Shown here: piece by piece, positions 1-64,000 of the stretch | Layout of the letters: each line of letters starts with the position of its first letter | Numbering within the stretch: the stretch's first letter is position 1 | Assembly: GCA_044892525.1 (NCBI GenBank) | Contig: CM097885.1 | Location: 23,126,001-23,190,000 of the forward strand | Origin: Schmidtea polychroa | Taxonomy: Eukaryota | Direction: 5' to 3' | DNA length: 64,000 nt | Notes under the pieces: generated by a model | Database searches by the model: none | What the model saw: the letters and a program-made list of their open reading frames with translations, nothing else | Told to the model about the DNA's origin: nothing | Program-made: the position numbers and the translations under genes

Positions 1-481
1 ATTGCCGGAAACAATTAATTAAGGTTTTTTTATTGGTTTTTTAATAAAAGTTTGGTAACATTATTTGTTAGTTATATTTTTTGTTATTTTGTCATTACTT
101 TGATATTATTATCACTCAAGTTGTAATACGCAATACATACAGGCATCCCGACTGTCCCGTCACATATTTTTACAGGAGACACTGTCGGGCTCTACATATC
201 TTCTAAACATAAATTAATATGAAAGTAATAATAAACATAATATAGCAAACAACCATAGTATTAGGCAATCACTGTGTATAGCTTAAAGCTGATTTAAATC
301 TAATTTTTGAAAAATATTTAAATTTTTAGCTATAAGAAACAAGTTCATTTTAAATAATTTATTTCAAGGACACGGATTATGTTTTTATAAACTAGAAATT
401 ATTACCTCATGATGATTACTTGGATTCGTTTTAAAATTATAAAGACAAATTTTATTAATTTTTAATTTTTAATCGTCAAAA

Positions 482-680
482 TGTCCGGATAATCGACCAT
501 CCGGATAATCGACCATTCCGATAATCGACCATCCGGATAATCGACCATTCCGATAATCGATCATCCGGATAATCGACCATTCCGATAATCGACCATCCGG
601 ATAATCGACCATTCCGATAATCGACCATCCGGATAATCGACCATTCCAATAATCGACCATCCGGATAATCGAGTGTCGGA
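482..680. repeat. Tandem minisatellite, 16-17 bp unit (CCGGATAATCGACCAT / TCCGATAATCGACCAT), ~12 copies
   Basis: The unit can be read directly as a repeat; it explains the periodic 63-aa ORF at 469-660. Confidence 0.9.
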
Positions 681-2614
681 TAACCGATTGCCTACTTCAA
701 CTTTTAATGTGAAATGTAACTTAATATTTAAATTGTAATATTTTTTCTATAATACTAAAAATATTACTAATATAAGTTTTTACCTGAAAAGCAGAACGTA
801 ATTCTTCTTCTTTCGTTTTGTTATCTTTTAGCGTTGATTTAAGATATTTTGTTAATTCTGCAAAAGTCCAATTTTTATTTTTATCTAAAGACCATTAGAA
901 GTTTAAGCAATTCTTTAAGACCAAAATACTTAGGAATTCAATGTTTTCGATTAATTTTTCAACTTCCTTCAAAGTGATATGTTCTCCGAGAGAGTGCATT
1001 ATTTTCTGGAACTCGGATTTGCTTGACTCCATTGTACCATTTTCATATAATTTGAAAGCCTCTTTATAGACTTAAAGTTGGTCATTTAAAATTCAAACGA
1101 ATGAAAATGATACTTTACATTGGACCTCAAGATCTGTTAAATTCAACTCTTTGATGAGATTTTCTAGAATTTCGTCGCTATTCATTCTTTTGAGTGTAAA
1201 AATCAATGAATTGTGTAATTAAGAGTGAAAATGTCGTTTCTGGTGAGTGAGCACAGCAATAAATAAGTTCTACTTGACTTATTGCAGCAGGTGTCAGTTT
1301 CAATAATGACAGAGTGCAGAGGGGGTGATATTCTTTATTGTAATTAAGTACAGTTGATATATAAATTCTTTTAAGATTTACTCCTAGTGGTTTCCATTAT
1401 TTGGAAAGAAATTTTTTTTAAAAATTTGTGAATTATTAAAAATTAAATCAATAAAGCAAATGGAATTTTTCAGTAAATTTTACAAAGTTAAAAAATATAA
1501 AAATGTGAATGACATTCTTATAAAAAGCTAATTGTTAACTTCCGCGATCTCTTTGTTCAATTCGGAACGGTTATCTTTTTTTTTTAAACATGCACTTTAT
1601 CTCCTATCAAATAAGAGGAATATAAACCAACACCAAGTTGGTCAATCCTTGGAATAGCAGCTTCCACTTGCGGTGTTTTCATAAATACTTTAGTTTCAGA
1701 TCTTGTATTTGTAACAAAATTATTAATTACATTTATTAATATAAATTAAATTTACTGATTCATAGACATGCGAAAGAGTCATAATTAAATTCACCATAAT
1801 TATTAGAAAATAAAAAATAATTTGATAAAAATGGTGATATGGATTTTTATGTGAAAGTGCGGTAATTATAACGATGGAGAGTGATGAAAATTAAATTAAT
1901 AAATTTGTATGTGTTTATAATAACTAATTGAAATACCCAATAACATTTTTGTCCATAAAACACTTACTACGATGGACACACATATGGTATTATGTAAATA
2001 AATTAAAATTCCAAAATAAATAATTTAAATTAAAGTTCAAAAATTGTGGATGCACTCAAACAAAAGTATGTGTACGAATAAATTCTAAAATTCACAAGTC
2101 CTTGCGAATATTACATTAACCCAACGGTTTCCAACCTGGAAGGCATACACTAGCTCAAATGGAGGCACGAAAGGTTTAACAATAAACAACTAAAATATCA
2201 AAATTATTTTTACAAATAACAGAAATTTTTTTAATATCCTAAAACACTTACTTAACTATGTATAAGTTTTTTTAAAACATGTTTTATTTTCAAAAGCATA
2301 ACCATTAGGTGGCTGCTAATAAAAAAGTTAATTATTGGGGAATTAGTTCAGCTAATTCGCAATTTTGACAACCACAAATTTGACAATACCAGCTTTGTTA
2401 TACTTCTTAACATCAGATGGCGCGAATCGGACATTTAATATTCCTAATAATTAATGGTTGATAACTCAAAATAAAATATCACTTTTATTACTTGTACTTA
2501 TAGTTTTTGTTGTCGTTGACTAGTTGCTGATATCGTTGTAATTTAAAATTTGAATTTTATTATAGTTTTTAATATATATTTAATCCTAATATTATTAGTA
2601 ATAATTTTGAAATT

Positions 2615-3540
2615 ATGGACAAAGTTTTAATTGTCTATAAGAAATAATCAACTAATAATGAAGCTCACAATGCCGATAGAAGATGTAGTACCATTGGTGC
2701 GAATACAATCAACCCAGAACAAGGAAGAAGACCTCTCAAAACGAGAAAATGCGATTCATCATATTTGTTCTTAGGCTTCACAAGTGTTGCTTTTAATGGC
2801 TTAGAAAAACCAATGTGTTTGCTTTGTACAAACGTTTTAGCTGCAGATAGTATGATACTAGGGCAATTAAAAAGGCATATTGAAGCTATGTATTCTGATA
2901 ACCTAGGTAAGTCCACAGAATATTTACAAGAAAATTAGATGAGTTTAACAAACAAAAACAAGCATTAAAAAAAGTTATCCCAGTTCCATTGAATGCATTA
3001 TTAGCGTCGAAACAAGTTGCCTACAGAATCGCGAAATGTAAAAAACGGAACTCAATAGGAGTAACTTTATCTTTGCCAGCAGCTATTGATATAGTTAAAG
3101 CAATGTTCGGTGAATCATACATGAAACAGCTGAGACAAATATCACTTGCTCATAATACAGTTGGCAAAAGAATCAATGATATATCTGAAGGTCTTTGTGA
3201 TCAATTAATTTCTCAACTGCGTGATTCGAAGTCCGACATTCAAGTAGATGAGGCAAAAAATACGTTCACCTGATTGCTTATTTTTTATATGTTTCTGAAG
3301 TTAAGATACTAAAAAGGTATATTATTTTGCAAACCTATTCTTGGAAAGGCTACATTCATCGAAATTTTAAATATAATTAACACATTTTTGGCCAGAATAG
3401 CCAAAAGTGGAATAACTTTATTCGGCTCAGTACTGGTGGGGCACAGTCAATGTCAGGTTATAAAGCGAGTTTTCAAGCACTGGTTAAAAAAAAACATCTA
3501 AAGTTATTTGGATGCACTACATGCTTCACATAGCGGCTCT
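2615..3540 (+). pseudogene. Degraded hAT (Buster/ZBED5-like) transposase
   Basis: Translates with stops and frameshifts to KTRKCDSSYLFLGF...KPMCLLCTNVLAADSM..QLKRH, ALLASKQVAYRIAKCKK..SIG.TL.LPAAIDIV..MFG, HNTVGKRINDIS and IQVDEA, the Buster-type motifs. A TIR-like CAACGGTTTCCAACCT lies near 2122. Confidence 0.8.
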
Positions 3541-3807
3541 TCAAATAGATGGGATAAATTAGTAATTTGAATTATTTCATTGCAATATTATAAATTGGAA
3601 ACATATTTTAAATATTGAAAATCAATAAATAAATTTACAATTTAATTATATAACCGAAAATTCTAAACAATTAATCATTTCAAAAATTTATTATATAACA
3701 TTAATTCATTGTTTTAAGTTGATTTGTTTGAATTGTTGTATTATGATTTTTACATTTAAACCGCCAATTGATATTACGTTTAATTTTTTGTCTTCATTAT
3801 ACGAAAA

Positions 3808-6800
3808 ATGAGTTCCGGTAATAGTGCAGTCAATGCTTTGAAAAGTAAAATGCAAAATCTCAAAGCAGAGATAGACGAATTAAAGTCCAAAATTGAGGAA
3901 AAAGACAAATTACTCCAAGAAGAAGTACATAAAAAATCTACTGTAAAATTTCGATTTATATCTGTTATTTTGGTTTTTTAAGTAAATTATTTAAGATCGA
4001 TCAAGAAAATGAGACATTGGGTAAAAAAATCAGGGAACTCGAATCACAAACTGATGAGTTGGATGAGAAATTATCGATGTCTACAATTGAGTTAGAAGAA
4101 GTCAGCAAACGTGCCGATATCAATGAAAGGTTTAATAAATTATTTATATTGGATATTTTTAATTTTGACTTACTTCCAGAACTCGCAGAGGATTAGAAAG
4201 TAGGAAACAAAACAATGATAGTAAAATCTGTAAATTAGAAAGTCAATTACAAGAAGCATTAAATTTGAAAGCTGCCGCGAATAAAAAATATGATGAAGTA
4301 TGAACTTGAAATTTTGTTATGTAATCAATTCTAGCAATCAATATTAGATATCAAAAGCTTTAAAAGATAGTGAAATGAAATTAGCTGAAGCCGAAGACAG
4401 ATCAGAAGCAGCTACAAAGTAATTCGTTATAAAATTTCAATATTGATTTTTTTTTAATTTATATGATACTTTATTAAATAAGTTGTAACGCATTTTGTAA
4501 AGAAAATATTGATAAGTTTATGTTAATGGCTGCTATTCAACACATTAGATTGTATTTTAATGGTGCGTTATTGATTATGTACACAAACCGTATTAAATGT
4601 CATGCAGAGTAATTATAAAAATTCACTTTTGATTGAATCGACTTTAATTATCCAAAATTCAACTATAATTTTAAATTTGATTTTCAAATAATATAGATTA
4701 TTTATGAAATAAATTTTAAATAGCTGAAAATATAAAATTTTATTATAAGAACTTTTTTCAATTTTTACCGCTGATTTCTTTTCAATTGATATTGTGTTTA
4801 TTAAAAACTTGACTATGAATTTTACTTTTTAATTTGTTATTTTTTTTCATTTCAAACTTCGTATACACTAATTTTCGCATAAAATACTTTAGCACATGTG
4901 AATATTTATAATTTGTTATACAATTTGAACATCTAATGGTTTTCAGCACGTACAAAAATATCAGATGCAAGAAAAATTTTATTAATTGAAACAATAAATG
5001 TTAAGTATTGTTAATTTTATCAATTGCTAACTTATGATCAAACTCCTCGTGTTCTCAATAAGGATAAGGAACTTAACACAATAAATTTTATTTGTACTAC
5101 AAAATCACAGTTGGGTCCGATTTTCACTGACAAAACAAAAAAAATTTCGGTTGATTCTGGAAGCATGTAGATCTTAATGAAACCGTTTCAAGTTAAATGA
5201 ATCTAATTTGACTTCTGAAGGAAATTCCTCTATGGTACTTGAACACTGCTTTTGGCTTATATAGGGCTCTCTCTTTGTCGATCATTCACAAATTAACTGA
5301 AAAAAATTAAAATAATTTTACTTTAACTTCACAAGCTGCAACAATGCCTGTCAAGCTCGAGAATTTTGTTTTTTAATTATATAGATTTGTTTTTATCAAT
5401 TAATTAATTGGTTTATATATCTTAATTACCATTATCTAGAAACTTTTAATAGAGTTAAAATTATTATATATATCTTTTCATTTTGTTACCCTTTCCCTGT
5501 AAAAAATATTAATTTTTTTTACATTTTTTAATGCATTGTACACAATTTCTTGTGCATTTTTTTGTATGACTAACAACAGAAATCGATTAAACGAATTTCA
5601 GAAAATTTTTATTAATTGACAATCTTTATTTAGAAAAACTATTTTGTGTAATGAAGTTTCCTATAATCTTTTTCGTCGTAATTTTGAGGATATAACTGAT
5701 TTAGTAACTTTTCGAGATAATTCGGAAAGTTCATCTAGTGTATCCAATGTTTCGTTGAATTACTTATTCCTTTCTTTCGAATAATAATTGAACAATTTCG
5801 CAACCATATAAGAAATGAAATTCATTTTTTTTTCGAATCAATCTTTCATAGTTCTTAGTCAGAAAGATTAATTTTTTACACTTCTCGAATATATTCTATC
5901 TTTAATCTGATTTTGGGAATATGCTAAGTGTATTCAAACCATTCAACACACTTAAACAATCGTCAGTGTACCACATAAATACGCTACAATTTATACAATC
6001 TCCTAATACATCATTTGCCGAGTTTGTGTATTTTATTATTTACAGGGCCGTAACACGGGTGGTGCGACCGGTGCAGTCGCACAGGGCGCACATCTGAAAG
6101 GGCGAAAATTGGAATGTAACATTTTTTTGATGTTACCAAAAAATAACAAAATATAAATAAAAGAAATTATCAAATGGCCTGCAAAACGACACCCTAGCTA
6201 GCCTATCTTTAACATTGCTGATTGGACTGGTCCATTGGCGTGGGTTTGTAGGTGTGTATTTTGTAAAATGTTAGTCCACAAAATGGGTTCCTGTCATTTT
6301 TTCAATTAGCAACAAAATTTTAAGAGCATTACTACCTATTATAATAGCTGGAGATGAATAAATAGTTAACAATCTTAACATGAATATTATAATTATTATA
6401 GTAGGCTGTTTTGAATTCGGGTTTTAGGGCGCCAGATATATGAACCACACAGGGCGCAATAATGCCTTGTTACGGCTCTGATTATTTAAAAATTACATAA
6501 ACTTATAGATTTGCAAAAAAATCAATTTAAAGTATTCTTCAGGAAAATGGTACGCATTTCAGTGTAACATTCTGTACATCATAGGTATATATTATTTATT
6601 CATACGTTATTTGCTGTGTTATCATATAACGTATGACATACGTTAAGTCCCAAATAAAAGAATTTCAAAGGAAAAAACAAAAAATCTAGAGTTTGAAGAT
6701 CTTAAAATCTATTTTTGTGGTAATCATTGCATACAGTTACAGTCATATAAATTTTATGTCTTTTTAATTTTAGATAATCTTTTATCTAAAAATGGGTAAT

Positions 6801-9800
6801 AAGTGCATGCATTATTAAATAAATACATTATCAAAAATTCAATTATTAAGAATAAAATTATTTCTGCCAAATAAATTTATGAGTAGAATCTTATAAAATA
6901 ATTTAATGAATGAATATTATCTTTCTCATTTATGTGTGAACCTTTTACTCTTATGCTTTCGCACTACATAAATTTTCACAAAAGAAAACTTACTGATGCG
7001 TTCTATTTATTATTGTCAATCCCACACGATTTTCCGAAATTTATAATGGACTGATTATGAGCACTGTTGTGGGATTAACTAAGTTCAATGAATGGTTGAC
7101 TTTTATAATATTGTATTGTGCATTTCCAAATTTTTTGTGATCTTTATATTTGACTAAATAAGGATCTCCAATCTATTTTACGAATTATTAAATAGCCTAA
7201 ATAATAGGAAGTATGTCATGTATTTTCTAAGAATGAGTACATTTTCACCGAATTTGTCATCATTAAATAAACAAGTTACTTTATAATTAAAAAATTATAG
7301 AAATTTATAATGTATTTTCATGGACAAAACCGCATTATGACCATTGGGACGCTTTCGTCGATTATCGGTGATTTCATGCTGTTTAAAAATTCAATTACGA
7401 ATTAAACAATTTATAGAGAACAAATTTTGTAACTTATGGTGAATGAATAGATGAAAACAATGTTTTTCTATATCGATGTAATGAATGAATGTTTGAGTGG
7501 GTGGCAAACAAATTCCATTTATTTTTTGAATAGTTGAGTTCATATTTTAGTTTTCTAATTAAATACATTTATTTTCGTTCATATAACGCGTTCATACCCT
7601 CATCTTTCCCCGTATTTTACTGTATTTAATTTAGCTTATATCAATTATTTTTTTATTTATGTGAGGGTGCGCGTCATTGCGCAAAAATACGGTAATCAAT
7701 TAAATTTAAATATGATAATATTGGTACGGTAGAAAATACAATTTTAATTCTATAATTTTGATTTAGTATCTATTAAAATTAATTTCATTCAACTTAACTG
7801 AAAGTGTTACCATTTTACAAATAATTTTAAATTGATTTAATCTTTCATTAAATCAATTAAATTAAAATATTATTCATAATTATTTGCTTTAAGATGTCAA
7901 CAAAATTTGTTTATCCGAAAAGTGTTATATGGAAGTGCGTGCACCCAGAGTCGATATTGTAATAATAAAATTAAACCGCGTATCACTTGAATCATGATTT
8001 TGTGAAATCTAATATTCCATTATATCGATTGAATATTTCAATGACATCTATCCAGTAAAACAAAAACACAGATCTAAAACATATACACGATATTTTTGAA
8101 TCAACGTAAAGTTATTTTATTAAACAGAATAAATATTTTCATTTTTATTATTAATTAATTAATCATTTAGAAACATTACGGTGTCATCTAAACAGTTTAG
8201 CCTTTTCTGTAACGATTCTCAGATTGTCTGTATGTACAGAATAAAGATAAGTATGCGCACGTGCATGTTTTGTTTTCTTCGTTTAAATATTGTTAATTTT
8301 TTACAATCTACGGTGCTAAAATAACAATCTACTAGAATTTTATCTATGTCGTTTGTTTAACAGCATAATTAAATTCTTCTCAAAATGTGTAATTGTCGTT
8401 TCGTAATTTTTTTAATCTTTTCTAGCGTTACATAATGAAAATACTTAATTTGAAACTATTCTACTTTAATAATTCGTATCCAAGAAAAACCCAAAACTAT
8501 TAGATAAATTCGGTAGAATGATTGATCTTCGAGATCAGAAATTGTATATTGATGCTAAAATATGTTGATTTTGTAATTCGTATGATGATAAGAATTTGTT
8601 TTTAAGGTTTAAGAAAAGTTCCTGAGAACTTATGGAATATTGGTAATTCGGGGCCAAAATAGTTAATTATTAAATCTTCTTGATCGGTAACTACTTTTAC
8701 ATATCGAAATTGAATTTAATTCTGTGTGAGTTATTTATGGTCCAAATGATATCCAATAACAATGAAAATTGCATTGAAGTGTTGCCCCTCAATGAACAAA
8801 ACAAGTTTGAAAATACGTTCATAGAGAGTTGATAAAATTAAACATGTTGATAAATTACAAACGAAATAATCTGTGAAAAATTCATATTCTGTATCATCCG
8901 TTCTATATTTACTATAAATTCCATTTTGAAGGCTTGATCGATGTCCTGTCGACAAATATGACAATTTCCCCTTCAAAATCATATTTTTTACCGTTTATTT
9001 TCCGCATGTATTTTATTGTAAATGTGAATTCATGTTGTTGATATTTATTCTATGTATTGTCTATTATTAAATCGTTCACAGAAATATTGAATTTCTGATA
9101 GATTTTATAATTAAGGAGATTAAAAGAAACAGATTCCGAAATGCATGGAGTATCTCACACGTTAAAATCAATGGAATTGAATGAATCAAAGGTTTAATTT
9201 ATACAAGCAATAATGATAACTATTTTCTCCTAATTTAGGCAACATTGAGAGAAGAAAATTATGAAAAGCAGATTAACAAGATTACTTTGCAACTGCAAGA
9301 TGTAAGCGATTTATATGTTAGTATTTGTATGAATTTATTATTTTATTGATAATAAATTCGCATCTAAATCAATATATATATATATATATAATTCATTTTC
9401 AGATATTTTGAAATGTTGTGTAAATTCATTTAAAACATTGTGTTCTAGAAATTGGTAAAAACGTATTGTCAGTCATGTATTGTTTCTCAGTGACTGTCAT
9501 AGGTAAATAAGTATTTTAATTTGTTCTCAAGATTGATTTCCAAAATATCAATGTAAAATTCTGATTTGATATTTTCTGTTATAAATATTTTTTATTGACA
9601 GCGTAAAGTTTTATTATCAATATATAAATAATATTGATTATTAGTACCAATATATTTGACTTTATTATTTCACTATTTTTTTAAATCAGGCACAAAAAAG
9701 ATTAGGAATCCAGGAATCTGATTACAAGCGCCAAGTGACCTTACTTGAAAACTTAGAAGGTTAGTTTTGAATAAATATTTGCTAATTTAATTTGATTTGT

Positions 9801-10604
9801 GTATGTATTTAATTAATCTCAATCATAATATAAATTAAATCAACACAAAATTAATTATATTAAAATTATTAGATCACTTTTTTTTAATACGAAATTTTTC
9901 ATTTTTTCTTTATTCTTAATTGATGTAATGTTACTCTCTTTGAAATCATTTCATATAGTATTTTTTCTAGATAAGAACTTTTGAAGAGTAATATTTCAGA
10001 TTCAGAGATGATTTTTTTGTGTTAAGACTTCCAATTCACTTTTTGTTAGAAAGCAATTTGTTAAAAGTGGAATTTTTATTTTTGAGAGAAAGTAATCGAT
10101 TAAAGTAATTCGCACTGAATTACAGAAATTAACTTCACATCATCAGTAAATAAATATTATTCTTAGATAAATATCTCTTTAATTACTGTTATTTTCTCTA
10201 CTCTTTTGGTATGATATACTAAAATTAAATGTAAAAATAATTTACCTTCAGAATATCGAGACACTTTATGATAAAACTGTATTAAGACTATTCACATTCT
10301 TGGACAGCTTTTGTTAAATTTTTCTTGACTGATTGTTTCATTTGATTCAACTCGAAACTTTTTTCTAAGACTTGTCCTGTTTTAGATCCTACCACTTCTT
10401 GCAGTCATTGACATTTTCAATCAGTATGGTAAATATATTCAACCAAATGATAAATTCGATTCTATTTAATTTTTATATTTTTAACATTTTTCAAAAAAAT
10501 ATTTTAATTATTAATATTTAGAACAAGTTGAACAGGAAAAAGAAAATCATTACAAATTGAAAAATGATTTAGAAAAAATGATGGAAGAATTTCAGAATAT
10601 CTAA
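3808..10604 (+). CDS. TPM: Short (249 aa) tropomyosin-family coiled-coil protein; exons 3808-3942, 3996-4129, 4180-4297, 4348-4418, 9116-9191, 9239-9301, 9690-9759, 10522-10604
   Basis: All eight exons have GT/AG junctions with matching phases and total 750 nt. The protein (MSSGNSAVNALKSKMQNLKAEIDELK...KLAEAEDRSEAATKRLKETDSEMHGVSHTLKSMELNESKATLREENYEKQINKITLQLQDAQKR...LEKMMEEFQNI) follows tropomyosin heptad and motif layout. Missed by the ORF track because of the introns. Confidence 0.88.
6043..6480. mobile_element. hAT-type MITE in tropomyosin intron 4
   Basis: Imperfect TIRs CAGGGCCGTAAC / GTTACGGCTCTG; perfect 8-bp TSD ATTATTTA at 6035-6042 and 6481-6488. Confidence 0.88.
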
Positions 10605-12194
10605 AATTGATTTTGCTTTTATTATTTACTATCGAAATCAGTATTATTTTGTATGATTTTATAGCATTTGTTAGTATTATTATATTTGTAATATTGTTTT
10701 GCTCAAATGTTTATCGCCATAGTATTGGTTTTATTAATTTTCATTTGATTTAATGTAAAAACAAACATTCCAGTAATTTGATTTACCTGAGTGATTTTGA
10801 AATGTTACTTCAATTATTAAATAAAAAAATTCACTACTTTGTTATAAATAAGGCGGCATAATAATAATGATATAATGAATGTCATATCCAAATATCACGA
10901 GTGGTGGTGGTTATCTTATCAGATTATCATTGCTACTGGTTACAGTAAACATTTGTTACGGATTTCTCTAGTCGTTATTTTCAACAATCCAGTAGATTTG
11001 TATATTCTAATTTTGTTTACATATTATGAAAATGCTAATTAATTATAATATATTAGTGTTTATTACATAGATTTGATGAGTAAATAAATCGATATTGAAT
11101 TGCCATATAGTAAAAACAAAAAAAATTGTCTGATAGTATATTCAATTTTTAGACAAAAAATATTTGACATTTTGTGTACATGCTTCTTTTGTAGTAGCCC
11201 TGTGTAAACATGTTAGTAGTATATTTGTGATTGTATAAATAATAATAATTGAAGCATTAAAAATATATTCAACGAATACAATTTAGTTTTCTAGATTTGA
11301 ATGGCGATTTTCGTAATCCGAAAAGCTTCGTTTCGTATTTGTTCCATAACTGAGATTGGTTGTCATAACTAAATGTAAAATCTGTAGATAAAGAAAATTT
11401 TCACGAATTAAAACAATGGATTTGTCTTTCTTTTTCAAATTTGAATTGCTAACTGATATTCCCATTGGGTGAACTTCTAACACCACTAACACAGAAATAA
11501 GTGAAGAACAAAAAAAAATCCAATTATACATCCGATATTAAAGTGAAGTGGTACGATATTTCACAAATTCTTACGATTCGAGAGTTTTCGATATATTTTG
11601 ATTTTCTTTTCATGAGTTTTAGCAACAATGAAGCCAGTTACGATAATATTTAAAAAACGTAAATTTTGTTTATCTTATCAATAATGCATTTGTAATTTTA
11701 ATTTAAATAATTAAAAAAACTTAATAATATTAAATGTGCATGTTTCTGACATTATGGTGTTATATTTTAATTAACGAATCAGATTCAGTTGTCATGATAT
11801 TATAATGATTATTGACATGACGGATTATTGTGCACAATCGGTGCATAATTGGCAGGTTGTAAATCAGATCCAACGCAGAAACAATCTTATTGTTAAATTT
11901 CATTGATAATTTATCATTTGACACTTATTTTATAATAAATTAATTATTAATGACACTTATGCAGAAAACAGATATCGAACCATTTAATGACATTTCACTT
12001 GTTATATGATGACATCTGAATTGTTAATTAAGTAAATGTGATAAATTTATAGAAATTTAAGAAATTATTGTTATCCACAAAAGATGAAATTTCTCCATGA
12101 TCTTTATATCTCATATTCGCGAAACTGAGTATTCAAGCACATTTAATATCACATTGTGATCAGCAGGAAGTATTTAGCTCGTACTGATCAAGAT

Positions 12195-13665
12195 AAAAGG
12201 CGTCCTTCGGTCGCCCACTGTTCTTTACTTCTGAAAATGTGTAGTCGAAATGAACACTACAAAAACGCCAATCAGTCCGCAGTTCCAAACATGATTAGCT
12301 AACCTGTCGGAATATGATTTTGAACTAAAATATCGGAAAGGCGAAGAACACTCAAATGCAGATGGACTATCAAGATTAAAAAGTATGGTTTGCACCCAGT
12401 GTCAAACAAGACATGAAGAAGCTAAGGAAGGAAAATCAAAGATTAGATATATATATACTATCCAAAGAACAGAAGCTATGGAAAAAGTATGGGAACAACA
12501 ACAAAAGGACATTCGGTTTCGAGAGCTGCGAGAGATATTGGAAAATGGATGTACACGGGAGAAAAAGAATTGTTTTCCTTTTAACGTAAAAAATACACAA
12601 ATTGATGGAGGATTAATAACAGTAGAAAAGAACAAAAATATCTTAATGTTAGTCCCAGAAACATTTGCAGGCCTGTTAACAACAACGCTACATGAAGAAC
12701 TATGTCACATTGGAGTTAAGAAATTATTTCATTATATGGAAAAGATATTTTATTGGCCGAAAATGCAAGAAACAATCCAACTCTGTTTACAATTTTGCGA
12801 GATCTGCGCTAAGAGAAAGATCGATCAGACAAGAACCAAGGAAACATTTATTCCTAGATATAGCTCTGAATTCCTAGAACAGATTGTTATAGATGTGGCT
12901 TACATGGAAATAAACGCCAAAAAAAAATATATGGTAGTAATGGTGGACCGTTTTAGCAAACTGATTTCTTTAACTGCAATCACAAAGCAAGACGAAGGGA
13001 CCATTTTCAAAACAATACTAAATAGTTGGATCTATCGATTTGGAAAACCAAAGAGTATTTTAACAGATAGAGGGCGAAATTTCGAAGGGAATTTCCTAAG
13101 ACAGAAGCTACAGAAACTTGGAATCAAACAGGAATTCAGTTCACCTTATCAGCACCAATCAAATGGTTTAGCCGAAAGAGCCATACAAACGATAAGAGAT
13201 CTTATTACATCAACATTGGCAGGCGGATGTGAAGAGAGAAACTGGCACGAACTTCTACCCAGAATAGAGTTCACTATAAATAGCAGTCGACAAAGTGCTA
13301 CAGGTTTATCACCATTTGAGATAATTTATGGACGGAGTGTTAACCTACACTCTAACCTGAAACAAGCAGATATATCAAGAAGCGAAAGAATCGAAGACGC
13401 GAGATTTAACTCGAGTAAAGCCGCAGACACTTGGAGAGCTTTGGATAAGACAAAGAGGAGCAATCGTGTTTTCGAGGTGGGGAGGAGGTACTCGTACGTA
13501 AAGAGCCGCAGAACAGGCACAAGGATGGTATGCAATACGATGGCCCATATAAAATCGCCAGATTTCTATCACCTCATCGAGTCGAACTACATTCACAAGA
13601 AGGAACGAAAGAAAGAAGAATCGAGTGGCTGAAGAAGTGGAAAAAGTCTTAAGAAGGGGAGAGTT
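12195..13665 (+). mobile_element. Truncated Ty3/Gypsy pol fragment (RNase H end, integrase, GPY/F tail, PPT)
   Basis: LSEYDFELKYRKGEEHSNADGLSR precedes ORF 12385-13632, which has H..LCH/CEIC and DVA, TDRG and AERA DDE motifs. YDGPYKI continues in a shifted frame, and AAGAAGGGGAGAG (PPT-like) lies near 13650. Confidence 0.9.
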
Positions 13666-13818
13666 AGATATCTTGTTGTTTGAATAATTAGGAATTTGCG
13701 GTTTGTGTGAATTAATTAAAACTTGTATTTATAAATTCTTTGATTAAATATATATTGTTAGTTTCAAGATTTTTGCTGCAAATAGAAAGATGGATCTAAA
13801 GATGGATTTAACTATTTC

Positions 13819-15453
13819 AGTAGGTAGTTATGTGCACTCCAGATACGCCTTGTTTTTTAAATTTTTGTTTTAATTATCGATTACGTAATAATTTTAAAAT
13901 TTGTTTTAATTATCGATTGCGTAATAATTTGAACTTGTTTAAATTATCAATTATGTAATATTTTTAATTTTGTTTAAATTGTTGATTATATAATAATGTT
14001 ATGTAATTATCGATTATGTATTATTATTTTTTGTTTTAATTTTCGATTACATCATAACTTTATTTAAACCGTTGATTACGTCATAAATTTCAATTTAATA
14101 TAATTGTTGGGTTTTTGGTTAATTTAAGTCGGTTCCCTCTGACTCCTCGTGTCCTTTAAATCAAAACAATAACGACCCAACGTAGATTGAAATAGCAAAA
14201 TTCACAATCTTTCTCACAACTTTACAATTAATAATCAAAGTTACGTTTGACCGATTCTCCGCTCGGTGTTGATGCTTTGTAAATAGATAATATTCACCTT
14301 TTATCTCTTTAGATTCTCTTGGCCCACGTTTTCCTCTTTTCTGTTTGATTTGATTCGTTTTCACCTTTTCGTATTCCTATTCTATATCTTCTTTTCCCTA
14401 ATCTCCTTAATTCGTTTTACCTATTCCTAACTCGGTTTCTTCTAACCCTAGCTGAGGCAAAATGCCGATTTGCTCTGATTTTCCTTATCCTCATATACTC
14501 CTCGAAATCGGGATGACAAATGTTTATTGCCGAGCCAGACTTTCACTTGACATTTTCTTCCACGTATCTGCTTCGGCTGTCACCCATAATGGTCCAACGA
14601 ACCTAGATAATTAATGGCCCGTCCGGCCTTTCTACACGCACTATATTCTCCTCGCTCTCTTCCAATTAATCATTGTGTCAAGTTAATGGGCTCAAATCTT
14701 CCTTCTGTTTATTTTTTCTTCTTGTTTACCTCGCTCGGGTTTCTTTCATCTCTCGGGTTCTCCATTGGCTCGGGTTTCCCATTAGCTCGGGTTTTCTATT
14801 AGCCAATTAATTAATTAATTAATTAACGTTTTCTGTTTATACACATTTGAATGCTTTTCGACCTTTCCTAACCATTTTCTGATAAATCCCTAACCATCAT
14901 CTTGTTGACCAATAGCTAATCTGTCCCGTTTTCCCAATTCGATTTCGATGATTTTACAATTTATTGATTTTTCTCGGATTTCCGGATTCTTGCCTTTCAT
15001 AATTGCTTTTCGCATTTTCTAATACCGCTTCCATCACCCTTTCCTTTTACTATCGATTCTGTGCATGATCCCGCTTTTATTTGTCTTTTTTCTTCACTTA
15101 CTTTTTATTTAAATTATTAACCTAAATTTCATTTTAATTTATTTTAATTTACGGACCTCAACATAATAAATTTTTATGTCAATATCCTTGAAATTAAATT
15201 CTCTATAGAATTCTCTATTTGGGGTATGTGAGATTTATAAATAATAAATAAAAATATTATTACATAATCGTTAATTAAAACAAAAAATATATTATTGTAT
15301 AATCAACGATTTAAACAAAATTAAAAATATTATATAATTGATAATTAAAACAAATTTAAATTATTACTTTGTCGATAATTAAAACAAAAATTTTAATTTA
15401 AAAAAAAAGTAGGGGGGGGGTATGTGGATCTGGAGTGAACATAACTACCTACT
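13819..15453. mobile_element. Foldback/MITE-like element with long inverted termini containing AT-rich tandem subrepeats
   Basis: AGTAGGTAGTTATGTGCACTCCAGAT at 13819 is inverted at 15428-15453. ~30-bp TTTTGTTTTAATTATCGATTA units occur at ~13865-14090 and inverted at ~15240-15400. No TSD found. Confidence 0.6.
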
Positions 15454-15582
15454 TATTTTGTCTTTTAAAAAAATATATAATTGACAGAAATTAAAAGTCT
15501 GATCGAGAAAATAAAAAATTTAGTTTGATAAATAAGGTATATTTCATTAATTCAAATATATACTGTTCAATTTCATCTTACA

Positions 15583-15761
15583 ATGAGTAAGGAATCATCT
15601 GAATAGAAACATTTTACGAAAATAACTGAGACTGAAACCTTCAAATGCAAAGTTTGTGCAAAATTGATTCAGTGCAAGAGATCTTCAAAGAATGGTTTGA
15701 TGATATATTTGTGTACTCAGCTTAATATGAAATTAAAATTTCAGCCTGAAGACTAATCAAG
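15583..15761 (+). pseudogene. BED zinc-finger-like remnant (probable hAT transposase N-terminus) that is the insertion site of the giant element
   Basis: MSKESSE*KHFTKITETETFKCKVCAKLIQCKRSSKNGL resembles the BED pattern W.HF...CKxC; it is degraded. Confidence 0.4.
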
Positions 15762-18700
15762 TGTTGGCGTATGTGGGGAAAAGAAAATATACATGCATAT
15801 CATACACATCAAGCATCATGATTCCGCTCAGGCCATTCCCGCACACACTCCAGATGATCATTCACAAATTCCCACGTATGAGCCCGTGGTGATGTTCCAC
15901 GTTGGTGCTGCTCACACGGGTTGGAAAAAGTCAGCAGGTGAGCCCCTGTCTTAGGACTACTCCTAACCCTTTCTCGGTTCGGGTTCCATGGCGCCCTAGA
16001 AGGTCTTACCCGGTTCTTCGCACAAAAATTCAGTCCGACCCTGGTCCAAGGGGACGACATTTAAGCCTCTACTACGCTTTCAGGATCCTGCTCTTCCGCA
16101 ATTCAACCATAGCAATGCATACATTCAATTAGCACAATCAAAGAAAATAGAACAGTTGTATTATATCGGAACATTAAGATACATCCATCATTATGTAAAT
16201 AAATATAAAACAGTAAAGATTAGGCACAAGATAACGTCAATTTTTCAAGTTTATTCGTAATAGCAGAGAATCGAGACCCGAGAAGAAATTTACTACGAGA
16301 ATGCTTCTCCTTCTGCAAGCATCTCGTCGATGTCAACCGGCAATCGTTGGTTGGAAAGGTACTTAATGCCTTCTGCCGGAACGATGCGAAAGATTTCCTT
16401 TGTGGGAATTGAGTGACTAGACGATATCTCTTTTATGGTGGATTTGGCTGCAGATAGTGACGCTTCGAGTGCAGCCATTGCATCTCGGCGTTTCTGATTT
16501 TTCTCGGCTCGGGTTGGCCGTTTTCGTTTGCGAGATGGCGGAGGGTTGTCCGTGTTCGAGGTGACGACGGGAGCCACTAGGATTGGAGCTAAGATGGGAT
16601 CAGTAGGTCCACCCACCAAAGGTTGATAACCAGATAATGTTGGAGCCGGGACGGGTGGTAGATATGAACCATGTCCTTGGCAGTTTGTGGTGGTCGATTG
16701 AGATACCTGATGATGAAGTGGGAAGACGTTGGTATTCTCCAAGACGGGGAATTCCCGTACCCGCTTGGCCAGTTCCGCCTCCGTATAAACCTTGTGGAGG
16801 CCTTCGGACTGGGCTTTAAAAGTCAATCGTTGATTTCGGCTCTCCTCTAGGAGGCTATCTCTGCGGTGTTCTAGTCGGAGAATCTTACTCGCTCCTCCTT
16901 AATTTGTGGCGGGGAGAACCACGTACCCTCATAGAGATCGATTCTCTTCTTCAATGCCCCGATGTATAGGTGAAGTTGTGCTATGTCGGCATTTTTATCC
17001 GCACACGAGAAGCACGGTCGAAGTTCCTTAGTGTTGCTGGAAGATGTCGTCATTCTAGAAAATCAATCAGTTTTATATCGAGCCAGGACATTTATTTTCG
17101 AATGACACAGTCGAGTTTAGAACATAAGCTGGCCATCTTATCTATCATCTCACCCAATGACAACCCACAGATCTCATCATCCGTTCTCATTCACTGGCAT
17201 TCCACTACAAACATTCAAATTCACTCATACAATCGTTTACGAAAAAGGGAACGGGAATTTGATTAAGAAACGCCTCTGATCTAGGTCCACTTCCTTATCA
17301 TATCGTTATTCTCTAGTTTTCTCATTACTGTCTCAGCTTTCTATCGATGTAATTATACCTAATGACTTTAAAACGAGACCAAAATCCCCGACAACTTATG
17401 GCCAATTATATGTTAAACTACGCTAGGGGAATTATAATAAGAAAATTTAGTTAGAAAACTGAATATTAAATTAAAATTTCCAGTGATTTAAATTATACGC
17501 GGAATTCGTCGTCATGGAGACATTTATTTAGTTGTACATTCTGATTGGATAGCTAGAGGTGTCAATCTTCCGATCGCAATTATAATTGTGCATTAGTTGT
17601 TATTTTTCGAGCAACTGTCTGTACTATTGGAAAAGATTATTGCTTGTCTAGTAAATTGGAGAAAAATCTAATTCCTCACCCTAGTCTGTTGAAAATTTAT
17701 TTCTGAAGAAAATCCATGTATTCACGTGATCATTACATCACCAGCATTTCCTACCAAGCAGTAGATTCATTTGTACACCGCATTACGTGAGAGTGACAGA
17801 AGTGTGTGTATGTACTATGACAGAATAGAACGGATTACATAATCGGCTTTCCGACAAGAAGCAGTAGACAAATTGCGAATCCGATTTATCAGCGCAAGCA
17901 ACCGACGATGTAGCAGAGTGCGGAGTAAGTTGACTTTGTTATCAAATTTCATTTCATGATGTTGACTCAGGATAATGATTATTAGCTGGTTCACTCGACT
18001 ATTCCTACTCACAGAGCGATATAGCATCAATTTAAGTTAGCATTATCAGATAACCCTGTTGGCTGACGGTAAACTGGCTATTGCAAATCAATTGAATACG
18101 GTTATCGTTGACGATAATTTCCCTCGACCTCATAGTAAGTATTCCTAAATTTTTATCGTACCGTGTTTACCTACCCGTCAAAGAGAGATTATTCCCTGCT
18201 GGTGTCTGTGGCTCAAGGACAGAAATTCGACATTCAAGAGTACATCGATGGTGGATGTAACTGCTAACAACCGGGTGACAGATTTAAAAGAAAAGAAAAT
18301 CGAATTCCGCAGAAGGTGAAGACATTATACAATATCTCTGACTGATTCGTGAAATGGTGATGGTAATGCCTCCGAAAAATGCTCTAACGACGACCTGACT
18401 GTCATGAGGATCCTCTTTGCCTGCGTGGATTACCATTAGTTCAATGTCAATATCAAATGTCTATCTCTGTCTAATTCTTGGCCATTTCTAAAATTCGTTG
18501 ACACAAATATTTTGGAATTTTCGCCATAAGAATGGAACTAATCGCAGAACGATCGCACTCGGTGGAAATAATTTTACTCCGCAAACGCATCTCAACTACT
18601 AAGTCTCTTCACCCCTCATGACACACCCAAGAAGGCATTCATTTCTGCCGCCATTCTTGCACCGCCATGAGGGACCAATCGACTCATTCAACTTCAACAT

Positions 18701-19885
18701 CTTTAGCATCATGTATGATTATAAAGCAATAAAATCATGAACAAATAAATAAATATAAAAATTCTTACCCGGCAACCATATCATCTGGCATCCAAGTATG
18801 ATGTCTCCTCCTTCTCAAGCTGCGTACTCAAACATCACTTTTATAACCATCTCATCAATTATGCTCATATTCTCCAAAGATCTAAAAAATCTTCGACATT
18901 GCCTAGATACATTCTACAAAATTTCCTCGTGACATATCTCTGCTGACCACATCATACTCGGATCTTCCAGAGGATACAGCTGCCGGCACCATGAAGAAAA
19001 GATAATTGTCATTTAAATAAAATTTATTCTATGAAATGAGTTTTGTTTTTCATTTTAACCATCAAATTAGCAAACATAAATAATTAATAAACCAAAATAA
19101 GTCACCATACCTAGAGCTTCGAAAAATTGGAACGAATTGAATTTAAAACTGATTTCGTAATAAACTGGTCACTAGTCGTTCGGTAACTTCCTGTAAATGT
19201 AAGTTCTGGAATCTCTGAAGTGATGCTTGTGAGTATGGTTCTGTGGAATATCTGTGATCGGTAATCTGTAATCTGTAATCGTGAAAAATCAAAGTGGGTT
19301 AACTTCTTCTTAAAAATTTTACCTGTAATCGTGAAAAATCAAAGTGGGTGTCTTCTAATTTTTCACGTTACATATATAGTATTTTTCGTCCAATCAGGAC
19401 GCAGCTTGTTTGTGATTTTCTATTTATTATTATTTTTTTATGTTTTTATTATAATGTATTGGGTTTTAATAACTTAACTTATTTCTTATTATTATTTTAT
19501 TTATTTTTCTTATTTTTCTCTTATTTTCTGTGGACTTATTGTTATTTGAATGTAATATAATTTTTTGTTTTAATTAAACTTAGAAATGGTTTTATTTTTT
19601 ATTTATTTCTTTAATTTTCCCGTTTATTTGTTTCACTTTTTTGTTCATTCTATTTTTATTTCATCCGCTGTGTGTCTTAAATCGTTTTATTTCTAAATCT
19701 TAGGGGTTTATTAGGTTTTATTTAATTAGGTTACTTATTCTTATTCTTTTGTTAGTATTTTACTGTTCCTTCCTATTTACTAATGAGATATGATGGTAAT
19801 TTATATATTTCTTATTTTCATTTATTTTTCGAGGTTTACCTTTCTATTCGTTCCAGTTTTCTCCGCTCTGAAATTTAGCCCAACA
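15762..19885 (-). repeat. 3' LTR of giant element (4,124 bp)
   Basis: Collinear with 33699-37822 at offset 17937; by eye ~7 substitutions and two 1-nt indels. Confidence 0.96.
16293..17053 (-). pseudogene. 3'-LTR copy of the LTR-encoded 253-aa ORF, split by a 1-nt deletion near 16889
   Basis: CTTACTCGC here versus CTTACTCCGC in the 5' LTR; this gives the two ORF-track pieces 16871-17053 and 16293-16826. The lesion may be real or a sequencing error. Confidence 0.85.
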
Positions 19886-20119
19886 AATCACTCCGGGGCC
19901 CGTTAAAATTGCGCCCCGCAATTCACATAATGTCATTCATTCGAATCATACCTTCGTTCGGTATAACAACTAATCTCACAATCAAATTTTACACAAACAT
20001 AAAATTAAAAATTAACTAGATAATACTTTAATTAAACAGATAAAAAGGACAAATATAAGCAAGCAGTGGTCACTTAAGGTGACCGGATATATATACACAA
20101 AGTTTATGAATAGTCGATG

Positions 20120-20770
20120 TCACATCATCTCAAGGTTCGAAATGTTATTACTGCCCTGGTTGCTTTTCGGGGATCTTTGGGAGTTCTGGATTGGATGGAT
20201 GGTCGAAGTTGTTGCTGTGGAGAGCTGGATTATAACGGGTATTTGATTAGGAGACCGATTTTGTTGTATTTGGTCGAGTGGGTCTGGTTGTTGGAAATGT
20301 ACTGCTCGTTTATGTATGTTTCGGAATCGCAGGTTCTTTCTTTTGGGTTTCTCGGATAGTGGCTGGTTTCTTTTCCATGTTCGATAGATATCATACGCTT
20401 TCCAGGTGACTAGCGCGCATATGATAATGGTTTCACTGATTGTAGCGTAGAATAAAACTTGGCTTTCTTTTGCTTCTTTCTTTACGATGATTTCCTTCAA
20501 AGATTGTTGATTGGTTGATTCTTGTAGGAGGGTTTCAAGTTGTTCGATTCTTTGGGTTTGCAGGTTGAGTTGCTTTTGGATCTTTTGCCAGACGGCTTTG
20601 TTCCAGCATTGTTTCGGGATATTATTGGAGGGCTTTCTTTCATTTTTCAGTTTGATTAATGGGCTTTGCTGTTTCTCGGGATTCTCCCAGGGTGTTGGGA
20701 TTGACTGCCACATGGATATGCCGTTTATCGCTATCATTATTATTGCCACCAGGGTTGCTCCGAACCTCAT
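20120..20770 (-). CDS. Cargo ORF: 216-aa predicted type-I membrane protein
   Basis: Hydrophobic N-terminus MRFGATLVAIIMIAINGISMW, short coiled coil, second hydrophobic segment VLFYATISETIIICALVTW, then a basic/Q-rich tail. Confidence 0.7.
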   Translation of the reverse strand: MRFGATLVAIIMIAINGISMWQSIPTPWENPEKQQSPLIKLKNERKPSNNIPKQCWNKAVWQKIQKQLNLQTQRIEQLETLLQESTNQQSLKEIIVKKEAKESQVLFYATISETIIICALVTWKAYDIYRTWKRNQPLSEKPKRKNLRFRNIHKRAVHFQQPDPLDQIQQNRSPNQIPVIIQLSTATTSTIHPIQNSQRSPKSNQGSNNISNLEMM

Positions 20771-20824
20771 ACTACTATACGAAAGTTTTATTTACAATTA
20801 TTTACATTGATTATTCATCTTTAA

Positions 20825-21526
20825 TTATTGTCGGGTTTTCTTTTTACGGGTTTTCTCGGATGTTCTCATCACTTTCGTTTCCGCTTTTATTACTCGTTTT
20901 CTTAATTCGGGTAGTACTTCTAATTGTTTGTCTCTTTCGTCTAACTGTTGCTTTAGGGTTATTATTTTTCCTTTTAGTGCTTTTATTTCTTGCGTTGCTC
21001 TTTCGAGGTTTTTATGGTTCATTATTTGTAGAAAATCATTTCCTCTTTCCTCGTCTCCTCCGTCGTCTATTTCTTGGTATTTGTTGTTCATTCGTCTCAT
21101 TATCTCACATTCTTTCTGTTTTTGGTATAGTTGTAGTTGTAGCTCTTTCAGACTTTCTTGGTGTTTTCGGGCCTCGGTTTTCCAATAATCGCTAATCACT
21201 TCATCTGCCTTTCTACTGGCTCTTTCCTGCCATAATTCTCCCGCAATCTTCTCCCAATTTCTTCCTCGTTTTCTCTGCTCGTGGAGCCATTCGTTTTCTT
21301 CCTCCACTTCTTTCTTTACTTCTTCTAACAAGGTATATTCTTTTTTCAATACTTTGATCATTTTTCGATTGTCTCTCCATCTTTCTACTAATCTTTCGTT
21401 TTCTTGTCTCTCCTCTTGTAATTCTTCCTTGATAGTTTTCTTCCTTTCCACCTCCTCAACTTCAATTTCTCCCTCTTCTAGCTCGATTATGGATGTTATG
21501 ATGGGTTGTCCATTTTCAATATTCAT
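20825..21526 (-). CDS. Cargo ORF: 233-aa E/K-rich coiled-coil protein of unknown function
   Basis: Open frame with heptad-like composition; AG acceptor 3 nt before the ATG. Confidence 0.7.
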   Translation of the reverse strand: MNIENGQPIITSIIELEEGEIEVEEVERKKTIKEELQEERQENERLVERWRDNRKMIKVLKKEYTLLEEVKKEVEEENEWLHEQRKRGRNWEKIAGELWQERASRKADEVISDYWKTEARKHQESLKELQLQLYQKQKECEIMRRMNNKYQEIDDGGDEERGNDFLQIMNHKNLERATQEIKALKGKIITLKQQLDERDKQLEVLPELRKRVIKAETKVMRTSEKTRKKKTRQ

Positions 21527-21716
21527 TTTCTATAATATATACATAATTAAAAATTGCGCTACAGTGCGGCTTATACTTATACATTTATATGTAATTTTAT
21601 ATAATCAGGGTTACAGTCCCGTCAATACTTTTATCGTACTATTAATTTTTTTGTTGGGATATAGGTCCCGATTTTTTTTTTTTTTTTTTTTATATTTTTA
21701 TCTCTTCCATTTATCT

Positions 21717-22738
21717 TCATACGAAGGTTTCTTCCTGGCCTACGTATCCTTCATCGCTTTCTACTGATGTTTGTAGTTGGAGTGCGATGGGATCGAATGG
21801 AATGTAGTACCGGGGAATCTGCGCTCTAAGTTCTTGGATTTCGTCTCTTAGCGCTCTTGACACGTTGAGTTCCTCGTCCAACAGGTATGTTAGATACCTG
21901 GTTTCGTCATCCCTTACTTCGATCTGTTTTTCTAATTCTTCCGCTTTTTCGCCGTTTTCCCATTTCTTGATTTCTTTTTCGAGGTTCTTGATGTTTTCAT
22001 CATACATCTTCCTCTCGTTTTCTAATTTCTTGTTCTTACCGGCTAGCACGATATTCCTTTGTTCTAGTGCCCCCTTATAGCCGTTATTGTCTCTTTCAAG
22101 GTCTGCCACCTTATTTACGAGCTCGACGATTCTACCTGACTGTTGCAGGGTCATCTCTTCCATGGCGGTATTCTCCTGTTCTTTCATAGACAGTTTCATG
22201 GCCAGATGCCTTTCAAATTCCATGGCCTTGGTCTGCCAGGTTTGACTACTTTCCTTCTTAGCTCTTCTCTCTGATCAAGATTTTCTTCCCATTTCCCTTG
22301 TTCACTTTCGTATTCCAATCTCTGCGGCAATTCTCTCATTTCTTTTTTAATTTCCCGATGTTGTCTTTTCCACTTTCTGGCTTCTGCTACTAATTGACGG
22401 GTCTTCCTTTCCTCCTTCTGTTTTTCTATTTCCCGCTTCTTATTCTCATCAGTTAGTCTTTTCCTTGACTCCTGTACCAGTTGCTTCAGGTAATGCCCGT
22501 GTGCCTCTTGCCTGGTACTTTCTAATGCTGACCATTTAGCGGCTCTTTTGCAGGCCTCGGCCTCCGCTCGTAAATTCTGCACTAACCACTGGAACTGGTG
22601 GTTTTCCCATTCTCTCGCTTCTTCGAGGTAATTTCGTGTTTGATTTGATAATTGCGCCATCACTTTGGCCCATCTTTCTCTGTGTATTCTACTGATTTTT
22701 ATTTCGTTGTTTGGGGCTTCCGTTTGATCTTGAGTCAT
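21717..22738 (-). CDS. Cargo coiled-coil ORF(s): 180 aa (22196-22738) and 168 aa (21717-22223), probably one ~340-aa protein with a 1-nt frameshift
   Basis: The two ORFs overlap, and the downstream frame is open upstream of its ATG (ERRAKKESSQTWQTKAMEFERH). Confidence 0.6.
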
Positions 22739-22958
22739 CTTTGTCTGAATAACGATATCATTAACTCAACGTCGTACACTTATATCTGTTCTATTATTTA
22801 TTTATTGTTACAATTCGTTATAGGGAGTTGTTTTAGGAGTTTTCCGCTTAAGTTTACCTTTAGTAGATTTGGGGAATTTTTCTACACTACTATATAATAT
22901 TTTACTGGATATATACACCGATATCTACAATTTAGTATATGCAAAATTATTCGTCTCA

Positions 22959-24347
22959 CTACTCTGTTCTACTTTTCCCATCTCGCCTCACTGTTATCTT
23001 TATGTATATGGTATCGTTTCTCGTCATATCTTCTACTTTTCGCTGCAAGATGAAATTCGGTGCTCCGGTTGCTGGTCCTTCTTCTTCCAATGGCCTTTGA
23101 TAACATACGAGGTTTCCCGCTGTATGGAAACTCTGTTCGTGTATACTTTGGTGGTTCATCATTGCGAGGTCTATTTTTGCTTTAAACGGCCATTCTATTA
23201 TTTCGTCGTACAACCCTTTGCATATCAAGAAGAATACTGAAAAATGTGTTCCGTATGCACTTCCATCCCCGTTGGGATATGCTTTCATTTTCATTTTATA
23301 CCCGTTTTTCCATGAATAGAATGCTGGACTTAGTAATGTTGTATCCTTTCCATTTTTGGCTCTCTGCATTTTCTCTTGTACTCCCGTTATTTTCCATATG
23401 TATGGAGCCGTTGGTATTAATTCGTTGAGGTTCATTTCGCTTACTTTTTGATATAGTTCTTTCACCATATTGTTGCTAGTTTCTACTAGATCTGTCTGTA
23501 TCTTTGTATTTGTTCTTGCCCCTACGAATGCTTCTTTCTCCTGTAGTAATTCCTTTACTAACGCTTTTAGCTAGATTTTTTCTCTTTCTAAGTTCTCGGT
23601 TTTCCTTTCGTTTTCTTGTAATACCGTTGAACACATTTCTGTGTGTGTTGCTACGTTCTCTGCTAAATGTTGGGGTAATTCTCCTCGGTGTAATTGTTTT
23701 TGACATCCCCATTTTCCTAATACACACGTTATCTTTTTCTTTCGACATTCTCTTAGATGTTGAGCGAGTTTTATTACTCCGGATTCATCGCATTCGTTAG
23801 GACATTCGCCTCTGAACTCTGTGCATACTTTTTCCTCTTGTACGTTATGGTGTTGACTAGTCAGTTTTCTTCGGGTATCGGTTTCTCCGCAGTATTCACA
23901 TTTTTCCAGCCTTTCTACGCATCGACTTTGATGTTCTTCCTCTTCCTTTGCTTTAATCTCTTCCTGGCAACGTTCGCATTGACTGATTTTATACTCACAC
24001 TTCTCTATATGTTGCCTCACTTCCCATATCACTCCTCGCCCATTGCACGGGGTGTTTTTACATCCTAAATTTGCATTTAACATATCTTTCACTGCCGCTT
24101 TGTCCTCGTTTGTATCTCCCAAACTGGTTATCATGGTTTCTTTACATACTGGGCACCATTGTGGTCCCTTCTTTATTATCTCCTCTATGCATCCCTTGCA
24201 CATCCTACATCCACATCTGGTTTGGTGAGGTTCTTTTAATAAGCTCTTGCATATTCCACACGTTACATGGTTGTGTATTCGAATTGTGGTGGATTTTCTG
24301 ACTTGTTCGACAATCTCTTTGAACTCTTCTCGTTGTCGCTTATCCAT
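22959..24347 (-). CDS. TRAF: Intronless TRAF-family protein (RING, TRAF zinc fingers, coiled coil, MATH/TRAF-C) with one in-frame TAG at 23571-23573
   Basis: RING CGICKSLLKEPHQTRCGHR-like (CGCRMCKGC..CPVC), repeated C-x-C/H-x-C fingers (HIEKCEY, HQSRCVERLEKCEYC, HLRECRKKKITCVLGKWGC), and MATH motifs YIWKI, SPAFYS...GYKM...YPNGDG...THFSVFF...G.YD..IEWPF. 23570-23469 is 34 open codons linking the two ORFs in frame. Confidence 0.92.
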
Positions 24348-24435
24348 TTCTATAATTATACATATACATATATTCGTTACTGGTACAGTTTCGTATTTTT
24401 ATTTACAGTTATTTACATTTTGTTTTAGGTTATAT

Positions 24436-24795
24436 TTATTGGCTGGAAGAGTCGGCCTCTTGTCCGCCCTCTTCCCTACTGGTTAACCATTCTGACCAGT
24501 CTTCTATCTCCTCTCGCTCCATCTCTTCGGCGATTCTCATTAACTCCTCTTCCTGTCCCTGGCTGTATCGCGATATTCGCTCTATTTCTCGCTGCATTTG
24601 CTCTATTTTTATTCGTTGATCTTCGATTATTCTTACATAACTGAATCCTTTATTTAGACTCTCGATTAGATTTCTTTGTACAGCCAGTCCTTGTTCTTGC
24701 AAATTTGAAATTACTTGAGCTAACATTGCACATTGTTGTTTCCACATCTCCTCGGTTGTTGTTTTGTGAGTTACTTCATGGTTTATTTGCTCCAT
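24436..24795 (-). CDS. Cargo ORF: 119-aa helical/coiled-coil protein of unknown function
   Basis: Open frame directly after pol, preceded by TTTAAG|A ATG. Confidence 0.55.
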   Translation of the reverse strand: MEQINHEVTHKTTTEEMWKQQCAMLAQVISNLQEQGLAVQRNLIESLNKGFSYVRIIEDQRIKIEQMQREIERISRYSQGQEEELMRIAEEMEREEIEDWSEWLTSREEGGQEADSSSQ

Positions 24796-24961
24796 TCTTA
24801 AATATATACACTTTTCAACCCTTATCTAATTTTAATTTTATGTTATTTATCCCGTCATTATATAATATTGATACCGCGCTCATATAAAAATATAGAGTAC
24901 TGTTATATAAATAAATATTACCGACTTACTTTTTACAATCTATATACAGTCATAATCCTTT

Positions 24962-27900
24962 CTATATACGTGAGTTTGGAGGTCGCTGAGCATTCCAGGC
25001 CTCCACCCACTGTTCCTGCTTGATATTATTTGGTCTTTTTACCCGATGCTGAAAATTTCTGATTCTGGTCATTTCCAGTTCTCCGCGATGCCGTCTATCT
25101 TTGATTATTTTTATTGTTCCCCCCGTTATAATTAAAAATGCCCCTGTTATTATTATTCCGCTGATCCACATCATCTGTTTTACGCTTATAATTTCCGATT
25201 TTTCCTTGTTCGTTATTGTTGATATCGTCTCTGTACTTTTTGGATTACCGCTTTTACTATTTCCTTTTATCATCCCTCGTATCCTTGCTACCTCCTCGTT
25301 CATACCTTCCTTTGCAATCTTTTGTATTTTTTCCATCTCCTCCTCGGATACATAATTGTCCTGATATTTCTCACTGGTTTTCTTGCGCTTTCTTTCCTCA
25401 TCTTTTTCATCATTGATTTTTCTTTTCTTCCCTCTTTTCCCCGGGTATCGTCGACATTCTCTTTCTGGACAGTTTCTCAGGATACAGACCGTATATTCCT
25501 TTGGTGGTTGTTGTTGCGTTACATATTGTAGACAGTTTTCTCCTGGTCCTAGCCTTGAAATACACACTTTGTGCTCTTTTCTTGGTTGAAGCTGTGTTAT
25601 CACTATTTCACCTCCTTTACTCAGGTGTACCTCTTTCCATTTGACTTTTGTTATCTTCTTCCCGTTTCGATGTTGGTACGCTTCTTGTATTCCCACTTCC
25701 GTTATTGGTTCTGCATCTTCATTTTTTAACACTAGTCTCTGATAAGCTCTAGACATACATCTTCCTAATATACACCTTTCTTTTAAATCCCATTCTTCTT
25801 TTAGATCCCATTGTTGCTCTTGTACTTGCTTTTTCTTTTCTTGTTTTAGTTCTTCCTCTTTGTTGTCCTTATTTTCCGTTTCTTTGGCTTCTTTTATCGT
25901 TCTCATTCCTCCCTGGGCTGTTATCATTTCCACCATTGTTAATACGAGTATCATTATCATCATATTTGTCTCCATTTCTTTGTTGGTAAAAAGTAGGCAT
26001 ACCCTCTGTTTTCCAATATTCGTCTTTTCTTCTTGCTTCATTCGGTTTCCCGGGTTATCCTCTTCCTTTTTCGTACTTGCGTTGTTATTTTCTTGATTAT
26101 TCTCCTCTGGTTTCTCGTTCTCTTTATTCCCGTTTCGACTTTTCTCATTATTATCGTCGTCTTTATCGTCTTTATCTTTATCGTCTTTATCTCCCCCGCT
26201 GTCGTTTAAAATGTCGTCCTCGACATTTATATCGTTCAACAATCTGCGATATGCTGTTAGCACTCTATTTCTTGCTAATTTTGCTTCGAATTCGAACTCT
26301 TTTCTGCCTGTTGCTGCATGTCTCTTTCTATTCCATTCTTTTACCAGTTCTCTCAATTGTATCCGACGATGTTTTCCGATTCGCTTTTGTTCGTTTTGAC
26401 TTTGCGTGAATTTGAGGTCTTCCCTGTTTAATACGATCATTATGATTTTCGGAGTGCCTCCTTTTGCTAATGTATTCTTAACCATTGCATTTTCTCCGTT
26501 TTCGTAGAACTCATTTATATTTATTGCATATTTATTGCTTTGTGGTATTTTCCATGTTAACAGTAACTTCATGGCTTCCAAATTTTTCCGTATCGTATTC
26601 CATTGGAACTGTGACGTGTTTTTACAGATATTTTCTACCTCAGTTCTTATAGCATTCTTACAAATGAATCTAATCATTTCCAAGTTTGGTTGTGTTGTTG
26701 CCCAATCCATGGTAGAATTCCCTTCGTTTGATATTTCGTCAAGCCTTGATCCTGATTGATGTAGTATATGTAATGTTTTCGGGTGTATATTTGTTATTGC
26801 TGCATACATCATTGCTGTTTCTCCTTGTTCATTTTTTGCATTAGATTCTTCTCCTAAGTCTCTAAGAATTCTTATGATGGTTATCGCTCTGTTTTCCTTT
26901 GCTGCTAGTATTGCTTGTTGTAATGGTGTTCTTGAATCTTTTGTTGGTATGGTGAACGCTAGTGGTATGAATGTTTTTATTTTACCTATGTCTAAATTTG
27001 TAGTTTGATCTCTTGCGTAGGTGTGTACTGTTTTTATTATTTTTGCCAGTATCGCTTCATCAGATAAATCTAGCATTTCTTCAAAGAACACCTCTTTGGC
27101 TTTGCGTATTATTATCTCTTGGTCTGAGTTTATTATCCTGGCTTTACCTGTCGTTGTTATATCAGTTATTATTTGATCGACTTGTTCCTCAGACTCTCTT
27201 GTTTTTACTTTCTTTATTTTTAACTTTTTCTTGTTTGAACTGTTAATGCGTTCCTCCGCCGTTAGAACTTGAATAATACTGAGGTAAGTTTCTCGAATGT
27301 TATTCATATTTTCCATCATATATAAAACACTCACGGTTTCCCAATATTTTACTTGTACTTTATCGGTGAATTGCGATATGGATTTTTCAAAATTAGTAAT
27401 TCGCTTTCTGATCAGGTGTTCGTCTTTATGGTTTGAGAGTTTTATACCTCGCTGTAATAGTTGATTTGGGATTTCAAATAGGTGATGTCCTCTCATTGCT
27501 TCTCTCATCAAGGTGTTTTCTCCTTTGGTAAATGTTTCGTTTATGTCTACCATATAATCGTTTTTCATCGGGTTTCTCCACGAAATTAGTACACTAGTAA
27601 TTGATATTAATTTCCCTTTGATAGCGGTTAATAGCCCGTCGTACATGTTTCCTATTTCTCTGTTATCCTCGTATGACAATAGGTCTACTAAGGTTATGAA
27701 TGCTTCGGTGCTTTTTCCTTCGATTGCATGATGTAGTGCATTTTTCTGATCGTGGTCTTGTGTGGTTATCTTTGATCCGGTTTCTAGTAATGCTATTATG
27801 ATATCCTTAGTTTTATCTCGATTTGCTGCTATCATTAGTGGAGTATAACCTTGATTGTTTTCTTGATCTGTCGAAATGTTACAATCGCGGAATGCTTCAA

Positions 27901-30900
27901 TTGTTTCTAGTATTTGTTCATTATTACCCACCTTTAAAAGCTTGTGCAGTGGTGTATCTCCGTAGTGGTCTGTGATCGTGAATAATATAGGCCATTGGCT
28001 TTTAACTACCCTGAGCAATGGGTGTGTTCTTTCTCGATTTGCATAGTTTTCTATCATTGTTAGCAGACCGCCCAATATCTCAAAATCTAATCTATCTTTT
28101 GCCCATCCGGGTATTTTAGTTTTTACCTCTTTCATGATTTTCTCGGCTTCTGATGGTTGTAGTCCCAATCGATTGCTTGTTGGTTCGTTTATCTGTTGTA
28201 ACATATTTATTCTATATGTTTGTGATCTTGTTGTTAATGTACGTCCTTCCGGCTGACTGGTGGCTGTTTTCGGTATTGGCTTACATCGCGCCACATTTAC
28301 ATATATTGGCCTTGTAAAGGGATTGTTTACCAATCGTACTCTCACATTGGTTTCTCCGACGAATAGAATCTCATACGGACCTTTGCCGTTTCGTTGCAAT
28401 TTCTTGGTGGTTCCTGGGATCAATTCTGGCGTTTCAATCATCACCCAATCACCGGTTTGAAATGTATGTTGTTTAACGTTTTTCTTTCTATCATGCAGAT
28501 CTTTGTAACTTTCCTGATAAAACTTTATATTCAACCCTGCAGTTTCCCAGATTTCCTGCATTCTTTCCTTGAACTTGGTTACATAATCATCTATTTCCAT
28601 ATATTGAGATATGGGTGGCTGATACTCCAAGTCCATTGGAATATTACATTCTCTGCCGTACATCAACTTGAACGGACTCATCTTTGTGGACGCGTGAATT
28701 GACATTCTGTAAGCCATTAAACATAATTTTATATACTCATCCCAATCCCGTTGATGACGATCGACATAATTTGATAACATTTGAATCAATGTTCCATTGA
28801 ATCTTTCTGTCATACCATTTGTTTGTGGATGATATGGTGATGTTCTTAATTTTGCAATCTTGAAGTAATTGGTTACTTCGCTCATTATTTCACTCATGAA
28901 ATTTGTTCCTTGATCGGTCAGTATTTGTTTCGGCGTTCCATATCGACAACATATTTCCTCTACTAATAGTTTTGCTATTGTTTTGGCTTTCTGATCTGCC
29001 ATGGCGAACGCTTCGGGGAATTTCGTCAAATAATCTGTGATCACCAATATATATATATTCCCTCTATCTGATTCTGGTAGTGGACCGACTACGTCCATAG
29101 ATATCATTGTCATTGGTTCTGCTGGTACTGGCATTGGTTTTAATGGTACCTTCCATTTTGTTCCCGTGTTCTTTCTGGTTGCGCAAGTTATGCAATTTTT
29201 TACCCATTCCGTTACGTCTTCAGTCAATGTAGGCCAAAAATACTTTTGTTTCATTCGTGCTAACGTCTTTTTTGATGACATATGTCCTCCGAGTCTTCCG
29301 TCATGGTATTGTGTTAGCAAATCTTTACGTCTATTCTCTGGAATACACATTAGTCTTTTATCACCATCCATTATCAATAACCAATCCTTTTCTATTATAT
29401 ATCGATGTCGATGTTTATCCATATGCTCTTTCAGTTTTTGATCTTTCTCATATACCTCTGCTTTCCCTGTTTTCACATATTCAATGATTTGCTTCAACTC
29501 TGCATCCTCTTGTTGGTCTTTTCGTAATTGGCAAAAATCTAAATCTTCCGCTACCATCAGACATATCCGTTGCATTTCGTGATCTACTAAATCTGGAAAG
29601 ATAAATCTTGACATACAATCTGCATTTGCATTTGCTCTTCCTGCTTTGAACTTTATGAACGGTGAATATTCTTGTAACTGCATTGCCCATCGCATTAATC
29701 TGCTTGAAGCTTCTTTGTGCTGTCCGAGCCATACTAATGGTTGATGATCAGTGGTTATGCATATTTCGTGACCCCACAACAAATATCGAAAATGCTTAAT
29801 CGCTTGTATTATTGGTAGCGCTTCTCTCTCTGTTACTGAATAGTTTTTCTCATGCTTTTTAAACGTTCTGCTGTAATAGCCGATTACTCTTTCTTTTCCT
29901 TCCTCATCTAGTTGTCCCAATATTGCTCCGGCTGCATATCCACTTGCATCTGTGGCTAATAAAAACGGTTTCTTGAAATCCGGATGTACTAGTATTGGGG
30001 CTTCAATTAATTTATCTCGCAATGTTTCAAAGGCTTTTTGCTGTTCTGCTCCCCAGATAAATGAAATGTCTTTTTTCACTAATTCCTGGATTGGTTTCGC
30101 AATACTTGCATAATTTTTAATGAATTTCCGATAATATCGGCATAATCCGAGGAATTCTTGAACTTGGGTGACAGTTTTCGGTGCTGGACAGGTTTTTATT
30201 TTTTCTATATTTCTTGGATCGGGTTCTTTGCCTTTTGCTGACACTATGTGTCCTAAAAACGTAACTTTCTCTTTTGCCCAATCACATTTTGATGGTTTGA
30301 ATTTCAACTTCCATTGTCGCAATCGAATGAACACGTTTCTGATATCTTCCAAATGTTGTTCGAATGTAGCTGAATATATTAATAAATCATCAATATATAC
30401 CATGCACTGCTTGATCCCGTGCGTGACAAAATTCATGCACCTCTGAAATGATGCTGGGGCATTGGTCAGTCCAAATGGCATTTTCCTGAATTGATACAGA
30501 TCTCGACCCAATGTGAAGGCTGTTTTCTCTTTGTCCTCCTCCTTGACTTTGATCTGCCAATATCCGCTCTTTAGATCTAAAGACGTAAAATATGCGGCCC
30601 CCTGTAGCATAAGCAACATCTCATTGATGTCTGGTAGTGGGTATGTATCTCTTTTCGTTACTGCATTTAGCTTCCGATAATCGATGCAAAATCTCTGGGT
30701 ACCGTCGTTTTTCTTCACCATGACTACCGGAAATTGCCATGGTGAACAACTTGGTTCGATCACTTTTGCATCCAACATCTTTTGTACTTCTGCTTCCGCT
30801 ATCTCTTTTTGTTTTTCCGCTAGTTTGTATGGGCGTAATGCAATCGGGGTTTCGTCTATTAAGCGTATTGCGTGTAATGTGACATCGCATGCTCCCAAAT

Positions 30901-31072
30901 CTAAATCCGAAATAGCGAATATATCTTTATATTCTATTAATAATTGTTGGAGTTTTCCCCTTTCATTCTCTGTTAGCAAGGTACTATCAATTATCCATAA
31001 TTCGTCATCTGTGGTTGATTCGTTCGTGGCTTTTGGTAACTCGATATCCATCATGGGTGTTAATCTACCCAA
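24962..31072 (-). CDS. pol: 2036-aa polyprotein: RT - RNase H - integrase - ankyrin repeats - internal hydrophobic segment - FN3-like domain - C-terminal transmembrane helix
   Basis: RT: RFCIDYRKLN, LDLKSGYWQI, MPFGLTNAP, YIDD (30386-30397). RNase H: TDASG, YYSR, TDHQPL. Integrase: HHCC, DVV/TDQG/TERF, GPY. Ankyrin: GDTPLH, GYTPLMIAA, KNALHHAI, RTPLQQAI, GETAMMYAA. FN3-like: ITQLQPRKEHKVCI. TM: MMWISGIIITGAFLIITGGTIKII. The ORF-track start is a TTG, and the frame continues upstream past one TAA at 31175-31177. Confidence 0.95.
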   Translation of the reverse strand: MGRLTPMMDIELPKATNESTTDDELWIIDSTLLTENERGKLQQLLIEYKDIFAISDLDLGACDVTLHAIRLIDETPIALRPYKLAEKQKEIAEAEVQKMLDAKVIEPSCSPWQFPVVMVKKNDGTQRFCIDYRKLNAVTKRDTYPLPDINEMLLMLQGAAYFTSLDLKSGYWQIKVKEEDKEKTAFTLGRDLYQFRKMPFGLTNAPASFQRCMNFVTHGIKQCMVYIDDLLIYSATFEQHLEDIRNVFIRLRQWKLKFKPSKCDWAKEKVTFLGHIVSAKGKEPDPRNIEKIKTCPAPKTVTQVQEFLGLCRYYRKFIKNYASIAKPIQELVKKDISFIWGAEQQKAFETLRDKLIEAPILVHPDFKKPFLLATDASGYAAGAILGQLDEEGKERVIGYYSRTFKKHEKNYSVTEREALPIIQAIKHFRYLLWGHEICITTDHQPLVWLGQHKEASSRLMRWAMQLQEYSPFIKFKAGRANANADCMSRFIFPDLVDHEMQRICLMVAEDLDFCQLRKDQQEDAELKQIIEYVKTGKAEVYEKDQKLKEHMDKHRHRYIIEKDWLLIMDGDKRLMCIPENRRKDLLTQYHDGRLGGHMSSKKTLARMKQKYFWPTLTEDVTEWVKNCITCATRKNTGTKWKVPLKPMPVPAEPMTMISMDVVGPLPESDRGNIYILVITDYLTKFPEAFAMADQKAKTIAKLLVEEICCRYGTPKQILTDQGTNFMSEIMSEVTNYFKIAKLRTSPYHPQTNGMTERFNGTLIQMLSNYVDRHQRDWDEYIKLCLMAYRMSIHASTKMSPFKLMYGRECNIPMDLEYQPPISQYMEIDDYVTKFKERMQEIWETAGLNIKFYQESYKDLHDRKKNVKQHTFQTGDWVMIETPELIPGTTKKLQRNGKGPYEILFVGETNVRVRLVNNPFTRPIYVNVARCKPIPKTATSQPEGRTLTTRSQTYRINMLQQINEPTSNRLGLQPSEAEKIMKEVKTKIPGWAKDRLDFEILGGLLTMIENYANRERTHPLLRVVKSQWPILFTITDHYGDTPLHKLLKVGNNEQILETIEAFRDCNISTDQENNQGYTPLMIAANRDKTKDIIIALLETGSKITTQDHDQKNALHHAIEGKSTEAFITLVDLLSYEDNREIGNMYDGLLTAIKGKLISITSVLISWRNPMKNDYMVDINETFTKGENTLMREAMRGHHLFEIPNQLLQRGIKLSNHKDEHLIRKRITNFEKSISQFTDKVQVKYWETVSVLYMMENMNNIRETYLSIIQVLTAEERINSSNKKKLKIKKVKTRESEEQVDQIITDITTTGKARIINSDQEIIIRKAKEVFFEEMLDLSDEAILAKIIKTVHTYARDQTTNLDIGKIKTFIPLAFTIPTKDSRTPLQQAILAAKENRAITIIRILRDLGEESNAKNEQGETAMMYAAITNIHPKTLHILHQSGSRLDEISNEGNSTMDWATTQPNLEMIRFICKNAIRTEVENICKNTSQFQWNTIRKNLEAMKLLLTWKIPQSNKYAININEFYENGENAMVKNTLAKGGTPKIIMIVLNREDLKFTQSQNEQKRIGKHRRIQLRELVKEWNRKRHAATGRKEFEFEAKLARNRVLTAYRRLLNDINVEDDILNDSGGDKDDKDKDDKDDDNNEKSRNGNKENEKPEENNQENNNASTKKEEDNPGNRMKQEEKTNIGKQRVCLLFTNKEMETNMMIMILVLTMVEMITAQGGMRTIKEAKETENKDNKEEELKQEKKKQVQEQQWDLKEEWDLKERCILGRCMSRAYQRLVLKNEDAEPITEVGIQEAYQHRNGKKITKVKWKEVHLSKGGEIVITQLQPRKEHKVCISRLGPGENCLQYVTQQQPPKEYTVCILRNCPERECRRYPGKRGKKRKINDEKDEERKRKKTSEKYQDNYVSEEEMEKIQKIAKEGMNEEVARIRGMIKGNSKSGNPKSTETISTITNKEKSEIISVKQMMWISGIIITGAFLIITGGTIKIIKDRRHRGELEMTRIRNFQHRVKRPNNIKQEQWVEAWNAQRPPNSRI

Positions 31073-31540
31073 TCGTTCATTTTCATATATGATTTTATCT
31101 TCTTCCTCGAAATTCGTGATGTTGATTGGTATTTCTCCTTCTTCATTTATCGTTATTATTTCTCGTGCTAATGGTTATTCTCGTCTTTTTTCGAATGATT
31201 TACTTGGTTCAAAGATAGCTTCTCCTTCCATTCCCCATACAATTCTTCGTGGAATATAATTACCCATCAACCCATAGTTTTCGTCGATTTTAAATTATCT
31301 ATTTGGGGTAGTAACAATTATCTATATGGTCGTATAAATTATCTATAGTTATTACTTATAATATCGATAGGTCGTTGTCGGTTGCTGCTTATTACCCCCC
31401 TTATTTCCTTAATCCTTTTACGCGGTTCCGCTATTTTACTTAATCTTTCGTCTCTGTTTCCCCTTACTCGGTTCTAATCTGAACCAAAAGTCAAACTCGT
31501 TTAACCGGTTTAAACCACAAAAATCTGTAGAACTCCGTCT

Positions 31541-31550
31541 ACTCACCTGG
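31541..31550 (-). promoter_or_regulatory. Consensus 5' splice donor CAG|GTGAGT upstream of pol (candidate major splice donor)
   Basis: The plus strand reads ACTCACCTGG; this is a perfect donor consensus in a non-coding leader. Its function is inferred. Confidence 0.45.
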
Positions 31551-31809
31551 CGTCCCCTTTAATCAATTAATTATTTCTTCTTTATTCATTATCTAATCAC
31601 ACTTATTCTTTATTTTCAATTATCTTAATTCCTTTTCCTTTTCTGTTTCTCCGTTTCCACTAAAAGAATTTTACTATCATCTTCTACCAGCTCGTTTAAT
31701 CCTCTCTAAATTCGAATTCTCATATCCAAATTCAATTCATTTCTAACTAGCTTAATATCCTATCTCATTATCAACTTAGATACTATCCAATCATTTTCTA
31801 GGCCTTTAC

Positions 31810-32208
31810 GACTGGCTGGCACTTTTCACCAGCTCAGTTTCAAATTCCTTGACCGGCTGGACTTCTCGACAGCTCGGCCTTAATATCTCCGACTGGCTGG
31901 ACTTTTCACAGCTCAGTTTCAAATTCCTTGACCGGCTGGATTCTCGACAGCTCGGCCTTAATATCTCCGACTGGCTGGACTTTTCACAGCTCAGTTTCAA
32001 ATTCCTTGACCGGCTGGACTTCTCGACAGCTCGGCCTTAATATCTCCGACTGGCTGGACTTTTCACAGCTCAGTTTCAAATTCCTTGACCGGCTGGACTT
32101 CTCGACAGCTCGGCCTTAATATCTCCGACTGGCTGGACTTTTCACAGCTCAGTTTCAAATCCCTTGACCGGCTGGACTTCTCGACAGCTCGGTCTTAATA
32201 TCTCCGAT
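31810..32208. repeat. Tandem array of a 79-bp unit (~5 copies; each unit has two related ~40-bp halves)
   Basis: GCTCAGTTTC recurs at 31832, 31911, 31989, 32068 and 32147. Confidence 0.93.
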
Positions 32209-32788
32209 TCAGCATGCTTCCACTTCTATCCTATCTTTATTCTAGACTGTCATTTTCCTACTTTTACTTTTTATTTGTCGACCTAATCTGTGCCGCTTGA
32301 GAGTGTTTCCCCTTTCCCCCCTTGCTCAAAACGCAAAACGATCGCATTGATCCATTTCCACATTAGTATGGTGATCAGCCATACCGCAGAAACTTTTCAA
32401 TATTCGCGATGGTACCTCGCCTTACATCTCTTCCTCGGGGTGATCGGTTATCCCTTCCCAAACAGTTTTTCAAATATCGTACCTCCCGAAGGTGGCTCGG
32501 TTTATTCCCCCTTTAATCTTATGGTGGGACTAGTTCCACTTTATATAATCAAATTGAATTTTTAAATACCCTTTCTTCATGGTGAAAATTATGATATAAC
32601 AAATCGAATTATAGCTACGCAAAAATGAAATAAACACACAAAATGATTTATTGATTATTCAGCTCATACTACATGCGATATATGATACTCTTATTAAAAC
32701 ATTAACCAATCAAATCAAAAAAAATTAAAATGTTTAGTCTTAATTGTTCAATTCAGCCAAATTCTCCTCACCGAGTGACGATCGCGTG

Positions 32789-33253
32789 TTAGTGGAAGTA
32801 TACCGTGTGTGTCTCTTTTATCACACACGCACATAAAGAACAATGGGTTAAGTTGGCGACGCATTCATCACAATGGCTTAGGTGTCCGCAAGGTAATATC
32901 AACATTCTGCCAGGTCGTGTCTTACAAATATTACACCCTAACCCTTCAATCAAGACTCGTATCCTCTTAGATAAAGTTTTTACTTGCTCGCGTATTCTTA
33001 TGTATTCGATATTCAAGACGGGATCGTCAAGACGTTGCTGAAGCCATTGGTAATGAATAGACAAGTCGGTGTTGGTATTTGTTGATCCTAATCTGTCGGT
33101 TAGAAAGTTTTGTTTGGATATCAGCGGTGCGTTGTGGCGTTGTTGCTCTAAGAGTTCTATTTGTTTCAGTTTCTCTTTTAATGTCTTTATTGAGTCGTTT
33201 TCTATATCGATGAATCTGCTTAGCTGTTGTAGATGTTGCCTAGCTTCTGACAT
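32789..33253 (-). CDS. Cargo ORF: 154-aa coiled coil plus C-terminal IAP/MDM2/MYLIP-type C3HC4 RING (probable E3 ligase)
   Basis: CNICKTRPGRMLILPCGHLSHCDECVANLTHCSLCACVIKETHTVY matches the IAP-class RING spacing, with the RING at the extreme C-terminus. No BIR seen. Confidence 0.85.
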   Translation of the reverse strand: MSEARQHLQQLSRFIDIENDSIKTLKEKLKQIELLEQQRHNAPLISKQNFLTDRLGSTNTNTDLSIHYQWLQQRLDDPVLNIEYIRIREQVKTLSKRIRVLIEGLGCNICKTRPGRMLILPCGHLSHCDECVANLTHCSLCACVIKETHTVYFH

Positions 33254-33673
33254 ATCTGAATAAATGTATGGTTATTATTTGTTCCTACTGGTATTATCAA
33301 TAATACTATTATGTTTGCATTTAATAATCGTTTATCTTTCATTTGTTATCGTTTCTAGCTTTTGTATTTTATTTAATCTTTAACAATCCCTCCGTCGTAT
33401 TTTCGACTTTAATCATTTAATTAAAATTAAAACAAAAATAACTAATTCCCGTTTTCTTTTCTCATCATACTCAATCATGTTCCTTCATACTCCTTTAGAC
33501 TCGTTTTCATTCATGCATACTCTATTCAAACACATATAGTTCGTATTGTCCTTCTGTCACACGATAAAATCAAATCAATTTAGTTGGGTCCCGATTCTAT
33601 TTATCATAATCCATTAAATCACTCAACCAACACATCATGACACAATAATAGGCCATCAAAACAAATCAAATTC

Positions 33674-33691
33674 ATCCCGGCTGAGCCCCCA
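33674..33691 (-). promoter_or_regulatory. Primer-binding site, tRNA-Pro-like (TGGGGGCTCAGCCGGGAT)
   Basis: 18 nt resembling the complement of tRNA-Pro 3' ends, 7 nt inside the 5' LTR boundary. Confidence 0.75.
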
Positions 33692-34229
33692 AAAATCATG
33701 TTGGCGTATGTGGGGAAAAGAAAATATACATGCATATCATACACATCAAGCATCATGATTCCGCTCAGGCCATTCCCGCACACACTCCAGATGATCATTC
33801 ACAAATTCCCACGTATGAGCCCGTGGTGATGTTCCACGTTGGTGCTGCTCACACGGGTTGGAAAAAGTCAGCAGGTGAGCCCCTGTCTTAGGACTACTCC
33901 TAACCCTTTCTCGGTTCGGGTTCCATGGCGCCCTAGAAGGTCTTACCCGGTTCTTCGCACAAAAATTCAGTCCGACCCTGGTCCAAGGGGACGACATTTA
34001 AGCCTCTACTACGCTTTCAGGATCCTGCTCTTCCGCAATTCAACCATAGCAATGCATACATTCAATTAGCACAATCAAAGAAAATAGAACAGTTGTATTA
34101 TATCGGAACATTAAGATACATCCATCATTATGTAAATAAATATAAAACAGTAAAGATTAGGCACAAGATAACGTCAATTTTTCAAGTTTATTCGTAATAG
34201 CAGAGAATCGAGACCCGAGAAGAAATTTA

Positions 34230-34991
34230 CTACGAGAATGCTTCTCCTTCTGCAAGCATCTCGTCGATGTCAACCGGCAATCGTTGGTTGGAAAGGTACT
34301 TAATGCCTTCTGCCGGAACGATGCGAAAGATTTCCTTTGTGGGAATTGAGTGACTAGACGATATCTCTTTTATGGTGGATTTGGCTGCAGATAGTGACGC
34401 TTCGAGTGCAGCCATTGCATCTCGGCGTTTCTGATTTTTCTCGGCTCGGGTTGGCCGTTTTCGTTTGCGAGATGGCGGAGGGTTGTCCGTGTTCGAGGTG
34501 ACGACGGGAGCCACTAGGATTGGAGCTAAGATGGGATCAGTAGGTCCACCCACCAAAGGTTGATAACCAGATAATGTTGGAGCCGGGACGGGTGGTAGAT
34601 ATGAACCATGTCCTTGGCAGTTTGTGGTGGTCGATTGAGATACCTGATGATGAAGTGGGAAGACGTTGGTATTCTCCAAGACGGGGAATTCCCGTACCCG
34701 CTTGGCCAGTTCCGCCTCCGTATAAACCTTGTGGAGGCCTTCGGACTGGGCTTTAAAAGTCAATCGTTGATTTCGGCTCTCCTCTAGGAGGCTATCTCTG
34801 CGGTGTTCTAGTCGGAGAATCTTACTCCGCTCCTCCTTAATTTGTGGCGGGGAGAACCACGTACCCTCATAGAGATCGATTCTCTTCTTCAATGCCCCGA
34901 TGTATAGGTGAAGTTGTGCTATGTCGGCATTTTTATCCGCACACGAGAAGCACGGTCGAAGTTCCTTAGTGTTGCTGGAAGATGTCGTCAT
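34230..34991 (-). CDS. LTR-encoded 253-aa protein (CxxC plus coiled coil, Pro-rich linker, basic RKRKRPTRAEKNQKRR segment)
   Basis: Intact ORF; homologues at 47747-48508 and 43159-~43913, with mainly synonymous divergence. Confidence 0.85.
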   Translation of the reverse strand: MTTSSSNTKELRPCFSCADKNADIAQLHLYIGALKKRIDLYEGTWFSPPQIKEERSKILRLEHRRDSLLEESRNQRLTFKAQSEGLHKVYTEAELAKRVREFPVLENTNVFPLHHQVSQSTTTNCQGHGSYLPPVPAPTLSGYQPLVGGPTDPILAPILVAPVVTSNTDNPPPSRKRKRPTRAEKNQKRRDAMAALEASLSAAKSTIKEISSSHSIPTKEIFRIVPAEGIKYLSNQRLPVDIDEMLAEGEAFS

Positions 34992-37299
34992 TCTAGAAAA
35001 TCAATCAGTTTTATATCGAGTCAGGACATTTATTTTCGAATGACACAGTCGAGTTTAGAACATAAGCTGGCCATCTTATCTATCATCTCACCCAATGACA
35101 ACCCACAGATCTCATCATCCGTTCTCATTCACTGGCATTCCACTACAAACATTCAAATTCACTCATACAATCGTTTACGAAAAAGGGAACGGGAATTTGA
35201 TTAAGAAACGCCTCTGATCTAGGTCCACTTCCTTATCATATCGTTATTCTCTAGTTTTCTCATTACTGTCTCAGCTTTCTATCGATGTAATTATACCTAA
35301 TGACTTTAAAACGAGACCAAAATCCCCGACAACTTATGGCCAATTATATGTTAAACTACTCTAGGGGAATTATAATAAGAAAATTTAGTTAGAAAACTGA
35401 ATATTAAATTAAAATTTCCAGTGATTTAAATTATACGCGGAATTCGTCGTCATGGAGACATTTATTTAGTTGTACATTCTGATTGGATAGCTAGAGGTGT
35501 CAATCTTCCGATCGCAATTATAATTGTGCATTAGTTGTTATTTTTCGAGCAACTGTCTGTACTATTGGAAAAGATTATTGCTTGTCTAGTAAATTGGAGA
35601 AAAATCTAATTCCTCACCCTAGTCTGTTGAAAATTTATTTCTGAAGAAAATCCATGTATTCACGTGATCATTACATCACCAGCATTTCCTACCAAGCAGT
35701 AGATTCATTTGTACACCGCATTACATGAGAGTGACAGAAGTGTGTGTATGTACTATGACAGAATAGAACGGATTACATAATCGGCTTTCCGACAAGAAGC
35801 AGTAGACAAATTGCGAATCCGATTTATCAGCGCAAGCAACCGACGATGTAGCAGAGTGCGGAGTAAGTTGACTTTGTTATCAAATTTCATTTCATGATGT
35901 TGACTCAGGATAATGATTATTAGCTGGTTCACTCGACTATTCCTACTCACAGAGCGATATAGCATCAATTTAAGTTAGCATTATCAGATAACCCTGTTGG
36001 CTGACGGTAAACTGGCTATTGCAAATCAATTGAATACGGTTATCGTTGACGATAATTTCCCTCGACCTCATAGTAAGTATTCCTAAATTTTTATCGTACC
36101 GTGTTTACCTACCCGTCAAAGAGAGATTATTCCCTGCTGGTGTCTGTGGCTCAAGGACAGAAATTCGACATTCAAGAGTACATCGATGGTGGATGTAACT
36201 GCTAACAACCGGGTGACAGATTTAAAAGAAAAGAAAATCGAATTCCGCAGAAGGTGAAGACATTATACAATATCTCTGACTGATTCGTGAAATGGTGATG
36301 GTAATGCCTCCGAAAAATGCTCTAACGACGACCTGACTGTCATGAGGATCCTCTTTGCCTGCGTGGATTACCATTAGTTCAATGTCAATATCAAATGTCT
36401 ATCTCTGTCTAATTCTTGGCCATTTCTAAAATTCGTTGACACAAATTTTTTGGAATTTTCGCCATAAGAATGGAACTAATCGCAGAACGATCGCACTCGG
36501 TGGAAATAATTTTACTCCGCAAACGCATCTCAACTACTAAGTCTCTTCACCCCTCATGACACACCCAAGAAGGCATTCATTTCTGCCGCCATTCTTGCAC
36601 CGTCATGAGGGACCAATCGACTCATTCAACTTCAACATCTTTAGCATCATGTATGATTATAAAGCAATAAAATCATGAACAAATAAATAAATATAAAAAT
36701 TCTTACCCGGCAACCATATCATCTGGCATCCAAGTATGATGTCTCCCCTTCTCAAGCTGCGTACTCAATCATCACTTTTATAACCATCTCATCAATTATG
36801 CTCATATTCTCCAAAGATCTAAAAAATCTTCGACATTGCCTAGATACATTCTACAAAATTTCCTCGTGACATATCTCTGCTGACCACATCATACTCGGAT
36901 CTTCCAGAGGATACAGCTGCCGGCACCATGAAGAAAAGATAATTGTCATTTAAATAAAATTTATTCTATGAAATGAGTTTTGTTTTTCATTTTAACCATC
37001 AAATTAGCAAACATAAATAATTAATAAACCAAAATAAGTCACCATACCTAGAGCTTCGAAAAATTGGAACGAATTGAATTTAAAACTGATTTCGTAATAA
37101 ACTGGTCACTAGTCGTTCGGTAACTTCCTGTAAATGTAAGTTCTGGAATCTCTGAAGTGATGCTTGTGAGTATGGTTCTGTGGAATATCTGTGATCGGTA
37201 ATCTGTAATCTGTAATCGTGAAAAATCAAAGTGGGTTAACTTCTTCTTAAAAATTTTACCTGTAATCGTGAAAAATCAAAGTGGGTGTCTTCTAATTTT

Positions 37300-37335
37300 T
37301 CACGTTACATATATAGTATTTTTCGTCCAATCAGG
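37300..37335 (-). promoter_or_regulatory. LTR promoter: inverted CCAAT (CTGATTGG) plus TATA box ~500 nt inside the LTR
   Basis: The same ATTGG...TATATA arrangement occurs in the solo LTRs at ~45355-45379 and ~42106-42143. Confidence 0.6.
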
Positions 37336-40300
37336 ACGCAGCTTGTTTGTGATTTTCTATTTATTATTATTTTTTTATGTTTTTATTATAATGTATTGGG
37401 TTTTAATAACTTAACTTATTTCTTATTATTATTTTATTTATTTTTCTTATTTTTCTCTTATTTTCTGTGGACTTATTGTTATTTGAATGTAATATAATTT
37501 TTTGTTTTAATTAAACTTAGAAATGGTTTTATTTTTTATTTATTTCTTTAATTTTCCCGTTTATTTGTTTCACTTTTTTGTTCATTCTATTTTTATTTCA
37601 TCCGCTGTGTGTCTTAAATCGTTTTATTTCTAAATCTTAGGGGTTTATTAGGTTTTATTTAATTAGGTTACTTATTCTTATTCTTTTGTTAGTATTTTAC
37701 TGTTCCTTCCTATTTACTAATGAGATATGATGGTAATTTATATATTTCTTATTTTCATTTATTTTTCGAGGTTTACCTTTCTATTCGTTCCAGTTTTCTC
37801 CGCTCTGAAATTTAACCCAACACAAGTATGAGTCCGAAATTTTAAGTAACATTAAATAAATTTACAGAAAAGAAATTTCTGTACAAAATTCTTACGAAAT
37901 TCCAAACATATAAAACTTTCGATGTCTGAGAAAATGTCTGAGAAAACGAATAAAACCCTTATAGGTGAGATAAAGGGATTCTTCAAAAATCCAAAAAAAC
38001 AAGTTATTATACGAATCCGTAATCAAATAAATAAATTGAAAAACAAAATTTTGAATAAATTGAATAGCACAATAATTTCAATGTTGAAGTCTCTAAACTT
38101 GAGATTCCCAACGTTGCTGTGATAACTATATATAAGACAAAGTCTGGTTATCAAATATTTATTTAAAATTCAAATTTCTTACCAATACAATCCTTTTGAG
38201 ATTTGATTTCACTGGAAAATAATCGTGGGTGTTTAATATTATGTTAGTGCGTTATGTTGAGTACTACGGTTAAACTTTACTGTCGTGTCTTGTTAAAGAT
38301 TAAAAACTAATAAGGTTTTTAAATTATCTAGTGTTTCCAGGCCAAGGAAAACTAAAACCAAAACAACATAATAATAAAACATATTAAAACAACACAACAA
38401 CATAATAATTTTCTTTTTGAATATAGTTATATTTTTTCAGACTTTCTCCATATTCGTAAATATTTCGTGATGTACTATTTGTTATTGTGTAAGTTTTAAT
38501 TTAATATTCTTTTAACATTAACCTTCCTAATGTTTTCCTTTTCAAACCTTTTAATGATTTTAACTTAACCTGCTCTGAATCATTTAAAAATCTCTGAATT
38601 ATATAACAAATTCAAAAAAAGCTTATTATCATTTAACATTCTCAGTGTCATGGCAGTCATTTTTGACTGACAGTGCTTTGCCACTTGCACCACAACAGGT
38701 CTTTTACAGGTAAAAATGTAATTTTTTTGTTGTCAGACACATTTATCTACCAATACTCTGTGTCAGGTCGATTTGTCTAACAGAGACTTTTTAAAAAATA
38801 ATTTTGTGAGGTCAATGTGTCTGACAATAACATGTTAAAAAGGCTGTTTTTCTGTGGCACTGTATTAACAGTAACCATAGGCTCGTATAGATCTTTTTGC
38901 ATGAACTTAAATTGTAAAAAGGCTTTATTGGAGCAAAATTTTAAAATGAAATATACAGTTTGATGTTCATATAAATTAATAAAATTAAAAATTATTTCAC
39001 TATTTTTTGATGCATTGAAATTTAAAAAATAAAACTATTAAATATGCAATTAATATTATTAAAATTTAATCTCACACTAATAAACGAATAACCATTTCTT
39101 GTTTGATGTTGTTTAAACCGTCAATTTATTTAAATTTCCTTTTAAAATATTTTCTCAAACATGTCCTCCAACATTAATTCATGTAATTATTTGATTACTA
39201 ATAAGTAAAGTCTAGAAACGAAGAAAAAACAATATAAAGTAAAGTTTGATTATATTCAATTTTTTCTAAAAATTAAATTTAAGTTGACAAATGAATTCTG
39301 GCATTTATTAGAATATAGAAACTTGAATTAAAAACAGATTATTTCGTAGAAAATTTAGAGATGAGAAATTTGTAAGGTATATTAATATTTTAGTTTTGAT
39401 ACAAATATTGTAAGTTATTAATTCTTTGATAATGATAATTTGATTTATTATGAATACTCGGCTTCACATGTATATAACGTATATAGTTATTATTCATAAA
39501 TTTATTGTGATTAATGCTTTAATATTTACATTTTAATTTATGTTTTGATCTTGATATAATTAGGTTATTATCAGATTTTGAAGTTAAAGGAAAATGTACT
39601 AGCTGAACGTTGTGAGTTTTGGCTAATTGTATCGATTAGATCGTTACACCTATAACTGTTAGAATTCTATATAGTTAATAGATTAGAAAATTAGGCACAC
39701 TGGCGACCTTATGAAGTTGATAATTTCCCTACTACTATTATGCCTAAATATGGTCAGTTTATCCAACAAGATATTTTGTCCCCATATGGGTAATGGTCAC
39801 AAATTTACTGCTCGAAAAAATCTCTTGCCCCATTATTAACAAATTATTATTCCAACGAAACATATGTAGTTGCATGCTGACTGCAACATACATTTTCAAT
39901 ATGAAGACTTAATTATACCAAATAATCTTCAATGAAACTATAACGAGTTTTCAGTAATAAAATTTTGTGTACTATAAAAATCAACACCAAAATAAATGTT
40001 TTTTATATATTGATATCATATATTAGCCGCTTAATAAAACATCGTCGATATTGATGTTACCACAATCCATATTTACATTATTATTGTGATTGTTATCATC
40101 GGAATCATCTAAGTCCGGACTCATTCCGTCAAAAAGTGGACCAACTTCAAATACCTGGTCAATATCTGGAACATTGAGTCCTAAATAATAACCATATGCC
40201 AGACTGGTATTAGGCCCCACCCATAGCCGCTTGTCACTAAGCTATGAACGCTGGCCTACCACAAGCAAGCTATCCTTGTAATAGTGCCCAAATGTCAAAA

Positions 40301-41777
40301 GACAATGAAATCATAAATGAAGATTTATTAGTACAATCAAATGTAATTGGGGGTAACAATACCTGGCTCATCTTCCTAAATTTCACAACATTCCTTGAAG
40401 TCGCCTGGATTGGAGCTGCAACGCCGTCGCCCAGTGGGCCACCAGGAGATGCAAGGACGAAATGACGACAGATCACACTCGAACTCCCGCTACTGAGGAG
40501 GAACCAACGGGCTGGAGTAGATCTAGATCGCGAAGAGGACTCAAATGAAGAATTACAATTCAACTGGCGAGCTGAGACAAATAATTTTATTACAAAAAAG
40601 AATAAATATAAAAAATATTACCCTACAATTTCAGCAACAAATGGACAGATTTCGCCAGAGCTCGGACGGATCCGAGCATCAACAAGTAAATGCGGAATCA
40701 GATGAACCAAAAAGAGCAGTCGTGTAGTAGCCTCGACAAGGCTCTGAAAGCGGATAAATTACCATTTTTCGAGATTTTCAATCCCGAATCCAGAGAATTT
40801 AAATTTTTAACATTTCGGGAAATCCCGGATCTCGAGAATTTCTAGAGAAATCGGGGTTTTTTTAAATCAAATATTCATTGAAAAAATTATTTTTTAAAAA
40901 TTGAATGATAATGTTTTTGAAATAAATAAGTATACGATGTCTTTTCTTTGTTGGAAAAGTGATACATTGTGTGAAGTGTAACATCATTAGCTATAATCTC
41001 ATTTCAATTTTCATTTTGTGGTAAGCAATTGTGTTGTATTATCTGTTTGTATCGGAAATTTAAATTTATTTCTATTTAAAAACAAATTCAAATACATAAA
41101 TATTAAATTTTCATCATGAGTTCATAAAACGAATATGACCAAGTGTGGGAGCTTTTCAAAAGATTAGAAAATGATATTAATAACAAATCTAAAGAACATT
41201 ATAATAATTAAGCTGTCTTTATCTCAAATTTACAATAAAACAATATTCTAATGGTAAATATAATGAATCTAAAACAAATAATATCAATGACTCTGATAAT
41301 CTAATTGAGGATAATTTACTTGATTCTATTAAAAGAACAAACTATGCAACGTTCAATGACAGAATTGAATTAAAATCTGAATTAATTGCCAGAAAAAACT
41401 CTAAATTACAGGGTTATGCAAATCTTTATCCCCATTTATACAAATCTATATCCCCATTTATACAAATCTATATCCCCATTTATGCAAATCTATATCCCCA
41501 TTTATGCAAATCTATATGCCCATTTAATAAAAATATATAAATATGAGGGTTGAGAGATAAAAAATTAAAAACGCCATAAATATATTTCAAAGGATCATTT
41601 ATTATATAAATTGTTCCCTTCGTCTTGCGTTTTCAACCCATACCCTAATATTAGAGTAAAAACCACGACATTTTACTCCATAAGATATATCAGTTACCAT
41701 TATCTCATCTAAAGCATCTTCTATCCTTATGTTTGCTTTGGCAGCTTTCAATCCATGATATCGTTATTTTAACATCG

Positions 41778-44431
41778 TGTTGGGCTGAATCGAAAGCTTA
41801 AACGCAGAAAATAGGGAAAGTCAGAGAAATAAGATATTAAGATAAAATAAACAATTTAAAAAATAAAAAACAGAATAAGAAATAAGAAAAACAATAATTA
41901 AAAAGTAAGAATTAAAACAAAATAATAAAATAAGAAATTAAAATAGGAAAATAGATTAACAAACAAAATGATGAAAAATTTAATAAATATAGAGGAAGTT
42001 AAAGGAATAAATAAAAAATAATATAATAAAAATAAAAAAAGTAAGAAGAAATAATCGAAAATAGGAAAAAGAAATTATATTAATTAAAATAAGCGGTACT
42101 CAACTCTGATTGGTCCGCAGGCATGCAAAAAATACTATATAAACCGACATGAAATTCATTATATTCACTGTTTAACTTCAAACTGCTATAGGTAACGTTT
42201 AAAATTATTCACTGTTTAACTTCAAACTGCTATAGAACCTATTCGAAGGACACTATTCAATAGAAAATCACCGATATTCAAAGGAACAACAGGATCAAGG
42301 ACTAATAGATAAACTTTACCGGAACTCAAATCATAACTTTCGATTCAGCTCACGATCAATTTTCGAACCATAGTAAGAGAGATTTATTGGTTTTTAAGAT
42401 TTGTTAAGTAATTATGAAGTATTACCTAATGATTAAACAATTAATTTAACATTAAAATGTCTCTTCTTCATTTGATTTCCGTTTAAGTAATGTCTGAATG
42501 AAATTACATTTTGTAGATTTGGATTTAATTGGCATCAATAAATGATTTTCATTTTAGAAATTTTATGTTTTATATTTTTATGTTTTGTGATTCATGATAT
42601 GCACAAGTATGATATGACTTTAAAATCTTCGAGTAACGTGGAGTTGAGGAACTTCCTGTCATGGTATGAGGTGCCTTCGGGAGCTCAGCCGGTGGACATG
42701 GGGTTCTTCAATCACGCAGCTGTATTGGGCCGAAATGTGGGGGCTTCCTCACGGGTCCTATCGCTGAAGAATTAATAAGAGTATTTTAAATAATAACGAA
42801 AAAATGTTTTAAATATTAATTGAAGGTATTTTAAACAACACTCCAATGTAATATTTAATAATTAGGCATGTTTTGAAAACCAACAATTAAAGATAAATTT
42901 AGTAATTCATAAATCCTCTTAATTTTGAAGCTAGTAATTTATTTGCATTCGTCAATGCGGTGATATAGGTAGTAGAATTGGTATTGTCTTGGTAAATGAT
43001 TAGCCTAGTAGTAGTAATAAAATCGTTCTGGGAGGAGTTTTCTTTTCCCGTCTGTCCTAATCGTCTTGTTGCCAGATATGCGATGGTGAACAAATACCGT
43101 ACTCAATCAACGATTTCTTAAATATAGTTATCTCAGTTTCTTTTTATAGCCATCTAACATGCTACCAACCGCCAAATCCGCTTTACGCCCATGGTTCTCC
43201 TGCGCGGACAAAAATGCGATTATAAGGAATCTGCAGGCCCAGATCGGGCGCTACAAAAAGAAAATAGATGAGTTGGATGGCACCTGGTTCAGACACGCTC
43301 AGATGAAGGAGACCCAAAAAAAGCTGTATCGCAGCGAACACTGTCGTGACGCTCTCATCTCGGAGAGTCGTTCACAAAGGAGCTTGATTAAAGAGCAGTC
43401 CGAGGCACTGCATAAAGTCTACCTACAGGCAGTCACCACGCGAAAGATCGTCCAGATCCCCATTAAAGAGGCCGATAATATCTTTCCGCCTCATCATAAC
43501 ACCTCAAATCCATCTCCGCCGCTCAAGAGGTCCTGTCGAGATTGCGTCGAAACAGAACTGTCGCCCAAGTGACCAGATGTCATCATCACGTGTACCAGCA
43601 AGGCATCAACTCCTAATACATCCACATCAACCACGCTTCAGCAAGCTGAAATTTTGGACAAACCTAAACGCAAACAACTATCTCGTGCAGAGCGTAAAAA
43701 GAGACAGCGCGAACGTACATTGAGCAGACAGAATAAGGCCTCAGCGGAAGATCCGACCCCTGAAGTACCAGTTCCGCGGTGATAGACTTGACCATCGGGG
43801 CCCCCGCGCGAATTATATCAGCCGCCGGTGTAGCCTGGGAGGAGAACGCCTCCGAGTTCTTTGATTTAGAAGAGTTGTTACTCGCCACGGAATGGAAGGA
43901 ATGAGGCCCCACGGTGAAGCGTTCTCGAAAATTCTATGAATTCATGTCATCCTGCATTGTCTCTTCTTTTCCTATGTAAATACTATGTCGTATTCTGTGT
44001 GGTTATTAAGACAATAAATTTCTATTTCTCTTTGGTATTCTTATATGTCTTTTGTAATGAATTAGTATAGATATTTAAATGTATAGAAGTACTCATTTTG
44101 GGGGAGTATCAGTCAAGTTTGCATTTGGTGTAAGACCCAGCGAGAGATCGGATCGCGTTGCTAGACGTAAGTCCTTCTATCGGCAGTCAGGTGTGGGAAG
44201 TCGAGGCCTCAGTAAGGAGTAGTTTAAAGGCAGAAGCTCACCTGCTTACTGGCGTCTCGCCTGCATAGTGCAGTACCAACGTGAAGCAATTCACGGGCAC
44301 TAATGTTGGAATGCAGATCGTGTGAGGTCCTACTCTGAGTTGACGAGGTGAGAGTTAGTAGATGTAGTCGGACAATCATCCCTTATGGTAGAGCCTTGAA
44401 TTAGCATAGTCAACCGAGTGGTACCCCAGCA
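41778..44431 (+). mobile_element. Solo LTR (2,654 bp) of a diverged relative of the giant element, inserted in the Tc1 transposase
   Basis: TGTTGGG...CCCAGCA termini with 4-bp TSD ATCG (41774-41777, 44432-44435); shares promoter layout, ORF and 3' motifs with the giant LTRs. Confidence 0.88.
43159..43913 (+). pseudogene. Diverged, frameshifted homologue of the LTR-encoded ORF
   Basis: LRPWFSCADKNAII...DELDGTWF...RDALISESRSQ...QSEALHKVY; after a shift, KPKRKQLSRAERKKRQR aligns to the basic segment. The 3' end is approximate. Confidence 0.75.
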
Positions 44432-44855
44432 ATCGAAAAAAAACTCTTCAATTGGGTTGAGCTCTGGTGAGTAAGGTATTAGAAATTTCACGGGATTTCG
44501 ATTTTCGGACAATAAATTCTGAACATATCTTGAATGATGAAACTTTGCATGGTCCATTACCAGAAATTTGATTGGGTTTTGTCGAAAGTAGGAAATTAGA
44601 TGTTCACGTATAAACTCGATAAATAGAGATTGGTTATATGAACCAGTTCGATATTGATAGGCAACTATACCATTTATTCCAATCACACACATTAAACTTC
44701 TATTCACATTTCTGTTAGCAGGAACTTGGATAAAAGCATTTGCGTTTATAGGAGAATACCCTTATGCCCTATGTTAGGAGGTTCCTATTATATTTGTGCG
44801 TATTATATGCCTTATATTATATGTATTATGCTTGTACTTATGTTCGTGAATGCTG

Positions 44856-47800
44856 TGTTGGGCTAAATTTTGAAGTGGAGAGAAAAACTGGGTTAAATCG
44901 GGAAGCGAACCTCGAAAAATAAACGAAATATAATAAAAGATAAATTACCATCAAACCTCAATAGTAAATAAGGAAACAATAAAATACCCATAAAAAGAAA
45001 TAAGAATAAGTAATAAATAAATAAAACCCCTAAGAATTAGAAAGAAAACAAAAGAGAAAGGATTTAAAGCACCCAGCGAGTAAAGTAAAAATAGAATAAG
45101 CGAAAAAGTGAGAAAAAATAAACGAGAAATTAAAGCAATAAATAAAAATATCTTTAAGCCTAATTAAAACAGAAAAATCATATGGCAATAAAGTAGCCAT
45201 AAAACAGCAAGAAAAAATAGGAGAAAAATGATAAAAATAAGAAAAATAAATAAAATAATAATAAGAAATAAGTTAAGTTATTAAAAGCTAATATATTATA
45301 ATAAAAACATAAAATAATAATAAATATTAAAAAATTACAACCTAACTGAGTCCTGATTGGACGAAAAATAGTATATAAGCAACGCGAAAATAAGAAGAAT
45401 ACCACTTTTTAATCCACGATTGCAGGTAAAATTTTTGAGTTATGAGATACCACTTTTTAATCCACGATTGCAGAACTTGACTTACGAATTATTACGGAGG
45501 ACTAATTTCAAAGACGACTAAATCGATTTTAGGAAGAAACTCAGTAAACTTATTCAAGAAAACCTTCACGTTAACCGATTAAATCCAGTTATTCCAAAAC
45601 TCGAAAGTATGTTAAGTTATTTATGGTTTAGTTTTATGATGAATATGATTGAATTTAATAGATATTTATGATTGACTTTAGTAAATTTTTGTAAATAACA
45701 AGGATAATTTCATTCAATAAATTTATTTGAAAACAGAAACTGCCCTTCTTCATGGTGCCGACGACTGTACCCTCTGGTGATTTCAAGTATGATGCCAATG
45801 GAGGAAGTAGCCACGAGGAATTTTCATAGCATGCCTCTAGGAGATGTTGCGAAGACATTGGAACTGGAAAAATGATAATAATCAATGAGATGTTCGCTAA
45901 TGCTCAGACTGAATATATGATTGGAAAAGGGAAAGCATCATACTTGGAGCCCAGATGATATGGTCGCCGGGTAATTTGATTTATTTATTTTGATCATTAT
46001 TTATTCTGTTATTATTATGATTTATATATGAATTTTTAATTGTTGAATGTGAAGGAGTTGATTGGTCCCTCATGACGGTGCAAGAATGGCGGCAGCAATG
46101 AATGCCTTCTTGGGTGAGTCATGAGGGGTGATGAGGCTCGGTAGACTAAAAATCCCGTTGAGGAGTAAAATTTTCCTTCACCCAGCGCGATCGTTAGGAG
46201 GATATTCTATCATTTTGTTCAGTTATATCGAGATTTCTGATATTCGTATAAGTAGCTTGAACTCCCAACAGGGGTTAATCCGGATTTAGATCGACATGAG
46301 TGTTTAGATAGATCCAATAAAACTTCACATAGATTGAGGAAAATCAGCCTGTCGATCAGAGCAGCTAAGAAAGAATCTTGTCGACCACCGTTTGCGATTA
46401 AATCCAACGGTTTTTCTGCAGCGTAATAAATTCACGAGGTATCGTCTGATTTGGATCGCCAGAACGTTAGCGATGAAATCCGTAGGGAATGTACTTTTAG
46501 GCTTGATTGTTGACGCTCGGGTTACTGATAAGCATCGTTTTCTGCAAATAAAGCATGAGAATTATCAGGATACTTAAGATAGAGATGGGAGAAACCACTG
46601 ACAGGAATATCGGCTACTCGTTGATTGACTCGATGAATCGCCCGTGGAGTTATCTGATAATTGTTAAAGGGACTACAGTCGGATTGTAGCAAATCAAATT
46701 GAATGACCGACGAAATCAGATAGCGCTGATAATAAGTTCATTTCCACGATGATTTGTCTAGTTGGCGCGTGGGTAGACATTGTCTTGAGTTGGCCGTAGG
46801 ATAAGTAAAATAGATTGAAAATTCCAGCTCATTCATTACTCACCGAATTATCACATACTGTCTAAGGCTGATGCTCGTGGAATTTTTAGTAGCAATTCAA
46901 CTTTATTGCGTCTCGTAACCACACACACTTGCGCACTCCAGTAGGATAGCAACGCACTCTAGATAGTGGAATTTTCTGTGACGTCATAATTATATCATAG
47001 CCTATCCGAAATTTCCTGAGATAGTAGGATGGTGTGTATGGACAACAGCACGGATCGTTTTTACCGTGATTTGATACGACATCGAATTGTCTCGATTATT
47101 ATAGAGAAACAACAACATATGAAAGCACACGGCTAAGCTAATCTAACGGAACATACTAGCTCGTACAATAAAAATTAAACATAACATACGCACACCTGAG
47201 GTAGTGTCACCATGACAACGAAATAGCGCGTTATACAAATAATTAGTATTTTAATTCATGCTGCATTTTTGGGATAATCTAATTTTAAATTTTTTATCGT
47301 TGATTAGAGTTTATAACAGACAAGTAAAAACAAATGTCACCAAATCTAGACTCACCAGCACTTGTCTTACACAAATCGACGAACCACAATACTAAGAAGT
47401 GGATTTCTAATTTTTGTAGAATGATGAAATGAGATAGAAGTAACAATCAACAATCACCAAAAAGGGGAATAGATGGGACCCATCCAATCTGAAATTAACG
47501 TTTATTTTTATTAAATAAATTAATTCGGTACAATTTTCCCCGTTTTCTTTCCGTAATTCATATAAATTAGTTGGAGAAATGGTGTATGTTTGCCAATGAA
47601 TGATTGTGAATCGAAAGGGATGGTGAGAGCTGTGAGTTGTCAGTGTACGGAATGATTGATAGAACCCCAAACCTAAGTTCTAGAATCGACTATATCGTAC
47701 TAGTAGATGTTTTTCCAAGTAACCTAACAAAATATTGACCTTCTAGATGACTACATCGTCCAACAAAGCCAAAGAACTTCGCCCGTGTTTCTCTTGTGCC

Positions 47801-49056
47801 GACAAGAACGCGGACATCGCTCAATTGCACTTGTACATCGGGGCCCTCAAGAAGAGGATCGATCTTTACGACGGTACGTGGTTCTCCTCGCCACAAATGA
47901 AGGAGGAAAGGGCGAAGATCCTCAGATTAGAACACTGTAGGGACAGCCTACTGGAGGAGAGCCGCTGCCAAAGGCTCACAATCAAGGCCCAGTCAGAAGC
48001 CCTCCATAAAGTCTATACGGAGGCAGAACTAGCCAAGCGAGTGCGCGAATTTCCTGTCGCCGACAGAACAAACGTTTTCCCTCTCCACCATCAGTCTTCT
48101 ACAACTTCTACCACAACTTGTCAAGGGCACGGTTCACATCTACCGCCCATCTCAGCCCCAGTGCTGTCAGGATATCTACCAATGAAAGGTAATCCATCTG
48201 ACCCAATTCTGGCCCCGATTCTCGTGGCACCTACCGTCACCACGGATGTAGGGGAAAATCCGCCACCCCGCAAACGCAAACACCCGACCAAAGCCGAGAA
48301 GAATGAAAAATGGAGAAATGCAATAAAGGCGCTCGAAGCATCATTGTCTGCAGCGCAGTCAAAAATAACCGAAATATCATCCACCCATTCGATTCCCTCG
48401 AAGGAAGTTTTCCGTATTGTCCCGGCCAACGGCATCAGATTTATATCGGATTGTCGATTGCCTGTCGACATCGATGAGATAATCGCCGATGGGGAAAACT
48501 TTGCCTAGAAACGATCTACGTTCGACCTCGATTTCTCTTCGAGTTGTGATTCGACTTGCAAACGTTGATAATGCTGCATGTCCAAATTGATCGAATGTTG
48601 TTAAATCTATCATTGGTAACGATGTAATCGCTTTTGTGTTTTCGGTGTCAATATATTTTTCTGTTCGATTTTGTCTTGTGAAGTTTCCGTATGTTTGATT
48701 TTGAAATCAGAATAAACGAAATAATGCTGTGAGATGAATGTAATCAGGATGAAGGTCGTTCCCTTGGACCAGGATCGGACCGTAGCTGATGTATGAATAG
48801 GGGTAAGTCCTTCTAAGGCGCCATGGAACCTGAACCGCGAGTGGGTTATCAGTAGTCCTAAGGTAGGGGCTCACCTGTTAGCCAACTCCAACCCGTGTGG
48901 GCACTACCAACGTGGAACATCGCCACGGGCTCACATGAGGGAATATTCATGAAGTCAATTGGAGTATGATCGGGGAAGATCTAAGTTGAATACGCGTGAT
49001 GGTACAACTGATGATGAATTTTATTTATATTTTTTTTCTCCCCTCATACACCAACA
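44856..49056 (+). mobile_element. Solo LTR (4,201 bp) of a sister family of the giant element
   Basis: TGTTGGG...CCAACA termini with 4-bp TSD GCTG (44852-44855, 49057-49060); removing it restores the CsRn1 LTR as seen at 53720-53730. Confidence 0.93.
47747..48508 (+). CDS. Intact 253-aa LTR-encoded protein (sister-family copy)
   Basis: Same length and collinear with 34230-34991; preceded directly by CTAAC...TTCTAG. Confidence 0.85.
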   Translation: MTTSSNKAKELRPCFSCADKNADIAQLHLYIGALKKRIDLYDGTWFSSPQMKEERAKILRLEHCRDSLLEESRCQRLTIKAQSEALHKVYTEAELAKRVREFPVADRTNVFPLHHQSSTTSTTTCQGHGSHLPPISAPVLSGYLPMKGNPSDPILAPILVAPTVTTDVGENPPPRKRKHPTKAEKNEKWRNAIKALEASLSAAQSKITEISSTHSIPSKEVFRIVPANGIRFISDCRLPVDIDEIIADGENFA

Positions 49057-52000
49057 GCTGTAAGAAATATGGTAGTACCCAGCCGAGTCTCCGGTAAAAT
49101 AACTGTCTCGGGACAGCTGGGGTGAATGTATGTAAGGATATACAAAAATACAATAATAAATTAACAATAATGGATATCAAACAATAACAACTTTTATTAG
49201 CAAGATAAATAAAATAATACGCATATAGATTGATCCGAAAGATATTTTGGTTTCGGATATAAATTAATCCGAAGGATATTGTGGTTTGCTTTAGTTTCGG
49301 ATATAGGCTAATTCGAAGAATATTTTGTTTTCGGATATCTTTTGTTTTCTATTATTTCTGCTATTTACTAGAATCTTCGTCTTTTATTCTTTTATAGTCT
49401 TGTCGATTTTATTTCAAAGTTGTTTCTATCGTTATTTTCCTGGCTTATTTCTGTTGTATTTTCCCATGGAGTAATTGATTTTTTTTCTTTCGATTTTTGT
49501 ATAGCGATAATTTACCATAGTAAATTACCATAGTAAATTATCGCTATAGTATTTTTTATTCTTTTGCCATTGCGACCTACACTCAATAAAATAACAAGGC
49601 GTCGCAAAACCTTGTTTAAAAATAAATAAAATATATAACTGTACATTACACAACTTCCCCCTTTAAAACCGGAGGTTAACATGAATCAATAAAAAGTAAC
49701 ATAAAAAATACATTCAATAACCTTTTTTAGTATGTTTTATGTTTTATGTATTTTATTTCTGTTTCTTTGTATCTACAAACTGGATAAAACAATAAATTTA
49801 CAATTTACTCTATATTTACAACGAAACTGATAAAAAACTGTACAATTGGCATTGTTTGTGCGTGTTTTTTGTGTTGGTGTTTTAATTAAGGCAATCGCTG
49901 TATCGTTTTTGTATAGGGGTGTGATTATTGTATCTTTGTCAAATAGTTTGAGTTTCTGTGGTTAAATGTGATGTTTTTGTTAATTGGTTGTGTTTTCGTT
50001 TGTGTTTGTGTTTTGTTTTCTGGTGGATTGTTTTGTGGGTTTTCGTTCTGGTGATAGGGTTTTATTCGTCTTATGTTTGTTTTCATTTTGTTGTTTTTGA
50101 TTATTGTGGCGACGTTTTTGTTAATTTCTAGGAGTTTGAATAGACCTTCGTATTTGGATTCGAAACCTTTTCTGAATGGTTTTTTTATTAGGATGAAATC
50201 TGTTGTTAGTACTGTTTTTCCATCCAATTCAGAGTCTGATCTCCTTTTTAAAATTCCTTTTTGTTCGGTGTTTTCGCTGTTTTTGTTTGTTATTTGCTTG
50301 ATGTTTTCATTGTTTTTAGTTGTATCTGATTTAAGTGATGGCAAGTTTGTTGCTTTTCCGAAAACCTTGTATGCTGGACTTTTATTATCTATTGAGTTTG
50401 AGCTGTTTCTCAATCCGATTAGTATTGTGGGTAGTTGATTTAACCAGTTTTGATCGTTGGCTTTTGTTCTGATTCTTTCTTTTAATGTTCTGTGAAACCG
50501 TTCAATTTTTCCGTTTGATTGTGGGTTGTAAACTGTTGTTCGGTTCCCTTTGATGTTGTATTTGTTGCAGAGTATTTTGAACATTTCTGATTCGAACTGT
50601 CTGCCTTGATCAGTTATGATTGTTTTCGGTTGGCCATAACGAGCTATCCAATTTAGTTCGATCATTTCACAGATATTTTTTGCAGTGATTTCTTTTATTG
50701 GTATTACTTTGAACCAGCTGGATTTCCTGTCTATAATTGCCAGCAGGTATTTGTAGTTGTCGTTTGGTGGTAGTTGTCCTACCACATCTGTGTGTTTCAA
50801 ACACTTCGCTGCTTGGGAAGTTTACTTTTTGAGGTTTGAGTTTTTTTGTGGTTTTGTTTAATTGGCAGCTGTGACAACTCTTGACGTACTTTTTGATGTC
50901 TTTCCACATGTTAGGCCATACTCTGTGCCGTTGAGTTCTTGTAGTTTCAAACTGTGTTTAGTGGGGAGTTTATTAATTGTTTCGTTTTGTTTGGATTTAT
51001 TTGGATAATTTGATCCAATTCGATTATCTCTTCGAATTCCAGGGAGTTTATGTCACTTTCGATTCTTGATAGAGCATCAGCTGCTATGTTTGATATTCCC
51101 GCTACGTAGTTTATTGTGCAGTTGAATTGTGAAATGAAGTTGATTTGTCTAATCTGCCTTGGTGAGGGATTCTTCATTTCGATTGCGTTAGTTAGCAGTT
51201 TGTGATCTGTGAATATTTTGACGTTTCGTCCTTAAAACAAATGTTGGAAGTTGATTGCTTCGTGTATTGCCAGGAGTTCTCTGTCGAATGTTGATTATCT
51301 TTTTTGGTGTAACTTTAGTTTTTTAGAGAAGAATCCTAGTGGTTGTTTGCCGTATTTGTTTTCCTGGAAAATTGTTGCGCCCATTGCAAAACCTGAACAG
51401 TCTGTTGTTAGTTGTAATCTAGCTCTGGATCTGGGTAACCGAGTAATGTTGCCGTTGAAAGACTTTCTTTGGCTTTCTCGAAAGTTTCGGTTGTTTGTTG
51501 TGTCCAGTTTATTGTGACATTCCGTTTTGTTTTGATAAGGTCGTTTAGTGGTGCTAGTAATTTACTGCAGTTATGGATGTAAGAATGGTAAAAGTTTACC
51601 ATTCCTAGAAATCTCGTCAACTCTCTTGTGTTGGCAGTTTGTAATTTTTTATGCTGTTTATTTTGTTTTTCAATTGGTTGTGTTCCTTTGTCATTTAGTG
51701 CGTGACCAAGGAAGTTTATTTCTGTTTTCATGAATTCACATTTTTGTGTGTTTATTTTCAATTGTGCTTTGTTCAGCGTTTCGAATACTTTTTCCACGTC
51801 TTTTAAATGTGCTGCTTTATCTGGGCTTGTAATTAGAATGTCGTCTAGGTAAGCAATTGTTATTTTGTTGTTTTTCATTGTTTGATCCATGAATCGTCGG
51901 AAAGTTGCTGCGACATTTCCTAGACCGAAAGGCATTCTATTGCACTCGAACATTCCTATTGGTGTTGTTATTACTGTTTTTTTTACGTCTTCTTTTTTGA

Positions 52001-54851
52001 TGGGGATCTGATGATATGCCTTTTGTAGATCAATTTTCGAAAAGTATTTGGCGCCGTTTATTCGGTTTATTTTGTCTTATTATAGGTAATGGGAGCTGTC
52101 TGGCTCTGTTATTTTATTCAGTAGTCTGTAATCACAACAAGCTCTCCATTCGCTATTAGCTTTTTGTTTTAGAATTTGAATGTTGACTATGTTGTTTTAC
52201 AATAGTTCGTTAAAAATGTTTTTTGTGATTTATATTTTTTTTGGATCTAGTGGTCTTACTTTTGCATGTACTGGATTTCCATTTGTCAGTATTGCGTGTT
52301 CGGTAGTTTGTTCTGATTTGTCGTCAAATTGTACTGGTTCCATTAGTTCTTTGTATCGTTTTAGGATTTTGTTGATTTCTGGTGTTATTTTTTTTAGATT
52401 AGTTTTGTTTTTTGTGTTTAAGGTTACTACGCCTATGTCAATTTTTTTTTCTCTGTTGCTCGTGATGTATTGTGGTGTTGTTGTATCGGTATTTTCTAAT
52501 ATTTGTTTGTTTTTGCAATCCACTAGGAAGTTGTATTTTGTTAAGAAATCTGCTCCTATTATTGCTTGTTGAACATCCGCTATTGTAAATGTCCAGTTGT
52601 AGTTTTTTTTGTTTATGTTCAGATTTAGTGTTTGTTGTCCGAATGTTTCGATGCTTGTTCCGTTGGCTGCTGTTAACAGTTTATCTGCAGTTTTTGTATT
52701 TTTATACATTTAATGTGGTAGTAATGAGATCACCGAACGGGTGTCTATTAGAAAATAAGTGTTATTTGTGTGCATCCAAAATGTATTGTTTTTGCCACCT
52801 TATGTGGGTGCTATCATTAGTGACTTTTTTAGTTTTCCTGCTCATTTTTATGATAGTCGCAGGGTTTTACGCATTTGTATGCTTTGTCGCCAAATTTGTT
52901 ATGAAAGTAGCAGTGGTTTTTGTTTAGGAAATCATTTATTGAATCCCTTTCTGGACTGTTGTTTCGGTAATTGTTGTATCGGTTTGGGGAGTTTGACCGG
53001 TTTCTGTAGTGGCCGTTTGGGGATTGTCTGTGGTTGTAGTTGTTTCTGTCTGTTGTTTCCGTCAGATGGTCGATCATAGTTTTGTCTATTGTGATTATAT
53101 GATAGTTGCTCTGTGTTGAAATTGTTTCTGTTGAATAGGTCTCTGTTTTCGTTTGGATTGAAATTTTGTCTGTTGTATTTCTCTTTTATTTCGACTAGTT
53201 CCGTTTTTATTTGTCTGTTTTCGACAATTATTTCGTCGAATTTGCTTATCAAAGTGTTTATTAATCGGTTTGTTGTTTTTCGCCACTAAAGTAGTTTGGG
53301 ATGTTTGTTCTTGAGTTAATTACTGAGTTTATGGTGTGTGTATTATCTGTGCTAGTGTTTGGTTTATAGTAGTAATTCGTATTTTCCATCATGTGTGTGT
53401 TTTCATTATTATTGGGTGTTTGTGAAATGTTTTTTGGATTTGTTTGATTTGATGCCATTATTTGGTTTGTTGATGTTATTTTATTACTTGTTGTGTTAAA
53501 AGGATATAGCTTACTGTGTTCAGCCAAAAGAGTCACTATCCTTTATACTTCTATAATAAGTATGCGGAAAGGCGTAGTGATTGAAAAAAATCGTCGAATG
53601 GAGTGTCGTGTCGTGTTTGCTTTGCTTCTGACACCAGTTATGTTAGGAGGTTCCTATTATATTTGTGCGTATTTTATTTGTCTTATATTATATGTATTAT
53701 GCTTGTAATTATGTTCGTGAATGCTGTAAAAAATATGGTAGTACCCAGCCGAGTCTCCGGTAAAATAACTGTCTCGGGACAGCTGGGGTGAATGCATGTA
53801 AGGATTTACAAAAATACAATAATAAATTAACAATAATGGATATCAAACAATAACAACTTTTATTAGCAAGATAAATAAAATAATACGCATATAGATTGAT
53901 CCGAAAGATATTTTGGTTTTTATTCCGAATTCGTTGCTCAAGAGTGTTTTACCTCATGTATTTTACCTCACTGTATAAGTGAGTTGGTGCAGCTTATAAT
54001 ATTGAGTATTCCCCTCTCTTCCGGATTTAGAGTCAATGACATTTGGCTACAGGTTCTCCTACACTTCTCAGCGGCCGGTACAAACTCGACTTTAATCTCT
54101 TCGTCTCTTAGGATCTTTCTAACAGTCTATCTATCCAGTTAAAAGGTTTCTGAAAGATCCTTAATGGTAGAATTTGGTTTTTTGGAAGAATTTATTACAC
54201 GATCACTAAGTTCTTTGTTGAGTGTTGTCCTTTCTTTGCGACCCATATTGTGGGGTTATTTTTTCAAAAATTTTAATTAAAAAGGTATATTGATTTGCAT
54301 AAATGGGGATATAGAATTGCATAACCCTGTAAATAATGCATCTAAAGATACCGATACTGAAACCAAACCAAATGAACCTAAATGTGATGTAAATCAAAAA
54401 TCGCTACATCATGAATATCCTAAATCAAATAAAAATGTCCAAATAACCCAGTCCCACCCACTCCTACACACACCTATTCAACGCCTACCCCAGCCCCACC
54501 CAACCCCAGCCCCATTTACCTAACCTTTCGCTTAATTGATGTAAAATTATGATTAAATTTTAAAATCTTCTTAAACCGTGACATTAATTATCTATCAAGA
54601 TAAATGTGTGTGTTCTATCTCTTACAAATTGTTTATGTTGGATGATATTCACAGAATTATAGTTTTGATGGAATTACACGTAAGTCAATTCTGACGACAC
54701 ATACTGTATATACCTATTTGTTAATACGAATGGCAATGATTATTTCGATCGACTAATTTAAATGTGATAAGGCCTACGGTATTTCTCAATTCAATAACCA
54801 GAAATCAACCAAAATCAAAATTAGAAATCAATTCTAAATTAAACAATATTA

Positions 54852-56973
54852 CCGTAATTTCCCGGTAATAAGTCGCTTCTGTGTATAAGTCGCAATTGTA
54901 AAAAATGGCTAAAATTTTGGAAAAATTAATATATAAGTCGCTCCGTTATTTAAGTCGCACTTATACAGTAATAAGCATGCCTCTGCGGAAATGTTTACTT
55001 TGTTCGGTGGTGGTCGCCAAGTTTAATTAAAGACACTAAAGAGAAGAGGTGAGAACAAAAATCATTTAGCGCAAGTATTTAATAACGTGGAATATTTCTT
55101 TTTAATTTATAGAGAATTTATTTATATCAATAAAACGAAATGCCTAAGTTATAAATATCGATTAATGAAGTTAAATTTATCAATAAAAATCAGAGTCTGT
55201 AAATTCATTAAATCCATTAAAGCCTTCATCTTCAGTATCGCTTTCAAATAATTGGGCAATTTCATCTGATACAGTCAGTTCATAGTTGTCATCATCATCA
55301 TCGCTATCAGAGTCGTCGTTGTCATCATTGTCTGCCAGTAAGATTTCCGCTTTCTTGAATCCACTGGTGATAATCGCCGGATTCAATTTATCCCATGCCT
55401 CGACCACCCATTTGGCCACTTCCGCAAAGGTGGCATGACGCATGCGACCTGTTGCCGTAAAGCTATGTTCACCACTGGTCATCCATCTTTCCCACAAACG
55501 ACGCAGATGGACCTTGAAACTTCGGTTGACAGAAATATCCAGAGGCTGTAGCACCTTCGTCAGACCACCTGGTATAATGACAGGAATCGAGTTGTTGCCT
55601 TTAACTTTCGTTTTTATGTTCTCTGTGATGTGAGCTCGCATACTGTCCATTACGAACAATGCCATTTTAGTTTTGAAGAATCCGCCAGGCCTCTTTGAAA
55701 CATCTCTCCAACCATATGTTCATCATTTCTTCATCCATCCATCCCTTTGCGTTGGTTTGAATGATCACGTTGTTAGGAAATGCCTCTTTTGGCATGGTTT
55801 TCCTTTTGAAGATTATCATTGGAGGAAGCTTCCTTCCATCACCACAGCATGACAGCACGACCGTAAAGTGCGATTTCTCGTGGCCAGTTGTTCTTATGTT
55901 GATCGTTTTCTCACCTTTGTTATTGAGAGTTCGGCCCAGAGGAATTTCGAAGGTGAGTGGAACTTCATCCATGTTGATAATATGATCTGGAATGATTTCA
56001 TATTTCGCGACTTTTGAATAAATGAATTCACGAAAATTCCGGATTTTTTCGATGTAGTCAGCAGGCAGTTGTTGACACATGGTCGTTCTTGATCTGATGC
56101 AGAGCTGCTGTCGCTTCATGAAATGAAAACACCAAGATGGTCCACCAATGAATTCATCAATTCCCAGATCATTCGCTATTTCTTTGGCCTTAAGACGAAC
56201 TTGGACGGTTGATATTCCGCGACCTTGAGCTCGCTGCTCCACAATAAACTTAGAAAGCTGATTTTCCAGTCCTGGCCATCTTGCTTTATGACCTCGATTC
56301 GCCCGCTTGGTTCTTTTTGTCAGCAACAGCGCATCTTTTGAGTTTCACCAGTCTCGAACTAGTTTTTCACTAATATTAAATCGCCACTCAGTCGCTCGAT
56401 TGCCGTTTTCCTCAGCAAATTTGATAGTTTGCAGCTTAAACTCGGCAGTGTACGATTTCCTTGTTTTGTTGGAACTCATTTTGCACTAAACTTTCGGTAT
56501 ATTTTAATTTGAAAAATTAAATTGTTTTGACAGGAAATCTATTACAGCGGTCTTATATACACTGCCATCTAGTGATTAAAGCTGACATCTGTTTGATGGG
56601 CTCTCAAATTTTGGATCCAGGGTCCGAAATGACCAATCAGATCGGCAGTTAAACTGACACGCCAACATGGCGGCAGTTCGCCTAGCCTAGACATCCTGTA
56701 AGCTTGGTTTACGAAATAGGCTATATGGCGTCTTAGATATATTATAATGATGGTGATGGTTTATGATTGTATCATATTACAAAAAGGGCCTTTGATAACC
56801 ACGGCATCAATTATCAGTTCATCAAAGACAGAACAGTCACAAATTGTTGATTACATTTAGATTTATTATAGAAACGGCACGTGATTAAACTTATTATATA
56901 AGTCGCTCCTTTATTTAAGTCGCAGCACCGTCAGCGTCTGAAAAAACCGCGACTTATAGACCGGAAATTACGG
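54852..56973 (-). mobile_element. pogo/Tigger-family (POGK-like) DNA transposon; transposase 56479-55180 with one nonsense codon and one frameshift
   Basis: TA-flanked TIRs CCGTAATTTC(C)CGGT..ATAAGTCGC. N-terminal RKSYTAEFKL HTH, WPGLENQL/GGPSWCFHF CENP-B HTH, and DDE_1 motifs NMDEVP, MDSMRAH and LQPLDISVNRSFK. TGA near 56348; shift near 55697. Confidence 0.93.
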
Positions 56974-58914
56974 TAATTAATTAATTAAATTGAATAATAA
57001 TAGAGAAAATAAGTGTTTTAATCAACAACTCAAAAGGAAAATACTCTTCAAAATAAAAAAAATGTCAAACGAAACTATCGCTACTTACCAATAGACAAGC
57101 ACCACATGCATCAGACAACAATAACAATAGGCAAATTATGATTGTGGTAGTGCCCATGAAAATCCTAATTAATCTATGAATCTTCAAGTCAAACTAAATC
57201 AATTTAACAACAAATCAAATGAACCAAAATTTAATAGATAATTTATTCGCTTCGACAAGAAATAAAATAAAATTCTAATTCTAATAAAAGTAAAAACTCT
57301 ATATACTAATCATAATATTACAAATGAAAATGTTCCACTAAATAAAGATAATGGATTTAGATTTGATATTAACAATTTAATTTCTAATGGAATGAATAAA
57401 TCTAATAAAAATGTCCCATTGATTAATGACTTTAATTTAAAAATAAATGAGGATATACATAATTTTGAATTTCAAATTATTAAAAATAATGAAAATAATA
57501 AAAGATATACCCCAACCAGCTAGGAAAGACATAACAAAAACATATTTACCATATAGCAACAACAGGTATGCAGATATAGCTATCTATGAAGATCAGATGG
57601 AACAAGAAAATCAAGAAGATAAAGTATTTAATAAAATTTCATAATGAAGTAATTTACGTTCTGATCTTTATACTATTTTAAATCCTTCACTAAAAATAAT
57701 TTTTAATAAATAACGACTATTTTATTATAAACATTTTATGTTTTGATTGATAAACAACGGCACTGGGGTCCGGAAGGCCACAGCTCGAAGGACATTAGTT
57801 GTTCCTAAGATGGTACTTCAGGGTCGTAGTGGAATGGATCGGGTCATCTCGTGGGGGATTCTCCACTGATCTGTCGCCACAGGGAAAATAGTTTTGTAAA
57901 TTGTGACTGAAGATATTAGCTAAAAATGAAGGCGATGAAATGAAAACGCAGTATTGTATCAGTAATCAGGATTGCTCGCAATTACTAGGAATTTTCGTAC
58001 CCCGTTATTCTCATTTCTTTAAAAACCCAAGGGATTCTACGTTTATGAAACTTTAAAGAGTCAACAATTTCTGTAACTTTTCTAAGCGACCACTGTGCCG
58101 AATTACACCACTCACTTATAATGAGAGTCACAAAAGTTTAACTAATATGATTGAAGAGACAATCTTGGAAAATACAGTATCATGTCATGTGCTTCACTTC
58201 GAAAGAGACGAATGTAAACTATAGCGAAATGTTCAAAGATTCCCGTCAACTCCATAGGTATCAGTCCTCAAACTTCATGCGTTTCACTCACTAATCGTAT
58301 TTTGGTAACTCATTAGTTGGCATAAATAAATTACAAAAAATGTAGAAAAATTAACAAAGACTAAATCCCATACCAAATTTATTATTTTAAACATTTATGA
58401 AAAATTACATATTAAAATAATATTACTAATTGATTTGTGTGTGCACACAGACGCAGACAATTGTCAAATTATTAGTTTATCTCGCGTCTGTGTGCGCTTT
58501 TTACTTTGTTGATTTGAATTGTGTGCGCACACAGACGCGGAAAATTGTGGAATTTAGTCAAAGTTATTTGTGAGTTTTATTTGAGTTTTGATCGATTTTT
58601 ATTGTATCGGTTTTTTAGAGTGTTGGAGTTATGTTTTCTGGAATTGTGGTTTTAAAGAACTGATTTATAATTTTGATTTGAATTTTTGGCCTTAGTGAAA
58701 TATGGAAGATAATGAATGTTTGAATTGAATTGAATGAATTCTGTGTGATGTGGGAATCCATGCTATAAAATATGTTTATTTAAATAAATGTTGAGTTAAG
58801 TAGAGGCGTTAGTTCTGTTTTTTCCGAAGTTTTCTGTAGTGTCGTTAAGAGTGTGAGAATGAATGGGTAATTAACAATAAAGCCAAATAACCTTGATCGA
58901 TACCTCGAATAATG

Positions 58915-59045
58915 AAAAAGACGTAAGTCCTTCTATCGGCCGTCAGGAAGCGGAGAAGTCGAGATAGGGTGAAAGAGTAATCCTAAGGTAGGGGTTCACC
59001 TGCTTCATCTTATCCCGCCATAGCACAGCATCAACATGATGCGAA
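58915..59045 (+). mobile_element. Relic of a fourth giant-LTR relative (3' part of LTR)
   Basis: ACGTAAGTCCTTCTATCGGC...TAATCCTAAGGTAGGGGTTCACCTGC matches 44165-44245 and 48801-48877; boundaries unresolved. Confidence 0.6.
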
Positions 59046-60234
59046 TAACTCTACATATACGCATTACATGTAAAGATTGACATAATCTATAAACAACAAG
59101 TTAGAACCTGAGACCACGTGACACAATGGTGAGTCATAGCGTCAATAACAATGCTATATAATATATATAGTATATATAATGAACCAATTTATTAGATTAA
59201 ATGTAAATTTTTTTCTTTGGGATTTTCGAGTTCCGCACAGATTTCATCTTCTTCAGTTACTTCGTAAATATCGAATCCGACCAGTGCCGATCTCAATAAG
59301 ATTAATTTTATTATAGAAATTTATTGATCGGCGAACATTTTATTGATTTGCTCTCATTATATTCTTTTTCTGGGAGAGATTTTGCATTCTTTTCATTTAG
59401 CAATTGTTCATATTCACGACTGGATCGATTCATTGAGATCGAATTCATTGTTAACCGAAAAAGATGACAATGACGGATATAAAGTTGAAACTGAGTTTCT
59501 AAAGCATGGATGTTTCTAATACAGATTGAAAAGAGTTTTTGTCTGAACATTCTTTCAATTCAAATTCACTAGATAAGTATTGAGGACGTGGCAATGCAAT
59601 TACTATAAACTTCGATATAAAATATACAATGACTACATCATTGTCCCAAATATAAGTTGTTGATCTGTTAGAGAAAACCATATGGTAACGAACGTGTTCA
59701 TTCTTACGGTCTACCAGAGAAATTATTTTAAATATCATACAAGTGGTTTCAACTCTAATCTATTTATTTTATTTAAAAACAAACAAGTAAGTAAAAATAC
59801 AAATGTAATTTTTTTCCTGGGATATGAATTTTTAATTCCAATAGTCACGCGGTCACGACTTTGCCATTCGTGCCCTTTACAATGGCAATAAGACAGTTAA
59901 ACAAATTTATTTAGATACGATTTTTGAGAAATAAAATCGGTGAATACCTTTCACTAAACACAATTCAACATATCGCTAGTAGATAGATTAAAGCCCGCAA
60001 AACTATTATCATTATTATTATTACTTTCAAGAGATTGTTACCATATTAATTAAAATGAGCAACGAATTAAAATAACTACTATGTAAACATAGGTAAATTA
60101 TTTACAAGTTTAAACATTTTATCTATTTGAAAAGATTTACAAATGTTTAAACTTGTAAATAATATAGAGCAATTTAACATATTTAACAACTATATTTAAC
60201 AACTGCACACAATTCTATATACAGATTGAGAAGC

Positions 60235-60580
60235 CTCCAATGAAGAACGTGGTTCTTCTTGGGCATATGCGTGAGTATCAGCTTCTCAACTTTCGAATCA
60301 GTCGGGCACATTTTTTCCGGAGTAATCGGAAAATCATTCAAATAATCATGCGCACAGGAATAGCGATATCAACCTCCATAGTATAGCAATATGGAAGGTC
60401 ATCGATATCAGCATTCACAAATTCATTCAACTCATCATATCAAGATTCTCATACACCTAAACGAAGTCACCACTCGGAAGATTTGCGCTAAGAGCCCGAC
60501 CATACAAGTTATTGATTTCTATATACAAGAGTTCTGTATCTTCAAAACTTGCGACATAATGTTTGTTAAAAATTTTTAAC
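60235..60580 (-). pseudogene. Degraded protein-primed family-B DNA polymerase fragment (Polinton/Maverick-like)
   Basis: The reverse strand translates to LLYIEINNLYGRALSANLPSGDF...YTMEVDIAIP.AHDYLNDFPITPEK...KVEKLILTHMPKKNHVLH, collinear with the Polinton pPolB motifs YxDxNNLYG, LEVD, HD..ND.P..PE and KL..TL..K.NYV.H. Confidence 0.65.
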
Positions 60581-60596
60581 CCACCACGTAATCCTC

Positions 60597-60768
60597 NNNN
60601 NNNNNNNNNNNNNNNNNNNNNNNNNNNNNNNNNNNNNNNNNNNNNNNNNNNNNNNNNNNNNNNNNNNNNNNNNNNNNNNNNNNNNNNNNNNNNNNNNNNN
60701 NNNNNNNNNNNNNNNNNNNNNNNNNNNNNNNNNNNNNNNNNNNNNNNNNNNNNNNNNNNNNNNNNNNN
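60597..60768. other. Assembly gap (N run)
   Basis: Ns in the sequence. Confidence 0.99.
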
Positions 60769-60991
60769 TCTTTTTATTTATATTAAAGATGTTAAAGTTA
60801 AAAAACTAAATATTTTTTATTCCAGGACAGTTTCGCATTTAGGACAAATAAAAATACAGGTGCTATAGAATTTATGACCAAAGTAATTTTTCATCATTTT
60901 ATGACATACCGAGCTCTGACCAATTAGCGAATTACAATATTTCTTATATAGTTTGCCTGATAAAATATATATATTTCTTAAATGAATTAAA

Positions 60992-60995
<4 letters not shown>

Positions 60996-61064
<69 letters not shown>
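60996..61064. repeat. (TA)n microsatellite
   Basis: Directly visible. Confidence 0.95.
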
Positions 61065-61069
<5 letters not shown>

Positions 61070-64000
61070 AACATAGGTTTCAAATTATAAAAACATACCA
61101 TTAAGTTATAACTAATTAAAATATGTTAAAATATAAATCGTACATATAAATCGTACGAAACTTCTTCCGCAATTTTCGGCTACCTCTTCAATAAAAGTGG
61201 GGGCATTTTCGGTTATCAAATCGGTGGTATTTTCGGTCCATCATCCATTAATTCATAAATAACTAAATATATTTTTAATCTAATAATTAAAAATCTTTTC
61301 GATCAGTTGGGAACAATTAACATTTTTCAATTGGAAGGCAATTTAAGAATATAACTGTACATAATTTACACTTAAGTTTGATTTATTCAATGTGTTTCAA
61401 CGTAAATAATGTTCAACAAATTCACTGAAAAATATCACAGACTTAAAAAATATAACTTCAAGTTTTTAGATAGAATACTTGATTTTCATCAAGAATATGT
61501 AAGTATGCAAAGTTTCTAGTCGATTGAACGTCGGGAATTGGGTTTAAATCCATTACAATATTTGAATGTAACAGACAAATTAGGCTAAATAAAAGCTTAT
61601 ATTAATTGTCTTAAAATAGAAATTTATTATTAAGACTTCCTTAGCACAAAAGATTATTAATTTAGAAAGTTCATATTTGATCATATTTGTCAATGTTATG
61701 TAAGTTGATAATATTCGCGTCAATTTTCTCAATTTCTAAATAACCTAGGCATTGATTTTGCTGATTTAACTAATTAAAATTGCAATTGGTCTTCAAAGAT
61801 TGATTTTTTTGAAATTTGAAATTTCATTTCTTCTGCTAATATCTTGAAATATCTTGATGATGTAGGGGTTGTTTTCACTTATTAAGTTGTTGCACATATT
61901 TCAATATGCGAGTTTTCGAAAATGATATAGAACACACTATAATACTCTCATATTTGGGACACTATTTTGAATATTTACAAAATTTACTTTTAATGAAAAT
62001 TCTGGCTGTTAGTTGGCTATTATCAACCGACTGATTTATACAAACATTGATAGATCGTAATACTAGATGGCTCTGTGATGATTATGAAATTCAAATCATC
62101 CAAGAATTTACAGTTGAATTTACAGAATCGAATGGAATTAACGAAAATCAACATTCCAAGTCGCAGTACTTCAATATTGTTACCTACTTTTCAGATGAAC
62201 TTCATGCCAATCATTAAACAAAAAGAAAATTCAATAAAAGGGATTAAAACAAATCCTGACAACATTAAAATACAAACATAACATGTTCATGAATCATTTT
62301 TCGTTATATATCAATAAAGTGAAATATGAGAAATACTAAATTATTTACATAAATCACAATGCCCTAAAATCCTGTGCAAACAGGGAATCTGCTTTGTGTA
62401 AGAGTTGTTGCTGCAGTTGGACAAAGCTTGTCCATAAACAAAAAATAAAAGTTAAGTTGCGTTAAAAATTGTTTTCCAGATTTTTCATAAAAGTAACTGT
62501 TTTCCTTATATATATTCGCTATTGAAATGTATTTCAAATTTATTGAAGTTTTGAAACACTTCTGCCATCCTTAACTTCAAAATCCAAGCTTTTTATTCGG
62601 ATTCAAAACTGACCAATGTACACTTCTCCCCCTTCTGACTCTTTTATTAGACACTATTGTTTCCTGAACAGTTTGTTCTCCATTCTCTAACTGAAGCTTA
62701 ATCAACATTCTATATTCGCCCTGCTTCACGATTACCAAAAATTTTGCATGTTGAACACTAGATTTTTTAAATATGAATGTGAAATTTTTATTTTCTTCGA
62801 TACCCTTATTATGTATTAAAAAACAAATCAATTATTTTATTGGTTTTTGGCTAGTGTTGGTGTTTGGGTAAAGAAAACTCGGCTAAAAGTCTGTCGTAAA
62901 CTAACGTGTCCAAACGCTCATAGATCTCGATCAATGTGTCCATGACAACTGCCATGTTGATACGGCTCAATGTCGATGGGAAAATAAAGAGCAAGTGAGC
63001 TACCATCTTATAACTACTCCCATATTTTATCCTATAGAGTCCTATTTGCACGATAACACAAAAAGATTAAATATGAATATTAATTATAATTAATTTTAAG
63101 ATGCATTTTTAAATCCACAATAATTATTAAAAAATGAAAATAATAATTCTATAAAAATGGTAGTATGCATTTACATACGAGTGCCATTATAATAACGACG
63201 AAAAAGGATGAAAATTAATAAAATTGTATGTTTGTTTGAAATAAGCATAAAATTTTTATTAAAAAGGATACATGGGATCGTGTAAATTAAATCAAAAATG
63301 AAATTGTAGAAGAAATTAATTTAACTATAGCACAAAAATTTTCAATGCACTCAGAGAAAATTATGTAAGAATAAATTCTAAAATTCACAGAATGTCTCTG
63401 CATAAGATGCCTCATTGGCAGATTGAGAGAGTGGAAGTATCTCTACAGTCTGAAAAAGTGTATATGCTCGCAATGGAAACCCAAAGTTTCAATTAATTAA
63501 TTTATCGCATCAAAAATAAATATATTACAAAAAAATCAACTAAGCACAATAAATAAAACAGCTAGAAATAAAAATATTTTTTTGGTCTTCGTCACACCGC
63601 ACATTACTACTATTCATCGGTAACAAAGCAACATTGACCCTGTAATTCTAAATGGTTATGTGAACAAAAGATTAGCTTTGGTCATAAAACTGTTAATGCT
63701 TTTCGAGTCTAGGGTTCCTGTACTATCCTAGTTATCATGACAGGCATTTTCTGTCTCATATTTTTCATATGGATTTCAATATACCATACAAATATAAATC
63801 TGAACTTTGAAGAAGAAACTAAACGCTAATTTAATGTTTAAAAGTAAAATATACTTAAAAAGTAATTTTCAAGGTAATACAGTTTATATGTTACAATGTG
63901 GGATCTAGGAAATTAAATATTTTGTTCAACTTTCTGATTATGAGGATTTTTTACGTTCGGCCATCCTTCATTTTTGTTTCGACCAAACTTTCTTGCTCGT

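Follow-up and report, generated by a model that had tools for sequence, protein, structure and literature searches.

The 64,000-nt stretch of Schmidtea polychroa DNA analysed here (the window) raises the question of why a giant LTR retroelement carries genes resembling parts of cellular ubiquitin, immune and death signalling, and whether the copy at this locus can still use them. We consider it highly probable that the locus holds a deleted, decaying copy of a ~30.5-kb Burro-type Ty3/gypsy element whose cargo is selected, likely for damping host signalling. Giant LTR elements with TRAF, IAP-type and ankyrin cargo, and the associated apoptosis/ubiquitination idea, have been in print from 2007 to 2019 (PMC6431247, and Jurka 2007 and Grohme 2018 as cited therein). 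The 2019 review lists TRAF/MATH (MATH_TRAF_C), BIR, RING and ankyrin domains as Burro/GYPSM1 cargo, proposes that the element meddles with host apoptosis and ubiquitination, and calls this idea "worthy of experimental confirmation" (PMC6431247), which settles the question, raised in a first-pass annotation of this DNA, of whether the cargo set had already been described. What is new, for one family, is that the cargo is selected as protein, a first step toward confirming the published idea.

Structure and state of the window copy

The coding strand of the element is the minus strand, and its framework comprises the following features (family A is the window family, family B a second family of the same genome):

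15758–15761 (left) and 37823–37826 (right), no strand: target-site duplication CAAG
33699–37822, minus: 5' LTR, 4,124 bp, TG...CA
15762–19885, minus: 3' LTR, whose copy of the LTR ORF (16293–17053) is frameshifted near 16889
33674–33691, minus: 18-mer resembling a primer-binding site, 7 nt past the 5' LTR and unchanged at the 26 places listed, which include both families; it may be tRNA-Pro-like
31809–32207, no strand: 79-bp tandem repeat in the leader, five copies (in siblings, a unit of 73–80 bp in about 2–10 copies)
31218–31234, no strand: 17-bp microhomology at the deletion junction, where gag, CCHC knuckles, env and protease were lost
19886–19925, minus: conserved stretch rich in GC that precedes the 3' LTR, the same in family-A siblings and similar in family B

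The two LTRs (15762–19885 and 33699–37822, 4,124 bp each) differ by seven substitutions and two one-base gaps, i.e., by nine differences (99.8% identity), end in TG...CA and are flanked by the 4-bp duplication, in full agreement with the initial description of a young 22-kb element with ~99.8% identical LTRs and an intact target-site duplication. The element is not whole: ~8.3–8.4 kb comprising gag, the in-frame env and protease is gone at 31218–31234. This deletion is the reason why the window copy spans only 22 kb (vs. ~30.5 kb in siblings), and the spacing of the LTR-ORF pair is correspondingly 17.9 kb vs. mostly 26.1–26.6 kb in siblings. Three further breaks are present: an in-frame stop in the TRAF gene, a frameshift in coiled-coil ORF 1 and a frameshift in the 3'-LTR ORF. 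The window element is thus a young Burro-type retroelement that has lost internal sequence and is decaying, and by itself it can make neither gag, env and protease nor a full TRAF; since the first three are missing, it is almost certainly dead or helper-dependent. A tRNA scan of the window found no tRNA gene, and a polypurine tract was ruled out at its expected place (19886–19925), where the stretch is GC-rich rather than purine-rich.

The polyprotein, the accessory genes and the LTR gene

The coding features of the window copy, all on the minus strand, are as follows:

24962–31174: remnant polyprotein frame, 2,070 aa, with RT (aa 153–311), RNase H (374–503), integrase (611–783), ankyrin clusters (about aa 1060–1250 and 1390–1570) and then a membrane-type tail
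24962–25975: in-frame tail module with a signal-like stretch (aa 1738–1756), a beta-rich part and a membrane-like stretch (aa 1998–2016)
32789–33253: RING-only ORF, 154 aa, with a coiled N-terminal part and a C-terminal cIAP/XIAP-type RING, no BIR
24436–24795: small helical ORF, 120 aa from ATG, no family
22959–24347: intronless TRAF2/3-like gene (RING, zinc fingers, coiled coil, MATH) with an in-frame stop at 23571–23573
21717–22738: coiled-coil ORF 1 (347–368 aa in siblings), here with a 16-bp frameshifting deletion near 22250
20825–21526: coiled-coil ORF 2, 233 aa
20120–20770: predicted type-I membrane protein, 216 aa (signal-like 10–28, membrane-like 112–130 of the frame)
34230–34991: LTR-embedded ORF, 253 aa, one inside each LTR, with an acceptor-like AG directly before the ATG

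RT, RNase H, integrase and the ankyrin repeats share the single 2,070-aa frame, with Pfam E-values between 1e-12 and 1e-38 (Ank_2, 1.2e-17), so that the reported fusion of ankyrin clusters to integrase is confirmed; the best solved relative of the RT is Ty3. Searching with the beginning of the remnant pol frame returned 4,324 candidates, of which 150 were scored and ~49 (hand count) lie within frames of 4,724–4,817 aa. Over the region missing from the window, siblings have Pfam matches to Retrotrans_gag, two CCHC, Monjiviricetes_fusion and a protease before RT. The fusion domain (PF24664) is in frame in both siblings scanned (E 3.6e-72 and 7.6e-71), which fits the earlier characterization of the element as virus-like. 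For ORF1 of Burro/GYPSM1, BCL2-like and ubiquitin-like motifs were called by HHpred, and elements of this kind are described with a dUTPase-like region between protease and RT and with an Smc-like region (PMC6431247). Here, one of two siblings had a ubiquitin Pfam match (E 0.033), Pfam and PDB sequence searches of the sibling 5' part returned nothing BCL2-like, and no dUTPase-like or Smc-like region was matched by Pfam in the window ORFs and siblings scanned.

Database searches with the ankyrin region retrieved 235 generic ankyrin proteins at 20–40% identity; none of these 235 is a close relative, and they give no IkB assignment. The tail module may be FN3-like, a lead that comes from Atlas scores of 0.80–0.86 to FN3-plus-membrane proteins; its structure model has a pLDDT of 45, and Foldseek at E 0.001 gave no match. 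Of the two membrane proteins originally proposed, both modules do contain signal-like and membrane-like stretches (called, for the tail module and the 216-aa ORF, by simple hydropathy alone), but one of them is the polyprotein tail and not a separate ORF.

The TRAF announced by the first-pass annotation is recognisable by its domains (in Pfam, RING, weak zinc fingers and MATH at E 5.6e-26), but the stop splits the gene into 275 + 203 aa. A 479-aa sibling ORF has RING, zinc fingers, coiled coil and TRAF-C/MATH in a single chain (E 3e-28), i.e., the full domain order of cellular TRAF2/TRAF3, from which the element gene differs in being intronless and multi-copy. A genome query with MATH gave 1,465 candidates, and among the 150 scored ~109 (hand count) lie in an unbroken frame of 471–484 aa. 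Searches of protein databases gave one match, a rotifer TRAF at 25%. Long branches lead to the MATH domains of the elements, which are 29–40% identical to 14 non-element TRAFs and cluster together with one non-element TRAF at a support of 85/89, which is not firm. A fifteenth putative non-element TRAF locus turned out to be a member of the element family. The TRAF RING of the element has CGC in place of CGH, a feature it shares with several of the genome's non-element TRAFs and with a rotifer TRAF; the latter rules out CGC as a planarian-specific trait. The idea, prompted by PMC6824462, that piRNAs from the element also target host traf mRNAs is not supported for the 14 non-element TRAF loci, to which neither element TRAF has a nucleotide match (E 1e-3). 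Contigs from two sequencing runs link 20808 to ~24424–24446, i.e., they represent a variant that lacks TRAF as well as the two coiled-coil ORFs, and these genes may therefore be dispensable in cis.

The RING-only protein was initially called an IAP-type RING protein, and its RING is indeed nearest to those of cIAP1, cIAP2 and XIAP among solved structures (E 2.7e-8), with the preceding helix and C-terminal aromatic tail of an IAP-type RING. Pfam found no BIR in the window ORFs and the family-A sibling ORFs scanned, and the protein, unlike cIAP1/2 and XIAP, is therefore no IAP. The Arg that follows the last Cys in cIAP1 is missing from most copies, which makes ligase activity uncertain.

The initial inventory overlooked the 253-aa ORF within each LTR, a basic coiled-coil gene that is under selection and previously unreported. 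Its product combines two long predicted helices broken at TWFSP, a Pro-rich linker, a basic helix (RKRKR-x-KRR) and an acidic tail. Rev/Rex-type export proteins combine an RNA-binding motif rich in arginine with a leucine-rich export signal and act on a response element. In the LTR protein, the basic 17-mer has 8–10 K/R in 20/20 element rows, and an export-like pattern follows it in 2/18 family-A rows. The protein has no match in Pfam, PDB sequences or Foldseek; among 16 outside homologues, one has a Pfam REV match under the cut-off (E 0.0013). Delta antigen, the top Atlas match (0.79), was discarded as below the Atlas threshold. We see about even odds that this protein would work in the nucleus, regulating transcription of the element that encodes it or the export of its RNA.

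Selection and expression

At least 150 scored copies in the genome contain the cargo, which evolves under purifying selection within the family; the first two refuting conditions named in the first-pass annotation (cargo confined to one copy, neutral evolution across copies) thus did not refute it. Maximum-likelihood dN/dS (28–33 rows per ORF, 11 for the membrane ORF) is 0.02 for integrase, 0.08 and 0.06 for the ankyrin clusters, 0.13 and 0.10 for the TRAF halves, 0.15 for the tail, 0.15 for the small ORF, 0.06 and 0.16 for the coiled-coil ORFs and 0.44 for the membrane ORF. Pairwise values are 0.15–0.22 for the RING ORF and 0.14–0.27 for the LTR ORF at synonymous divergence of 0.05–0.6 (the n of this comparison includes one locus, L079, that carries no family sequence). 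The range of 0.06–0.22 spans subfamilies separated by up to ~2 in synonymous distance, and gene order is identical among the fetched copies. Selection shows a gain for the element; it does not tell through which pathway.

One further feature concerns expression:

33941–33946, minus: splice-donor-like GTAAG (inferred), ~255 nt before the primer-binding site

This site is preserved in all 20 of 20 family-A regions (preceded by G in 15/15 of subfamily 1 and by C in 5/5 of subfamily 2). An acceptor-like YAG lies at most 7 nt from the ATG of the RING ORF (18/18), TRAF (28/30), the coiled-coil ORFs (30/30 and 27/28), the membrane ORF (12/12) and the LTR ORF (15/19), vs. a background near ATGs of 68/310 and 26/111, the copies being related rather than independent (5–18 distinct contexts per ORF). 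The small ORF has AAG in 29/29 and YAG in 0/29, and the tail module has YAG within 7 nt in 0/29. This arrangement suggests complex-retrovirus-style expression, in which accessory ORFs would be made from spliced sub-genomic RNAs, one acceptor each, by way of a donor near the LTR end or of spliced-leader trans-splicing. We think it probable that splicing of some kind yields these RNAs. Of the 30 bins over 19900–31200, the four runs X1, X2, X6 and X7 cover 30, 30, 21 and 9; the runs are possibly DNA, and this cover is silent on transcription. Among the read joints listed, none falls at a predicted acceptor (33 further joints stand outside this set).

Alternatively, the accessory cassette could form an operon that the host would resolve through spliced-leader trans-splicing, with no need of cis-splicing from the LTR donor. 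Such an operon would accommodate the same-strand spacers of 55–226 nt, which fall inside the 300-nt operon threshold used for flatworms, and such trans-splicing is reported for S. mediterranea (both from the accessible part of PMC12582326). The spacers contain, within 985 nt, 10 copies of the motif TGTAnATA, picked after looking (against a shuffle mean of 0.9, 0/500), and there are 9 copies within 1,110 nt in family B, where the donor-like GTAAG is absent from the corresponding place in 2/2 regions. The donor-like site retained throughout family A and the lack of AATAAA enrichment in the spacers nevertheless make an operon improbable. Splicing to the accessory ORFs and expression of the LTR gene are cheap to examine in planarian RNA-seq.

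Complex retroviruses and foamy-like endogenous retroviruses have accessory ORFs, spliced RNAs and LTR-overlapping genes (MMTV sag, HIV nef). The family would work like them in having many short accessory ORFs behind acceptor-like sites and an LTR gene with a basic motif, and is unlike them in its Ty3/gypsy-type RT and its env within the polyprotein; sequence and fold searches matched the LTR protein to none of Rev, Tat and Tas. We offer only tentatively, with more doubt than confidence, the broader proposal that Burro-type elements are complex endogenous retroviruses with a Ty3/gypsy core, in which one donor or the spliced leader of the host feeds a series of acceptors for at least seven accessory genes, a Rev/Tat-like regulator whose gene lies entirely within the LTR thereby persists in thousands of solo LTRs, and captured TRAF/IAP-type ligases silence death/immune signalling in stem-cell progeny.

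Kinship and the role of the cargo

LTRs, target duplication, primer-binding site and the order protease-RT-RNase H-integrase assign the family, as far as sequence features go, to the Ty3/gypsy LTR retroelements, and the same kind of evidence places it as a new member of the Burro/GYPSM1 type, distinct from Burro1 by MATH and BIR. Elements of this type exceed 30 kb and have a single gag-to-integrase polyprotein of ~4,900–5,100 aa, which in GYPSM1/Burro1 is a 4,873-aa ORF1 with env in frame between gag and protease (PMC6431247). The window family shares with Burro1/GYPSM1 of Schmidtea mediterranea the size (~30 kb or more), the multi-kb LTRs, a gag-to-integrase polyprotein (4,700–4,800 aa) with env in frame before protease, the ankyrin repeats and the TRAF/MATH and RING cargo, but has no MATH in the polyprotein (2/2 siblings), no BIR and two CCHC matches. 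The Burro1 description fits family B better, a 35-kb element with a 4,791-aa frame containing MATH and with separate TRAF and BIR-RING ORFs. None of three published BURRO1 primers matched the window or 80 loci at ≤4 mismatches, and one of them had no genome-wide match at ≤2 mismatches. According to the accessible part of PMC8532177, BURRO1 RNAi left the smedwi-2 phenotype unchanged. A Burro-like element of Dugesia tigrina resembles the window family in its two CCHC knuckles and in a MATH_TRAF_C outside ORF1, in a separate accessory ORF, and differs in that its TRAF ORF lies upstream of a 5,140-aa ORF1 with midasin-like homology (PMC6431247), whereas here TRAF lies downstream of a frame of 4,730–4,810 aa. 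Plant Ogre elements (PMC6431247) are alike in giant size, multi-kb LTRs and extra ORFs.

Could the 22-kb form be a replicating non-autonomous subfamily, with its own RT-integrase and with gag and protease from helpers? The near-identical LTRs, the primer-binding-site-like site and the retained RT/RNase H/integrase motifs agree with this, as does the full frame found in 0 of the 15 nearest relatives by RT (150 scored). The deletion junction, however, is private (among 607 candidates, 1 of 40 scored matches crosses it, namely the window copy itself), and the three further breaks are, we infer, about what neutral decay of 13.8 kb would produce given nine LTR differences over 8.2 kb, which renders such a subfamily very unlikely. 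The breaks in TRAF and the coiled-coil ORF might be taken to mean that the cargo is captured host DNA hitch-hiking neutrally, or host genes placed between two LTRs by chance; this is refuted by the purifying selection, which holds across distant subfamilies, and is further opposed by the unchanged gene order and the long branches of the element MATHs, leaving it a probability close to nil.

A more serious contender is that the cargo works in the cycle of the element itself, for instance in ubiquitin-dependent budding, env trafficking, particle scaffolding or cell-to-cell contact, and is not directed at host immunity or apoptosis. Purifying selection is just as compatible with this view. An in-frame fusion protein and two additional proteins of membrane type are present in the family, the window family is without BIR, and most RING copies are without the cIAP Arg. 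TRAF, MATH, BIR and RING domains bind signalling partners, and both families retain a complete TRAF2/3-like gene, accompanied in family B by a BIR-RING IAP and a further MATH; on balance we regard the own-cycle role as unlikely. In the preferred reading, the cargo is directed at the host: purifying selection preserves the genes for TRAF, RING and ankyrin proteins, the coiled-coil and membrane ORFs and the LTR gene, likely because their products damp host signalling of the ubiquitin-dependent kind (stress, immune or death) in cells with an active element. We lean slightly toward TRAF and the BIR-less RING protein engaging host TRAF/IAP complexes, whether as adaptors, as ligases or as decoys.

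Intronless TRAFs of the elements number in the hundreds and stand beside the host TRAF expansion, and relatives of the LTR ORF appear joined to unrelated host genes in predicted proteins. Because of this abundance and these fusions, element sequences can contaminate both the gene counts and the gene models of such genomes.

Structure and decay of the window copy

The window element is framed by two direct repeats of 4,124 bp each (15762-19885 and 33699-37822), which start with TG and end with CA; 7 substitutions and 2 one-base gaps separate them, and CAAG borders the element on either side. Every long ORF is read from the minus strand, and 7 nt behind the right-hand repeat lies an 18-base PBS-like site, which we take to match tRNA-Pro; this makes the right-hand repeat the 5' LTR. 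Pfam places RT, RNase H and integrase domains together with ankyrin repeats in a single 2,070-aa frame, a RING in a 160-aa frame, and RING and MATH, split between them, in two adjacent frames of 275 and 203 aa. Hydropathy revealed a signal-like and a membrane-like stretch each in the tail of the 2,070-aa frame and in the final internal ORF. With LTRs, domains and hydropathy stretches recovered, the inventory listed in the first-pass annotation (a young 22-kb element with a TRAF, an IAP-type RING, ankyrins and two predicted membrane proteins) is real and mostly right.

This copy is broken: its 2,070-aa frame has neither gag nor protease, its TRAF is interrupted by an in-frame stop, the ORF next after TRAF carries a 16-bp frameshifting deletion, and the ORF within the 3' LTR is frameshifted. 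Breaks in this number would fit the amount of neutral decay after insertion that is expected from the divergence of the LTRs. Relative to the window, siblings (other genomic copies of the same family, A) contain an extra 8.3-8.4 kb at a 17-bp microhomology (31218-31234), coding, in the two siblings scanned, for gag, two CCHC knuckles, a Monjiviricetes-type fusion domain (E 3.6e-72) and protease. The deletion junction is spanned by 1 of 40 scored matches (607 candidates), namely the window itself. By hand count, ~49 of the 150 scored matches to the first 150 aa of the long frame (4,324 candidates) sit in 4,724-4,817-aa frames, and an unbroken 471-484-aa TRAF frame is present in ~109 of 150 scored copies (1,465 candidates). 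Because pairs of LTR-embedded ORFs are mostly 26.1-26.6 kb apart elsewhere vs. 17.9 kb in the window element, the full length of family A is put at ~30.5 kb; identities of 99.4-99.98% within six other LTR pairs point to its recent activity.

Contigs of two coded sequencing runs (X1 and X2) join window position 20808 to ~24424-24446, and both places share a 20-base spacer motif, so that a variant lacking the TRAF and the two coiled-coil ORFs is probable; it was absent among five extra copies fetched. The copies at loci L001-L008 are mosaic: they share 97-99% identity with the window where the RT begins but just 70-77% in those parts of the LTR that can be aligned, a pattern suggestive of recombination joining different LTR types and cores. 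At another locus (L027), a deletion joins the polyprotein frame to the TRAF, giving a 1,789-aa frame.

Relation to described Burro elements

Elements of this kind are already known. PMC6431247 describes planarian Burro/GYPSM1 as longer than 30 kb; ORF1 has 4,873 aa, env lies in frame after gag and ahead of protease, and the motifs listed are RING, Smc, MATH_TRAF_C, BIR, BCL2-like and ankyrin. The idea that Burro may thrive through meddling in host apoptosis and ubiquitination is also in print there. Two Burro-type families, A and B, are present in this genome, ~74% identical over RT-integrase and sharing a PBS-like site and, ahead of the 3' LTR, a GC-rich stretch. Family B is 35 kb long with 4.8-kb LTRs, has MATH inside its 4,791-aa frames and separate TRAF and BIR-RING ORFs, and fits Burro1 by description, whereas family A has no MATH within the polyprotein and no BIR. 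Three published BURRO1 primers had no match in any compared locus, and one had none genome-wide. Domain content and primers thus place family A, of which the window holds a defective copy, among Burro-type elements and outside Burro1, an identity that is well supported. A separate RING-only ORF and two ORFs in the LTR are also seen in family B (L053-L060).

In PMC8532177, BURRO1 RNA is reported in intestinal cells after smedwi-2 RNAi, with no rescue by BURRO1 RNAi; further context covers traf piRNA targets (PMC6824462), TRAF expansion (PMC8807557) and genome repeats (PMC11410931). The literature covered, mostly open-access papers, included no measurement of selection on Burro cargo and no account of the LTR gene or the acceptors; the LTR gene or family A may already appear in figures and supplements of the primary sources.

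Selection on the cargo and its origin

The selection sample comprised the downstream 10 kb of 32 out of 150 scored MATH-matching copies (20 at no less than 88% identity and 12 at 68-78%, stepping down the list and keeping broken ones) as well as 20 upstream regions; rows covering <70% of a segment were left out, and the choice by MATH similarity biases the MATH segment only. Tree-based dN/dS (28-33 rows) stood at 0.02 in integrase, while the two ankyrin clusters came to 0.08 and 0.06, the TRAF halves to 0.13 and 0.10, the coiled-coil ORFs to 0.06 and 0.16, and the polyprotein tail and the small ORF to 0.15 each; the membrane ORF (11 rows) gave 0.44. Pairwise values agree with these. For the RING ORF, which was covered in 23 of 25 regions and free of stops in all of them, they are 0.15-0.22, and for the LTR ORF (24 of 25, two with a stop) 0.14-0.27. 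The higher ratios in the closest pairs (up to 0.7) are expected, as post-insertion mutations dominate there. The comparison across copies proposed in the first-pass annotation therefore finds the cargo selected as protein rather than neutral (tree-based 0.06-0.44, against 0.02 for integrase). This selection indicates that the cargo proteins are made and useful to the element, and it names no pathway. Control of host signalling by the cargo is a proposal that appears likely.

In siblings the TRAF is complete and TRAF2/3-like (E 3e-28). Its capture is old, since the MATH domains of the elements form long branches and share 29-40% identity with 14 non-element TRAFs, which points to no particular donor. 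The non-element TRAF loci (L081-L094) include intronless genes (454-476 aa) as well as clusters, on one chromosome, whose MATH lies in 180-210-aa frames, and several have a CGC RING variant in common. The "IAP-type" label holds for the RING itself, which is nearest to those of cIAP1/2 and XIAP, but not for the protein, which has no BIR; most copies also miss the Arg following the last Cys in cIAP1, and a decoy or dimer partner would be as plausible as an active ligase. Element ankyrins match only generic ankyrin proteins. A likeness to FN3 is possible for the tail module, whose low-confidence model leaves it as a lead.

Predicted expression signals, LTR-embedded gene and neighboring elements

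Accessory ORF starts lie 0-7 nt behind a YAG in 15 of 19 to 30 of 30 copies, vs. 22-23% of other ATGs; two starts fail this test, and in family B a YAG precedes ~7 of 8 accessory ORFs (by eye). A donor-like GTAAG ~255-275 nt before the PBS is kept in 20 of 20 family-A regions. TGTAnATA, a motif chosen after looking and resembling the Pumilio element, is enriched strand-specifically in the spacers of both families. The simplest reading of these predicted signals is that one LTR promoter and one donor would serve a row of predicted acceptors leading to the accessory ORFs. The same ORFs could instead be reached by trans-splicing, a rival to cis-splicing from the LTR donor (PMC12582326).

Each LTR also contains a 253-aa ORF absent from the first-pass list. 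It remains open and can be aligned even at identities as low as 33-37%, where flanking LTR DNA no longer aligns, and family B has relatives of it; a genome query with its first 105 aa returned 6,062 candidates, which is not a copy number. Its predicted structure (pLDDT 67) comprises a pair of long helices, a disordered linker and a basic helix, and found no fold match in a structure search. Of 17 outside proteins retrieved by a profile search, 16 were examined: many of these carry unrelated host domains in fusion, and an Arg-rich motif occurs in several. The partners in these predicted proteins (P0123-P0137) include transporter, phosphatase, actin and subtilase, and the fusions are probably intronic LTRs called as exons.

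Other features of the window
12295-13632, plus strand: 445-aa integrase ORF of another LTR element
44330-44761, minus strand: transposase fragment (DDE_3)
~44770-53919, minus strand: smaller decayed gypsy-type element, LTRs ~280 bp (53639-53919 and an interrupted copy)
47747-48508: open 253-aa LTR ORF in a solo LTR
49928-50821, minus strand: integrase of the smaller gypsy-type element (Pfam)
51411-52076, minus strand: RT of the smaller gypsy-type element (Pfam)
55180-56344, minus strand: transposase fragment (HTH_Tnp_Tc5 and DDE_1)
60094-61156: TA microsatellite (60996-61064) with palindromic AT-rich flanks

The solo LTR (44856-49056, plus strand, opposite to the window element) belongs to a sister subfamily, 70-76% identical in parts, and sits within an LTR of the smaller element with a 4-bp duplication, GCTG. 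Inverted repeats (13819-14042 and 15239-15453) lie between the 445-aa integrase ORF and the Burro copy.

Follow-up and report, generated by a model that had tools for sequence, protein, structure and literature searches.

How does a giant LTR retroelement express a row of separate accessory open reading frames (ORFs)? The question is raised by a 64,000-nucleotide stretch of Schmidtea polychroa DNA (contig CM097885.1, positions 23,126,001 to 23,190,000; hereafter, the window), in which an AG resembling a splice acceptor precedes the ATGs of such ORFs. Planarian genomes hold many Burro-type elements, whose cargo includes TRAF, RING, and other genes resembling those of the host. In S. mediterranea, piwi knockdown is reported to increase Burro RNA (PMC8532177). 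The expression of Burro's many ORFs is not addressed in the literature searched, including the partial text of PMC6431247. An earlier reading of the same letters (the original prediction) proposed a cargo array resolved by cis-splicing from a leader donor or by spliced-leader (SL) trans-splicing. Here, we report a computational analysis of the element, its predicted acceptors, and its predicted LTR leader.

Element and accessory ORFs

The element and its neighbors lie as follows (coordinates count from the first letter of the window).

15762..37822, minus strand: Burro-type giant Gypsy LTR element (22 kb), young and internally deleted, with TG...CA ends and a 4-bp target duplication
33699..37822, minus strand: 5' LTR (4.1 kb), 99.7% identical to the 3' LTR
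15762..19885, minus strand: 3' LTR, repeating the leader features (TATA, 19378; mini-intron, 19322-19273; exon 2, 19272-19111)
33675..33691, minus strand: PBS-like motif just past the LTR, conserved among copies, whose tRNA we take to be Pro
31809..32207, minus strand: 79-nt tandem array
31218..31234, minus strand: internal-deletion junction (~8.4 kb missing)
24962..31054, minus strand: RT-RNaseH-integrase-ankyrin ORF, a polyprotein remnant
44856..49056, plus strand: solo LTR of a sister subfamily, with a 4-bp target duplication and an identical leader design (donor 1, 45426; ORF, 47747)
41778..44330 (3' end approximate), plus strand: LTR of a more distant subfamily (donor 1, 42192; ORF, 43159)

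The hallmarks of Gypsy/Metaviridae were found, namely, two LTRs, TG...CA termini, and a short target duplication, together with the expected domain order (reverse transcriptase [RT], RNase H, and integrase inside the window; protease upstream in an intact relative). Intact relatives (L045 and L046) encode one giant polyprotein that has ankyrin repeats and, lying in frame after gag and before pol, an env-like region; its order is Gag, Bcl-2-like (weak; below the Pfam cut-off), fusion glycoprotein, protease, RT, RNase H, integrase, and ankyrin. In other copies, the region deleted at 31218..31234 holds the gag acceptor and the coding sequence of Gag, the fusion protein, and protease. No BIR domain was matched among the proteins scanned, and Rfam gave 0 matches at the gathering score.

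Seven accessory ORFs flank the polyprotein remnant; for each, the end of the predicted acceptor AG is given.

34230..34994, minus strand: LTR-encoded ORF, 253 aa, without a Pfam match (AG end, 34993)
32789..33257, minus strand: RING-finger ORF, 154 aa (AG end, 33256)
24436..24798, minus strand: 119-aa cargo ORF (AAG acceptor, end 24797; the weakest site)
22959..24351, minus strand: TRAF ORF (RING, zinc fingers, MATH), broken in the window copy by a stop at 23571-23573 (AG end, 24350)
21717..22746, minus strand: 345-aa cargo ORF (length from other copies), with a frameshift near 22200-22250 here (AG end, 22745)
20825..21531, minus strand: 233-aa cargo ORF (AG end, 21530)
20120..20776, minus strand: 216-aa cargo ORF (conserved AG end, 20772; other AG end, 20775)

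All seven are under purifying selection (median dN/dS, 0.08 to 0.14 for six and 0.41 for the seventh). ORF starts at 23468 and 22223 are fragments, and separate genes there were rejected because ORFs whole in other copies (TRAF, 462 aa; 345 aa) span them.

Candidate acceptors ahead of the ORFs

All nine AG-ATG contexts of the original prediction are present as written, and its statement that nearly every cargo ATG follows such an AG can be widened to every one, the two starts that it omitted (23468 and 22223) being the ORF fragments. An AG lies 1 to 6 nt ahead of the accessory ATG at 7/7 sites, as splicing from a common leader requires of every ORF. In the comparison with shuffled sequence that had been proposed, 7/7 was matched by just 5 of 20,000 dinucleotide-preserving shuffles of the seven upstream stretches and the observed count of six YAG sites by 1 of 20,000, with the 6-nt threshold picked after the data were seen. 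Of the 497 ATGs across the element, 21% are preceded at no more than 6 nt by a YAG and 46% by an AG.

The sites recur in other copies. Of 96 genomic matches to the RING start, 95 have a YAG immediately 5' of it (CAG in 19, TAG in 76). That the LTR ORFs share the pattern was borne out, with a YAG within 10 nt of the ATG in 38/38 distinct contexts, past T-rich tracts (background, 28%); the AG-to-ATG distances (0, 1, 2, 3, 5, 9, and 10) follow no frame constraint, and the upstream sequences are unrelated. In intact copies, gag has a T-tract acceptor upstream in 15/15, followed by 504 to 681 nt without an ATG. An AG within 6 nt was found in every copy of the RING (9/9), 119-aa (18/18), TRAF (19/19), 345-aa (17/17), 233-aa (19/19), and 216-aa (14/14) ORFs; in these young families, other spacer AGs are often kept too (e.g., 18/18 and 19/19), so a conserved column does not by itself settle the case for the five cargo sites. 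Two sites depart from the original prediction: at 24795 the AG is there, but it is AAG rather than YAG, and at 20770 the AG proposed at 4 nt is present but kept in 10/14 copies, the conserved one (14/14) lying 1 nt before the ATG. The TRAF, 233-aa, 216-aa, and 119-aa acceptors are TA-rich, not pyrimidine-rich. Overall, the reading of these AGs as putative acceptors is supported by the chance tests and by conservation across copies with otherwise unrelated upstream sequence.

Four assembled contig sets (contigs only), of which X1 is guessed to be RNA, were compared with the cargo region of a copy of 98% identity and gave no junction at an acceptor. Within that region, X1 contigs pass unspliced through the acceptors of the 216-aa and 119-aa ORFs; of the six loose X1 ends listed, none falls at an acceptor (743 more occur over the four runs). 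A nested scheme predicts such read-through, so the unspliced contigs weigh little against splicing. An X1/X2 joint from the 119-aa spacer to the 216-aa spacer was rejected as mis-laying; it has no GT-AG ends and sits on a motif common to both spacers.

LTR promoter, predicted leader, and predicted mini-intron

Upstream of these sites, the 5' LTR holds a compact series of predicted signals.

37310..37333, minus strand: core promoter, an inverted CCAAT box and a TATA box (37315)
37260..37286, minus strand: predicted first exon of the leader (27 nt), starting at a Y|A initiator ~30 nt past TATA and reaching to donor 1 (37259)
37210..37259, minus strand: predicted GT-AG mini-intron (50 nt), its final 27 nt (37236-37210) copying exon 1
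37048..37209, minus strand: predicted leader exon 2 (162 nt), without ATG, ending at donor 2 (37047)
36930..36965, minus strand: predicted poly(A) signal of the LTR (36965) with its cleavage region, 82 nt past donor 2

This design was traced through 51 distinct promoters, retrieved with the promoter motif as the sole criterion. AG|GT occurs 50 to 60 nt past TATA in 40/51, and the exon-1 duplicate ends the mini-intron in 35/51 (34 with GT); donor and intron were scored absent in 10/51. Precise intron loss could arise through recombination as well. Each duplicate matches the exon 1 of its own element at 99% identity, while exon 1 between elements is 50% identical (30 distinct 22-mers). Identity begins at TATA+27 to +32 in 32 of the 35 and ends at the donor, and the intron measures 44 to 54 nt. 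Locus L132 carries a longer repeat. Since the duplicate is element specific and spans the interval between predicted cap site and donor, it is likely the imprint of reverse-transcribing a spliced RNA, an imprint that bears directly on donor 1 only. Tandem-repeat slippage is a less favored source, given that the two edges of the duplicate coincide with the predicted cap site and donor and that GT and a length of 44 to 54 nt are retained in the spacer.

Past acceptor 1, the first ATG lies at +131 or later in 35/35, and the first 160 nt are ATG-free in 23/35, against 8% expected; the controls gave 4/35 (CAT-free) and 0/35 (later window). Conserved leader donors and an AUG-free leader, both required for cis-splicing from a common leader, are thus present. 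A(A/T)TAAA occurs at the predicted poly(A) site of 38/42 anchored LTRs versus 2/42 in a control window. The original prediction had placed a donor at 31546; CAG|GTGAGT is indeed there, but its GT is lost in 3/9 close copies with the site aligned and present in 3/11 in a wider alignment, so 31541..31546 (minus strand) is probably not the leader donor.

Retro-copies of the donor-2 junction were searched for; the LTR ORF and TRAF patterns gave 0 matches, the RING pattern gave 2 (both proved unspliced), and none occurs among the 51 promoter loci. Protein searches for transcript-derived relatives and a metagenome scan gave no match.

Expression model, rivals, and known systems

The fixed promoter-donor geometry, acceptor conservation, exon-1 copy, AUG-free exon 2, and poly(A) signal after donor 2 make leader cis-splicing the best reading: as predicted from DNA, a two-exon, AUG-free leader from the 5' LTR is probably cis-spliced onto each accessory acceptor. 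Transcription would begin at a single Pol II start ~30 nt past TATA, the mini-intron would be removed, and donor 2 (37047) would be spliced to the LTR-ORF, RING, gag (in intact copies), and five cargo acceptors, so that every mRNA would have the ATG of its ORF as its first AUG. U1 at the leader donors may silence the poly(A) site of the 5' LTR, in the manner of foamy virus. Packaged RNA would lack the mini-intron at its 5' end and retain it in the 3' R copy, and strong-stop cDNA would anneal via exon 2; with one end spliced and the other not, exon 1 would overwrite the intron tail in each replication round and the intron would persist. A distance of ~20 kb separates the leader from the cargo acceptors in full-length copies, which counts against the model. 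Of the two routes originally offered, cis-splicing from a leader is thus favored over SL addition, with donors in the LTR (37259 and 37047) and not at 31546. The model predicts exact junctions. A self-renewing intron, if true, would let an LTR retroelement retain an intron despite copying via spliced RNA and would make cap sites and donors readable from DNA alone; the literature search found nothing on Burro splicing or intron renewal, and the original Burro description could bear on novelty.

Alternatively, SL trans-splicing could resolve the 3' cargo array like an operon, spacer cleavage and polyadenylation freeing each next acceptor and the LTR leader serving the upstream ORFs only, which we regard as unlikely. 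Available passages on flatworms describe SL trans-splicing, operons with ~100-nt spacers, and acceptors used in both cis and trans (PMC8629364, PMC12582326), and the cargo spacers here measure 54 to 220 nt and are enriched in TGTA (19 seen versus 8.2 expected). The AATAAA signals originally noted in spacers are real, A(A/T)TAAA occurring in 4/5 cargo spacers, but they are not enriched (5 seen versus 8.2 expected). Trans-splicing is described as preferring acceptors without an upstream donor (PMC8629364, in part), whereas conserved cis donors (37259 and 37047) and an AUG-free leader lie upstream of these acceptors, although spacer cleavage could yet unpair them. Flatworm SLs are reported, in the portion of PMC12582326 at hand, to end in AUG; at 5/7 sites here, such an AUG would not be in frame with the ORF, and the LTR-ORF distances are free of frame constraint.

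Less probable still is an internal promoter for each accessory ORF, with the AG part of a short 5' UTR intron or of an initiator. The spacers contain TA runs resembling a TATA box and a TGTAHATA motif that recurs, which would suit it, but the runs lie 10 to 20 nt from the ATG, too near for a TATA with a +30 start; a second CCAAT-like box (31793), conserved in close copies, could serve gag-pol, but the CCAAT box was found in no cargo spacer, GT(A/G)AG donors in spacers are at chance (1 seen versus 1.2 expected), and one spacer is just 54 nt. Least probable is reinitiation or internal entry on long RNAs, with the AGs due to chance or start-codon context. The A-rich strand (AG within 6 nt of 46% of ATGs) and the two acceptors crossed unspliced by X1 contigs (guessed RNA) speak for this reading, but the shuffle test (5/20,000) speaks against it, each cargo spacer holds one to three upstream ATGs, and the AUG-free leader would be left unexplained. 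A Kozak-type explanation was rejected since the AG-ATG distance varies, unlike a Kozak position, and C/T switches at -3 while the AG stays fixed.

Burro/GYPSM1 are giant Gypsy-like LTR elements of planarians, and by their partial description the present element resembles them in its multi-kb LTRs, the single polyprotein of intact relatives, and its RING and TRAF/MATH cargo; it differs in that its TRAF ORF stands apart, downstream of pol, accompanied by six more accessory ORFs, and the window copy lacks ~8.4 kb (PMC6431247). The MATH and RING domains found agree with Burro/GYPSM1 cargo (TRAF/MATH, apoptosis- or ubiquitin-related). Tandem ORFs, 50- to 220-nt spacers, and acceptors near the ATG recall SL-resolved flatworm and nematode operons as far as these are covered in the text at hand (PMC8629364, PMC12582326). 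Unlike in those operons, the leader here is probably cis-encoded, and an AUG at the end of the SL would not be in frame at most sites.

HIV and HTLV express accessory genes from subgenomic spliced RNAs, and we infer the same here. The present element differs from complex retroviruses in being of Gypsy type, in having a leader of two exons and seven or eight acceptors that lie close to ATGs and do not overlap, and in a genomic RNA that appears spliced at a self-renewing mini-intron. One LTR promoter and an R leader donor upstream of the poly(A) signal are shared with the foamy virus LTR, as far as the excerpt describes it (PMC3694450). A common, AUG-free, multi-exon leader serving many ATG-proximal acceptors, as predicted here, resembles the adenovirus major late unit. 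There, a tripartite, AUG-free leader is joined to many ATG-proximal acceptors; adenovirus is a DNA virus without reverse transcription, and separate poly(A) families belong to its side of the comparison. On balance, we lean slightly toward a Gypsy-type element that converged on an adenovirus- or complex-retrovirus-like program, in which one two-exon leader would serve seven or eight genes, reverse transcription would rebuild the mini-intron so that every LTR lineage records its cap site and donor in DNA, and TGTAHATA, which is confined to the cargo spacers, may enable an RNA-binding protein of the host to determine which 3' end or acceptor is used.

Element architecture and accessory ORFs

The accessory ORFs belong to a Burro-type giant Gypsy LTR element, laid out as follows.

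Element features (window positions)
37822-15762, minus strand: LTR element with 4.1-kb LTRs (99.7% identity), TG...CA ends and a 4-bp target duplication
ORF order, minus strand: LTR ORF (253 aa), PBS-like motif, RING ORF, 79-nt array, RT-RNase H-integrase-ankyrin ORF, cargo ORFs

About 8.4 kb is absent from the window copy at 31218-31234, where other genomic copies carry extra DNA. The polyprotein of an intact relative matched (Pfam) Gag, CCHC knuckles, fusion glycoprotein, protease, RT, RNase H, integrase and ankyrin, with a weak Bcl-2 match between the CCHC knuckles and the fusion glycoprotein; this domain make-up agrees with the excerpted Burro/GYPSM1 description (PMC6431247), which makes a planarian host likely. 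The window copy is defective, with a stop splitting TRAF (462 aa) and a frameshift splitting the next cargo ORF (345 aa), both whole in other copies. Judged from these copies, the real accessory set is seven ORFs (LTR ORF, RING, and the 119-aa, TRAF, 345-aa, 233-aa and 216-aa cargo). All seven were under purifying selection (median pairwise dN/dS, 0.08-0.14; 216-aa ORF, 0.41; 6-28 unsaturated pairs per ORF from 6-11 intact copies) and are therefore likely translated. The LTR ORF (34230-34991), the 233-aa (20825-21526) and the 345-aa (L005:3868-4902, in another genomic copy) proteins had no Pfam match above cut-off, yet were under strong purifying selection; a protein search found no relative of the LTR ORF or the 233-aa protein.

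A second CCAAT-like box and a TA-rich motif (31780-31793, minus strand) follow the 79-nt array, are kept in close copies, and are a possible internal gag-pol promoter, going by motif. One genomic copy (L016:2474-3030/L004 near 7227-7260) has both LTRs shortened to ~550 bp, ending directly past the TATA box; neither leader nor PBS motif was seen there. Elsewhere in the window (44789-53919), a solo LTR (44856-49056) has apparently inserted into a smaller, degraded Gypsy element on the minus strand, landing within one of its LTRs, based on a 197-bp repeat at 49057 and 53723. The window also holds a 16-nt tandem array (484-672) and, named from translation, an integrase-like ORF from a different LTR element (12385-13632) and a broken DDE-transposase-like ORF pair (55180-56119).

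Acceptor-like sites and spacer motifs

The original prediction noted a splice-acceptor-like AG before nearly every cargo ATG, and every context it gave was present as written. Its suggested shuffle comparison of AG-to-ATG distance bore this out: AG lay within 6 nt (a threshold set post hoc) at 7/7 sites, equalled in 5/20,000 dinucleotide shuffles, and YAG was found at 6/7 accessory sites (1/20,000). In conservation counts, which come from related copies, YAG immediately preceded 95/96 exact RING starts genome-wide (19 CAG, 76 TAG). It also lay 0-10 nt 5' of the LTR-ORF ATG in 38/38 distinct contexts (background, 28%) among loci matching the protein motif; of the ten most diverged, four were unmatched and uncounted. 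YAG was kept there despite upstream sequence differing among subfamilies. At cargo sites, AG was retained in all matched copies (anchors missed some), and six B/C-type 216-aa starts also had AG at -4. The acceptors of four cargo ORFs are rich in TA, the AAG site among them, and in young families several further spacer AGs were conserved to the same degree as the acceptor AGs.

In intact copies, gag has a T-tract acceptor upstream, followed by 504-681 ATG-free nt (15/15), which is deleted from the window copy. The gag frame is open for ~107-115 codons before the first ATG in intact copies (L016, L024, L045 and others), with conserved coding-like sequence, which suggests a non-AUG start codon. 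GT(A/G)AGC lies only 38-39 nt 5' of the gag acceptor in intact copies.

Cargo spacers contain 1-3 upstream ATGs each. The AATAAA signals attributed to them do occur, as A(A/T)TAAA, but are not enriched. TGTAHATA is enriched (8 seen versus 0.7 expected; 0/5,000 shuffles); its nine sense-strand copies in the 22-kb element all follow pol or cargo stops (20097-24948, minus strand), 14-42 nt past the stop in 4/5 spacers and after the last ORF. Some copies stand 15-21 nt upstream of the following ATG, and the H position differs among subfamilies. The motif is similar to a Pumilio element or to the UGUA sites of CFIm.

Predicted leader in the LTR

The sequence of the donor proposed at 31546 is present, but its GT is lost in 3/9 close copies and present in 3/11 of a wider set; a site in the LTR is the better candidate for a leader donor. 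A promoter motif was the sole criterion for choosing 60 loci, the first 30 from one set of 598 matches and the first 30 from another of 220, and these gave 51 distinct promoters. AG|GT lay 50-60 nt past the TATA box in 40/51, and in 35/51 the bases before it recurred 44-54 nt downstream in a repeat ending in AG; 6 of the rest had GT but no scored duplicate, and 10 were scored without donor and intron. Duplicates were 99% identical to their own first copies, versus 50% for first copies among elements. Duplicate column identity was ~0.5 at TATA+27 to +28, 0.86-1.0 from +30, and at background level past the donor. This geometry, applied to the window, predicts the following leader.

Predicted leader (window positions)
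37286-37260, minus strand: exon 1
37259-37210, minus strand: intron (donor 1 at 37259)
37209-37048, minus strand: exon 2 (donor 2 at 37047)

The first ATG past the first acceptor was at +131 or later in 35/35, each with a GT donor motif 5' of it; the first 160 nt were ATG-free in 23/35 (8% expected), and 3/35 had an ATG no more than a few bases from the predicted cap. A(A/T)TAAA was found 12-45 nt 5' of a conserved pyrimidine-CA anchor in 38/42 anchored LTRs (control, 2/42; 9 LTRs without the anchor left out) and, in the window, 82 nt downstream of donor 2. Directly 3' of the predicted poly(A) site, long inverted repeats (36700-36930, minus strand; 36560-36620) fold into hairpins, kept across subfamilies with substitutions and without an Rfam match.

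Proposed splicing model, alternatives and known systems

A single start in the LTR would yield a two-exon leader without AUG, and splicing would link donor 2 to each ORF's own acceptor. Such a scheme would explain acceptors 0-10 nt from the ATG in any frame. We infer donor 2-to-cargo splicing from the lack of AUG in exon 2, from the acceptors and by analogy; the exon-1 duplicate gives DNA-level support to donor 1 only. In a 98% identical copy, contigs of four runs, none recorded as RNA, covered 30/30 bins of the cargo region, and those of one set (X1) ran unspliced across two acceptors there; among the rows listed for this region, a minority of all, no junction or loose end fell at an acceptor. 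A search for retro-copies of spliced element RNA found none.

SL trans-splicing of the 3' cargo array is a less likely alternative, for which excerpted accounts of flatworm operons describe similar spacers (PMC8629364, PMC12582326). The element, however, has cis donors, and reported flatworm SLs end in an AUG that would be out of frame at 5/7 sites. Internal promoters driving the accessory ORFs would have to fit spacers that lack CCAAT boxes and offer too little room.

For the exon-1 duplicate, genomic RNA would be spliced at its capped 5' end and not in the 3' R copy; strong-stop cDNA would then anneal through exon 2, so that exon 1 would replace the intron's tail. Reverse transcription of this kind would explain where the duplicate begins and ends, why its identity is element-specific, and why some LTRs lack the intron. 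Part of the pattern could come from repeat slippage or recombination, but neither would make the two edges coincide with cap site and donor in ~30 lineages.

The element family is already known; no report of Burro splicing, or of an intron renewed in such a manner, was found in the literature searched, the primary Burro paper lying outside it. Leader splicing has precedents in complex viruses. In foamy virus, a donor lies 5' of the LTR poly(A) signal, and the 5' copy of that signal is suppressed by bound U1 (PMC3694450); the element likewise has a predicted donor upstream of its LTR poly(A) signal.

Follow-up and report, generated by a model that had tools for sequence, protein, structure and literature searches.

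Giant gypsy-like retroelements of the Burro/GYPSM1 type, found in dugesiid planarians, represent the closest described systems to the element considered here. According to PMC6431247, which proposes a proviral nature for them and puts Burro elements with MATH at thousands of copies, they carry RING, MATH_TRAF_C, BIR and ankyrin domains together with an in-frame env. Burro RNA is reported to rise on SMEDWI-2 loss (PMC8532177), and PMC11410931 mentions Burro once. TRAF proteins themselves are known as cellular TRAF2/3/5-type adaptors and E3 ligases, among them planarian Smed-TRAF-2A/B (PMC7586133), and also as homologues carried by iridoviruses and giant viruses, which provide a precedent for TRAF as cargo. 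Planarian TRAF repertoires had been said to be expanded in the initial annotation of this locus, and three papers bear this out, mostly in the form of partial or MATH-only transcripts: 121 MATH domains have been counted (PMC6109357), as have 282 TRAF contigs, most of them partial or without RING and zinc fingers (PMC7586133), and the expansion has been called unresolved (PMC8807557). Here, we describe a TRAF gene that lies inside an LTR element in a 64-kb stretch of Schmidtea polychroa DNA (the window), and consider what is to be made of the single TAG that breaks its reading frame.

The element occupies 15762-37822 on the minus strand, spans 22,061 nt and encloses the TRAF gene. Features of a gypsy-type LTR element are present, namely a pair of LTRs with TG...CA ends (5' LTR, 33699-37822, 4,124 nt; 3' LTR, 15762-19885; both on the minus strand), a CAAG target-site duplication (left copy 15758-15761 as read on the plus strand, right copy 37823-37826) and the order RT-RNase H-integrase. 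Across 4,120 aligned columns, 7 substitutions and 2 single-base indels separate the two LTRs, a divergence of 0.2%; substitutions have accumulated at about 0.00085 per site, and the insertion is therefore young. Just inside the 5' LTR is a primer-binding-site-like 18-mer (33674-33691, minus strand), which we take to resemble the 3' end of tRNA-Pro; no tRNA gene was found in the 64-kb window. Read in the sense direction, and with all ORFs on the minus strand, the interior of the element begins with a 154-aa accessory ORF bearing a C-terminal RING (32789-33253; zf-C3HC4_3, E 1.9e-8), followed by a non-coding tandem array of five 79-nt units (31809-32207) at the place expected for gag, env and protease. 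Next come a 5'-truncated pol (24962-31228) with RT, RNase H, integrase, ankyrin repeats and a long tail, a 119-aa accessory ORF (24436-24795), the TRAF gene (22959-24347) and four more ORFs. These last are two overlapping charged ORFs of 180 and 168 aa (21717-22738), a charged accessory ORF of 233 aa (20825-21526) and an accessory ORF of 216 aa (20120-20770) with two hydrophobic stretches seen by eye. No family was found over the curated cut-off for the 119-aa and 233-aa ORFs, and no Pfam family for the 216-aa ORF.

Several features of the element deserve mention in their own right. Some 1,100 residues of pol lie beyond the integrase (24962-28300, minus strand), with two ankyrin blocks, an acidic/Asn-rich linker and hydrophobic stretches; similar ankyrins in the relative P0152 stand before the protease, unlike their post-integrase place in the window pol. 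Shortly past the 168-aa ORF stand 20 consecutive A (21672-21691, minus strand), which may represent a simple repeat or else a tail left by a captured message. Within the LTR is a 253-aa ORF (34230-34991, minus strand; in the 3' LTR its counterpart carries a single-base indel, at 16889) that shares 76% amino-acid identity with an ORF at 47747-48508 (plus strand), across two LTR families and with no Pfam family. The 53, 27 and 139 differences between this pair at codon positions 1, 2 and 3 point to purifying selection on the LTR ORF.

Likened to the published descriptions, the window element resembles Burro in kind, and this anatomy, together with its AT-rich flanks, also points to a planarian host. 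Multi-kilobase LTRs, tandem repeats, RT-RNase H-integrase with ankyrins, a RING ORF, MATH_TRAF_C and accessory ORFs are common to both, and the nearest long pol relatives of the window element have an in-frame protease and env before the RT, as described for Burro. These relatives came from a search of long proteins (3,554-5,000 aa), which returned 7 matches among 661 candidates, six of them 48-52% identical to pol over residues 60-930. In those scanned, a fusion glycoprotein (env) and a protease precede the RT in frame in 4/4 and a Gag zinc knuckle is present in 3/4. There are also clear differences. Burro exceeds 30 kb whereas the window element measures 22,061 nt, and Burro has Gag, env and protease in one polyprotein with pol whereas the window copy has none of the three. 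BIR and BCL2 gave no Pfam match in the element ORFs scanned and may lie in the missing part. Of most interest to us, Burro is described as having its MATH domain either within the polyprotein or in an accessory ORF upstream, but the window element has a whole RING-zinc finger-coiled coil-MATH TRAF as a separate ORF downstream of pol; none of the 7 long polyproteins contained TRAF or MATH, save for one match at the level of a coiled coil. MATH in Burro was already known, and what seems new is a complete, separate TRAF gene in a giant retroelement, of which we found no description in the open literature searched.

The TRAF frame comprises 462 codons and is broken at codon 259. It begins on the minus strand with an ATG at 24347, runs for 258 codons to a TAG (23573-23571) followed by CTA (23570-23568) and AAA (23567-23565), and continues for 203 further open codons to a terminal TAG at 22961-22959, which is followed directly by TGA (TAG TGA, 22961-22956). 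The 169-aa MATH ORF (22959-23468) starts at an in-frame internal ATG (23468) and is probably not a separate gene. This agrees with the initial annotation, which had described a RING ORF of 258 aa and a MATH ORF of 169 aa as a single frame broken solely by the TAG before CTA AAA, at the same coordinates. A codon model trained on the other ORFs of the element preferred the TRAF frame in 13/13 windows between 23800 and 23080, upstream of the stop as well as downstream. The alignment with the relative P0003, gap-free over residues 24-279 of the window protein, rules out an intron at this place, and the claim that the gene has no introns accordingly stands on this alignment and on the codon bias that continues through the frame.

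With X in place of the internal stop, the 462-residue product shows the features of a TRAF: an N-terminal RING, TRAF-type zinc fingers, a coiled coil and a C-terminal TRAF-type MATH. The RING is matched by Pfam zf-C3HC4 above its cut-off (residues 30-68, E 2.6e-5) and the MATH by TRAF-mep_MATH (PF21355, residues 336-450, E 2.1e-25) and PF22486 (E 4.2e-25), with a Pfam MATH extent of 316-453. For the zinc fingers, a PDB sequence search aligned residues 27-155 with TRAF6 and 22-142 with TRAF5 RING-zinc-finger constructs, and there are 12 invariant Cys/His columns; Pfam zf-TRAF did not match the window protein at E 0.01 but does match the relative P0020. An AlphaFold model (mean pLDDT 79.7, pTM 0.35) contains a long helical stretch at 232-306 which, together with an alignment to TRAF3 251-453, indicates a coiled coil (TRAF-N) ahead of the MATH. 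The break at 259 falls about 27 residues into the helix, consistent with the earlier placing of the stop just inside the coiled coil. The gene can thus be called a complete, retroelement-borne TRAF, as first proposed, in that its domains run from RING to MATH within the LTR element, although these domains do not form an uninterrupted frame, given the TAG at codon 259. No second TRAF piece was found elsewhere in the 64-kb window. The domain order is that of the cellular TRAFs, of which TRAF3 and TRAF2 rank first among the PDB sequence matches (E about 2e-26). In contrast to these, the window TRAF is intronless, inside LTRs, A-rich in coding bias, in a clade of its own and cut by a stop. With the virus homologues it has in common a host TRAF on a mobile genome, and 49 viral models, many named TRAF-like, match at E up to 0.001; these come from large DNA viruses, however, and are 9-25% identical in alignments.

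Its nearest relatives are P0003 (469 aa, a full TRAF), P0020, P0022 and P0070, which are 36-42% identical to the window protein; among the 150 matches listed from the full HMMER scan, the best identities were 25-43%. Word-indexed searches returned 0/1,944 candidates at E 1e-10 with the read-through protein and 1/3,786 at E 1e-30 with a 13-sequence profile, which are weak blanks given that the method missed known relatives. In a tree of 23 hand-picked rows the window TRAF and the four relatives form one clade (100/99), and the same five members are grouped with a support of 98 in an N-terminal tree built on the best 34 of 91 passing rows. The initial annotation had called for a phylogeny of the MATH domain with host TRAFs. 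A MATH-only tree was built by a quick method on 109 rows including that of the window protein (of the 150 matches listed, 36 were dropped as short or longer than 700 aa and 6 had no match), and it placed the window TRAF no further than in a weak group with P0003. Scored for the residues that A-rich coding favours, the five clade members also take the first five places among 92, from which we infer that the four relatives are element-borne; composition was flagged for P0020, P0022 and P0070 and may add to the clade support. P0020, P0022 and P0070 lose similarity at differing points, as decaying copies would, and Atlas clusters for P0003 were generic TRAF only. Alongside two other divergent TRAF groups, whose composition is ordinary, the clade falls in a group of 14 rows (96/95). 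It is nested in neither of the two, a position that would fit the capture of a host TRAF specific to one lineage and a long subsequent evolution in elements.

At the site of the stop, all three informative relatives (P0003, P0020 and P0022), which lie on both sides of the window's branch, are open and ungapped, with 6-7 of 20 residues identical just past the stop (260-279; 7/20 for P0020 and P0022); homology to P0070 ends at 238, short of the site. Among the 150 best matches aligned from the N-terminal part, no alignment ended within 15 residues of the break, and it should be borne in mind that a full-length query favours full-length matches. The window TRAF has a terminal branch length of 0.75 in the 23-row tree, and at 36-42% identity the open relatives therefore leave room for a family-wide stop. 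At that identity, the codon that stood at 259 before any lesion cannot be told from the relatives.

The TRAF stop is accompanied by other damage. Homology of pol to the long polyproteins begins at 31228-31222, and the 2,050-2,580 residues that precede this point in relatives (Gag, env and protease) are unmatched here: nothing like gag, env or protease turned up upstream of 31228, although 31000-33700 was searched permissively, and Pfam found no protease or dUTPase remnant in three frames of 31173-31414. A premature TAA interrupts pol at 31177-31175, within the homologous stretch, and the alignments of 6/7 long polyproteins cross it. Its context on the minus strand (TAA CCA TTA, 31163-31186) is one base off the type I readthrough motif; as a readthrough site it was taken as chance, since the upstream frame closes within 40 codons and homologous sequence is lost there. 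Downstream of TRAF, the codon signal leaves the 180-aa ORF near 22245 and is taken up by the 168-aa ORF, so that the two are probably one gene with a frameshift; an Atlas look-up of the 180-aa ORF gave nothing usable for confirming this.

Judged by the LTR divergence, the internal ORFs together should have acquired 0.45-0.55 new nonsense codons, with P(at least one) of 0.36-0.43 and P(at least 2) of 0.07-0.11, and about 0.06-0.07 post-insertion stops are expected in TRAF alone. One stop is therefore unremarkable. The value for at least two, taken together with the expectation for TRAF alone, nevertheless means that some lesions are probably older than the insertion and stem from a defective parent. 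Where damage is partly inherited in this way, the presence of the TAG in a few sibling copies alone would not show readthrough. The best explanation of the copy, which together with a nonsense lesion in TRAF we consider likely, is that it is a non-autonomous, defective deletion derivative of a Burro-like element.

Three types of readthrough context are distinguished (PMC13517186, PMC4132726): type I, UAG CAR YYA; type II, UGA CUA or UGA CGG, often with 3' structure; and type III, UAG GGV/GUA/GAU with a downstream pseudoknot. The TRAF stop, UAG-CUA-A, fits none of these, and type III is rejected on sequence context. It has in common with type II the CUA right after the stop but differs in that the stop is UAG rather than UGA and the fourth base A rather than G; CARYYA, GGV and a stem-loop are all absent. 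The earlier statement that a stop followed by C or CUA is leaky holds in so far as CUA belongs to type II, but this class needs UGA. PMC4132726 gives 1.5% readthrough for UGA-CUA alone and, for OPRL1 reporters, a 3-fold drop when the stop is UAG in a CUAG context, which leaves about one-third of the UGA level. By analogy, UAG CUA A would be expected to leak only slightly. Stimulatory structure at the stop was rejected on folding z-scores (+0.37, -0.10, -0.65, +0.24 and -0.88 in 5 windows of 60-150 nt), none of which stands out; one 153-nt fold reached z -1.68, with 7/200 shuffles as stable, but 3/47 control windows also lay at z -1.5 or below.

Splice-acceptor-like signals bear on how the element may express its genes. 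A T-rich tract with a TAG ends 2 nt before the TRAF ATG (24348-24375, minus strand; 10/20 T) and could function as an acceptor. Such YAG sites, mostly after a T-rich tract, are also seen on the minus strand at 34992-35020, 33254-33280, 22739-22770, 21527-21555 and 20771-20800. By a rule picked after inspecting the sequence, a YAG ends within 8 nt of the ATG at 6/7 ORF starts that follow a non-coding spacer (shuffle P 0.0009; binomial P 3.5e-4 against a spacer background of 0.198), and at 5/7 of these starts T also makes up 40% or more of the 20 nt ahead of the YAG, vs 2/94 internal Met codons. The related LTR at 44856-49056 retains such a signal before its ORF. By their appearance, these sites could serve as acceptors in the splicing of subgenomic messages, either in cis or to a spliced leader in trans. 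At the MATH-half ATG a YAG also lies 7 nt upstream, yet its T content is just 3/20, much as at the other two starts after lesions (3/20 and 5/20). With the signal at the TRAF ATG and no T-rich tract at the MATH-half ATG, the design of the element would therefore treat TRAF as one gene. In the five inter-ORF spacers we also observed 7 TGTAA[AC] motifs in 718 nt, often accompanied by AATAAA, whereas coding sequence has 1.07 per kb; taken with the YAG sites, this suggests subgenomic splicing or operon-like processing of the accessory genes.

Given these data, we regard it as likely that a full-length TRAF carried by the element has suffered an ordinary nonsense lesion at the TAG (23565-23573 with its context). 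Of the two possibilities first raised, the better fit is damage to this copy or its lineage: the informative relatives are open, the copy is damaged elsewhere and no recognised readthrough signal is present. The other, programmed readthrough, would have the family retain UAG-CUA so that most ribosomes yield a RING-only protein and a few the full-length TRAF. The rarity of the context speaks for it, since CTA follows only 1.5% of possible nonsense sites, as do the intact MATH half with its element codon bias and the residual UAG readthrough in the OPRL1 reporters (PMC4132726). A following C is much commoner, however, at 18-19% of such sites (about 19% precede the first triplet of some listed class), and C also follows the pol TAA and 2/9 terminal stops. 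An intact downstream half is expected anyway between LTRs differing by 0.2%, the stop is wrong for the CUA class and is followed by A rather than G at the fourth base, no stimulatory structure accompanies it, 3/3 informative relatives are open, and the element is broken elsewhere by the pol TAA, the absent gag/env/protease and the probable frameshift. Programmed readthrough is thus poorly supported and we think it distinctly improbable. We give equally little credence to a wrong base call over a sense codon in the genome. The two single-base LTR indels and one N gap (60597-60768) allow that the sequence may hold errors, but the adjacent pol frame is unbroken over 2,070 codons, so that the local error rate is low, and the event is a substitution, of which real examples have accumulated at the per-site rate given above.

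A functional split, in which a RING-only protein is made alongside a separately started, TRAF1-like MATH-only decoy from ATG 23468, would find some encouragement in the A at -3 and G at +4 of this ATG, in its nearby YAG, and in the published Burro-like elements, whose MATH domain is part of a polyprotein or of an accessory ORF (PMC6431247). We nevertheless consider it very unlikely, as neither a spacer nor a polyadenylation-like gap precedes the ATG, its 3/20 T compares with 8-12/20 at five other ORF starts, a YAG is equally near in 24/94 internal Met codons, and the 34 codons between stop and ATG are conserved coding sequence in relatives. Rescue at the RNA level, whether by A-to-I editing of the UAG or by splicing it out, seems extremely unlikely: planarians are reported to have ADARs (PMC8797187), but there is no stable duplex around the stop, the colinear alignment with P0003 leaves no room for an intron, and purines dominate ahead of the TAG, which sets it apart from the acceptor-like sites. 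Under the nonsense-lesion reading, TRAF would be an accessory gene of a Burro-like giant gypsy element, and working elements would express it, probably through a cis-spliced or spliced-leader message of its own, as a single full-length RING-zinc finger-coiled coil-MATH protein that may tune host TNF-receptor/ubiquitin signalling and cell survival. The TAG would have arisen post-insertion or in a defective parent of this copy. If transcribed, the gene would now yield for the most part a RING-zinc-finger fragment of 258 aa, which lacks the receptor-binding MATH as well as most of the coiled coil, and passage through the stop would amount at most to a small passive leak.

The stop itself is probably of little consequence, and the interest of the locus lies in a complete TRAF as a separate gene of a giant retroelement, in a distinct clade and with acceptor-like signals. 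It is plausible that element-borne TRAFs contribute to the planarian TRAF count, and the chance that element-borne TRAF and MATH genes make up a sizeable share of the counted transcripts we put at a little under even. If many counted 'TRAF genes' are element copies, then the expansion, as well as RNAi and expression results, would need re-reading. A broader proposal, that the Burro-like family keeps UAG-CUA in all copies as a recoding switch, giving RING-only and full-length protein at a set ratio from a spliced message, and that mobile TRAFs form much of the planarian expansion, appears decidedly remote. The string 'transpos' has 0 occurrences in the main text of PMC7586133 and PMC8807557, and in searches of the open literature by title and abstract opening no paper joining the TRAF expansion to Burro elements was found.

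Elsewhere, the window holds other mobile sequence. A solo LTR of a related family (44856-49056, plus strand; 4.2 kb, with patches of 70-76% identity and a GCTG target duplication) sits inside the LTR of a small decayed gypsy-type element at 44789-53919, whose repeats at 44789-44856 and 49057-49253 match 53660-53919 and whose RT/integrase frames (49925-52709) are broken. An integrase-bearing ORF fragment at 12295-13632 (plus strand) adjoins 13819-15453, where 35-36-nt arrays are inverted (13855-14001 and 15256-15390), and DDE_3 and Tc5/DDE_1 transposase fragments lie at 44330-44761 and 55180-56344 (minus strand). Smaller repeats comprise a 16-nt array of 11.8 copies (484-672) and a 22-nt array (41414-41539) with an inverted counterpart about 12.8 kb away (54278-54324). 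The N gap mentioned above has 172 N and is near a TA run, and the flanks of the TRAF-bearing element are AT-rich.

Follow-up and report, generated by a model that had tools for sequence, protein, structure and literature searches.

Can the LTR of a planarian retroelement carry a gene of its own, and by which route would such a gene be expressed? The question is raised by a locus of Schmidtea polychroa at which a preliminary description placed an LTR (33699-37822) holding an ORF of 253 amino acids, here called ORF253. A few vertebrate retroviruses are known to encode proteins in their LTRs, and these coding regions lie in or overlap U3. Our literature searches on LTR-encoded ORFs in retrotransposons returned nothing relevant. 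We found no earlier report of a conserved gene wholly within an invertebrate Ty3/gypsy-type LTR, and such a gene is very unusual for an LTR.

A Burro-like element and related LTRs

We analysed a stretch of 64,000 nt, hereafter the window, whose features are collected in Table 1. The segment 15762-37822 (22,061 nt, minus strand) is bounded by direct repeats of 4,124 nt that are 99.7% identical (7 mismatches and 4 gap openings). It has the long direct repeats, the TG..CA ends and the short target-site duplication (4 bp, CAAG) of an LTR retrotransposon. The long ORF between the repeats has the order of RT, RNase H and integrase seen in Ty3/gypsy elements (Pfam: RVT_1 119-277, RT_RNaseH 365-469, Integrase_H2C2 577-635, rve 651-749). 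These features bear out the proposed LTR, and ORF253 is contained completely within it. The gag and aspartic protease that lie upstream of RT in Ty3/gypsy elements were not found; Pfam, and tblastn with the gag, env and protease of the relatives L001 and L002 over 31073-33698, detected no gag, protease or env in the element.

Burro and GYPSM1 are giant Ty3/gypsy-like LTR retroelements of planarians (Schmidtea, Dugesia/Girardia) (PMC6431247). Compared with the description given there, the 22-kb element resembles Burro in its very great length, its long LTRs, its RT-RNase H-integrase pol, the AT-rich host genome and the passenger domains, namely RING, coiled-coil/Smc-like, MATH/TRAF (TRAF-mep_MATH, 4e-26) and ankyrin (Ank_2, 1e-17). 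It differs from Burro in that its 13.8-kb interior is without detectable gag, env and protease, and in having its accessory domains downstream of pol. The nearest pol matches are metagenome contigs (L001-L005, 48-50% identical), and these relatives carry between gag and protease a mononegavirus-type fusion glycoprotein, which a review describes as unique to Burro (PMC6431247). Judged from its sequence, the element is a Burro-like giant Ty3/gypsy retroelement, and the copy in the window is probably a non-autonomous derivative. We found no mention of an LTR-borne ORF in the Burro literature searched, and tblastn and HMM searches found no ORF253 homologue in the five contigs, which are without complete LTR pairs. 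A tRNA scan of the window gave no hits, and hence no tRNA gene matching the primer-binding-site-like sequence; an Rfam scan gave zero matches.

Two further LTR families, B and C, are present in the window. The solo LTR of family B interrupts an LTR that belongs to a smaller gypsy element, and a paralogous empty site is found at 53697-53760. A third family had been said to keep the same blocks; we found them in LTR-C, in the same order, from 41778 onwards. It had also been claimed that much of the LTR sequence flanking the ORF aligns poorly. This is true of a part of it, but not of four conserved non-coding blocks, two of which peak at 86-88%, above the ORF itself. The middle block contains a 10-bp inverted repeat (36551-36611), and its consensus fold gave no convincing covariation, A and B being nearly identical there and C aligning poorly.

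Table 1. Positions in the window of the LTRs, ORFs and predicted signals
Feature	Position	Strand	Remarks
5' LTR, family A	33699..37822	-	4,124 nt; direct repeat of 15762-19885; TGTTGG..CCAACA ends
3' LTR, family A	15762..19885	-	4,124 nt; direct repeat of 33699-37822
Solo LTR, family B	44856..49056	+	4,201 nt; 4-bp duplication GCTG
LTR, family C	41778..~44329	+	3'-truncated; Tc1/mariner fragment next
RING-finger ORF	32789..33253	-	154 aa; between 5' LTR and pol; Pfam zf-C3HC4_3
pol ORF	24962..31072	-	2,036 aa; RT, RNase H, integrase (H2C2 + core), ankyrin repeats, C-terminal hydrophobic segment
TRAF-like region	22959..24347	-	at least 2 ORF pieces: RING + TRAF zinc finger (zf-C3HC4 + zf-TRAF_2); MATH domain (TRAF-mep_MATH)
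Four more ORFs	20120..22738	-	ahead of 3' LTR; coiled-coil-rich; last one with hydrophobic segments
Primer-binding-site-like sequence	33671..33691	-	begins TGG; 7 nt past LTR end
ORF253, 5' LTR	34230..34991	-	intact, 253 codons; LTR positions 2832-3593 in element orientation
ORF253, 3' LTR	16293..17053	-	broken once: one single-base indel, no substitutions
ORF253, solo LTR-B	47747..48508	+	intact; 76% aa identity to A
ORF253, family C	43159..43572	+	137-codon open piece; ~first 120 homologous; C-terminal half unrecognisable
Promoter-like block, 5' LTR	37210..37337	-	inverted CCAAT (CTGATTGG), TATA, 26-nt X1 ending AG/GTAA, 24-nt spacer, exact second copy X2
Promoter-like block, 3' LTR	19273-19400	-	same block as 37210..37337
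Promoter-like block, LTR-B	45350..45473	+	inverted CCAAT, TATATAAG, X1/GTAA, X2
Promoter-like block, LTR-C	42106..42235	+	CTGATTGG, TATATAAA, 29-nt X1/GTAACG, exact X2
Conserved non-coding middle block	36464..36951	-	LTR 872-1359; peak 86% A vs B
Branch-point-like CTGAT, pyrimidine run, TAG acceptor	34992..35012	-	ends 1 nt ahead of ATG
AATAAA, LTR-A	34187..34192	-	sole one downstream of ORF
AATAAA, LTR-B	48711..48716	+	sole one downstream of ORF
AATAAA, LTR-C	44013..44018	+	sole one downstream of ORF region
Conserved terminal block	33699..33985	-	G+C-rich; LTR 3838-4124; candidate U5 / leader structure

Coding status of ORF253 and selection on it

Purifying selection on the ORF had been proposed, and a codon-based comparison of copies A and B agrees with it. 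Over the whole ORF, pN was 0.15 and pS 0.73 (Nei-Gojobori), with synonymous sites saturated; the pN/pS ratio is 0.21 (bootstrap 0.16-0.26), or about 0.06 once Jukes-Cantor-corrected. The differences are distributed 53/27/139 over the three codon positions, and the two other reading frames, taken as a control, gave ratios >1. We also observed that the 32-residue stretch singled out earlier is identical in A and B at the amino acid level, with 17 of its 32 codons different. The 3-periodicity is confined to the ORF block of the LTR (p = 3e-16). Family C retains 52-55% amino acid identity over about 110 residues, and comparisons with this third family gave pN/pS of 0.41-0.44, again with pS saturated. 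ORF253 is conserved in protein despite synonymous saturation. Therefore, we concluded from this substitution pattern that it is a real protein-coding gene and that purifying selection has preserved it during the divergence of three element families. Additional coding exons in the LTR were ruled out, 3-periodicity being absent from the other conserved blocks.

This selection acts on the element lineage rather than on single insertions, which decay: two of the four ORF253 copies in the window are broken. This makes the earlier claim, that each solo LTR gives rise to an expressible copy, too strong. ORF253 might instead be a host or domesticated gene family that LTRs carry by chance, with its conservation arising from a host function at solo LTR loci. 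Homologues do occur in gene models beside many unrelated host genes, and the copy in solo LTR-B is intact. However, the 3' LTR copy is frameshifted and the family C copy truncated, as in post-insertion decay, all copies in the window occupy the same LTR position, and the fusions of homologues to truncated gene pieces fit dispersed repeats merged by gene predictors. Moreover, the LTRs of the smaller gypsy element that hosts LTR-B differ by only 2%, so that the LTR-B insertion is recent and its intactness is expected without selection. We consider a host origin very improbable.

Signals of the LTR and the route of expression

The CCAAT/TATA and splice signals ascribed to each LTR were recovered in all three families, as a conserved promoter-like block upstream of the ORF and an acceptor at the ATG. 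Such motif-based promoter and splice calls are individually weak in DNA of 30-40% G+C, but the three families, whose neutral sites are saturated, share these signals in one order: inverted CCAAT (CTGATTGG), TATA, a first-exon-like segment of 26-29 nt (X1), the acceptor at the ATG, and an AATAAA past the stop. X1 begins 27-30 nt downstream of TATA and ends AG/GTAA in all three families, and a CTRAY-like branch point, pyrimidines and TAG stand immediately upstream of the ORF253 ATG. A YAG within 6 nt of the ATG is found for 6 of the 9 element ORFs versus 21% of all ATGs (post hoc test). The AATAAA coordinates given in the preliminary description are correct. Exactly one AATAAA per LTR lies downstream of the ORF (joint chance about 0.007), at a distance that varies from LTR to LTR (38, 203 and about 90 nt past the stop or the equivalent position in A, B and C). 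Solo LTR-B retains all the shared signals together with the intact ORF253. The unspliced leader contains 65, 55 and 23 ATGs in the three families and the predicted spliced 5' UTR of 27-38 nt contains none; translation from unspliced RNA was ruled out by these upstream ATGs.

These shared, predicted sites are best read as allowing the LTR to express ORF253 from a promoter of its own, by way of a spliced mRNA. An A-rich U3 of about 490 nt with inverted CCAAT and TATA would direct initiation near LTR position 540. The AG/GTAA donor of the 26-29-nt first exon would be joined to the TAG acceptor 0-9 nt ahead of the ATG, taking out an intron of 1-2.3 kb rich in upstream ATGs, and the resulting ORF253 mRNA of ~1 kb would be polyadenylated at the lone AATAAA past the stop. 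The unspliced read-through RNA of the same LTR would serve as genomic RNA. Since the LTR would possess its own promoter, splice and poly(A) unit, a young solo LTR may still be able to make the protein. With moderate confidence, we propose that ORF253 is an accessory gene expressed in this way and coding for a nuclear regulator.

This reading has its costs. Initiation near LTR position 540 would make R plus U5 about 3.6 kb long, for which we know of no precedent, whereas the length of long LTRs is usually due to U3. Also, the poly(A) site of the 5' LTR, 3 kb from the cap, would compete with the synthesis of genomic RNA. The signals are compatible with several layouts, an R of ~3 kb being one of them. 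In a conventional layout, ORF253 would lie in a very long U3, which is how LTR length is generally explained, and the genomic promoter would be close to the LTR end, within its final few hundred bases. The protein would then come from a subgenomic mRNA in which a leader donor is joined to the ATG acceptor of the 3' LTR, in the style of MMTV sag or lentiviral nef, and the block at ~500 would be an enhancer or an unrelated promoter. The final 287 nt of the LTR, a conserved G+C-rich block adjoining the primer-binding site, are what would be expected for R-U5. The acceptor directly at the ATG fits this layout too, as does the AATAAA past the ORF, which would be the normal poly(A) signal of the element if R is short. 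However, the 200 nt between the ORF and the terminal block are unalignable across families and contain no conserved TATA- or initiator-like motif, and the sole conserved CCAAT/TATA pair is the one at ~500, with the donor-terminated segment at canonical spacing in all three families. We regard the conventional layout as possible but doubtful.

A more far-reaching form of own-promoter expression, which we put forward tentatively, is that every LTR, solo LTRs included, could be a stand-alone spliced and polyadenylated gene for a trans-acting factor, with a start at ~540 and an R (or R plus U5) of about 3-3.6 kb. The two exact copies of the first exon, which flank the donor, would provide twin start sites, and these would sort spliceable mRNA from unspliceable genomic RNA. 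This would be a complex-retrovirus-style control in an invertebrate Ty3/gypsy element.

The ORF253 protein and its possible function

By sequence comparison, ORF253 belongs to an orphan protein family. It had no Pfam match even at E ≤ 10, and no PDB-sequence match (sequence profiles) or Foldseek match at E ≤ 0.001; Foldseek against PDB and BFVD gave chance-level generic coiled coils only. A full HMMER scan yielded 12 distant homologues (E from 7e-12 to 1e-3), which occur only within chimeric gene models, where truncated parts of genes unrelated to them are fused at either end; such models involve no fewer than nine unrelated host genes. When ORF253 and a 5-sequence profile were used in word-indexed protein searches, one already known match and nothing more came back, the exact proteins of copies A and B are unrecorded in the assembly collection, and zero relatives were found in JGI metagenomes (protein patterns; a 23-nt conserved DNA word) and IMG/VR. 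Across the homologues W45, L68, E71, R73, R76 and Q82 are invariant and are followed by a conserved Arg run; runs of 10 or more Arg occur, and three of the distant homologues have PPPY.

AlphaFold2 predicted helices at 17-41, 48-101 and 182-213 with pLDDT above 90 and the remainder, more than half of the protein, as disordered. The conserved helical hairpin (17-101) is likely to be an oligomerisation module, and the protein further has a Pro-rich disordered linker, an Arg/Lys patch (8-10 K/R among the 20 residues 173-192) that may act as an NLS or in RNA binding, another helix and an acidic tail. Kyte-Doolittle analysis of copies A and B gave no membrane segment (maximal 19-residue means 1.55 and 0.93, respectively). 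The CxxC motif noted earlier did not survive comparison: Trp replaces its first Cys in family C, and the 12 distant homologues have neither Cys, which rules out a zinc-binding CxxC. On this predicted architecture, the role we consider most likely for ORF253 is that of a nuclear protein which binds nucleic acid and regulates the RNA or the transcription of its own element; it would act preferentially on the copy encoding it. The Rev/Rem-like or transactivator role suggested earlier is conjecture from the Arg/Lys-rich composition and the predicted hairpin.

A structural or chaperone protein, either a Gag substitute or a LINE-ORF1p-like coiled-coil RNA binder that coats or packages its own RNA, would explain both the cis-acting selection and the missing gag. 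It would suit the combination of a coiled-coil-like hairpin and a basic patch, an element whose LTRs are nearly identical and in which gag, protease and env are undetectable, and the PPPY of the three homologues, a budding signal in many viral structural proteins. On the other hand, PPxY is missing from A and B, a capsid-like fold and a zinc knuckle are both missing, and so large a disordered part argues against such a role. In addition, hhalign against a relative's gag and the accessory ORFs of the element and its relatives gave probabilities of ≤ 3% (0.3% for L002 gag), and a typical Gag is present in the full-length Burro elements described in the literature (PMC6431247). We find a structural role unlikely.

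We compared ORF253 and its LTR with known systems. MMTV Sag likewise is a complete ORF inside a retroelement LTR, maintained by selection, and is expressed from spliced mRNAs. However, Sag is a type II membrane glycoprotein encoded in U3, whereas ORF253 lacks a membrane segment, gave no match in sequence or in Pfam, and lies downstream of the promoter-like block, which may place it in R or U5. Lentiviral Nef and spumaviral Bel/Bet are also accessory genes at the 3' end of the element reaching into the LTR, but they start in unique sequence and overlap only U3. ORF253 is entirely within the repeat and is therefore present in two copies per element, and in solo LTRs as well; we found no sequence or fold similarity to Nef or Bel/Bet. 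Rev, Rex, Rem and Rec, the retroviral adaptors of RNA export, are small and basic, with an Arg-rich patch and helical surfaces for oligomerisation, and the elements encoding them have a leader splice donor and many downstream acceptors. The K/R patch and the predicted hairpin of ORF253 recall these proteins, though composition by itself is unspecific. ORF253 has no detectable homology to them (Pfam, PDB-sequence, Foldseek, E ≤ 0.001) and, at 253 aa with a long disordered linker, is larger than most. Ogre and other plant elements with multi-kb LTRs share the LTR length (2-6 kb), but their extra ORFs are internal, outside the LTRs, and to our knowledge no conserved coding LTRs have been reported for them.

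Should the signals prove to work as they look, the proportions of U3, R and U5 in these LTRs would be unprecedented, and giant planarian retroelements would run a programme like that of complex retroviruses, built on a dedicated regulator and a single leader donor that serves many acceptors. The solo LTRs, which are usually written off as dead remnants, would then amount to promoter-plus-gene cassettes scattered in their thousands. Both the annotation of planarian genomes, whose gene models the ORF253 family already contaminates, and the reading of LTR-driven transcription in differentiating planarian cells would be affected.

The Burro-like element and its LTR families

The window consists of AT-rich eukaryotic DNA. 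Two direct repeats, together with a minus-strand pol ORF, define a 22,061-nt LTR retroelement of the Ty3/gypsy kind on the minus strand (15762-37822), with 33699-37822 as its 5′ LTR. Its two LTRs (family A) show 99.7% identity, with 7 mismatches and 4 gap openings; they start with TGTTGG and end with CCAACA, and the 4-bp duplication CAAG lies on both outer sides of the pair. The interior also has a RING-finger ORF, a TRAF-like region with RING, TRAF zinc finger and MATH domain (E = 4e-26), and several ORFs with coiled coils; hydrophobic segments occur in the last ORF. These passenger domains (RING, ankyrin, coiled coil and TRAF-like, the last spread over at least two ORF pieces) reside mostly downstream of pol. 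No gag, protease or env was detectable in the interior (19886-33698, minus strand). As the LTRs are nearly identical despite these missing genes, a defective derivative seems to have been mobile recently, and this copy is most likely a non-autonomous derivative that has moved recently.

The set of passenger domains fits the published description of Burro/GYPSM1, the giant elements of planarians (PMC6431247). So do the closest pol relatives, which share 48–50% identity and have a mononegavirus-type fusion glycoprotein between their gag and protease; the Burro figure in the literature marks tandem repeats too (PMC6431247). A planarian is therefore the probable host. The element resembled Burro in every feature tested, except for the missing gag, env and protease of this copy. 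On two metagenome contigs with Burro-like elements, L002 (17034-24564) and L003 (16872-18689), we also noted gene calls whose Pfam matches are of bacterial type (MnhB, luciferase-like) or that represent a DNA polymerase B of the protein-primed kind; they may come from chimeric assemblies or adjoining Polinton-like elements.

Four copies of ORF253, the 253-codon ORF inside the LTRs, are present in the window (see the table). The single-base indel in the 3′ LTR copy might be an assembly error. LTR-B, which bears the intact family B copy, is a textbook solo LTR. It is inserted in an LTR of a smaller gypsy element and has GCTG on either flank, whereas the other LTR of that element is uninterrupted, has a single GCTG and serves as the empty site. 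This host element (44789-44855 and 49057-53919, minus strand) has integrase and RT ORF pieces on the minus strand; its LTRs, the left one split by LTR-B and the right one empty, are 98% identical over 197 nt. Because they differ by only 2%, the intact solo copy of ORF253 must be young. The 125-codon ORF abutting the truncated end of LTR-C (44330-44707, minus strand) resembles, by reading, the C-terminal DDE part of a Tc1/mariner transposase.

Several other repeats were seen in the window. A 16-nt tandem repeat occupies 456-704, in about 15 copies that alternate between the CCGGATAATCGACCAT and TCCGATAATCGACCAT types. A separate 415-codon integrase ORF (H2C2 and core; 12385-13632, plus strand) belongs to another gypsy-type element. 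It is followed by a 153-nt inverted repeat pair (13890-14042 / 15246-15398; 77% complementary), which lies shortly before the Burro-like element's 3′ LTR. A perfect-junction palindrome of two 65-nt arms without spacer (75% complementary) lies at 60968-61097, 200 nt past the N run 60597-60768.

Coordinates of the LTR, ORF253 and candidate expression-signal features
Feature	Position	Strand	Description
5′ LTR, family A	33699-37822	-	4,124-nt direct repeat
3′ LTR, family A	15762-19885	-	Second copy of the 4,124-nt direct repeat
pol ORF	Between family A LTRs	-	2,036 codons: reverse transcriptase, RNase H, integrase, ankyrin repeats
Tandem repeat	31830-32255		Five copies of 78-79 nt, between RING ORF and pol
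ORF253, 5′ LTR	34230-34991	-	Intact, 253 codons, wholly within LTR (LTR positions 2832-3593, element orientation)
ORF253, 3′ LTR	Within 15762-19885	-	One single-base indel breaks the frame; rest identical to 5′ LTR copy
ORF253, family B	47747-48508	+	Intact, inside 4,201-nt LTR 44856-49056
ORF253 piece, family C	43159-43572	+	LTR begins at 41778, ended by Tc1/mariner fragment
First-exon-like segment, family A	37260-37285 and 37210-37235	-	Two copies
First-exon-like segment, family B	45399-45425 and 45447-45473	+	Two copies
First-exon-like segment, family C	42163-42191 and 42207-42235	+	Two copies
Signal 1	First in order, all three families		About 330-490 nt, 53-57% A
Signal 2	All three LTR families		Octamer CTGATTGG, inverted CCAAT box
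Signal 3	19-30 nt beyond inverted CCAAT box		TATA box (TATATATG, TATATAAG or TATATAAA)
Signal 4	Begins 27-30 nt past TATA		First-exon-like segment, 26-29 nt; initiator-like CA; AG end, GTAA immediately next
Signal 5	Far downstream of signal 4, 0-9 nt ahead of ATG		CTRAY-like branch point, pyrimidines, TAG
Signal 6	After ORF253 stop		Exactly one AATAAA
Internal-ORF ATGs	33253, 24347, 22738, 21526, 20770	-	T-rich run and YAG within 6 nt

Selection on ORF253 and on the non-coding LTR blocks

The preliminary description had claimed strong purifying selection on ORF253, and the codon-level comparison bears this out. The A and B copies aligned without gaps at 76% protein identity, with a pN of 0.15 and a saturated pS of 0.73, giving a pN/pS of 0.21 (bootstrap 0.16-0.26), or ∼0.06 once corrected. 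Their differences fall at codon positions 1/2/3 in the numbers 53/27/139, and when the other two frames were read as coding for control, the ratios exceeded 1. We reproduced the count of 17 changed codons reported for a 32-residue stretch that is identical between A and B. Comparison with family C yielded a pN/pS of 0.41-0.44, again with saturated pS. In the global LTR alignment, the 3-periodicity was confined to the ORF block (p = 3e-16).

Base usage sets ORF253 apart: GC3 was 0.50-0.60 and A3 0.20-0.29 in all three families, compared with 0.34-0.42 and 0.39-0.55, respectively, in the other genes of the element (20120-33253, minus strand). As this contrast persists though synonymous sites are saturated, it is maintained rather than inherited. 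Copies of ORF253 decay after insertion; the selection operates at the level of element lineages, not of single insertions.

Since synonymous sites are saturated, the parts of the LTR that cannot be aligned represent neutral sequence. For these stretches the earlier remark that the LTR flanks align poorly holds good, but it does not extend to four non-coding blocks that still align (positions 1-584, 872-1359, about 2628-2831 and 3838-4124). Identity peaks within them reach 86-88%, and amid such neutral saturation the blocks can only be cis-elements under constraint. Within 36464-36951 on the minus strand, A and B share 86% identity over 100 nt, the highest conservation of any non-coding stretch in the putative intron. 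This stretch holds, at 36551-36611 (minus strand; about 46067-46127, plus strand, in B), a 10-bp perfect inverted repeat with a 41-nt G+C-rich loop, which is a candidate palindrome for protein binding or a candidate structure in the unspliced RNA. Folding the middle block across the three families yielded no convincing covariation.

Ordered candidate expression signals and a proposed layout of the LTR

CCAAT and TATA boxes, splice signals, the ORF and a downstream AATAAA had been described for each LTR, and we recovered them in a common order in all three families, including the third and most distant one. This shared order stands out because the neutral sites of the three families are randomised. 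The chance of AATAAA occurring in all three post-ORF segments is about 0.007 (dinucleotide shuffles). From the predicted start to the ATG of ORF253, the unspliced RNA would contain 65, 55 and 23 ATGs in the three families; splicing from the first-exon segment to the TAG acceptor would shorten the leader to 27-38 nt, with zero ATGs.

In each family, the first-exon-like segment, which runs from the predicted start site up to the AG|GT donor, recurs as an exact copy 15-24 nt downstream, without the GT. Between families the segment shows several changes (A versus B) or is unrelated (C), whereas the copies are identical within a family, which indicates concerted evolution or tight constraint. The duplication may represent twin start sites flanking the splice donor or a mini-intron of 44-50 nt; it may also be a tandem repeat of 1.5 units that template switching has kept uniform.

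Of the eight internal ORFs, five have a YAG within 6 nt before the ATG, compared with 21% of the ATGs in the element as a whole (P = 0.013, post hoc); with ORF253 counted in, the figure is 6 of 9 (P = 0.004, post hoc). This pattern suggests that one leader donor serves many acceptors, or that a spliced leader does so by trans-splicing. Spliced leaders are in use in planarians.

These signals are consistent with the layout proposed in the preliminary description, which we favour: the promoter would lie upstream and ORF253 would be carried on an LTR-initiated, spliced mRNA. A start at about 540 would make R plus U5 about 3.6 kb long. Whether R would span about 3.1 kb, as proposed earlier, or a short R would precede a huge U5 hinges on the polyadenylation site of the genomic RNA. 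In a conventional layout, ORF253 would instead belong to a 3.7-kb U3, with the promoter in the last few hundred bases of the LTR, and would be expressed from a subgenomic RNA by splicing into the 3′ LTR. We consider this unlikely, though it deserves some weight; no conserved promoter motif occurs between ORF253 and the terminal block.

An orphan protein family and its possible function

When 1.8 billion representatives were scanned in full by HMMER with a profile of the three copies, 12 proteins matched (E from 7e-12 to 1e-3), all of them UniParc-only entries from a single accession range. Ten were taken into a Pfam scan. In nine, the ORF253-like segment is fused, at either end, to a truncated unrelated protein (neurotransmitter symporter, glycine-cleavage P protein, CRAL-TRIO, subtilase, ribosomal L21, actin, ABC transporter, tyrosine phosphatase or hAT transposase), while the tenth, P0126, has no Pfam domain. 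Such fusions are typical of how gene predictors handle a dispersed repeat.

The homologue alignment has a core with invariant W45, L68, E71, R73, R76 and Q82 and near-invariant T44, R60, Q75, P112 and H115, besides a Pro-rich linker, an arginine run and, in three members, PPPY. Neither cysteine of the CxxC, previously regarded as part of a CxxC-coiled coil, is conserved. AlphaFold2 gave the same picture with 3-sequence and 15-sequence inputs: a confident helical hairpin (pLDDT above 90 at residues 17-41 and 48-101), a Pro-rich stretch predicted to be disordered, a confident helix (182-213) and an acidic, mostly disordered tail. Residues 173-192 include a basic patch of 8-10 K/R, and ORF253 has no membrane segment. 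Generic coiled coils were all that came back from Pfam (up to E ≤ 10), from PDB sequence profiles and from Foldseek comparisons with PDB and viral models. With hhalign, ORF253 could be linked neither to a relative's gag nor to any of the accessory ORFs. ORF253 and its homologues form an orphan family.

LTR-associated accessory genes are familiar from retroviruses: MMTV sag lies in U3, and nef and bel/bet overlap it. By analogy, ORF253 may work in a similar manner, but it differs in that the repeat encloses it entirely and the promoter apparently lies upstream of it. Membership of the sag, nef or bel/bet families was ruled out by tests of sequence, fold and membrane features, none of which was positive. 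The Burro literature examined (the review PMC6431247) does not mention an LTR ORF.

The oligomerisation-type hairpin, disordered linker, Arg/Lys patch and apparently extensive splicing of the element fit a regulator better than a structural protein. We tentatively propose that ORF253 could be a nuclear nucleic-acid-binding regulator, for example an RNA export/processing adaptor or a transcriptional activator, although the odds are against this role. A Gag substitute or chaperone ranks next and is appreciably more doubtful: gag is missing from the window copy and some relatives have PPPY, but ORF253 has no capsid or knuckle feature and published Burro elements have a normal Gag. Strong selection at the lineage level, despite many copies that could complement in trans, argues either for a preference of the protein for the copy encoding it or for a small number of active lineages.

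Follow-up and report, generated by a model that had tools for sequence, protein, structure and literature searches.

Long terminal repeats (LTRs) of Burro-like retrotransposons in Schmidtea polychroa carry a short predicted intron that ends in a 24-30-nt copy of the predicted first exon, and with a probability of roughly three in four this intron is spliced from the 5′ end of the genomic RNA and then rebuilt in DNA via the repeat in the unspliced 3′ end. The proposed cycle has five steps: (i) transcription would begin about 30 nt behind the TATA box, at the first copy of the repeat (X1); (ii) X1 would be spliced to the AG of the second copy (X2), with the branch motif inside X2 being used; (iii) the 3′ copy of R has to keep the intron, perhaps, as a guess, with only the cap-proximal donor active; (iv) strong-stop cDNA would reach the cap, often gain a C opposite it, and pair with the X2-exon 2 stretch of the 3′ end, where its extension would copy the spacer, X1, and U3; and (v) both new LTRs would bear the intron, with X2 equal to X1 and the bases 5′ of X2 variable, which is the outcome visible in the DNA. 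In this scheme X2 is copied from X1, the master, so a functional 3′ splice site would have to be encoded within exon 1 itself. With less assurance, we lean towards a general LTR design in which a spliceosomal intron is removed in every cycle, regenerated by strand transfer, templated at its 3′ splice site by exon 1, and needed for spread.

Features of the window (the whole analysed stretch of 64,000 nucleotides; position 1 is its first letter)
Feature	Position	Strand	Remarks
TGATTGG, conserved promoter motif	45354..45360	+	reverse CCAAT-like
TATA box of solo LTR	45372..45378	+	conserved in 461 matches
X1, predicted first exon and R start	45399..45425	+	YTRAY branch-like motif inside; CAG end; predicted start site
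Predicted 48-nt intron	45426..45473	+	GTAAAA donor, 21-nt spacer, X2; putatively spliced
G just 5′ of X2	45446	+	X1 has A there; candidate cap copy
X2, exact X1 copy	45447..45473	+	predicted branch site, acceptor, and strong-stop cDNA landing site
Predicted exon 2	45474..45606	+	ends at second donor-like site, GTATG at 45607
Overlapping AATAAA/TTTATT	45716..45727	+	candidate poly(A) signal on both strands; ~110 nt behind second donor-like site
Same AATAAA/TTTATT overlap	36954-36965, 19017-19028	-	
X1, second LTR family, 30 nt	42162..42191	+	TATA at 42136
Predicted 44-nt intron, second LTR family	42192..42235	+	X2 = 42206-42235
X1 in 5′ LTR of 22-kb element, 27 nt	37260..37286	-	
Predicted 50-nt intron, 5′ LTR	37210..37259	-	X2 = 37210-37236
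X1 in 3′ LTR of 22-kb element, 27 nt	19323..19349	-	
Predicted 50-nt intron, 3′ LTR	19273..19322	-	X2 = 19273-19299
Solo LTR of Burro-like element, 4.2 kb	44856..49056	+	TSD GCTG; sits within another element's LTR
LTR fragment holding the 42162 X copy	~41777-42770	+	extent = match to relatives
5′ LTR of 22-kb element, 4.12 kb	33699..37822	-	TSD CAAG; PBS-like TGGGGGC stretch next
3′ LTR of 22-kb element	15762..19885	-	99.7% identity with its 5′ LTR
22-kb element, whole	15762-37822	-	TSD CAAG
2070-aa frame of 22-kb element	24962..31174	-	RT, RNase H, integrase, ankyrin repeats
RING/TRAF and MATH frames of 22-kb element	22959-24398	-	downstream of 2070-aa frame

The unit runs in the order TATA box, X1, GTAA and spacer, and X2 with its YAG end, and the X pairs of the window lie about 550 nt into LTRs of 4.1-4.2 kb. 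Searched for exact repeats of at least 20 nt at a spacing of 35-79 nt, the whole window yields only these four X pairs outside tandem arrays, and GTAA directly follows the first copy in all four. The first-pass annotation had described identical pairs behind a TATA box, separated by GT and a spacer, and all four are found and are internally identical, including the unit it reported in the 5′ LTR of the 22-kb element. Its pair in the solo LTR is exactly as described (27 nt, with a 48-nt GT..AG segment), while for the pairs that it began at 42163 and, on the minus strand, at 19323, identity and segment length (44 and 50 nt) stand but X is one base longer in each (30 and 27 nt). The count of three LTR families does not survive, as the LTRs with the 45399 and 19323 copies are two subfamilies within a single group, 76% alike near the promoter.

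The 22-kb element places its domains in the order RT, RNase H, integrase that typifies Ty3/gypsy, and it has the structural marks of that group, namely two TG..CA LTRs, a TSD, and a PBS-like stretch. Burro/GYPSM1 elements of planarians are giant gypsy-like LTR elements with ankyrin, RING, and MATH/TRAF cargo (PMC6431247); as far as the accessible description goes, they share domain order and cargo with the 22-kb element, and multi-kb LTRs and many copies with the window elements in general. Their length criterion is >30 kb, whereas the window copy measures 22 kb and sibling LTR pairs lie mostly 26 kb apart. On domain order and the cargo description, the LTRs with the X1/X2 unit probably belong to Burro-like Ty3/gypsy elements. 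The accessible part of the Burro/GYPSM1 description mentions neither an LTR intron nor a repeated exon (PMC6431247). No Pfam match to gag, an env-like region, BIR, or BCL2 was obtained in the frames scanned (17 of 31, then more). A purine tract upstream of the 3′ LTR was not found at 19886-19905 or in any of the 3′ LTRs compared; in its place, a conserved GC-rich stretch ending GGAGTGATT precedes the 3′ LTRs (window 19886-19905), and TGATT also stands immediately behind the 5′ LTR.

The layout is widespread in the genome. Patterns that combine promoter and donor have 336 and 761 genomic matches, with 0 for the reversed controls, and a pattern for X without a following G has 53, a number that misses single copies with a G-starting exon 2 and counts in segmental duplicates. 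The first sample comprised 140 loci, 137 of them parsed, at 128 unique places; 96 were classed as double, by similarity and a GT/GC behind X1, and 32 were not. Without six partner LTRs and L098, which has no matching core, the doubles form a set of 89 insertions. Other samples consist of 60 loci of two young subfamilies and 50 loci around single copies. Because the first loci were classed by similarity, the fair test is a held-out sample of 70 loci that were chosen by promoter and donor, with the repeat not required: an X copy is present in 64. The remaining six, read by eye, are three apparent single copies with a GTAAG-starting exon 2, two interrupted copies, and one with a truncated X2. One related LTR pair (L082, L083) has the same promoter motifs and lacks both the repeated X and AG|GT.

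The two X copies co-vary. In 73 of the 89 insertions X1 equals X2, and in the other 16 a single edit separates them, which bears out the co-variation across genomic LTRs predicted by the first-pass annotation; so does the presence of 30 different X among the identical pairs, X varying by family yet matching within the LTR. Mean X1-X2 distance is 0.15 edits within an LTR vs 5.5 between LTRs in group A (65 insertions) and 0.26 vs 3.7 in group B (23). Among new loci of the held-out sample, the last 20 nt are identical in 53 of 62, with 52 different X. Where the two LTRs of one element could be compared by eye, the junction variant was common to both in 16 of 16 pairs, and it therefore arises before integration. 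Two pairs show a one-base lag between X1 and X2 in both LTRs, which fits an origin of X1 and X2 from opposite RNA ends. The first-pass annotation had put the start of transcription at X and had minus-strand transfer rebuild the intron and homogenise the X copies; the DNA marks support this reading indirectly, with the refinement that exchange between the copies should be one-way, X1 overwriting X2.

The upstream edge of the copied part is tied to the promoter. The part shared by X1 and X2 starts at TATA+30 in 48 of the 89 insertions (35 of 71 distinct spacers), within TATA+27..+31 in 61 of the 71, and within TATA+28..+31 in 41 of 55 held-out LTRs. This distribution is close to chance extension from a fixed start at +30, with some excess at +27. 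Just 5′ of the shared part, X2 is preceded by G in 28 of 71 distinct spacers, against 10.9 expected from spacer composition; the excess is present where the edge lies at +30 (19/35 vs 6.9) and absent where it lies further upstream (4/27 vs 2.7). The G is seen in 10 of 19 spacer clusters, within which related spacers share states, and recurs in the held-out set (24/55 vs 7.1, about three times over). A reverse transcriptase that copies the cap would leave such a G.

The same junction is also a site of variation. In a set of 20 close copies, one of them a segmental duplicate, 7 forms occur in the 6 nt 5′ of X2, against 2 before X1, and 7 is the highest value of 1394 windows, tied with one other site. 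Smaller close groups have 4 forms before X2 vs 1 before X1 (9 copies) and 2 vs 1 (6 copies), and 15 of 17 multi-member spacer clusters vary at this junction. In standard minus-strand transfer, the junction coincides with the first LTR base to be transcribed (PMC6894440), and a mismatch there, at the last U3 base, is reported for Ty1 and M-MLV (PMC5399748). Errors would thus be expected before X1; they lie before X2, so the cDNA end would land on X2, and because X2 follows X1, the RNA 5′ end would most simply read cap-X1-exon 2. Together, the edge, the G, and the variable junction look like the traces that a landing cap-ended cDNA would leave.

These marks also bear on the best-placed rival, in which a real intron is spliced only in protein-making mRNAs while the packaged genome stays mostly unspliced, and X1 and X2 are kept alike by the occasional spliced template or by slippage with duplication and deletion. 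Three-unit copies do exist (L129, L325; decayed in L044 and L109), one junction form is common to many copies (6/9 in one subfamily), and the intron of the second LTR has to be retained in genomes anyway, all of which accords with such a history. An unspliced genome would, however, put the junction errors before X1, slippage neither pins the edge to TATA+30 nor adds a G, and X-only differences amount to at most one edit across the 89 insertions (L098 left out; L080 differs more). We consider this account unlikely. As a separate observation, the last 6-12 nt of X are tandemly piled behind X2 in L002, L013, L106, L329, L330, L333, and at window 19266-19272; in L330, the tandem X-tail copy begins directly after an AG inside X.

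The segment between X1 and exon 2 resembles a host intron. Its predicted length is 43-52 nt in 88 of 89 insertions and 44-54 nt in all 55 held-out LTRs. The donor has A at +3 in 68/68 and at +4 in 66/68, positions left unforced by the parser, which forces the GT itself, and the segment ends in YAG in 88 of 89. Of 40 X, 32 have YTRAY 14-18 nt 5′ of the AG, whereas shuffles have it in 22%; the motif is weaker in the held-out set (34/55). Two Hsp70-family genes of the same genome have 46-nt GT-AG introns, and the short-intron peak of planarians is given as 45-85 bp in the accessible text of PMC13594981. Length, donor, and branch motif fit a host-type, U2-type-like intron that would be removed from the RNA.

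Of 25 forms of block lost directly behind X2 (e.g., 9 nt in L170), 17 end in AG, where 7.7% is expected per position, and 7 of 18 indels of at least 3 nt fall at the X2-exon 2 junction, only 2 of these 7 being AG-to-AG in a stricter alignment. Such losses fit splicing to a downstream acceptor, with the result written back into DNA; they can also come from slippage at short homologies, the forms not being independent. The counterpart, a shifted (+4) donor written back into DNA, is unsupported in the held-out set (5/8 vs 21/47, p 0.45), and the reading of AATTTTTG in the spacer as an Sm site was dropped, as positions past +9 vary. GT directly follows X2 in 17 of 55 distinct held-out LTRs (L268-L337), 8 of them with GTAA, and the spliced junction could thereby form a new donor. 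The Hsp70-family genes of L258-L262 and L252/L253 form near-identical pairs 28-32 kb apart, one group with the 46-nt intron; no LTR promoter motif was found beside these pairs.

The intron-like features weigh against a reading without splicing, in which reverse transcriptase skips from X2 to X1 on the unspliced 5′ end and the shortened cDNA lands on X2. Direct-repeat deletion by retroviral reverse transcriptase is established, repeat-mediated loss does happen here (L231/L232), and skipping predicts the same co-variation, cap-G, and junction marks. It nevertheless leaves unexplained why the repeat always ends YAG|GTA, why length has a floor of 43-44 nt, and why a branch motif is present, and it must be near-complete at the 5′ end yet rare (2/24 pairs) on the same repeat at the 3′ end. 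This makes it improbable, more so than splicing confined to mRNAs.

Among LTR pairs with one X tail and a separation of 17-28 kb, the intron is in both LTRs in 21 (by eye), in neither in 2 (L249/L250 and L221/L222), and in the 5′ LTR only in 1 (L231/L232). The intron is lost in roughly 1 of 12 replications, and intronless copies do not spread: on a tree of U3 plus X1 with 133 rows, enriched for single copies and with a few rows misclassed, the 44 single rows need 35 changes vs 37.4 for shuffled labels, and the largest single-copy clade has at most 3 rows. Frequent loss without intronless families points to selection for the intron, part of the loss being post-insertion, and the splice is likely useful to the element. 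Single-X copies were rejected as proof of splicing, given that in L231/L232 the unit has disappeared from just one of the two LTRs.

Complete X units that derive from other subfamilies persist as relics in exon 2 of L005, L009, L012, L027, L078, and L100 and begin at the predicted start site, in L005, L009, and L027 with ACCAC. Relic spliced leaders are known from recycled cDNAs of dinoflagellates, where rounds of reverse transcription leave stacked, decaying copies of the 5′ mini-exon; there, host trans-splicing adds one common leader, whereas each planarian subfamily has its own X in cis. The relics raise the idea that X1 is a spliced-leader-like mini-exon trans-added from other LTR transcripts. 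Yet X2 matches its own X1 over 30 + 52 types though many subfamilies coexist, and the relics are explained by transfer between co-packaged RNAs, leaving trans-addition very improbable; identity with an SL RNA was rejected outright, as 41700-46000 has no Rfam family match and X is subfamily-specific. A test for mosaics yielded one clear group, in which U3, X, and spacer are kept together while exon 2 differs by 44%, plus one pair, and the reverse class held no informative pair. A chance repeat or assembly artefact, to which an AT-rich, repeat-rich sequence might lend itself, is refuted by hundreds of matches against 0 in controls, by different X in the same layout, and by the agreement of both LTRs.

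The splice-and-rebuild reading has two needs: R must extend beyond X2, and the 3′ copy must escape splicing. AATAAA is kept about 240 nt behind X2 in many subfamilies, and this candidate poly(A) signal would set the R end about 330-350 nt behind the start, which would meet the first need. For the second, the foamy virus offers a precedent: its major splice donor lies in R, is active at the 5′ end but shut off at the 3′ end, and suppresses polyadenylation (PMC3694450). As in planarian LTRs, that donor is present in both LTRs upstream of the poly(A) signal; the abstract, for its part, mentions neither a complete intron in R nor a repeated exon (PMC3694450). Folding of 71 planarian LTRs gave no sign of comparable masking of the donor in its 3′ context (0.43 vs 0.41 unpaired), and the acceptor is slightly less open (0.58 vs 0.53), a difference too small to use. 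Contigs from 4 of 12 runs, compared with part of the 5′ LTR, contain no intron-spanning joint among the 15 of 52 joints listed. Run X5, which may be RNA, has three contigs that terminate in an A-run at 36958 on the antisense strand of the element, a hint of polyadenylated antisense RNA.

An intron should be erased when an element passes through spliced RNA, and for this reason retroelements are taken to contain few introns or to package their RNA unspliced. If the proposed cycle is true, the element gains the benefits of a cap-proximal splice yet keeps its intron for ever, and each genomic copy preserves a record of its parent RNA, namely of the start site, the cap, and the acceptor chosen. 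The genome would then hold hundreds of natural records of single strand-transfer events, including cap copying and mis-landing. The cycle raises the question of how, of two identical sequences, the 5′ one is spliced while the 3′ one is not; candidate roles of the splice are export, stability, escape from silencing, and a common leader for accessory genes. The layout offers sharp, cheap tests within a model animal group.

In retroviruses and LTR retrotransposons, strong-stop cDNA is transferred from R at the 5′ end to R at the 3′ end (PMC5399748, PMC6894440), and judged by the accessible parts of these sources the planarian cycle would share this transfer. It would differ in that (i) the two R copies are unlike, one spliced and one unspliced, (ii) the cDNA lands internally, on a second copy of the R start, and (iii) the error site lies 45-50 nt inside the transcribed region, unlike the canonical U3-R-U5 layout with its junction at the first transcribed base. 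The disputed lariat model of Cheng and Menees for Ty1, with a 2′-5′ link between the RNA ends, likewise ties splicing-type chemistry to minus-strand transfer; as outlined in the accessible portion of PMC5399748, it involves no GT-AG intron and no sequence duplication. No description of the splice-and-rebuild mechanism was found in the literature searched, which spanned accessible parts of 10.1101/2022.12.06.519325, PMC5399748, PMC5371799, PMC6894440, and PMC12789967, among others.

The window holds further features of interest. Open frames of 200-256 aa lie inside the LTRs at 34230-35000 (-), 16293-16898 (-), and 47747-48508 (+); they have no Pfam match and share about 70% DNA identity between two subfamilies. 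Tandem arrays occupy 31809-32207 (79-nt units), 488-672 (16 nt), and 41414-41526 (22 nt), and nested DDE transposase fragments, together with other integrase and RT fragments, are found at 44330-44761, 55180-56344, 12295-13632, and 49925-52076.
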